Made by a program: the position numbers and the translations under genes. DNA of 24,805 nt from a bacterium. Lineage in GTDB: Bacteria; SZUA-182; DTGQ01; JAFGSM01. Shown piece by piece: positions 1-24,805 of the stretch; the stretch's first letter is position 1, and each line of letters starts with the position of its first letter. The notes beneath the pieces were generated by a model, which ran no database searches, was not told where the DNA came from, and saw only the letters and a list, made by a program, of their open reading frames with translations. The stretch covers positions 1 to 24,805 of the forward strand of contig JBLIRP010000062.1 of NCBI GenBank assembly GCA_049472355.1, given 5' to 3'.

Positions 1-190
1 GCTGTGTCCGCCAGAAGTCATGTTTGAAATCCCTCGAAACCGCTTCTATGGTTCTTTGCAACGCATCATATTGCTCACGACACCTTGGACATGTCCGAAT
101 ATGTTCCTTGATTTCCTCGGGGTTCGAAGATTCCTGATAGAAATATTCAATAAGCTCTTCCTGATTGAGGTGATCGCCCTTATGCCTCAT
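1..190 (-). CDS. Zinc-binding anti-sigma factor (ZAS/zf-HC2), N-terminal part; runs off the left edge
   Basis: Not in the ORF track. My translation from ATG at 190 is MRHKGDHLNQEELIEYFYQESSNPEEIKEHIRTCPRCREQYDALQRTIEAVSRDFKHDFWRTQ, open to the edge. It contains HxxxCxxC (HIRTCPRC), and its start overlaps the 3' end of the ECF sigma gene. Confidence 0.85.
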   Translation of the reverse strand, partial: MRHKGDHLNQEELIEYFYQESSNPEEIKEHIRTCPRCREQYDALQRTIEAVSRDFKHDFWRTQ

Positions 191-785
191 GGAATTCACC
201 CAATCCTCTCCTGAGGGTGCGGACCGCCCTGAAAAGCTGTGATTTTATCTGCCCCTCACTGATATTTAATTCCTTGGCAATATCCTTGATCTTGAGTCCC
301 TCAAAATGTTTCATGAAAAATACGGCCCTTTGCTGGTCCGGCAATGTGTCCACCAATCTATCGATATGGCTTCGCAACTCCTGATTCAGCACGGTCTGCT
401 CCGGGGATAACCGGGCATCCTTGACGGTATCGAAGGGATCCATGGATTGTTCCCCGTCGTGATCCGTTTTCCCCCATCTGATCGCGTGTTTAAAAAATGT
501 ACGCCATGTGCCGCTCTTTTGTTGATCCAGGCATTGATTGACAATGACCTTCTTGAGCCATGGGAAGACGGCAATATCAGCGTTCGAATTGACGATGAAC
601 GTATACAGCCGGACAAAGGCATTCTGTGTAATGTCATCCGCCTCATCCCAATCCTTCAGATATCGAAAGGCCAAAAAATGAGCCTTTTTTTGATACCTGA
701 TGAGCATCTCTTCAAAGGCCTCTCCATGCCCTTCCCGGATCAATGCAATGATCTTTTCGTCATCCATTGGTGATTGCTTTTCCAA
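180..785 (-). CDS. ECF-subfamily sigma-70 factor
   Basis: Region 2 motifs (AFEEMLIRY, EADDITQNAFVRLY, WLKKVIVNQCLD) and region 4 motifs (LPDQQRAVFFMKHFEGLKIKDIAKELNISEGQIKSQLFRA). Start is TTG 785 or ATG 767. Confidence 0.93.
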   Translation of the reverse strand: MEKQSPMDDEKIIALIREGHGEAFEEMLIRYQKKAHFLAFRYLKDWDEADDITQNAFVRLYTFIVNSNADIAVFPWLKKVIVNQCLDQQKSGTWRTFFKHAIRWGKTDHDGEQSMDPFDTVKDARLSPEQTVLNQELRSHIDRLVDTLPDQQRAVFFMKHFEGLKIKDIAKELNISEGQIKSQLFRAVRTLRRGLGEFHEA

Positions 786-805
786 TTACGTTCCATAGTA
801 ATTTA

Positions 806-832
806 AACGACAAGACCACAAAAAGGTTTACA
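806..832 (-). promoter_or_regulatory. ECF-type promoter upstream of the sigma gene (probable autoregulation)
   Basis: Minus strand reads TGTAAAC-ctttttgtggtcttgt(16 nt)-CGTT, the AAC/CGT pattern typical of ECF promoters. A near-identical copy lies at 1654-1680. Confidence 0.75.
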
Positions 833-959
833 TCTCCTTCCAACCGATCATGGTGTGACTCTATCATATCATCCCCTATACGTTCCAGTTGTCCCTGTAT
901 CGATAAAGACGCGAGAAGCGCTCTTGAATCCCACGGGTATGGGCTGTGTTGGTATATAG

Positions 960-1007
960 ATACGGCGCGGGCCCCGCCATTGCTCCATGGCGGGGCCCGC
1001 GCCGTAT
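960..1007 (-). terminator. Perfect 21-bp GC-rich hairpin downstream of the Spy-like gene
   Basis: ATACGGCGCGGGCCCCGCCAT-tgctcc-ATGGCGGGGCCCGCGCCGTAT, 40 nt after the stop codon. The U-tract is weak. Confidence 0.6.
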
Positions 1008-1046
1008 TCACACGGTATCATCGATACCTGTTTGTTCAAGGACATA

Positions 1047-1544
1047 TTACAGAGAAGGACGCCCCTTTCCCCGTGGATATCCCCAACGCTGACCCTGTCC
1101 GAATGTCTCGCACATATAGAGGCTGTCCCTCTGCTCTTGCGTCAAAAGGGCCGAGATCTGCTGCCGATATCGCAGGCGCTCCTTTTCCCGCTCCTTCCAC
1201 TGATTGGCGCCCTGGTCCAGAAATTTTTCCAAGGCCGCATGATCCGCATCCGTCCCATTCTGCAGAGCATCCATCTGATTTCTGCAGGTACGCATATCCT
1301 GCCTGATCCGGTCCATGTTCGCCAGGTGTTCCTCCCTGATCTTTCTGAGCCGGGCGATCTGATCGGATGAAAGGTCCAAATCGGCCAGGCAGGCATTGAC
1401 GCCCCTTTGCCCGGGCCCCCTGCCATCTTCCCCTTGCGGGCCGATACATCGTCCCCTGCCGGGACCACGGGCCTGCCCGATCGATACGGTTGCACACAAA
1501 AGTATGATGACCAGAATGACGCTCATAAACGATGCGCGTTTCAT
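1047..1544 (-). CDS. Periplasmic Spy/CpxP/ZraP-like (LTxxQ) protein
   Basis: Signal peptide, Gly/Arg-rich linker, LDLSSDQ and LLTQEQR motifs flanking a helical core. Strong RBS (AAGGAGG) before ATG 1544. Confidence 0.8.
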   Translation of the reverse strand: MKRASFMSVILVIILLCATVSIGQARGPGRGRCIGPQGEDGRGPGQRGVNACLADLDLSSDQIARLRKIREEHLANMDRIRQDMRTCRNQMDALQNGTDADHAALEKFLDQGANQWKEREKERLRYRQQISALLTQEQRDSLYMCETFGQGQRWGYPRGKGRPSL

Positions 1545-1653
1545 AGATTCCTCCTTTTTTAAGGTTAATGGTTAGTCTCAATCTCCGGGAGATAGCTGAT
1601 GGAAATGCCCTCGGCATTCATCGTTTTCCACACCCTCTGCTTATGGTAGTAAT

Positions 1654-1680
1654 AACGACTAATGAACCAAAAGGTTTACA
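1654..1680 (-). promoter_or_regulatory. ECF-type promoter upstream of the Spy-like gene
   Basis: TGTAAAC-cttttggttcattagt(16 nt)-CGTT; shares TGTAAACCTTTT-N9-GTCGTT with 806-832. Confidence 0.75.
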
Positions 1681-2013
1681 ATTGCGGCACGGGCACATCG
1701 GTCTCCTGCGATGCGCCTTCTGTCCGGTCCGGACGAACGGATCGGCTCAATCCATCACAATCATCTCCGCACATATGGGAGAATTGCATGGGGAGATCTC
1801 CTTACTGGAAGGCCTGAGCAAATCGAAGGCATTGCGGTTAGGCAGGGCATATACGGAACATGGCGCTATGACACGGGAGGCCCCATCGAATGAATTGCGG
1901 TATTTCCGTACAGATGAACGTGGGGGAGACAATCGCGCGCAACCGCTCAGGAGCCCCCTTTCCCATAGGATGTTGAGCAATTACGATTGCGCGCTTTAAA
2001 GCATGTATCGCAT

Positions 2014-3015
2014 TTAAGGCTGATATTTCCCCACGCTGAAGGTGCCGAGAAAATCGTAGTTGTTGGTCCCTCGTATCCTGACACTTCCGGAAAAACCGGC
2101 ATTCGTTATCTTCACATTATCGAACGTCCAGGTATAGTCGCAGATGAGATTGGATAGATCATTCAAGAGCTCATCCCCGGTGAAATTGAAGTAGTGTGCT
2201 AAGAGCCACCTGCTGTACTTGTCGACCCATCCGGAGAGCTTCACCTCGTCCGATTCACCATGCCAATCCGGGAAGTCCTCGACATCCCATCCGGTGATCT
2301 CCACCGTTCCGCTGAGGCTCCCGCCGGTCTGGATTTGCGAGGTGATGTGAAAGAGGATGTCTCCTGCCTCCTCCTCCACCATGATCTCCATGCCGTTGGG
2401 ATCGGTTTCAGTTTTCAGGGTATTCCACGAACCGGACCAGTAGCCGCGTATATCGGGGATGTCATCGGTGACGACATCGTCGTCATCATCGTCATCATCG
2501 TCGCTGCCTCCGGTAGTGGTATAATTGGAATTTGTATTGGTGGTGCCATACCCCCAGGGAAGCCAGGAATTCAGGGGATTATACGGCAGATTGAGTGACT
2601 GATAGGGGTTGTAGCCCTGGAGGGTGTTCCCGAACATCGTCTGCAGGGAATAGTTCCCTTGAAGCAGTGCCGTATTACCATATTGAGCGCGGTACAGTAA
2701 GGAATTAGTATTGAAGGCGTACTGGGGAACCATACCGCCCAACATGCCGTAGGGTGTGGCCGCCCCATATAGCCCTGCCATTTGAGGCACGTATCCATAC
2801 ATCGAAAAGGGGGTGAGCCCCATTCCCTGGCCTAAATAAGGGATCCCATATGACATGGCGGGAAGCCCAAAAAGACCGCCCATCAACGGGGAAAACATCG
2901 CTTGAAAGGGGAAAAATTGTGCGAATACCACCGGAGCGATGCAAAGGCTCAGCCACAGAAGACTTGCGATAAGAACTATTAGAAATGATCTGATGCGATC
3001 CTTATGAAGCCTCAT
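2014..3015 (-). CDS. Secreted protein: Gly/Tyr/Met/Pro-rich N-terminal region, poly-Asp linker, acidic beta-rich C-terminal domain of unknown family
   Basis: Start revised to ATG 3015 (MRLHKDRIRS...), preceded by GGGAAGGA. Signal peptide ends VFA|QFF. Run of nine Asp at about 2476-2502. The C-terminal domain begins IPDIRGYWSGSW. Confidence 0.75.
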   Translation of the reverse strand: MRLHKDRIRSFLIVLIASLLWLSLCIAPVVFAQFFPFQAMFSPLMGGLFGLPAMSYGIPYLGQGMGLTPFSMYGYVPQMAGLYGAATPYGMLGGMVPQYAFNTNSLLYRAQYGNTALLQGNYSLQTMFGNTLQGYNPYQSLNLPYNPLNSWLPWGYGTTNTNSNYTTTGGSDDDDDDDDDVVTDDIPDIRGYWSGSWNTLKTETDPNGMEIMVEEEAGDILFHITSQIQTGGSLSGTVEITGWDVEDFPDWHGESDEVKLSGWVDKYSRWLLAHYFNFTGDELLNDLSNLICDYTWTFDNVKITNAGFSGSVRIRGTNNYDFLGTFSVGKYQP

Positions 3016-3360
3016 AGTAAAATCCTTCCCAATTCCTTCTCCCTGCATACGCACGTTCACTCCACAAGGCGGAATATGCTTAAGAACAGGCGAGATAATG
3101 CCGCATGCATACATGCCCCTGCGATCCACGAAGCGGTGCAGATCAAGGAAAGATCGGCAGGAGGAGAAACAGAATCCTCTCCGGCCGGATTTTGAGATGG
3201 GCGATAACAAATCCGGTAGAGAGGATTCTTAAACACATGGTCATTCGGGCGGAGGGTGCCTAACTGCAAACTCCTAAAAGTCCTCTTGTATGAACCTTCC
3301 CTCCGCCTTTGCTATCATCTTCCTTGTCATCATTATCTCGCCCAAGATTTGTCCAATAAT

Positions 3361-4200
3361 CTATTCTACGGTAATCTCAACCTCGAACGTACCTGCTGTT
3401 GCACCCGACGTGTTCGTGTATTCCAGGATAATGGTGGTAGTGCCGGGGTCCTCCGCATCAAAGATCCACTGTTCGGTGCCGTATGATGATAGATAATAGG
3501 CGCTGTCAAAATCAACCACATCATCGTCAAGATCATCATCGTCGAGCACGTAGTAATAACCATAATTATGGTACGCCGACAGGGTGATGCTGATCGTATC
3601 GCCCTCATCAACGGTGATCTCGTCCCCATCGTCACCCGAATCCAATTCGACATCGGCGTCTTTATATGACGTGGCAGTGGAAAAGCCGGATATCCCGCTA
3701 TATGACCCGTAATATCCGGAATACGCATAGGGGGAGCCGTAACCGGTTCCATACATACCGTAGCCGCCGTACCCACTATAGCCATAGGGGCTTCCATAAC
3801 CATAGCCGGTTCCGTAACCGCCATACCCGCCGTACATGGACTGCATCCCATAGGGCTGAGCATACCCGCCGTACCCACCGGACATGGGCTGCATGCCATA
3901 GGGCTGCGCGTAACCGCCATACCCGCCGTACATGGACTGCATGCCATAGGGCTGCGCGTAACCGCCATACCCGCCGTACATGGACTGCATGCCATAGGGC
4001 TGTGCATACCCGCCGTACCCACCGGACATGGGCTGCATGCCATAGGGCTGCATGAGGCCGCCCCCATAGATGGATGGATAGTACCCTGAATATCCAAAAT
4101 ACTGGGCATTGCACAGGTTAACAAAGACAATGGACATAATGAAGACAACCGATACACACGCTACAAATCTGATAACGTTCTTATAAGAGAAATAAGACAT
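3361..4200 (-). CDS. Secreted Gly/Tyr-repeat protein with a C-terminal chagasin/inhibitor I42-like domain (degenerate)
   Basis: RBS AAAGGAG; signal peptide ends CNA|QYF; five 16-aa repeats. The C-terminus ITVDEGDTISITL...GY...TEQWIFDAEDPGTTTIILEY...FEVEITVE fits the I42 strand pattern. Confidence 0.8.
   Translation of the reverse strand: MSYFSYKNVIRFVACVSVVFIMSIVFVNLCNAQYFGYSGYYPSIYGGGLMQPYGMQPMSGGYGGYAQPYGMQSMYGGYGGYAQPYGMQSMYGGYGGYAQPYGMQPMSGGYGGYAQPYGMQSMYGGYGGYGTGYGYGSPYGYSGYGGYGMYGTGYGSPYAYSGYYGSYSGISGFSTATSYKDADVELDSGDDGDEITVDEGDTISITLSAYHNYGYYYVLDDDDLDDDVVDFDSAYYLSSYGTEQWIFDAEDPGTTTIILEYTNTSGATAGTFEVEITVE
3811..4050 (-). repeat. Coding tandem repeat, 5 x 48 nt (QPYGMQ[PS]M[SY]GGYGGY[AG])
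   Basis: Visible directly in DNA and protein; no spacers. Confidence 0.95.
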
Positions 4201-4791
4201 TTTCTGCTTAACTCCTTTCTATGTCACTTTTAATAACCTTGATTCTGTGCTCAAAAAATCTATTTAACAATTTATGATTTTCAATTATCCTCCTTTGTCT
4301 AAATAACTATTATATACCTATTATTAAGTCACCTTTATTCAATCAATGCAATTGATTATCAAACGATTAAAAAATATTTCTGTCAAATCAATAAGTTGAT
4401 AATAGTCATTGCATAAATTATGGAATGTGAGACGATACTCATATAATTATTAAATTACTATTGCAATATTATACAAATGGATCTATAAATCATACTAAAT
4501 AGCCTAACAAACAGATATAATTAACAACCACCCCTAAAAGGGGTATAAATTATTTTTAATAGGTAATCCACCACTAAAAGTGGTGGTTTTTACAGTCAAT
4601 AAAATATTGACATTGTTTTAATTATGACTTGGCAAATACTTATTTATCTTTTATCTGTACGCTTTTTTTTAAAGCATACCATTGATAATTTATCGATTTT
4701 ATCACCTCAATAATTTTAAGAATTCAAGCAACTTTGTTAATTACCTTATGTTCTTTATGGGATGTCTGCATTCTAACCAAATAGTGTTAAG

Positions 4792-4807
4792 AGCAATTAT
4801 TATGCCA
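4792..4807 (-). promoter_or_regulatory. Sigma54 (-24/-12) promoter facing the Gly/Tyr-rich gene pair
   Basis: TGGCAT-AATAA-TTGCT; IHF-like site TTTCAATAGGTTA at 4824-4836 just upstream. Confidence 0.7.
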
Positions 4808-5224
4808 CACACCTATAACAGTTTAACCTATTGAAAACCTGTTAATATTTTTAAAAAAATAAGGGCAGCGGTCCCGGCGCATTCGACCAAATGAACAATG
4901 TCGCACGACTCAACGGGCGAGATGCCTTGCCCTTCACTGCACGTACATCAGCCTTCTGCGATACGATACAATGTACTGCCAGGGCTATGCCTACCAACAA
5001 GGCCTCCCTTCTTCACGTGCGCTGCGCTATTCTTACAATGTCACTTATTCAGGCAACGGGGCCATGCAGTCAATCCGTATGAAGTCTTCCCCGTATCGGG
5101 AGATTGGTGACGCCGATTGAATCTTTTGGATATTGCCTTCGGGGGACGATTTAGGCGGATGAAGGGTAGGGTTTACGTAATGAATAAAAAAAGAATCCTC
5201 CTTGCGAGACGATGTGAGGATTCC

Positions 5225-5291
5225 CATGAATAATCAGTCCTTGACATGAATAATCAGTCCTTGATATGAATAATCAGTCCTTGATATGAAT
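5225..5291. repeat. 20-bp tandem repeat, about 3.3 copies (ATGAATAATCAGTCCTTGA[CT])
   Basis: Directly visible; the unit spans the last codons and stop of the 5274-5612 gene. Confidence 0.95.
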
Positions 5292-5612
5292 CGAAGAAAA
5301 TAATTCATAATTGCTCGGGCACTTTGATCTCACGTATTCTTCAACCATGTCTTTTTCATCTTGGGTATCCGCCTCACCCCGGACAATGATCGTTTCAGCA
5401 TTCCTATCCACATAGACATCGAACATCTTCTCATGAACGACGATCGCCCAGTGCATGAGGTCTGATTTTTCAATCTCTTGTCTTAGATCTATTTTCCCTC
5501 TTGAGGCCTCAACAGGAGCCGAATGGATCCCGATGAACATAATAACCAGAAAAAGCAAACTGATGGCCTTTATAAAGGTTCTTTTTGAATACATTGCCGT
5601 TTTTCTTCCCAT
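5274..5612 (-). CDS. Small exported BON-like protein
   Basis: Signal peptide ending VEA; VYVDRNAETIIVRGEADTQDEKDMVEEY resembles the BON core. RBS GAGGAG. Paralogue of 5849-6172. Confidence 0.65.
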   Translation of the reverse strand: MGRKTAMYSKRTFIKAISLLFLVIMFIGIHSAPVEASRGKIDLRQEIEKSDLMHWAIVVHEKMFDVYVDRNAETIIVRGEADTQDEKDMVEEYVRSKCPSNYELFSSIHIKD

Positions 5613-5619
5613 TCTCTCC

Positions 5620-5820
5620 TCACTTGTTCCCTTCGGGATTGTTGAAGGCTACTGCCTTCATCTCCAGGCCGGTATTGAGCAAAAGCATTCTAAATGGATT
5701 CCCCTGCTCAAAAAACCGTGATTCCAAAGACTGGTAGTACGTCTCTGACTGTCGAATAGGCAGCAGTCCTGTCTTTACATGCCTGCCAAAAACCTTCCTT
5801 ACGACATTCTCAATGAACAT
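5620..5820 (-). CDS. Hypothetical 66-aa protein
   Basis: Strong RBS (AGAGGAGGAG). Tightly packed between the two BON-like genes (28-nt and 7-nt gaps). Confidence 0.6.
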   Translation of the reverse strand: MFIENVVRKVFGRHVKTGLLPIRQSETYYQSLESRFFEQGNPFRMLLLNTGLEMKAVAFNNPEGNK

Positions 5821-5848
5821 ATTGCTCCTCCTCTTTCAAATTCTGTTG

Positions 5849-6172
5849 TTAATATCCAAAGGTAAGATCGTAATTTACGTGATAATCGGATGGCGTCCTC
5901 AACCTGAAGTACTGTTCCACACGATCCTTTTCCTCCCAACCTTCGACAGCACCTCGTACTGTTACGGTTTTTTCAGCGTGATTGATGAAAACGCCAAAAA
6001 CCTTACCATCGATTTCTACCCTTCGTGCAATGGTCAATGACCCTTTCATCAACTCATTGAGATTTGAAGATCTTTGGGTCGCTTCCACAATCCTTGAGTT
6101 TGGGAAAAAACATACTGCAAGAACTATTGCAGTAATCGCCAAGAAAATTCTCCCCTGTGATCCATGTCGCAC
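5849..6172 (-). CDS. Small exported BON-like protein
   Basis: GTG start after AAGGAGGTGAGG; signal peptide ending VEA; VFINHAEKTVTVRGAVEGWEEKDRVEQY. Confidence 0.7.
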   Translation of the reverse strand: MRHGSQGRIFLAITAIVLAVCFFPNSRIVEATQRSSNLNELMKGSLTIARRVEIDGKVFGVFINHAEKTVTVRGAVEGWEEKDRVEQYFRLRTPSDYHVNYDLTFGY

Positions 6173-6393
6173 TATTTCCTCACCTCCTTTCTCTTTTCTA
6201 CATTGTTTGATTCGTTCATTATCATGGGTTACCCTTATAATTGCCGATCATACAAACCGCAGCGGGTGTGATGCCGCGTTTATGGCTCAAATCACTGCAT
6301 AAAAATCGATGTGTTGGAATCGGCACTTACGCGTATGTCTTACAACTCCTTGATGTTTTTTTTCGGTTCCCTTTATGAACTACACCGTGTTAC

Positions 6394-6410
6394 ATCAAGT
6401 TGTGTGCCAA
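6394..6410 (-). promoter_or_regulatory. Sigma54-like promoter for the BON-like operon
   Basis: TTGGCAC-ACAAC-TTGAT; a perfect IHF consensus TATCAACTGCTTG lies at 6414-6426. Confidence 0.55.
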
Positions 6411-6847
6411 ACCCAAGCAGTTGATATATGATATTGAAAATAAAGATTAATTACGAATTCGGATTTAATTTGAATTGCTGCTTATCTCGACGTGCAAGGC
6501 GATCCATAGCCACAATTGTCGAATCATACTGCTGGGAAAGGAATTGTTGGTAAGGGCTATGCGTCTAAGGAATTGCTTCGGGCCAGATGTCCCATTTCCA
6601 AAGGCTGTTAGCCAAGGGCACTTGAGAGATCTTCTGCCATGAACCGTTCCGAGATAGAGGTGTTTCGCGTCGCTGCACAGATGAACGATTCCCACAATGG
6701 ACCGTTCGTAAGTGTGAATCGCCCCATCCATGAATTGTTACTGCTTCTTCCTAATACGACCATTCGGTCGATTTTTTTCACGACCTGGAACCCGTTCAAA
6801 GCAAATTATTCCTTAATTTTCAAAAAAATAAACCAAGGTCTCCTCAT

Positions 6848-6863
6848 TGGCATGATTATTGAG
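6848..6863 (+). promoter_or_regulatory. Sigma54-like promoter upstream of the receiver pseudogene
   Basis: TGGCAT-GATTA-TTGAG after an AT-rich tract; GGAG RBS and ATG 6916 follow. Confidence 0.5.
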
Positions 6864-6915
6864 ATATGGATATAATATATAATAAAGACTGAAGTACAAT
6901 TACAGTGGAGACGCT

Positions 6916-7294
6916 ATGGTTCGGACAAAAAAGGATCAGTGGAGAAAACATATTTTGGGACAAGGGGAGACCATACCTCGAAAGGTTTTGATTGTGAAAT
7001 ATTCACATCTTCAGCCCAAATCATACGGCATTGTATTCAGTAATTATTCCGATTGGGAATTGCTCTTTGCTGCAAACGGGCTTGATGCCATGGGTCTCAC
7101 CAACCTGCACAAGGATGTCGACCTGATCATCTCGTATACGGCCATGTCCATGATGTGAGATCTTATTTTTGAAAACGCTGTCACATACGGCATGCACAGG
7201 CATCCCCGGGATTGAGCCGGATTTGAACATAATGACGTATGGTCCGAGAGATGCAAAACAGGTAAAGGGGGCTATCGCGACCCCATGGAAATAA
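6916..7294 (+). pseudogene. Degenerate, frameshifted CheY-like receiver-domain gene
   Basis: Frame 1 reads RKVLIV...ELLFAANGLDAM...DVDLIISYTAMSMM* (stop 7158). The +1 frame continues EILFLKTL...GIPGI...KGAIATPWK* (stop 7294), matching the IPVI and KP(W/F) positions of receivers. The acidic pocket, phospho-Asp and conserved Lys are all substituted. Confidence 0.7.
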
Positions 7295-7422
7295 GACGCT
7301 TGTATCGGTTTATATGAAAATAATCCAGCAATCTCTTGTTTTATTTATTTTCATGCTTCGTTGTGATCGGTAGATCATGGCCGTTAATCGGAACAATCGA
7401 TGATTGAAAGGGCCTGAAAAAA

Positions 7423-8052
7423 ATGCATTATATACTCTTACTCCATGGAATGATTGCCATCTGGGTATTGATCGACGGACACAGGCGAAAGGCGAACCTT
7501 GTTCCTTGGGCAATCGGGGCAACATTACTTGGGCCGATTATCCTTCCTTATTATGTTCCCCTACGTTCGTCAAAGTCACATGAGTCACCAAGAGACAGGG
7601 AAGCGCAAATCCTCCTTAAGGGGCTTGCCGTATGCTGGGCCCTCATGTTGGCCGTGGTCAGCATCTGGGGCGGGAGGCTGCCTGTCAATCTCATTAATAA
7701 CGAACCCCTGGAGTACCGACTGGCAATCATCAGCACCAAGGGGAATGTCCGGTACAATGACGCGATCGTTAGCCGCTTTCGTTGCCTGCTGGACGAACTG
7801 TCACAGAACTATGTTGAAGACCCACGGCAAATCGCCAATATGTCCGTGATTGTCAGAAATAAACTGAAGGGATATGGTATACAGGAATCCTTGCTCACCA
7901 TCATGGAAGGGCTGAATCAAATCCTGTGGCCTCCTGATTCCCCCAAAAAAAGATATTCCGAATTTGCCTTTGCCTATGCCGACTTGAGAAACAAGGGATT
8001 AACCCACCAGGATGCCGTTGAAACCATCCAGGCATTGGTAAGCGGCTATTGA
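7423..8052 (+). CDS. Hypothetical membrane protein (about 3 N-terminal TM segments, helical soluble C-terminal domain)
   Basis: 209-aa ORF with IAIWVLIDGHRR...WAIGATLLGPIILPYY (PLDc_N-like TM hairpin) and a third hydrophobic segment. Confidence 0.7.
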   Translation: MHYILLLHGMIAIWVLIDGHRRKANLVPWAIGATLLGPIILPYYVPLRSSKSHESPRDREAQILLKGLAVCWALMLAVVSIWGGRLPVNLINNEPLEYRLAIISTKGNVRYNDAIVSRFRCLLDELSQNYVEDPRQIANMSVIVRNKLKGYGIQESLLTIMEGLNQILWPPDSPKKRYSEFAFAYADLRNKGLTHQDAVETIQALVSGY

Positions 8053-8256
8053 GAAGATGAAACGCTCATGAGCCGGATGATACTGCGAATGTCGAATGTC
8101 AAAGTGAAACGCAGATGAGACTTCGGCTCACAAAGAAGCATGAAAATGCCGGATAGGGATTTTCAGGTGAAAGTTAAAAGCCGTCACGCAGCATATCCGC
8201 TGTATGAAACCGACTCAACCGTCCCTCATGCGCATGATCGCAGATCCGTCCTTTGA

Positions 8257-9570
8257 ATGATGGCTATTGACAAGGGTCCGTTGTACCTCCTCCCGGTCCT
8301 CGTGCTGACAGGGCTCATCTGCCTGCCTCTTCCCCTTTGTTCGGATCAACCGCTCATACCCCTTCAGAACGGCGCCAAGAATGAAAATGAAATCCTGTTT
8401 TCAAGACAGGCCCCAAAAACCGCGATCGAACCGGACGCATCATCGGGACGCCGCATCGTGGTCTCCGGCACACCTTCCGATACGCAGGATACCAAACAGG
8501 GAAAGGATGAAGCGGAAATTGATGTGAAACTCAACGTGGAAGGTGTCCTGATGTGGGATTACGATCAGTTTAACGGCGTGCATCTGGGGAATGCCATAGA
8601 AGGCTACCAGGTGGGCAATGAGACGGAACTGCGGCGGGCACGCATTGAGCTGGAAAGCACAATCGACAAGGACTGGGAGGCAAAACTCGAGGTGAGTTTC
8701 GAGAATGACGACTCCGCACCGGAGATCGGGGATGCCTACATAGCATTCACCGGGTGGAACGACCTCACCGTGACGGCCGGGCAGACAAAGGAACCATTCG
8801 GATTGGAAGAGCAGACCAGTTCTTCATGCATCAGCTTTATTGAACGATCCATGGCCACCAGTGCCTTTGCCCCGGGGTATCATCCCGGCCTGGCCCTATC
8901 AGGGGTTCCAGGCTCCTTCACCTGGGCCATAGGCGTTTTTGAGGCCGCTGACCGTGAATACAAAAGGGACACCCATGCCCTGACCGGCCGGCTGACGTTT
9001 ACTCCCTGGGAGCACCAAAAGCAGGTCCTCCATGTGGGTATTTCAGGATCTGTAAGGGATTTCGGGGGAGAGCCCTATGCAATCACTGAACGCGCCGAGG
9101 TGCACACGGCGGAGGAGATCATCAAGAGCGTCGAAACCCCGGCGGACGACGTCAGGCTCGCGGGTGTGGAATTCGCCTGGGTTAGGGGGCCGTTTTCCTT
9201 GCAGGCGGAACACATGACCGCATCGATACAGGCAGATGTTGGCGAAGACGCCACCTATGCAGGCTACTACATACAGGGAAGCCATTTTCTGACCGGTGAG
9301 CACCGCCCGTACAAAAACGGGAGGTTCAAATCAGTGAACCCGGGCGCGCCATACGGCGCCCTGGAACTGGTCTCTCGCTACAGCGTCCTGGATGCCGAGG
9401 ACAATGAGCGGGGCGCCAGCGCCAGGAACCTCACCCTGGGTGCCAACTACTACATAAACAAGCGGATTCGATTGATGATCAATTATATCAAGACCACCCT
9501 AAGGGATGGCGTGTCCAAAGAAAAGGCCGGTGCCGATGCCATCTCCACCCGAATACAATACGAACTCTGA
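8257..9570 (+). CDS. Phosphate-selective porin, OprO/OprP family
   Basis: Signal peptide; ELRRARIEL, DAYI, GQTKEPFGLEE...SFIERS, GYYIQGSHFLTGE, GALELVSRYS, LGANYY motifs; ends RIQYEL. Confidence 0.9.
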   Translation: MMAIDKGPLYLLPVLVLTGLICLPLPLCSDQPLIPLQNGAKNENEILFSRQAPKTAIEPDASSGRRIVVSGTPSDTQDTKQGKDEAEIDVKLNVEGVLMWDYDQFNGVHLGNAIEGYQVGNETELRRARIELESTIDKDWEAKLEVSFENDDSAPEIGDAYIAFTGWNDLTVTAGQTKEPFGLEEQTSSSCISFIERSMATSAFAPGYHPGLALSGVPGSFTWAIGVFEAADREYKRDTHALTGRLTFTPWEHQKQVLHVGISGSVRDFGGEPYAITERAEVHTAEEIIKSVETPADDVRLAGVEFAWVRGPFSLQAEHMTASIQADVGEDATYAGYYIQGSHFLTGEHRPYKNGRFKSVNPGAPYGALELVSRYSVLDAEDNERGASARNLTLGANYYINKRIRLMINYIKTTLRDGVSKEKAGADAISTRIQYEL

Positions 9571-9713
9571 CCTTCTCGTATTCGCCCATTCGGTCTTATA
9601 TTTCGTCCGCTGGGTCGAACTTTTATGCCTACAGCATAGGGCGATTGAAGGTCACGCGCCACAATTTAGTGGTAACTCACTGTAAATACTATGGTAATTT
9701 TTTTCAGATCCAG

Positions 9714-9729
9714 TGGCATGCTACTTGAT
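9714..9729 (+). promoter_or_regulatory. Sigma54-like promoter upstream of the VTC gene
   Basis: TGGCAT-GCTAC-TTGAT, about 190 nt before ATG 9917. Confidence 0.5.
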
Positions 9730-9916
9730 AATCATAACCTGTAGTCCACCGTATATCCTTAACTCGTGACAGGGGCAGAGAGTGGTTGCGGATTGGCGAC
9801 CATTCCTTTACTAGTGCCGAGGCGGTAGAGGGTATCAAATAATCCGTGTCAACAGGAGAAAAAAATTTGTCAAAGACAACAAGCAGTAACGGCACACACA
9901 GAGGAGACAGGCGCAC

Positions 9917-10636
9917 ATGATCGAGCGGGAAGGACTGCAATTGCGACACGAGCAGAAGTACTACCTTGCCCCCGCGGAGTACCGTATCCTGCAAAGCCGT
10001 CTTGCTTCCCTTCTATCACCGGACCCGCACGCAGGTCCCGACGGCCGCTATCATATCCGGAGCCTCTACTTCGATGATTTCAAAAACACCGCCCTGTTCG
10101 AAAAGCAGGCAGGGGTGCCCAGGCGCAAGAAATACCGTATGCGCATCTATGATTTCAGCGACGCAGTGATCAAGCTCGAAAAAAAGATCAAGCTTGACTA
10201 TTACATCGGCAAGGAGAGTACACGGATCAGCCGTGAGGAGGCAGACCGGATATTGGCGGGGGATGTCGCCTTCCTGGCCGGTTCTGAAGAGCGTCTTCTC
10301 AGGGCATTCTATGCGGAGAGCCGGTGCAGGCTGTTACGCCCGAATGTAATCGTGGATTATTATCGAGAGGCATACATTCATCCCATGGGCAATGTCCGCA
10401 TCACCTTCGACATCGGCCTGCACACGGGACTTGGCTGCACGGCGATCTTCGATCGGGATTGCTTCACCATGGGGGCCATAGAGGAGCCAGGGGTGATTCT
10501 CGAGATAAAGTATGATAATTTCCTGCCCCAGGCAATTCGGGGCCTGCTCCTGAGTACGATTCGCCCCCGGATGTCCGTAGGAAAGTTTGCCATTTGCAAA
10601 AAACATAACAAATACAACGATTGGGAGGACAATTGA
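9917..10636 (+). CDS. VTC-domain (polyphosphate polymerase-like, CYTH/TTM fold) protein
   Basis: RHEQKY, YHIRSLYFD, KYRMRIY, IKLEKKIK, YYREAY, RITFD, ILEIKY, GKF motifs; RBS GAGGAG. Confidence 0.92.
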   Translation: MIEREGLQLRHEQKYYLAPAEYRILQSRLASLLSPDPHAGPDGRYHIRSLYFDDFKNTALFEKQAGVPRRKKYRMRIYDFSDAVIKLEKKIKLDYYIGKESTRISREEADRILAGDVAFLAGSEERLLRAFYAESRCRLLRPNVIVDYYREAYIHPMGNVRITFDIGLHTGLGCTAIFDRDCFTMGAIEEPGVILEIKYDNFLPQAIRGLLLSTIRPRMSVGKFAICKKHNKYNDWEDN

Positions 10637-10637
10637 C

Positions 10638-11306
10638 ATGGGGACCTTGGATCAATTGTTGAAGAGCCTGGAGGCCCTGTCCTTTTCCGACCGCGCCCTC
10701 ACGGTGGAGCGGGTTGTCGTAACACTGCTGATCACCTTTGCCGCCGGCCTCTTTATATTCTATATCTATCGCAAGACATTCAAGGGGATCCTCTACACCC
10801 GGAACTTCAACATCGGGCTCGTCATGACCGCCCTGGTGACGGCACTCATCATCATGCCCATCAGTTCAAACGTCATCCTCTCGCTGGGGTTGGTGGGCGC
10901 CCTCAGCATAGTGCGTTTTCGCGCCGCCATCAAGGATCCCATAGACATCGTGTTCATGTTCTGGGCCATCGCCGTGGGATTGGCGTGTGGTGCGGGCTTC
11001 TATATGGTGGTCATCGTGGGAAGCCCCATGATCGGCCTCTTCGTCTTCGGGTTGAGCCGGGCGCATTTCGGCAGCGCCGATCCCTATCTCCTGGTGATAC
11101 ACCACAACAACGGGACCGAGAAGGAGATTCAAAAGGCCCTGCCCGCTCACCGGCTCCAATCCAGGACCGTGAATGCAAACGGCGTGGAATTGATGCTCGA
11201 GGTGCGCCTGCAATCGGAGGATGCAGCCCTGGTGGACAACCTGCTGCAGATCAAAGGGGTAACGCATGCGGCCCTCATCAGCTACAACGGCGACTATGTA
11301 TCGTGA
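10638..11306 (+). CDS. DUF4956 family membrane protein
   Basis: SNVILSLGLVGALSIVRFRAAIKDPIDIVFMFWAIAVGLACGAG signature. Start revised to ATG 10638 (RBS GGAGG), directly after the VTC stop. Confidence 0.92.
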   Translation: MGTLDQLLKSLEALSFSDRALTVERVVVTLLITFAAGLFIFYIYRKTFKGILYTRNFNIGLVMTALVTALIIMPISSNVILSLGLVGALSIVRFRAAIKDPIDIVFMFWAIAVGLACGAGFYMVVIVGSPMIGLFVFGLSRAHFGSADPYLLVIHHNNGTEKEIQKALPAHRLQSRTVNANGVELMLEVRLQSEDAALVDNLLQIKGVTHAALISYNGDYVS

Positions 11307-11373
11307 GCATCAGTGACGGCCACGAAAAATCCCGGTGGCTTGGACAATCGGTAACTCCTTAAGGAGCAGCGAG

Positions 11374-12363
11374 GTGAATATCAGAGACCTATGGAAGAAA
11401 AAAGTGACGCTCATCACGGCATCCGTTATCGTGCTGATCCTTATCCCCCTCATATGGAAGGGTGCGGAACTCCTTCAAAATAGCGGTGATACCCTTGAAA
11501 GGGGTCAGGGAGCGCGAATCGAAAATCCGGTTTTCCCGTACGAATTAAACCGTCCCTCGCAGAGATTCGAGCTGCCTCACTGCCTGGATGAGATTTCCGG
11601 TCTATCCTATCTCCCGCACAATAGACTGGCATGCATACAGGATGAGAAAGGGAAGATGTATATATTCGATATTGACAGGGGAGATGTCACGGAGAAAATC
11701 ACATTCGGGGATGGAAACGATTATGAGGATATCGAGATCATAGAAAACATAGCCTACATTTTACAGAGCAACGGCACCATCCTCACCGTGAATGATTTTG
11801 AAACACCCGACCCAGAGGTAAGAAGTTTCAATACACTGCTTTCGAGTAAAAACAACGCCGAAGGACTGGCCTTTGATGATGAAGCGAATGCATTGCTCAT
11901 TGCATGCAAGGATTCCCCCCATCTGAAGAAAAAGAAAAAACGCGAGGAACTGAAGGGGAAAAGGGTCATATACCGGTTCGATCTGGCCGAGGAAAAACTC
12001 AGCAAAACACCGGCATTCATCATCGACATGGAGGCCCTGCAAGACTCCATGCGCTATTCCTTGGTGGGGAGATCCATCCGAAGATTGATTGCGTTACTCG
12101 ATCCCCGCGAGGAAGACATCGATTTCCGTCCCTCCGGCATTGCCGTTCATCCCAAAACAAGGGACGTCTATATCATCTCCTCGGCCGACAGGATGCTCAT
12201 TGTCTTCAATCGGGAAGGGCATATCATTGCCGCCGAGCAATTGAACAGGAAGATCTTCAAACAGCCGGAGGGGATCTGTTTCAATCCCGCAGGGGACCTG
12301 TTTATTTCGAACGAACGAAGGGGCGGCAGGGCAACCATTGTGCGATGTGACTATCAAGGATAA
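11374..12363 (+). CDS. SdiA-regulated/YjiK-like beta-propeller, N-terminally membrane anchored
   Basis: EISGLSY, IQDEKG, DYEDI, NAEGLAFD, FRPSGIAVHP, QPEGICF, LFISNE blade motifs. GTG 11374 follows AAGGAG. Confidence 0.85.
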   Translation: MNIRDLWKKKVTLITASVIVLILIPLIWKGAELLQNSGDTLERGQGARIENPVFPYELNRPSQRFELPHCLDEISGLSYLPHNRLACIQDEKGKMYIFDIDRGDVTEKITFGDGNDYEDIEIIENIAYILQSNGTILTVNDFETPDPEVRSFNTLLSSKNNAEGLAFDDEANALLIACKDSPHLKKKKKREELKGKRVIYRFDLAEEKLSKTPAFIIDMEALQDSMRYSLVGRSIRRLIALLDPREEDIDFRPSGIAVHPKTRDVYIISSADRMLIVFNREGHIIAAEQLNRKIFKQPEGICFNPAGDLFISNERRGGRATIVRCDYQG

Positions 12364-12522
12364 GAGATGGCCTTTTCATCATGTCCCCTGGCGAGTTGTA
12401 TGCATGGATAAAGGGAAACGCCATTGCCGGGAGGAAGACCCGAAACATGATCGGATTGCCTCGTCCCCACGACCGGGTGCGGGATGGAGTGCAATGATCA
12501 GGAGAGTATTCCGAGGTGATAC

Positions 12523-14907
12523 ATGAAATGCACAGGCAGAGCCGGGCAGGGATGCCGTAAACATAATGTAAAAAAGAGGCGGCTTCCTGCTTTTATAAGC
12601 CCCCTCGCCATAGCCTTTCTCCTTCTTACGTTCCTGCCCGGTCCTGTCATTCCAGGCAGTGTCTCCCAGGCATTCGCAGCGCTTTACATCAACGAGTTCA
12701 TGGCGGACAACGACAGCGTGTATCAGGACCCGGCAGGGGGATTTGACGACTGGATCGAGATCTACAATTCCGGTACTGCCGCCGTGAGCATGGCCGGGAT
12801 GTATCTCACCGATGATCTCGCCGACCCGACCAAGTGGCGTATCCCTGCGGGAGTGACCATCCCGAAAAAGGGCTACCTGATCTTCTGGGCGGATAACCAA
12901 GAGGAGCAGGGCTCCTACCACACCAGCTTTGCCCTGTCAGCAGCGGGGGAGGAGATCGGCCTTTTCGGCACGGACGGCACCACCCTTGTCGACTCCGTCA
13001 CCTTCGGCGCCCAGCTTCTGGACGTTTCCTATGGGCGGTATCCGGACGGCACAGGTACCTGGGGCTTCATGGCAGGCACGCCGGGTGCCGCCAATAGCGT
13101 ACATAATGCACCGCCGGCCATTACCGGCACCACACGCGACCCGGTGTTACCTGCCGCCGGGGCTCAGATATGGATGACATGCACGGTCACCGATGACGGC
13201 ACCGGGGAAATTGTGGTAATGCTTGCCTACAATGCAGGGAGCGGCTGGGTGAATGTCCGGATGCAGGATGACGGTGAAAACCATGACGGGGAGAGCAATG
13301 ACGACCTCTTCGGCGCACCGATACCCGCCTTTCCCCAGAACACCACCGTGCGCTACTATATCACGGCAACCGACGACCTCGATGCCCAATCGGCCGATCC
13401 GGTCACAGCGCCGGCAGCGACCTATTACTATATCGTGGGGTATGTACCTCCCGTGCTCTTCATCAACGAGTTCATGGCCGACAACAAGAATACGATCCCG
13501 GACCCTGATGATCCGAACAGTTATCCGGACTGGATCGAGATCTACAATCCGGGTAATGCCGCAGTCACTATTGCAGGGATGTATCTCACCGACAATCTCG
13601 TCAATCCGACCCAATGGCGGATCCCCGCAGGGGTCACCATCCCGGCAAAAGGCTACCTGATCTTCTGGGCGGACAACGACGTGGACCAGGGCGACTATCA
13701 TACCAGCTTTGCGCTTGCTGCGGAGGGAGAGGAGATCGGCCTTTTCGGTGCGGACGGCGTGACCCTGGTGGACTCCGTCATCTTCGGCGCCCAGCTCATG
13801 GACGTTTCCTATGGACGATACCCGGACGGCTCGGGCTCCTGGGGCTTCATGGCGCCGGCTACGCCGGAGCATGAAAACAACCAGCATAACCCCCCGCCGG
13901 CCATTTCAGGCACAACCCACACCCCTGCACTACCAACCATGGTCGATCCGGTATGGGTGACTTGCACGGTTATCGATGACACCGCCGGGGTCTTTGTCAT
14001 GCTCACCAGCAATGTAGGGAGCGCCACGTACGATGTCCAGATGCGAGATGACGGCGCGCACCATGACGGGGGCAGCAACGACGGCATATTCGGCGCCAAG
14101 ATCTCCGACTTTTCCTCCAATGGTATTATCGTGGACTACTATATCACCGCGACCGACGCATCCGGGGCGGTGACCACCGATCCCCTCAGGGCGCCGTCCG
14201 TAACCTATTTCTATATCGTGGGCTATGTTACCCCGCCGCTTTTCATCAACGAGTTCATGGCGGACAATAAAGGCACCATCCAGGACCCTCAGGACCCGAA
14301 CAGCTTTCCGGACTGGATCGAGATCTACAATGCGGGTGATGCCGATATCAGTATGGCGGGGATGTACCTCAGCGATGATTGTGACGACCCGGCCAAGTGG
14401 CACATCCCTGCCGGGGTGACCATCCCCGCCGGAGGGCACCTGATCTTCTGGGCAGACAACGACGAGGAACAGGGCGTATACCACGCCGGGTTCAGGATCA
14501 ATAGAGATGGCGGGGAGATCGGCCTGTTCGACACCGGTGCAAAAAGGTATATGCCTATCGACACCATGACCTTCGGGAAACAGCCCGCGGACAATTCATG
14601 GGGCAGGATATACGATGCAGAGGGGCCCCTGGTGCTTTCCCAAAACCCCACCCCAGGCTATGCCAATGTATTCCCCCTGGGCACGCACCCCATGATCTGG
14701 ACCTTTTCACAGAGAATGGACAGCCATGCATTGATAAAGGCAATGGGAAACTGCGTAAGTGCGATCGAACGGGCCGATCCGGCTTCCGGCAAGCGGGAAT
14801 CCGCCTATCCCTTTTGGGGCAGGCCATCCGGCCGTCAATTTTCCATAGAACCCGGAGAGGGCCATATCATCTCATTCACCACACCCTGTCTGTCTCCCTT
14901 TGAATAG
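12523..14907 (+). CDS. Secreted protein with three lamin-tail domains and two Ig-like (choice-of-anchor-X-like) domains
   Basis: Signal peptide ending AFA; three copies of INEFMADN...DWIEIYN...GMYL[TS]D...LIFWADN...S[YW]GR; two MxDDGxxHDGxSNDxxFGA motifs (about 13261 and 14041). Confidence 0.9.
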   Translation: MKCTGRAGQGCRKHNVKKRRLPAFISPLAIAFLLLTFLPGPVIPGSVSQAFAALYINEFMADNDSVYQDPAGGFDDWIEIYNSGTAAVSMAGMYLTDDLADPTKWRIPAGVTIPKKGYLIFWADNQEEQGSYHTSFALSAAGEEIGLFGTDGTTLVDSVTFGAQLLDVSYGRYPDGTGTWGFMAGTPGAANSVHNAPPAITGTTRDPVLPAAGAQIWMTCTVTDDGTGEIVVMLAYNAGSGWVNVRMQDDGENHDGESNDDLFGAPIPAFPQNTTVRYYITATDDLDAQSADPVTAPAATYYYIVGYVPPVLFINEFMADNKNTIPDPDDPNSYPDWIEIYNPGNAAVTIAGMYLTDNLVNPTQWRIPAGVTIPAKGYLIFWADNDVDQGDYHTSFALAAEGEEIGLFGADGVTLVDSVIFGAQLMDVSYGRYPDGSGSWGFMAPATPEHENNQHNPPPAISGTTHTPALPTMVDPVWVTCTVIDDTAGVFVMLTSNVGSATYDVQMRDDGAHHDGGSNDGIFGAKISDFSSNGIIVDYYITATDASGAVTTDPLRAPSVTYFYIVGYVTPPLFINEFMADNKGTIQDPQDPNSFPDWIEIYNAGDADISMAGMYLSDDCDDPAKWHIPAGVTIPAGGHLIFWADNDEEQGVYHAGFRINRDGGEIGLFDTGAKRYMPIDTMTFGKQPADNSWGRIYDAEGPLVLSQNPTPGYANVFPLGTHPMIWTFSQRMDSHALIKAMGNCVSAIERADPASGKRESAYPFWGRPSGRQFSIEPGEGHIISFTTPCLSPFE
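12682..14665 (+). repeat. Intragenic domain repeats (units start at 12682, 13456 and 14239)
   Basis: Conserved at DNA level: CATCAACGAGTTCATGGC and GACTGGATCGAGATCTACAAT each occur three times, with spacings of 774 and 783 nt between unit starts. Confidence 0.9.
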
Positions 14908-14949
14908 TCTCCCCGAGCGCTTGTAAAACATTCGCCCAATGTATCCTTC

Positions 14950-16467
14950 TCAATACGTACCCTGCTCCGTGGCCTTTGCCCGCTCCTCGCTGCTCATGGC
15001 TGCGAGCCGTTTTACCTCCGCCACGTTCAGCTTCAGCCCCTCCGCCACCCTGGTGCCGTAGTTCTGGTCCGCCTTGTAGAAGACGGCGGCCTGGCGCAGC
15101 TGGATACGCCTTTGGGCATTGCCCAGGTGATCGACGATGTTCCCCACCAGGCGATCCCGGTCGTAGTCGGTCATGACCCTGCGATAGAGCTCCCCCGCCT
15201 GGAAGAAATCGTCATTGAGAAAGGTAAAGGGGTAACGCCCCGCCTTTCCTGAGATCTCGAAGGGAGGCTCATCAGCGCCCTTGTCAGGGGCAGGCCCGCC
15301 GAAGCTGTTCGGCCAGTAATTGGGGCCGCCGCCCCCGTTTTCATCCACACGCATGAATCCGTCGCGCTGGTAGTTCTGCTCGGGGGGGTTCTTTGACCGG
15401 TTGACCGGAATGAGGTGGTAGTTCGGCCCCAGCCTGTGGATATGGGTGTCGTGGTAGGAGAACACCCGCGCCTGGAGCATCTTATCCGGAGACACGGCGA
15501 TGCCGGGCACCACGTTTCCCGGGCAGAATGCGGCCTGTTCGATCTCCGCAAAGTAATTCTCAGGGTTTCGGTTCAACACCAGCTTGCCGATCGTGATCGG
15601 GGGGACCTCCTTGTGGAACCAGACCTTGGTGATGTCGAAGATATCCCAGCGAAAATCCCGTGCCTGCTCAGGGGTCATGATCTGCATCTCGAGGGTCCAG
15701 GAGGGGTAATCCTTCCGTTCGATCGCCTCATAGAGATCGCGGGTCGCGTGGTTGGAATCCTCCCCGGCAATCCGTCTTGCATCCTCCCTGGTGAGGTTCT
15801 TGATGCCCTGATCGGTCTTGAAGTGGTACTGAACCCAGAAATACTCGCCTTTTTCGTTGTACCATTTGAAGGTGTGGCTGCTGTAACCATTCATGTTGCG
15901 GTAGGTTGCGGGGATGCCCCGTTCGGAGAAGAGGATGGTGACCTGGTGAACGGACTCCGGGGTAAGGGAGAGAAAATCCCAGAACATGTCCGGGTCGGGC
16001 AGGTTGCTCGCAGGATGCCGCTTCTGCGTATGGATAAAATCGGGGAACTTCTGGGGGTCCCGTATGAAAAAGACCGGGGTGTTGTTTCCCGCAAGATCGT
16101 AGATGCCCTCCTCCGTATAAAACTTGATGGCAAACCCCCGCGGATCGCGGACCGCATCGGCGGAGCCCCGCTCTCCCCCCACCGTGGAGAACCGGACCAG
16201 GACATCGGTCTTCTTGCCGATCTTCGACAGGAATTTGGCCTTGGTGTATTTGGTGACATCCGCCGTCACCTCGAAGTACCCGTGCGCACCCGCTCCCTTG
16301 GCGTGGACGACCCGCTCGGGGATTCGCTCCCTGTCGAAATGGGTTATCTTCTCAAAAAGGTGGATGTCCTGCATCAACACCGGGCCGCGTTCTCCTGCAG
16401 TGAGGCTGTTCTGGTCATCGCCGACGGGGATGCCGAATGCGGTGGTTATTTTTTTCGCTTCCTTCAT
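14950..16467 (-). CDS. katA: Monofunctional heme catalase, small subunit
   Basis: [15 protein letters not shown] (distal His), [23 protein letters not shown] (proximal Tyr); RBS AAGGAGG. Confidence 0.97.
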
Positions 16468-16512
16468 GGTTCCCTCCTTTCGGTTGGGTCTTTGGGTTAA
16501 AGCATTACAGCT

Positions 16513-16550
16513 AATTGATAACGCTTATCAATTGCGAGTCTTTTTCAATT
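16513..16550. promoter_or_regulatory. Fur/PerR-type operator(s) upstream of katA
   Basis: Perfect palindrome AATTGATAA-cgc-TTATCAATT at 16513-16533, overlapped by a degenerate copy AATTGCGAG-tct-TTTTCAATT at 16530-16550. Confidence 0.75.
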
Positions 16551-16591
16551 GCAGATCAAAAGAACAGTGCGCTTCAAACGGAATTCGAATA

Positions 16592-17047
16592 TTATCCTTG
16601 AGAGCCTATTTTCGAGCGGCATTCCGGACAGATGCCGAAGAAGTCCAAACGGTAGGTGATGACCTCGAAACCGCTTTCCTCGATGATCTCCCTGGTCATG
16701 TCCTGGAGGCTTGCCAAATCCGGGTCTATGATCCTCTTGCACTTGATGCAGATGATGTGCGGGTGTGGATATGGATTTATGCCGTCATAACGGTTGCTCC
16801 CGTCCGGGAATCCCAGCTCGAGGACCTCCCCCAGGGATTTCATGAGCAGGATGTTGCGATAGATCGTGGCCTGGCTGATGCCGGGGAAATCTTGTTGAAG
16901 CTGTCCGTATATCTCTTCAACGCTGGGATGACCTTCGCTTTTCGAGAGTATCCGTATGATGGCCAGTCGCTGCGGGGTTATCTTGTGGTTGTTTTCCTTG
17001 AGCTTATTTACCATAACCCGGTATCTGTCTTCGGAATCGGCCTTCAT
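16592..17047 (-). CDS. perR: Fur-family regulator, PerR-like
   Basis: KITPQRLAI, HPSVEEIY, ATIYRN, RYDG, HPHIICIKC, CPEC motifs; adjacent to catalase. Start revised to ATG 17047. Confidence 0.85.
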   Translation of the reverse strand: MKADSEDRYRVMVNKLKENNHKITPQRLAIIRILSKSEGHPSVEEIYGQLQQDFPGISQATIYRNILLMKSLGEVLELGFPDGSNRYDGINPYPHPHIICIKCKRIIDPDLASLQDMTREIIEESGFEVITYRLDFFGICPECRSKIGSQG

Positions 17048-17060
17048 GACGAACCCTTCT

Positions 17061-17081
17061 AAATGATATCGATTCTCAATT
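17061..17081. promoter_or_regulatory. Probable autoregulatory Fur/PerR operator
   Basis: Minus strand AATTGAGAA-tcg-ATATCATTT, same 9-3-9 layout as the katA site, ending 14 nt before the start codon. Confidence 0.65.
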
Positions 17082-17407
17082 GTAGGCAATACGCATGGCC
17101 ATGTCAAATCAATTCCCGTGTCTTCATCGCCAAGATTAATCCGATCCGAACCAGTCGTGAAAGGCACGACCTTTTTCTTCCCTCTGGAATAACCCCGACC
17201 AGGATTTGTCGAGTATCGCACGGCGTTTGTCTATATTGTCTGTATGCATTTCATCCAGAAAAGCAAGTTCATCCATCATCAACATATCCCTCCGTATTCG
17301 ACCGTTCGGTCTTGCATTCGTCCTTAAGGTCGCGTTGATCAAGGTTACTCTCTCCTTAAATAATCAAATTTCCTTTTTTTGCAAATAATTAAATTGATTC
17401 CGGAATC

Positions 17408-17423
17408 CGGCATTGTTCTTGAA
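17408..17423 (+). promoter_or_regulatory. Sigma54-like promoter facing the 17829 gene
   Basis: CGGCAT-TGTTC-TTGAA after an AT-rich tract; two deviations from consensus. Confidence 0.4.
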
Positions 17424-17828
17424 TAAAAAATCTCTCAGAGATGACTCTGAGACAGGGGTTTTGGCTGGGTTGCCCTCGGTTTCATCATCAAAACCCCTTC
17501 ATCTCACAAATGAGACTTATGGAGATCTATTCGAGGTATCATGCAGGTATATCAAAGATTCAAAACCAATACGAGCAGGGCAATCAGGTGAGGAATCCTC
17601 TTGCCTTGTTTTATTACTTATCATAGGGGATCCTGTTGACCCTCTGAGATAGGGGAGGTGGTATTAGATTGGTTTCAACAGACTATTTTTCCCATTTATT
17701 CAATGATCGATTTAGGCTATGACGGATCAGGAGGTATCAAAAGGGGCAGATATACTTTTTCAATCCTGGTTAACTAAGGGTCAGATAATTAAACCTCTCA
17801 ACTGATATATTGGGATCAGGAGTATCAA

Positions 17829-19013
17829 ATGAGCAAGAAAATATTTTTGAAAGTTTCGATCATCAGTATCACCCTGTTATTAACGCTCGGCTTGTTGATT
17901 TCCTCAAATGCAATGGCCCAGCAATGGGGTTGGGGCACTCAGAGCTTTGGCGGATGGGGCGGTCCCCAGGGGTATAGCGGATGGGGCGGTCCCCAGGGGT
18001 ATGGCGGCCGGGGCTTTGGTAACTCCGGATACGGCTATGGCGGAGGATTTTTCGGGTTCGGGTCCACTGCTTCTTCAACCGAGAAGAGATGGGCAGGCTG
18101 GAACGACGATGGATGGGAAGAGTTTATCGAGGAATTGGAAGAAAAATATCCCGATCTGGAAGGAATCGATTGGGATGATTATGAAAACTGGGATGAAGAT
18201 GATTGGGAGGCGCTCAGGGAGGCATTGGATGAAGTGAGAGTCTCTGAAAGCCTGGATAAATTTATTGAGGATGTGACCGGGAAATGGGCTGAATATGATG
18301 CCGACGAGTGGGAAACATTCAACGAGAACTGGAATAATTTCATACTTGCGGCTGGAGAGGATGATGATCTGGATACCGAGGTTACATGGACCGGTTTTGT
18401 AGCACTCTACGGGTGCTTTACTGCGCCTGGTGATGATCCCGACAATATAGCCTGCTGGATGGAGGCTTACGACGACACCGACCCTGACGAAATAGTCCCT
18501 CTATGGACTGATGCGCAGTGGACAGATTTTCGAGGCATATACAAAGATTATCTCGAATACGAATGGAGTGCCTTTAATGAGGCACTTCGGGAAAGACTGG
18601 AAGAATACTATGATGTGAACTGGGAAGATTGGCGGAACTGGACTGACGGGGAGTGGGAGGACTATTTAGACAAATATAGTGATTTTACCTCTGTGCGCTC
18701 TTCTCGCAGCACCGGTTTTGGTAGTCCCTTTGGATACGGCATCAGCAGTTGTTGTGGTTACGGCTATGGCCAGGGCGGATTCCCCGGTGGTTATGGCGGC
18801 GGATATGGCGGGTACGGCTATGGCCAAGGCGGATTCCCCGGCGGTTATGGCTTTGGCGGATACGGATATGGCCAGGGCGGATTCCCCGGTGGTTATGGCG
18901 GCGGATATGGCGGGTACGGCTATGGCCAGGGCGGATTCCCCGGCGGTTATGGCTTTGGCGGTTCCAACGGATATTGGGGCTATGGCGGGCCATGGGGAGG
19001 TTATGGCTGGTAG
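17829..19013 (+). CDS. Secreted protein: Gly/Trp/Tyr-rich N-terminus, Trp/Asp/Glu-rich core, Gly/Tyr/Phe repeat tail
   Basis: RBS CAGGAG; signal peptide ends AMA|QQW; recurrent [WY][TDN]xxxWxx[FLY] motif; tail of YGYGQGGFPGGYG x4. Confidence 0.85.
   Translation: MSKKIFLKVSIISITLLLTLGLLISSNAMAQQWGWGTQSFGGWGGPQGYSGWGGPQGYGGRGFGNSGYGYGGGFFGFGSTASSTEKRWAGWNDDGWEEFIEELEEKYPDLEGIDWDDYENWDEDDWEALREALDEVRVSESLDKFIEDVTGKWAEYDADEWETFNENWNNFILAAGEDDDLDTEVTWTGFVALYGCFTAPGDDPDNIACWMEAYDDTDPDEIVPLWTDAQWTDFRGIYKDYLEYEWSAFNEALRERLEEYYDVNWEDWRNWTDGEWEDYLDKYSDFTSVRSSRSTGFGSPFGYGISSCCGYGYGQGGFPGGYGGGYGGYGYGQGGFPGGYGFGGYGYGQGGFPGGYGGGYGGYGYGQGGFPGGYGFGGSNGYWGYGGPWGGYGW
18759..18962 (+). repeat. Coding repeat with ABAB layout and 102-nt period
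   Basis: GGCCA[GA]GGCGGATTCCCCGG[TC]GGTTATGGC occurs four times, in alternating 18-aa and 16-aa units. Confidence 0.92.
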
Positions 19014-19060
19014 CCGTCTCCTCTTGATTTCAAATTGACTGACACCTTCCGATAAACAGG

Positions 19061-19138
19061 GAAGACGTTTTTGCAGGCAGGTGTGCCTATATGGGTAAGT
19101 TCCACCCCTCAAGCACACCTGCCTTAAAACGTCACTTC
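19061..19138. terminator. Long interrupted inverted repeat between convergent genes
   Basis: AGGCAGGTGTGC (19075-19086) pairs with GCACACCTGCCT (19113-19124); outer GACGTTTT pairs with AAAACGTC. Confidence 0.55.
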
Positions 19139-19285
19139 AACGTCTCGATGCCCTTCCAAAAAATTCCCCATACCGACCCCCGCTCTCCTGTAAAAAAACG
19201 CCATGAACAATATAATCTTACATCGGGATTTTTCTTGAATCATAGAATCCTTTGAAAATACATAGGGCGGCTTATGGACAAAGAC

Positions 19286-20860
19286 TCAAGGGTTTTTAAT
19301 GACATCGTAACTCCCGACCTTGCTTGCGAAGGATGGAATAGGGTTTGACCAGGCGGATTTTCCGTCCGTGTCACGGGTGACCCTCACACGGATATACCGC
19401 TCCGATCCCTTTACTGTATACGATGCAGCGGTCGTCTCGGATGTGCTCTGAAGCAGGGCGCCATTGTTGCCAATAAAATCGATGGTGCTGCTTTCCCCTG
19501 TTTTTGCCTTAATTTTAGACGAAGAGGTCGATAGAGTGAGATCGGGTCCTGATGATGAATAGAAGTTGCCGCTGCGGATTCCCCCTATGAGGTCCGCTGC
19601 GGAATCGGAATTCGCATGCACCACGATCCACCCCTGATTGAACCCACTTCCTTCTATGGTGTGGCAGTCATCCGTGGCAACGCCCCAGACGAATACGCCG
19701 CGGGAAAGCGCCGAGTCCCAATGAAGCTCCGCATTGTGCTCCCGCTCCTGCTGCGATCCATTGAAGATCTCGATGGCGTCGTATCCATAGAGCCTCTCGA
19801 TCTCCTGGATCGTCCAGTCGTTCTCGTAGTCGTCCGAACCCCAGGGATGATTGAGGATGGAGATACCCCCGTCCCCACGGATGACATTGAGTATGGTCTG
19901 GGCGTCCACTGCCGGTGTCTGCATTGAACATGCAAGCCGCCCGATGTGCCCGGTCAAGGCCGTTTCCTCGCACCCCTGGATAAAGCTGATGCCCGGCACG
20001 GAAGGGGATGATGTGACGGTATCGTGATCGGTCACCACAATGAAGTCATAGCCCGCATTTTTATATGCGGTCACGAGATCCTCGGGTGAATCCGCCCCAT
20101 CCGAGTTTGTCGTATGGCAGTGGATCTGTCCTTTATACGAGCCGTTCCTGGCTTGATAGGGGCTGGTCAGGGAGACGTAGGTAGTGATGTTGTAGGGATT
20201 TGTCGGGGAAAAGGTATTGAACGCGGGAAACAAGGCATAGGTGTTTGCAGGAAATGTAGTGTACGCAAAACGGGATGATCCCGGATATGCGTTGGTTGTA
20301 GTGAAGGGATTCATGTACGAGAGGGACCCGATACCCTGGGAGTAGTAATTGGGAAGGGAGAAATTCATAAATGGTGCTGCCGAGCCTGGTATTGTGTTTG
20401 AAGATGTGCGCCACAGCATGGATGCCGGTATGGATGATTGACTCCCCTGGAATGGAGAACCGTACTGTGAAGGATTCACACCATACGATGATTGAACCAA
20501 GGGCGAAAAGGGGAAGGAAGGCAGAGAGGATACATAGGGGGAAAAACCCCAGGGGGAATAAACAGGCGCCGGTGAGGGATACTGAGACATGGGCCATGGC
20601 TGGAGGATTGCGTTATTGTTCCGCCCAGGGTATCCCGATAGGTAGCCTTGTCCCATCAACGGATATCCGTATCGAGCAGGATAATAGGATGGCGGGAAAA
20701 ACGACGGATACCCCTGGGCATGAGTGTATGATGTATTGACAATGGAGAGGATGAAGACAGAACTGAGCAGTATCAATAAGGGAAGTATGCTTCTCCTTCG
20801 AACATCTTCCTTGGGTATCTTCCTGTACCCTTGTGCGCCGAAGGCGCCCGGACGTTTCAT
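19286..20860 (-). CDS. Secreted PHP-domain (CehA/McbA-like) metallohydrolase with a long Ser/Pro/Tyr/Gly-rich N-terminal region
   Basis: YKGQIHCHT, SDG, VTDHD, GCEET, NHP, IEIFNG, ATDDCH, GNFYSSSGP, AWSNPI motifs; signal peptide ends THA|QGY. Start revised to ATG 20860 (uncertain). Confidence 0.88.
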   Translation of the reverse strand: MKRPGAFGAQGYRKIPKEDVRRRSILPLLILLSSVFILSIVNTSYTHAQGYPSFFPPSYYPARYGYPLMGQGYLSGYPGRNNNAILQPWPMSQYPSPAPVYSPWGFSPYVSSLPSFPFSPLVQSSYGVNPSQYGSPFQGSQSSIPASMLWRTSSNTIPGSAAPFMNFSLPNYYSQGIGSLSYMNPFTTTNAYPGSSRFAYTTFPANTYALFPAFNTFSPTNPYNITTYVSLTSPYQARNGSYKGQIHCHTTNSDGADSPEDLVTAYKNAGYDFIVVTDHDTVTSSPSVPGISFIQGCEETALTGHIGRLACSMQTPAVDAQTILNVIRGDGGISILNHPWGSDDYENDWTIQEIERLYGYDAIEIFNGSQQEREHNAELHWDSALSRGVFVWGVATDDCHTIEGSGFNQGWIVVHANSDSAADLIGGIRSGNFYSSSGPDLTLSTSSSKIKAKTGESSTIDFIGNNGALLQSTSETTAASYTVKGSERYIRVRVTRDTDGKSAWSNPIPSFASKVGSYDVIKNP

Positions 20861-20909
20861 CTCGCTGTACCCTTTTCGAAAGCCCCCCGGATTAAGACAT
20901 GCTAAATTC

Positions 20910-23732
20910 TCATTCCTCCTCCAGCTCCAGGGCCGCCGACAGCTCCTGAATCGCCTCATCCAATCGTTCCTGGTATCGCCCGTATTCGGCCCAGGCCCCC
21001 TTCTGAATGCACCCCTGGGCCGCCTCGTAATACCGGGTCACCTTCCGCGCGATATCGGCGACGGATTCCTCGTCCGTACCGGAGTGGTCCGCCTCCGTAT
21101 CCAACGAGGAGGAAAGCCCGTTATCCTGTATGTCGAAGATCTTCTCCATTGCGCTTGAAAGCGTCTTCCCCATCTCGACCTTTTCCCCGTAGGCGACAAT
21201 CACCCGTTTCAACTCGGGCAGATTGCTTTTATCCGCAGCCATGAGATAGACAGGCTCAACATACAGGATCGAATCCTCGATGGGGATGACCAAAAGATCG
21301 CCCCTCACCACATCGGACCCGAACTGGCCCCACAAGGTCATCTCGCGTGCGATCTTGGTCTGCTGGTCGATGCGTGCATCCACCTGCCGGGGGCCATAGA
21401 TCAGTTTTTCCTTGGGGCATTGGTACACCAGCAGCTTGCCGTAATCGGGGCCGTCGCACTGCGCACACATCCATGCGATCATATTGCTCTTGTTGTCAGG
21501 GGTGAAGGGCACCATCAGGAGAAACTCCTCCTGCGCGCTTTCAGGAAGACGCATGGTCAGGTAATACCCCTTCATGGGGAATCGGGTGTTCCCGGAAAGG
21601 TTCTTTTGCAGGGGCAGGTCCCACAGGTCCTCCTTGTTGTAGTAGACCTGGGCGTCCTTCATGTGATAGGCCTGGTACATCCTGGCCTGGATCTCGAAAA
21701 GGTCCCGGGGATAGCGGATATGGGCACGCAGGTCCTCGGGCATCGCGTCGAAGGACTTGAAGAGCCCGGGGAATATCCTCCGGTAGGTCCGGACGACCGG
21801 ATCTTCCTCATCCACGATATAGAAGGTGGTTTCACCGGTGTACGCATCGATGACCACCTTCACCGAATTACGGATATAGTTGATTATCTTTTTCCGAGGC
21901 TGCCGGCCTGTAAAGATTCCCTGGGCAGCCTGGCCGGATGAGCCGATATCAGCGGCCATGTCGTATCGCTCGGAATAGGGGTATTTATCGGTGGTGGTGT
22001 AGGCATCCTGTATCCAGACGATGCCGCCTGTCTTTGATATGACGGGATACGGGTCCCGGTCATAGGTCAAAAAGGGTGCCAGTGCCCTGACACGGTCCCT
22101 GACCCTGCGATGGAACATGATGCGGCTTTGGGGGGTGGTGTAGCCGGTAAACAGGATCTTCGGCTCAAAAAATTTTATGGAAAAGACCAGCCGCCTGAAC
22201 AGGGAGCCGATGGGCACGCCCCCGCTCCCCTCATACCGTGTGTAAATATTGATATCCCCCTTGGGATAGTCGAACTCCTTGGATTTGCTGTTCACGATGA
22301 CGACGTCGCTGACCCTTTCCCCATAATAGATCTCCGGCCGGGTAATGGCGAGCATGGTCTCGGTCACCGGCGGTATGTCCTTGATGATGAAATTGGGCAA
22401 TCCGTTCTCGGTCATGCTGTTGACCGGGCTCATGCACAGGCCGTAGCCGTGCGTGTATTTGCAGTACCGGTTTTCGAAGGTCCTGGCCTCCAGGGGCAGA
22501 TTCCCCTGATCGAGCTCCCTCACGGAGAGCATCACCTGAGTTTTTTCATTGCTGATGGTGTAGCGATCTTCGTCCACCTCCACAAATTTGTAGTACAACC
22601 GTATCTCCTGCAATTCCTTGTAGGTTTGTCGCAACGGGGTCTTGTCCCATATCTTTACATTCTTGATTGTCGGGGCATTATTGAGGATGTCCTCGAAGGT
22701 CAGGTTCGTGGATGCCGTGAAATCCCTCTCCTCGATCCGGTCCAGATCGTATCCGAGCCGGGTATACCGGATATTGTGTTGAAGATATGGCCTCTCCCGT
22801 GTCAATTCACTGGGTTCGACGATGAACTTCTGGACCGCCCAGGGCGTCAGCTCGCTCACCAGGATGGAAAGGGCGACCAGCGCACCCAAACCGATGAGTG
22901 GCCATTTCCAGCCCCTGGCCGGCGAGTTGATCCAGAATATAACGGCACATACAAGGGCGATGCAGATGATGATCCAGTAGGCGATCAACTGCGCCTTCAT
23001 ATCGGTGTATCCGGCGCCGAAGGTCACCCCCCGGTCCGAATACACGAGCGCCAGCGATTGCAGCCTTCTGTCCCAGGCAATGAGCAATAAGATGAAACCG
23101 GCCAGCACCGACAGATGTACCTTCGCCCTGCGGGTGAACAGAAAGGCGCCCCTCCTCAGGTTCAGGGCCTTGTCCTTCAGATAGACAACCCCTACCATCA
23201 ACGTGATGATAAGGACGGCAATCAGGAGCCATTGCTGCACAAAGAGGTGCACGGGATATGCGAATACGAAAAAACCGACATCCTTGCTGAAAATGGGATC
23301 AAGGAGCGCAAAGGGGGTCCGGCGCCAGAAGCGCAGGAATGCATCCCATTTTCGTATGGCCGGCCATGCACCCATGGCAATGCCGAGGAGAACACAGGCC
23401 AGGGTCAGATACCGATTCACCCTTTCCGGTTCTATGGGAACGGACTTTATGGTGTTGAGGTCCTCCGTTCGATAGGAGAGATTCCAGTGCTCCTTGGGTG
23501 GCCCCAGCTTTCTGGCCAGATAGATATTGAGGCCGGCAATCAGGATGAAAAGGGTCCCGAAAAGCACCCATAACAACCCCTTGGCCAGAAAAACGGTCCA
23601 GAACACCGGGGTGTAATTCAGGCTTCTGAACCACAATAATTCACCGTAAAAATCGGACAGCGTAATGATGCTGATAACCGCTATAAACCAGATGACGACG
23701 TTGTTGATGATGAACCTTACCGCTAGCTTCAT
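20910..23732 (-). CDS. UPF0182 family membrane protein
   Basis: LWFRSLNY, DPIFSKDVGFFVF, GAGYTD, QEIRLYY, YTHGYG, RPEIYYGE, APFLTYDRDPYPV, NYIRNSVKVVIDAY, HIRYP, YVEPVY, PELKRVIV motifs. Confidence 0.95.
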   Translation of the reverse strand: MKLAVRFIINNVVIWFIAVISIITLSDFYGELLWFRSLNYTPVFWTVFLAKGLLWVLFGTLFILIAGLNIYLARKLGPPKEHWNLSYRTEDLNTIKSVPIEPERVNRYLTLACVLLGIAMGAWPAIRKWDAFLRFWRRTPFALLDPIFSKDVGFFVFAYPVHLFVQQWLLIAVLIITLMVGVVYLKDKALNLRRGAFLFTRRAKVHLSVLAGFILLLIAWDRRLQSLALVYSDRGVTFGAGYTDMKAQLIAYWIIICIALVCAVIFWINSPARGWKWPLIGLGALVALSILVSELTPWAVQKFIVEPSELTRERPYLQHNIRYTRLGYDLDRIEERDFTASTNLTFEDILNNAPTIKNVKIWDKTPLRQTYKELQEIRLYYKFVEVDEDRYTISNEKTQVMLSVRELDQGNLPLEARTFENRYCKYTHGYGLCMSPVNSMTENGLPNFIIKDIPPVTETMLAITRPEIYYGERVSDVVIVNSKSKEFDYPKGDINIYTRYEGSGGVPIGSLFRRLVFSIKFFEPKILFTGYTTPQSRIMFHRRVRDRVRALAPFLTYDRDPYPVISKTGGIVWIQDAYTTTDKYPYSERYDMAADIGSSGQAAQGIFTGRQPRKKIINYIRNSVKVVIDAYTGETTFYIVDEEDPVVRTYRRIFPGLFKSFDAMPEDLRAHIRYPRDLFEIQARMYQAYHMKDAQVYYNKEDLWDLPLQKNLSGNTRFPMKGYYLTMRLPESAQEEFLLMVPFTPDNKSNMIAWMCAQCDGPDYGKLLVYQCPKEKLIYGPRQVDARIDQQTKIAREMTLWGQFGSDVVRGDLLVIPIEDSILYVEPVYLMAADKSNLPELKRVIVAYGEKVEMGKTLSSAMEKIFDIQDNGLSSSLDTEADHSGTDEESVADIARKVTRYYEAAQGCIQKGAWAEYGRYQERLDEAIQELSAALELEEE

Positions 23733-23887
23733 TCCCTCTCCCCGAGTATCAGAAAACCATTCACGGCCTCGTCTGTTGACCTGCTATATGCCCTGGATTA
23801 TCCCGTGATTCCCTTTCGGCTACATCCGGTCACCGACAGGCGTTTTCTGGATGAATACGATGGTGTCATCGTAAGATGGTGATGAAA

Positions 23888-23920
23888 GGCATGCATGGCT
23901 CACCGGCAGCCATGCATGCC
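23888..23920 (-). terminator. Hairpin after the right-edge gene
   Basis: 13-bp perfect stem GGCATGCATGGCT-caccggc-AGCCATGCATGCC, followed on the minus strand by TTTC. Confidence 0.6.
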
Positions 23921-24017
23921 CGTCTATTTCAACGGCCACAGCAATGATCCATTACTTCTCAAATACCGAACCATCACGTGCGGATCATCCTGTGGCCGGC
24001 ACATAGCGTTACAGCAG

Positions 24018-24805
24018 TTAGAACCAGCCCTGTGATGGAAATCCAAAGCCGAATCCTGTTTGCGGCCCAAAACCGAACCCGCCCTGGGGTCCGAAGCCGA
24101 ACCCGGCCTGCGGGGCAAAACCGTATCCGGATTGGGATGGATATCCGAATCCGCCCTGGGCCCCTAATCCATAGGCGCCCTGTGGCATGATCCCAAATCC
24201 GCCTTGCGGTATCAAACCGAACCCGCCCTGCATTGCGTATCCGTATCCGGATTGGGATGGATATCCGAATCCGCCCTGGGCCCCGAATCCGTAAGAGCCC
24301 ACCGGTGCATACCCGTACCCTGCCTGCGACGAGTATCCATAGGGACCCTGTGACGCGTATCCGAGATTGACTTGGGGCATGTATCCGTATCCGGATTGCA
24401 TCCCGTATCCATATCCGCCCAGGGACCCGTAGCCGACTCCCGTTTGCGGCATGTATCCGTATCCGGACATCGGCATCATGGAAGCATATCCGGATTGCTG
24501 GGCACTCATGCCGTAATTGCTGCCTGTGATCTGAAATGCCTCGGACTTGGTAAAGGTAATGGTGTCTTCATCCATCGTCATCCCCATTGCCCCCATATCA
24601 CCGAATCCCCCCGGGAACATTCCCCCCGGAAACATGCCCCCCGGAGGCATTCCCCCAGGAAACATTCCCCCCTGCGGGGGTTGAAATCCTCCACCCCAAC
24701 CACCGAACCCACCTGCAGGAGGCTGGAAATCCTCCGGATCAAAATCCTCCCAATCGAAGCCACCCCAGCCTCCGAACCCTCCGCCTGAGAACCTGGAGTT
24801 CTCGA
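24018..24805 (-). CDS. C-terminal part of a Gly/Phe/Tyr/Met/Gln-rich protein; 5' end lies outside the window
   Basis: The frame stays open from 24665 to the edge (ENSRFSGGGFGGWGGFDWEDFDPEDFQPPAGGFGGWGGGFQPPQGGM...). Repeats include MFPGG, GYGYMPQ and GAQGGFGYPSQSGYG (x2, 120 nt apart); ends QGWF. Confidence 0.85.
   Translation of the reverse strand, partial: ENSRFSGGGFGGWGGFDWEDFDPEDFQPPAGGFGGWGGGFQPPQGGMFPGGMPPGGMFPGGMFPGGFGDMGAMGMTMDEDTITFTKSEAFQITGSNYGMSAQQSGYASMMPMSGYGYMPQTGVGYGSLGGYGYGMQSGYGYMPQVNLGYASQGPYGYSSQAGYGYAPVGSYGFGAQGGFGYPSQSGYGYAMQGGFGLIPQGGFGIMPQGAYGLGAQGGFGYPSQSGYGFAPQAGFGFGPQGGFGFGPQTGFGFGFPSQGWF

Follow-up and report, generated by a model that had tools for sequence, protein, structure and literature searches.

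Introduction

Repeats of the GGY/GGLY type occur in load-bearing secreted materials, namely suckerins, chorion, keratin-associated proteins and plant glycine-rich proteins. The prion-like domains of FUS and hnRNPA1 have near-zero charge, with Tyr/Phe stickers and Gly/Ser/Gln/Asn/Pro spacers, and their composition outlasts their sequence. Among bacterial proteins, the Sgp proteins are Gly/Tyr-rich; the repeats of spore-coat proteins carry charge and are rich in Ser/Lys/Arg, and this coat forms in the cytoplasm of the mother cell. SgpA, SgpB, SgpC and SgpD of Allochromatium vinosum are described as small, repetitive, hydrophobic and Sec-exported proteins that coat a periplasmic structure (PMC10386293). 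The spore coat of Bacillus subtilis is reported to be a multi-protein coat that organises itself and includes low-complexity repeat proteins and a kinase, CotH, that phosphorylates the CotB/CotG repeats (PMC7821199). CsgF of E. coli, a protein of the cell surface, is reported to show Phe-dependent phase separation and to organise the extracellular curli fibre (PMC10133297). A gene set of CotH, polyphosphate polymerase and DUF4956 has been reported to adjoin Pel matrix loci (10.1101/768473).

Here we describe five proteins encoded in a 24,805-nt stretch of bacterial DNA, the whole of which was analysed and is called the window below.

Results

Tract-bearing proteins encoded in the window

All five ORFs with long, nearly uncharged tracts that had been listed in the initial annotation were recovered at the positions given there (Table 1), and their partner domains (acidic beta, I42, Trp/acidic core and PHP-type hydrolase) agreed with its description. 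So did the Sec-type signal peptides of the four complete ORFs, which were called from the sequence by eye and with a home-made heuristic that passes membrane proteins too. Each of the four opens with a basic n-region followed by a hydrophobic core, and has an A/T-x-A↓Q site (the arrow marks the junction). The tract is N-terminal in P0001, P0002 and P0004, C-terminal in P0005 and present at both ends of P0003.

Table 1. Positions of the genes in the window.
Feature	Position	Strand	Description
ECF sigma factor	180-785	-	
LTXXQ/Metal_resist protein	1047-1544	-	Spy/CpxP-like periplasmic protein
P0001	2014..3015	-	signal peptide, tract, Thr/Asn-rich stretch, nine-Asp run, acidic barrel
P0002	3361..4200	-	signal peptide, tract, C-terminal chagasin-type I42 inhibitor domain
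Gene cluster	8257..14907	+	Porin_O_P, VTC (polyphosphate polymerase domain), DUF4956, SdiA-regulated/NHL propeller, triple-LTD protein
P0003	17829..19013	+	signal peptide, tract, Trp/acidic core, second tract
P0004	19286..20860	-	signal peptide, tract, CehA/McbA-family (PHP-type) metallohydrolase domain
UPF0182	20910..23732	-	large membrane protein; PF03699, E 2.7e-290
P0005	24018..24805	-	C-terminal 261 residues; contig end cuts protein

The six tracts in the window comprise 54-191 residues, of which 0-5 are charged; Tyr/Phe/Trp make up 18-28%. In all six the spacing of the aromatic residues was more even than in 5000 shuffled versions (fraction of shuffles with a variance at or below the observed one, 0.0004-0.024), and the non-repetitive tracts (P0001, P0004) were no exception. 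Tandem DNA repeats lie beneath the tracts of P0002, P0003 and P0005; repeat expansion through slippage could lengthen tracts without selection on length. The tracts lack alignable sequence, as noted initially for different proteins, and this holds between orthologues also: the presence of the tract and its composition are kept, whereas the sequence diverges. The partner parts are all acidic, with a pI near 4, and thus the resulting protein design is an uncharged block joined to an anionic block.

In P0001 the signal peptide junction (…PVVFA↓QFFPF) leads into a tract of 137 aa (Gly 15%, aromatic 18%, one charged residue) composed of Gly/Met/Leu/Pro/Tyr/Phe/Gln/Asn. The C-terminus is a 149-aa acidic barrel of eight strands in the AlphaFold2 model (pLDDT 85.6), which superimposed on 2c1q with a Z of 12.7 and an rmsd of 2.4 Å across 105 residues; the fold is avidin-like. 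This genome encodes 4-5 paralogues of the barrel, and the family was present in 7 of 20 genomes of the class, every one inside the order. A tract of 96-283 aa was found in 17 of the 19 family representatives having an N-terminal part of at least 100 aa. Tract plus barrel is the dominant architecture of the family, probably ancestral rather than a recent add-on, and within this family the sole evidence for a portable tag is the C99/L093 exception. The two genes at 180..1544 are co-directional with P0002 and P0001 and lie downstream of both.

P0002 (junction …LCNA↓QYFGY) carries a 148-aa tract of Gly/Tyr/Met/Gln/Pro (Gly 31%, aromatic 26%, one charged residue), encoded by a 48-bp repeat present 4.9 times. 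Its C-terminal domain, with 28 D/E and no K/R, matched the Pfam family I42 (PF09394; E 5.9e-8; 33.3 bits, cut-off 27.2). The family was found in 34 places, and all 13 members inspected had a tract of 65-280 aa, with diverse repeat units (GYGYSPY, GGGGYPY, NPYGQYQYAQ, YNPYQ, SPWQSSWQ). Since the Gly content of these 13 tracts varied from 2 to 45% while the aromatic residues (21-34%) and the lack of charge (at most 4 charged residues) persisted, glycine is not the conserved property.

The signal peptide of P0003 (…SNAMA↓QQWGW) precedes a tract of 54 aa made of Gly/Trp/Tyr/Phe (Gly 41%, aromatic 24%, one charged residue). The core of 208 aa contains 66 D/E, 18 W and two conserved Cys, and is followed by a second tract of 102 aa (Gly 51%, aromatic 28%, one charged residue) of Gly/Tyr/Phe ending in …GGYGW. 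The Trp/acidic domain is rare, and tracts flank the core on both sides in all seven known members of the family.

P0004 has a signal peptide with a long basic n-region (junction …SYTHA↓QGYPS) and a tract of 191 aa of Ser/Pro/Tyr/Phe/Asn, with 20% aromatic residues, five charged residues and only 7% Gly. The earlier label "Gly/Tyr-rich" was therefore too narrow. Residues 275-541 of the long ORF matched the NCBIfam family CehA/McbA (NF038032) with 102.7 bits against a cut-off of 80; the score against Pfam PHP (24.5) was under the cut-off of 26.4. Outgroup homologues (31-38% identity across about 300 aa) had no tract and, in all but one, no signal peptide. Because the hydrolase relatives beyond the order lack it, the tract is a lineage-specific add-on. 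The three length variants of this tract in other metagenomes (12, 12 and 66 nt) were all in frame. Taken with the N-terminal, C-terminal or double placement and the unrelated folded partners, this absence from the outgroup bears out the initial view of the tract as a portable module.

P0005 and the conserved gene neighbourhood

The visible part of P0005 has Pro/Gly/Phe/Met repeats, a short segment that is conserved (…TFTKSEAFQITGS…) and a tail of 169 aa (Gly 31%, aromatic 21%, no charged residue) of Gly/Tyr/Phe/Gln ending in …SQGWF. The N-terminus, unseen in the initial annotation, now has a likely identity by orthology: an orthologue of 1069 aa in genome G004 (52% identity across about 250 aa) matched CotH with an E of 2.4e-67, plus LTD, in the profile search. 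We infer that the missing part of P0005 holds a signal peptide, two LTD and a CotH kinase. A P0005-type gene is placed upstream of UPF0182 identically in G002, G003 and G004. In the window the UPF0182 gene lies between P0005 and P0004, all three being co-directional. All 13 genomes of the order had UPF0182, and CotH lay within a few kb of it on shared contigs in G003, G004, G006, G009 and G011. In G009 the cluster found here at 8257..14907 also holds the P0003 orthologue, between the porin and VTC genes, with the UPF0182 and CotH genes coming after. By gene order, P0003 and the CotH protein belong to a conserved porin/VTC/DUF4956/LTD/UPF0182/CotH cluster.

Abundance and distribution of the tracts

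A strict composition scan of the whole 3.5 Mb genome, counting stop-to-stop frames rather than gene calls, gave 108 ORFs (31 per Mb), and the tract-bearing ORFs number about 108-139 on the same basis. The tracts are thus common, and they persist with their composition in orthologues; rarity or poor conservation would have spoken against the initial proposal. For another family of the order the same scan detected 6 ORFs in 342 kb, against one in 806 kb of outgroup loci and none in 271 kb from a sister-order genome; the number in the present genome thus lies well beyond chance. A YGGxYGG coding pattern was matched 9-141 times per genome in every one of the 13 order genomes and was absent from all seven sister-order genomes; among 131 other genomes, 16 had 1-2 matches and 115 had none. 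Judged by these scans, the whole tract-protein class is confined to one order.

A crude predictor found 815 signal-peptide-like ORFs, of which 139 (17%) had a tract of at least 60 aa. In 86 of the 139 the tract began no more than 10 residues from where the mature protein is predicted to start, and about 65 consisted of little besides tract. Gln was the first mature residue in 38% of the tract-bearing and in 7% of the tract-free signal-peptide-like ORFs. Elsewhere in the genome tracts are fused to S8 proteases, an eightfold Kazal inhibitor, Cthe_2159, polysaccharide deacetylase and others, and are C-terminal in a Kazal protein and an S8 protease. When 40 tract ORFs were scanned, 10 had a fused family, 18 had none and 12 were membrane-protein false positives that arose from a lax filter. 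Metagenomes of marine, estuary and mangrove sediments contain the genome repeatedly, 12 runs matching half or more of the sampled words; no RNA runs holding the tract gene were found.

The dityrosine cross-linking that had been suggested initially gained no support. In the 87.5%-complete genome the profile search detected no multicopper oxidase or DyP peroxidase, for which the controls gave matches, and no tyrosinase or animal-type peroxidase, for which the controls were without match also. The catalase encoded in the window lacks a signal peptide. Nor was any gene dedicated to secretion, nucleation or cross-linking tied to the tract class.

Discussion

Like the Sgp proteins, the window proteins are repetitive and predicted to be Sec-exported. 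Unlike them, they do not match PF17228, belong to a class of more than 100 ORFs per genome with many fused to enzymes or inhibitors, and are unified by spaced aromatic residues, not by Gly. CotH is shared with the spore coat, but here the CotH orthologue itself bears an aromatic tail, the tracts are uncharged, aromatic and behind Sec signal peptides, and the genome encodes an outer-membrane porin. The lack of charge, the even Tyr/Phe spacing and the composition conserved despite rapid divergence recall FUS and hnRNPA1; those are eukaryotic RNA-binding proteins of cytoplasm and nucleus, whereas the tract proteins are bacterial, predicted to be exported and without homology to them. There is likewise no homology to the eukaryotic Gly/Tyr-rich structural proteins of animals and plants, and many tracts here are Gly-poor. 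In CsgF a short N-terminal segment acts with a dedicated secretion system, in contrast to the genome-wide class of long tracts found here, and the profile search gave no curli-family match for the five proteins. CotH, VTC and DUF4956 co-occur as in the Gram-positive pel accessory set, VTC and DUF4956 being adjacent in the window, but pel genes are missing, a phosphate porin, LTD proteins, UPF0182 and the P0003 family are added, and the CotH protein has an aromatic tail.

We tentatively propose, at a little short of an even chance and solely from tract composition, that the tracts are self-associating "sticker-and-spacer" anchors that hold folded domains in a shared protein layer. The proteins would be Sec-exported and their signal peptides cleaved at the A↓Q junction. 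The tracts would then self-associate by aromatic contacts, and the fusion proteins would co-assemble with the many tract-only proteins of the order into a layer outside the cytoplasmic membrane, in the periplasm or on the cell surface. Such a layer would retain the I42 inhibitor, the CehA/McbA metallohydrolase, the avidin-like barrel, the Trp/acidic domain and the CotH kinase; the acidic domains would point to the solvent in the fashion of a diblock polymer, and the protease inhibitors may shield a protein-based layer.

Tyr/Gly-rich marine adhesive proteins provide a comparable case of single proteins sticking to a substrate. It is conceivable, though on balance unlikely, that the tracts too anchor proteins singly, without co-polymerisation, to minerals, organic particles, exopolysaccharide or the outer membrane. 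The recurrence of the genome in sediments (12 runs), the joining of an aromatic-rich uncharged block to an anionic domain, the carbohydrate-related fusion partners (Cthe_2159, polysaccharide deacetylase) and the reported Pel-adjoining gene set (10.1101/768473) are consistent with such anchoring, but the window contains no exopolysaccharide locus, and nearly pure tract in about 65 of 139 ORFs is easier to reconcile with a bulk material than with anchors acting singly. A role as inert spacers or bristles, disordered and without any assembly, that keep domains off the membrane (provided the signal peptide is not cleaved) or resist proteases, would agree with the low complexity, variable length and fast evolution of the tracts and with their position directly after the signal peptide in 86 of 139. 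We consider this clearly improbable: the conserved A-x-A↓Q sites favour cleavage, so an N-terminal spacer would be tethered to nothing, free C-terminal tracts exist (P0003, P0005, the Kazal protein, an S8 protease), and many proteins consist of tract only. Usual spacers are moreover Pro/Thr/Ser- or charge-rich and have no need of 20-30% evenly spaced aromatic residues.

That the tracts are functionless by-products of replication slippage, tolerated in exported proteins, is suggested by the tandem DNA repeats of three of the proteins and by repeat units that vary freely among orthologues. It would leave unexplained the near-zero charge and 20-30% aromatics across unrelated repeat units, the even spacing in the non-repetitive P0001 and P0004, the retention of the tract by all inspected I42 and P0003-family members and 17 of 19 barrel representatives, and the Gln enrichment at the first mature position; we hold it to be very unlikely. 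The lowest probability we give to a coat of periplasmic inclusions with enzymes tethered at their surface, as modelled on SgpA-D, which are likewise exported, repetitive and structural with Sec signal peptides (PMC10386293). None of the five proteins matched Pfam SGP (PF17228) at E ≤ 0.01, the genome had no match at E ≤ 1 (nor had the control), and in the genome, which is 87.5% complete, neither dsrA nor soxB exceeded its curated cut-off. Sgp proteins are not known to carry enzyme fusions. The number of sgp genes in sulfur storers is given as 1-6 (PMC10386293), against more than 100 ORFs here.

If the shared layer of self-associating tracts is real, this uncultured sediment bacterium would have a protein coat so far unseen, carrying enzymes and protease inhibitors.

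Composition of the tracts and spacing of their aromatic residues

All five ORFs described in the initial annotation (P0001-P0005) were found in the window. Each contains a long, nearly uncharged, aromatic-rich low-complexity stretch (the tract), and a folded domain joined to a tract is here called its partner. The description of the tracts as Gly/Tyr-rich held for four of the proteins and failed for P0004, the tract of which is rich in Ser, Pro, Tyr, Phe and Asn.

Features of the window, with tract composition and predicted signal-peptide cleavage (arrow) of the tract proteins
Feature	Position	Strand	Tract (aa)	Gly (%)	Aromatic (%)	Charged residues	Predicted cleavage	Junction codons
ECF sigma factor and LTXXQ/Metal_resist (Spy/CpxP-like) periplasmic protein, downstream of P0002 and P0001, co-directional	180-1544	-						
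P0001	2014-3015	-	137	15	18	1	…PVVFA↓QFFPF	2914-2919
P0002	3361-4200	-	148	31	26	1	…LCNA↓QYFGY	4102-4107
Small signal-peptide protein	5274-5612	-						
Small signal-peptide protein, paralogue	5849-6172	-						
Homologue of the 216-aa membrane protein of G009	7423-8052							
Run of genes: Porin_O_P, VTC, DUF4956, SdiA-regulated/NHL propeller, triple-LTD protein	8257-14907							
Monofunctional catalase without signal peptide, beside Fur-family regulator (PerR-like position)	14950-17221	-						
P0003, N-terminal tract	17829-19013	+	54	41	24	1	…SNAMA↓QQWGW	17916-17921
P0003, C-terminal tract			102	51	28	1		
P0004	19286-20860	-	191	7	20	5	…SYTHA↓QGYPS	20713-20718
UPF0182 gene	between P0005 and P0004							
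P0005	24018-24805	-	169	31	21	0		

In all six window tracts the aromatic residues were more evenly spaced than in shuffled sequences; with 5000 shuffles per tract, the fraction having a gap variance equal to or below the observed one was 0.0004-0.024. Tandem DNA repeats encode the tracts of P0002 (48 bp), P0003 (54/102 bp) and P0005 (15-24 bp), and the even spacing was also found in the tracts of P0001 and P0004, the two without tandem repeats. Their low charge and the regular intervals between aromatics within polar spacers are features of prion-like, sticker-and-spacer low-complexity domains, a functional class and not a homology family. As read from the sequences, the constant of the class is spaced aromatic residues, not Gly. 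Contigs from other runs that cover window 1900-4300 break at the poly-Asp and Gly/Tyr repeats, and no length variants were seen among these broken contigs.

Distribution of the tract class

The YGGxYGG coding pattern gave 114 matches in G000, the genome that holds the window, and 9-141 matches in each of the 13 genomes compared from its order, and none in the seven genomes from sister orders of the class. The 131 genomes taken from other parts of the domain had 1-2 matches in 16 cases and no match in 115. The reversed pattern, used as a control, was low in all genomes.

We also used a strict scan independent of Gly, in which a window of 40 residues needed 6 or more aromatic residues, no more than 1 charged and no more than 6 Ile/Leu/Val/Cys residues, and 20 or more from the set Gly/Pro/Ser/Gln/Asn/Thr/Met, with a total of 50 aa or more. 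It returned 108 non-overlapping ORFs in G000, all five window ORFs among them, and these are only part of the class because the filter drops Leu-rich GGLY proteins. With the same scan, 342 kb from another family of the order yielded 6 ORFs and 806 kb of outgroup loci a single one; 271 kb from a sister order yielded none. The initial annotation suggested that the tract may be a portable tag, and tract proteins did recur throughout the genome, as the 108 strict-scan ORFs (those of the window included) and as 139 ORFs with a predicted signal peptide. The window is one whole 24.8-kb contig of this genome (3.49 Mb, 148 contigs, 87.5% complete, 54% G+C). A stretch of this length would be expected to contain about one tract ORF, and five were observed (P about 0.003), thus the window is a modest cluster of tract ORFs. 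None of the 20 runs listed for P0003 was an RNA run; all 20 were DNA contigs. The genome occurs in marine, estuary and mangrove sediments.

Export signals

The Sec-type signal peptides proposed for the four complete ORFs were recovered heuristically: a basic n-region and a hydrophobic core are followed by a small-x-small site and then by Gln. With a crude predictor 815 signal-peptide-like ORFs were counted in G000, 139 (17%) of them with a tract at least 60 aa long; among these, 74 have a further 100 residues or more and 65 have little else. Gln was the first predicted mature residue in 38% of the tract set versus 7% of the tract-free set, and Tyr was the next most common one among tract proteins (16%). 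The Gln start of the predicted mature proteins suggests an N-terminal pyroglutamate or a sorting cue.

In a small sample of 22 tract-ending proteins of G000, ten end in an aromatic residue (Trp/Phe/Tyr; in the window at 18999-19010 and 24021-24032) and five in Trp, which makes up 2% of tract residues. Aromatic C-termini of this kind resemble the aromatic C-terminal signal of outer-membrane proteins.

Partner domains and their conservation

Every partner part is acidic, with a pI near 4. As the tracts are uncharged, each protein therefore consists of an uncharged aromatic block and an anionic folded block. In orthologues of the P0003, I42 and barrel families the presence and composition of the tract are conserved and its sequence is not, in agreement with the modular character first proposed.

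The C-terminal 149 residues of P0001 were modelled as eight antiparallel strands (AlphaFold2 pLDDT 85.6, pTM 0.79). The best structural matches in VIA-align were avidins (2c1q, Z 12.7, rmsd 2.4 Å over 105 residues; shwanavidin, Z 12.5), and the matches in Foldseek were weak (TM about 0.46). Eight-stranded outer-membrane barrels also reached a Z of about 11, but the strands of the P0001 barrel are rich in charged residues. The domain is predicted to adopt an avidin/calycin-like, eight-stranded up-and-down barrel fold. Its family comprised 36 matches among 1.84 billion representatives, and 17 of the 19 members in which 100 or more residues precede the domain have a tract of 96-283 aa. In one orthologous pair (contig C99 of G000 and locus L093 of genome G001) an ordinary globular N-part stands before the barrel instead.

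Residues 197-275 of P0002 matched positions 2-90 of the 91 in the I42 profile PF09394 (33.3 bits, gathering threshold 27.2, E 5.9e-8), which identifies the C-terminus, by profile, as a chagasin-type I42 peptidase inhibitor domain. This part contains 28 Asp/Glu and no Lys/Arg. The family was found in 12 of the 13 genomes of the order and in none of the seven from sister orders. Thirteen of its 34 places were inspected; all 13 have a tract of 65-280 aa ahead of the domain, with 2-45% Gly, 21-34% aromatic residues and at most 4 charged residues, and the 11 members with a visible N-terminus all have an (A/G)↓Q junction. The repeat units are diverse (GYGYSPY, YGYGPQ, GGGGYPY, NPYGQYQYAQ, YNPYQ, SPWQSSWQ). 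Even the four paralogues of G000 each have their own unit: GYGGY/QPYGMQ in the window contig C108, YGYPQ in C81, GGGGYPY in C73 and SPWQSSWQ in C92. Such differing repeats might address the proteins to different layers or partners.

Of the 208 residues in the P0003 core, 66 are Asp/Glu and 18 are Trp, and two Cys are invariant; the AlphaFold2 model of this core was helical and unusable (pLDDT 46.5). The family is very rare: it was present in four of 41 genomes, all in the order, and in 4 clusters among 5.8 billion in a word-based search. In all seven known members tracts flank the core on both sides, and the cores are 46-68% identical.

P0004 matched NF038032 with 102.7 bits (curated cut-off 80) over residues 275-541 and Pfam PHP with 24.5, below the cut-off of 26.4, and the N-terminal H-x-H motif is present (…IHCHTTNSDG…). 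By these profile matches it classifies as a CehA/McbA-family metallohydrolase of the PHP superfamily. Relatives from other orders, about 300 aa in length, share 31-38% identity across almost the entire domain and begin right at it: none of those inspected has a tract and only one a signal peptide. Length variants of the P0004 tract in other metagenomes differ by 12, 12 and 66 nt, and each of the three preserves the reading frame. In genome G004 the orthologue appears split or frameshifted (loci L138/L082, G004:C11 421-4589): an ORF with a signal peptide and a Gly/Tyr tract (2395-3186) is followed by hydrolase fragments (4058-4583). Gly and Tyr are far more abundant in this tract than in its Ser/Pro/Phe counterpart in G000.

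Among the other fusions of G000, 40 of 43 candidate ORFs were checked against Pfam. Eighteen had no family, 12 were membrane transporters or enzymes that had been passed by a first, lax tract filter, and ten were of extracytoplasmic type, including two S8 proteases, a Kazal x8 inhibitor, alpha-2-macroglobulin parts, a C39-like peptidase, Cthe_2159, a polysaccharide deacetylase and LVIVD/HYR. Prominent among the tract partners are proteases and protease inhibitors, the latter of three kinds. A search of the ESM Atlas for structural look-alikes gave none that was usable (all TM scores at most 0.34).

P0005 and a probable CotH kinase

P0005 runs off the contig end, and only its C-terminal 261 residues lie in the window. 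Three genomes of the same genus have, immediately upstream of their UPF0182 orthologue, an ORF whose C-terminus is a P0005-like Gly/Tyr/Phe/Gln tail. The complete protein of G004 has 1069 aa and comprises a signal peptide, two LTD domains, a CotH kinase (PF08757, E 2.4e-67) and the tail. Its last ~250 residues are 52% identical to P0005, non-repetitive segments included. No CotH profile match was found in the G000 assembly, which is consistent with a gene cut by the contig end. We infer from the syntenic G004 orthologue that P0005 is the tail of an LTD-CotH kinase; the N-terminus that the initial annotation listed as unseen would then be this kinase, although it still lies outside the window. 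CotH was found in six of the 13 genomes of the order and in none of the seven from sister orders, and other CotH proteins of the order often carry Pro/Gly/Phe/Gln repeats at the end.

Gene neighbourhood

In the window the VTC gene directly adjoins that of DUF4956. A single contig of G009, which belongs to another family of the order, bears in sequence the 216-aa membrane protein, Porin_O_P, the P0003 orthologue, VTC, DUF4956, the propeller, the LTD protein, UPF0182, a Na/Pi-PhoU transporter and two CotH genes, so that CotH, VTC and DUF4956 are encoded together. The run from Porin_O_P to the LTD protein is thereby common to two families (L199, G009:C13 977-9850), and in genomes G003, G004, G006, G009 and G011 no more than a few kb separate CotH from UPF0182. 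P0003 and P0005 are therefore in a conserved phosphate/polyphosphate/CotH neighbourhood, and the gene content of the run suggests a polyphosphate/phosphate module linked to secreted CotH kinases. A set of CotH, polyphosphate polymerase and DUF4956 has also been reported beside Gram-positive pel biofilm loci, with no role assigned to it (10.1101/768473).

In 80 outgroup loci the neighbours of UPF0182 were without tracts, five lax-filter matches there resembling membrane proteins, and UPF0182 itself is thus not tied to the class outside the order. Its best named relative was a MAG protein with 48% identity. Nine of the 13 genomes of the order have two UPF0182 matches (the pair in G000, on C108 and C114, is about 53% identical), and only the window type was seen adjoining CotH genes.

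The ECF sigma factor and the LTXXQ protein could be an envelope-stress pair. The catalase and the Fur-family regulator are a common oxidative-stress pair, which here separates the LTD gene from P0003 by insertion and is missing at the corresponding place in G009. The two small paralogous signal-peptide proteins have no Pfam family; their homologues adjoin the P0003 and P0004 orthologues in G004 (L138, G004:C11 4707-5054 and 5311-5682). Their genes lie in an AT-rich stretch with few ORFs (window 4200-7400, 34-44% G+C), in which a 20-bp x3.3 tandem repeat was found at 5225-5291. Scans of the window for Rfam families and for tRNAs returned none.

Discussion

Protein coats made of low-complexity proteins are a known kind of structure, to which the class may belong. 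The window adds the fusion anatomy, spaced aromatics rather than Gly as the constant, the Ala↓Gln junction, the acidic-block design, the probable CotH identity of the cut ORF and the conserved polyphosphate-CotH neighbourhood. In the literature searched, which leaves most subscription journals outside its coverage, no description of such proteins was found, and one part of it gave only CsgF and engineered display systems. Among functional amyloids (curli CsgA, chaplins, TasA, Fap), P0001-P0005 had no Pfam match at E <= 0.01.

The likeliest of the readings, as far as sequence can tell, is that the tract is a self-associating anchor. The steps after export, all of which we infer, would be as follows. 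Through its evenly spaced aromatics, the flexible and uncharged chain would bind to similar tracts and so hold the folded acidic domains in a layer built with the tract-only proteins, which the domains would decorate. The protease inhibitors would guard this protein-based material in protease-rich sediment. The dityrosine cross-linking that was first suggested found no backing: no multicopper oxidase or DyP peroxidase was detected in the 87.5%-complete genome, and the window catalase is cytoplasmic by sequence. Genome searches for tyrosinase and An_peroxidase were uninformative, as the control genomes were silent.

The tracts may instead adhere to non-protein surfaces. They could also be inert spacers, which agrees poorly with the presence of tracts at free termini and with a signal peptide that is likely cleaved off. 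Neutral repeat expansion would leave unexplained why charge depletion and aromatic spacing stay constant across unrelated repeat units. An inclusion coat of the sulfur-globule type has in its favour that, like sulfur globule proteins, the window proteins combine a predicted Sec signal peptide with a repetitive hydrophobic composition. It fails, however, on the profile for these proteins: PF17228 did not match P0001-P0005 (hmmscan, Pfam-A, E <= 0.01), nor did a six-frame search of G000 at E <= 1, in which the control genomes were silent too. In addition, neither dsrA (TIGR02064, best 40.9 bits, cut-off 392.85) nor soxB (TIGR04486, best 137.9 bits, cut-off 550) was found above cut-off in the 87.5%-complete G000.

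Beyond the self-associating anchor, a further proposal, which we consider improbable, is that the order makes an extracytoplasmic protein material, with phosphorylation outside the cytoplasm controlling how it assembles. Secreted LTD-CotH kinases, anchored by their own aromatic tails, would phosphorylate Tyr/Ser of the uncharged tracts; the phosphate would come from polyphosphate that the neighbouring VTC/DUF4956 pair would produce and move through the membrane; ion handling would fall to the phosphate-selective porin and the very acidic P0003. Such a system would parallel, in bacteria, the patterning of spore coats or the maturation of animal matrices by secreted kinases, and would act on prion-like domains.

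If the tracts self-assemble, bacteria would share, outside the cell, the physical grammar of eukaryotic prion-like domains, i.e. evenly spaced aromatic stickers and uncharged spacers. The tract would then serve as a modular address tag by which enzymes and protease inhibitors are positioned within a material made of protein, and microbiology would gain a new kind of envelope or matrix. Self-assembly would also explain about one sixth (by a crude count) of the predicted exported proteins in a widespread sediment lineage, and provide natural, highly varied sequence sets for the design of protein materials. The link of the tract proteins to a CotH kinase and a polyphosphate polymerase may also give a concrete, testable role to the widespread and unexplained CotH/VTC/DUF4956 set.
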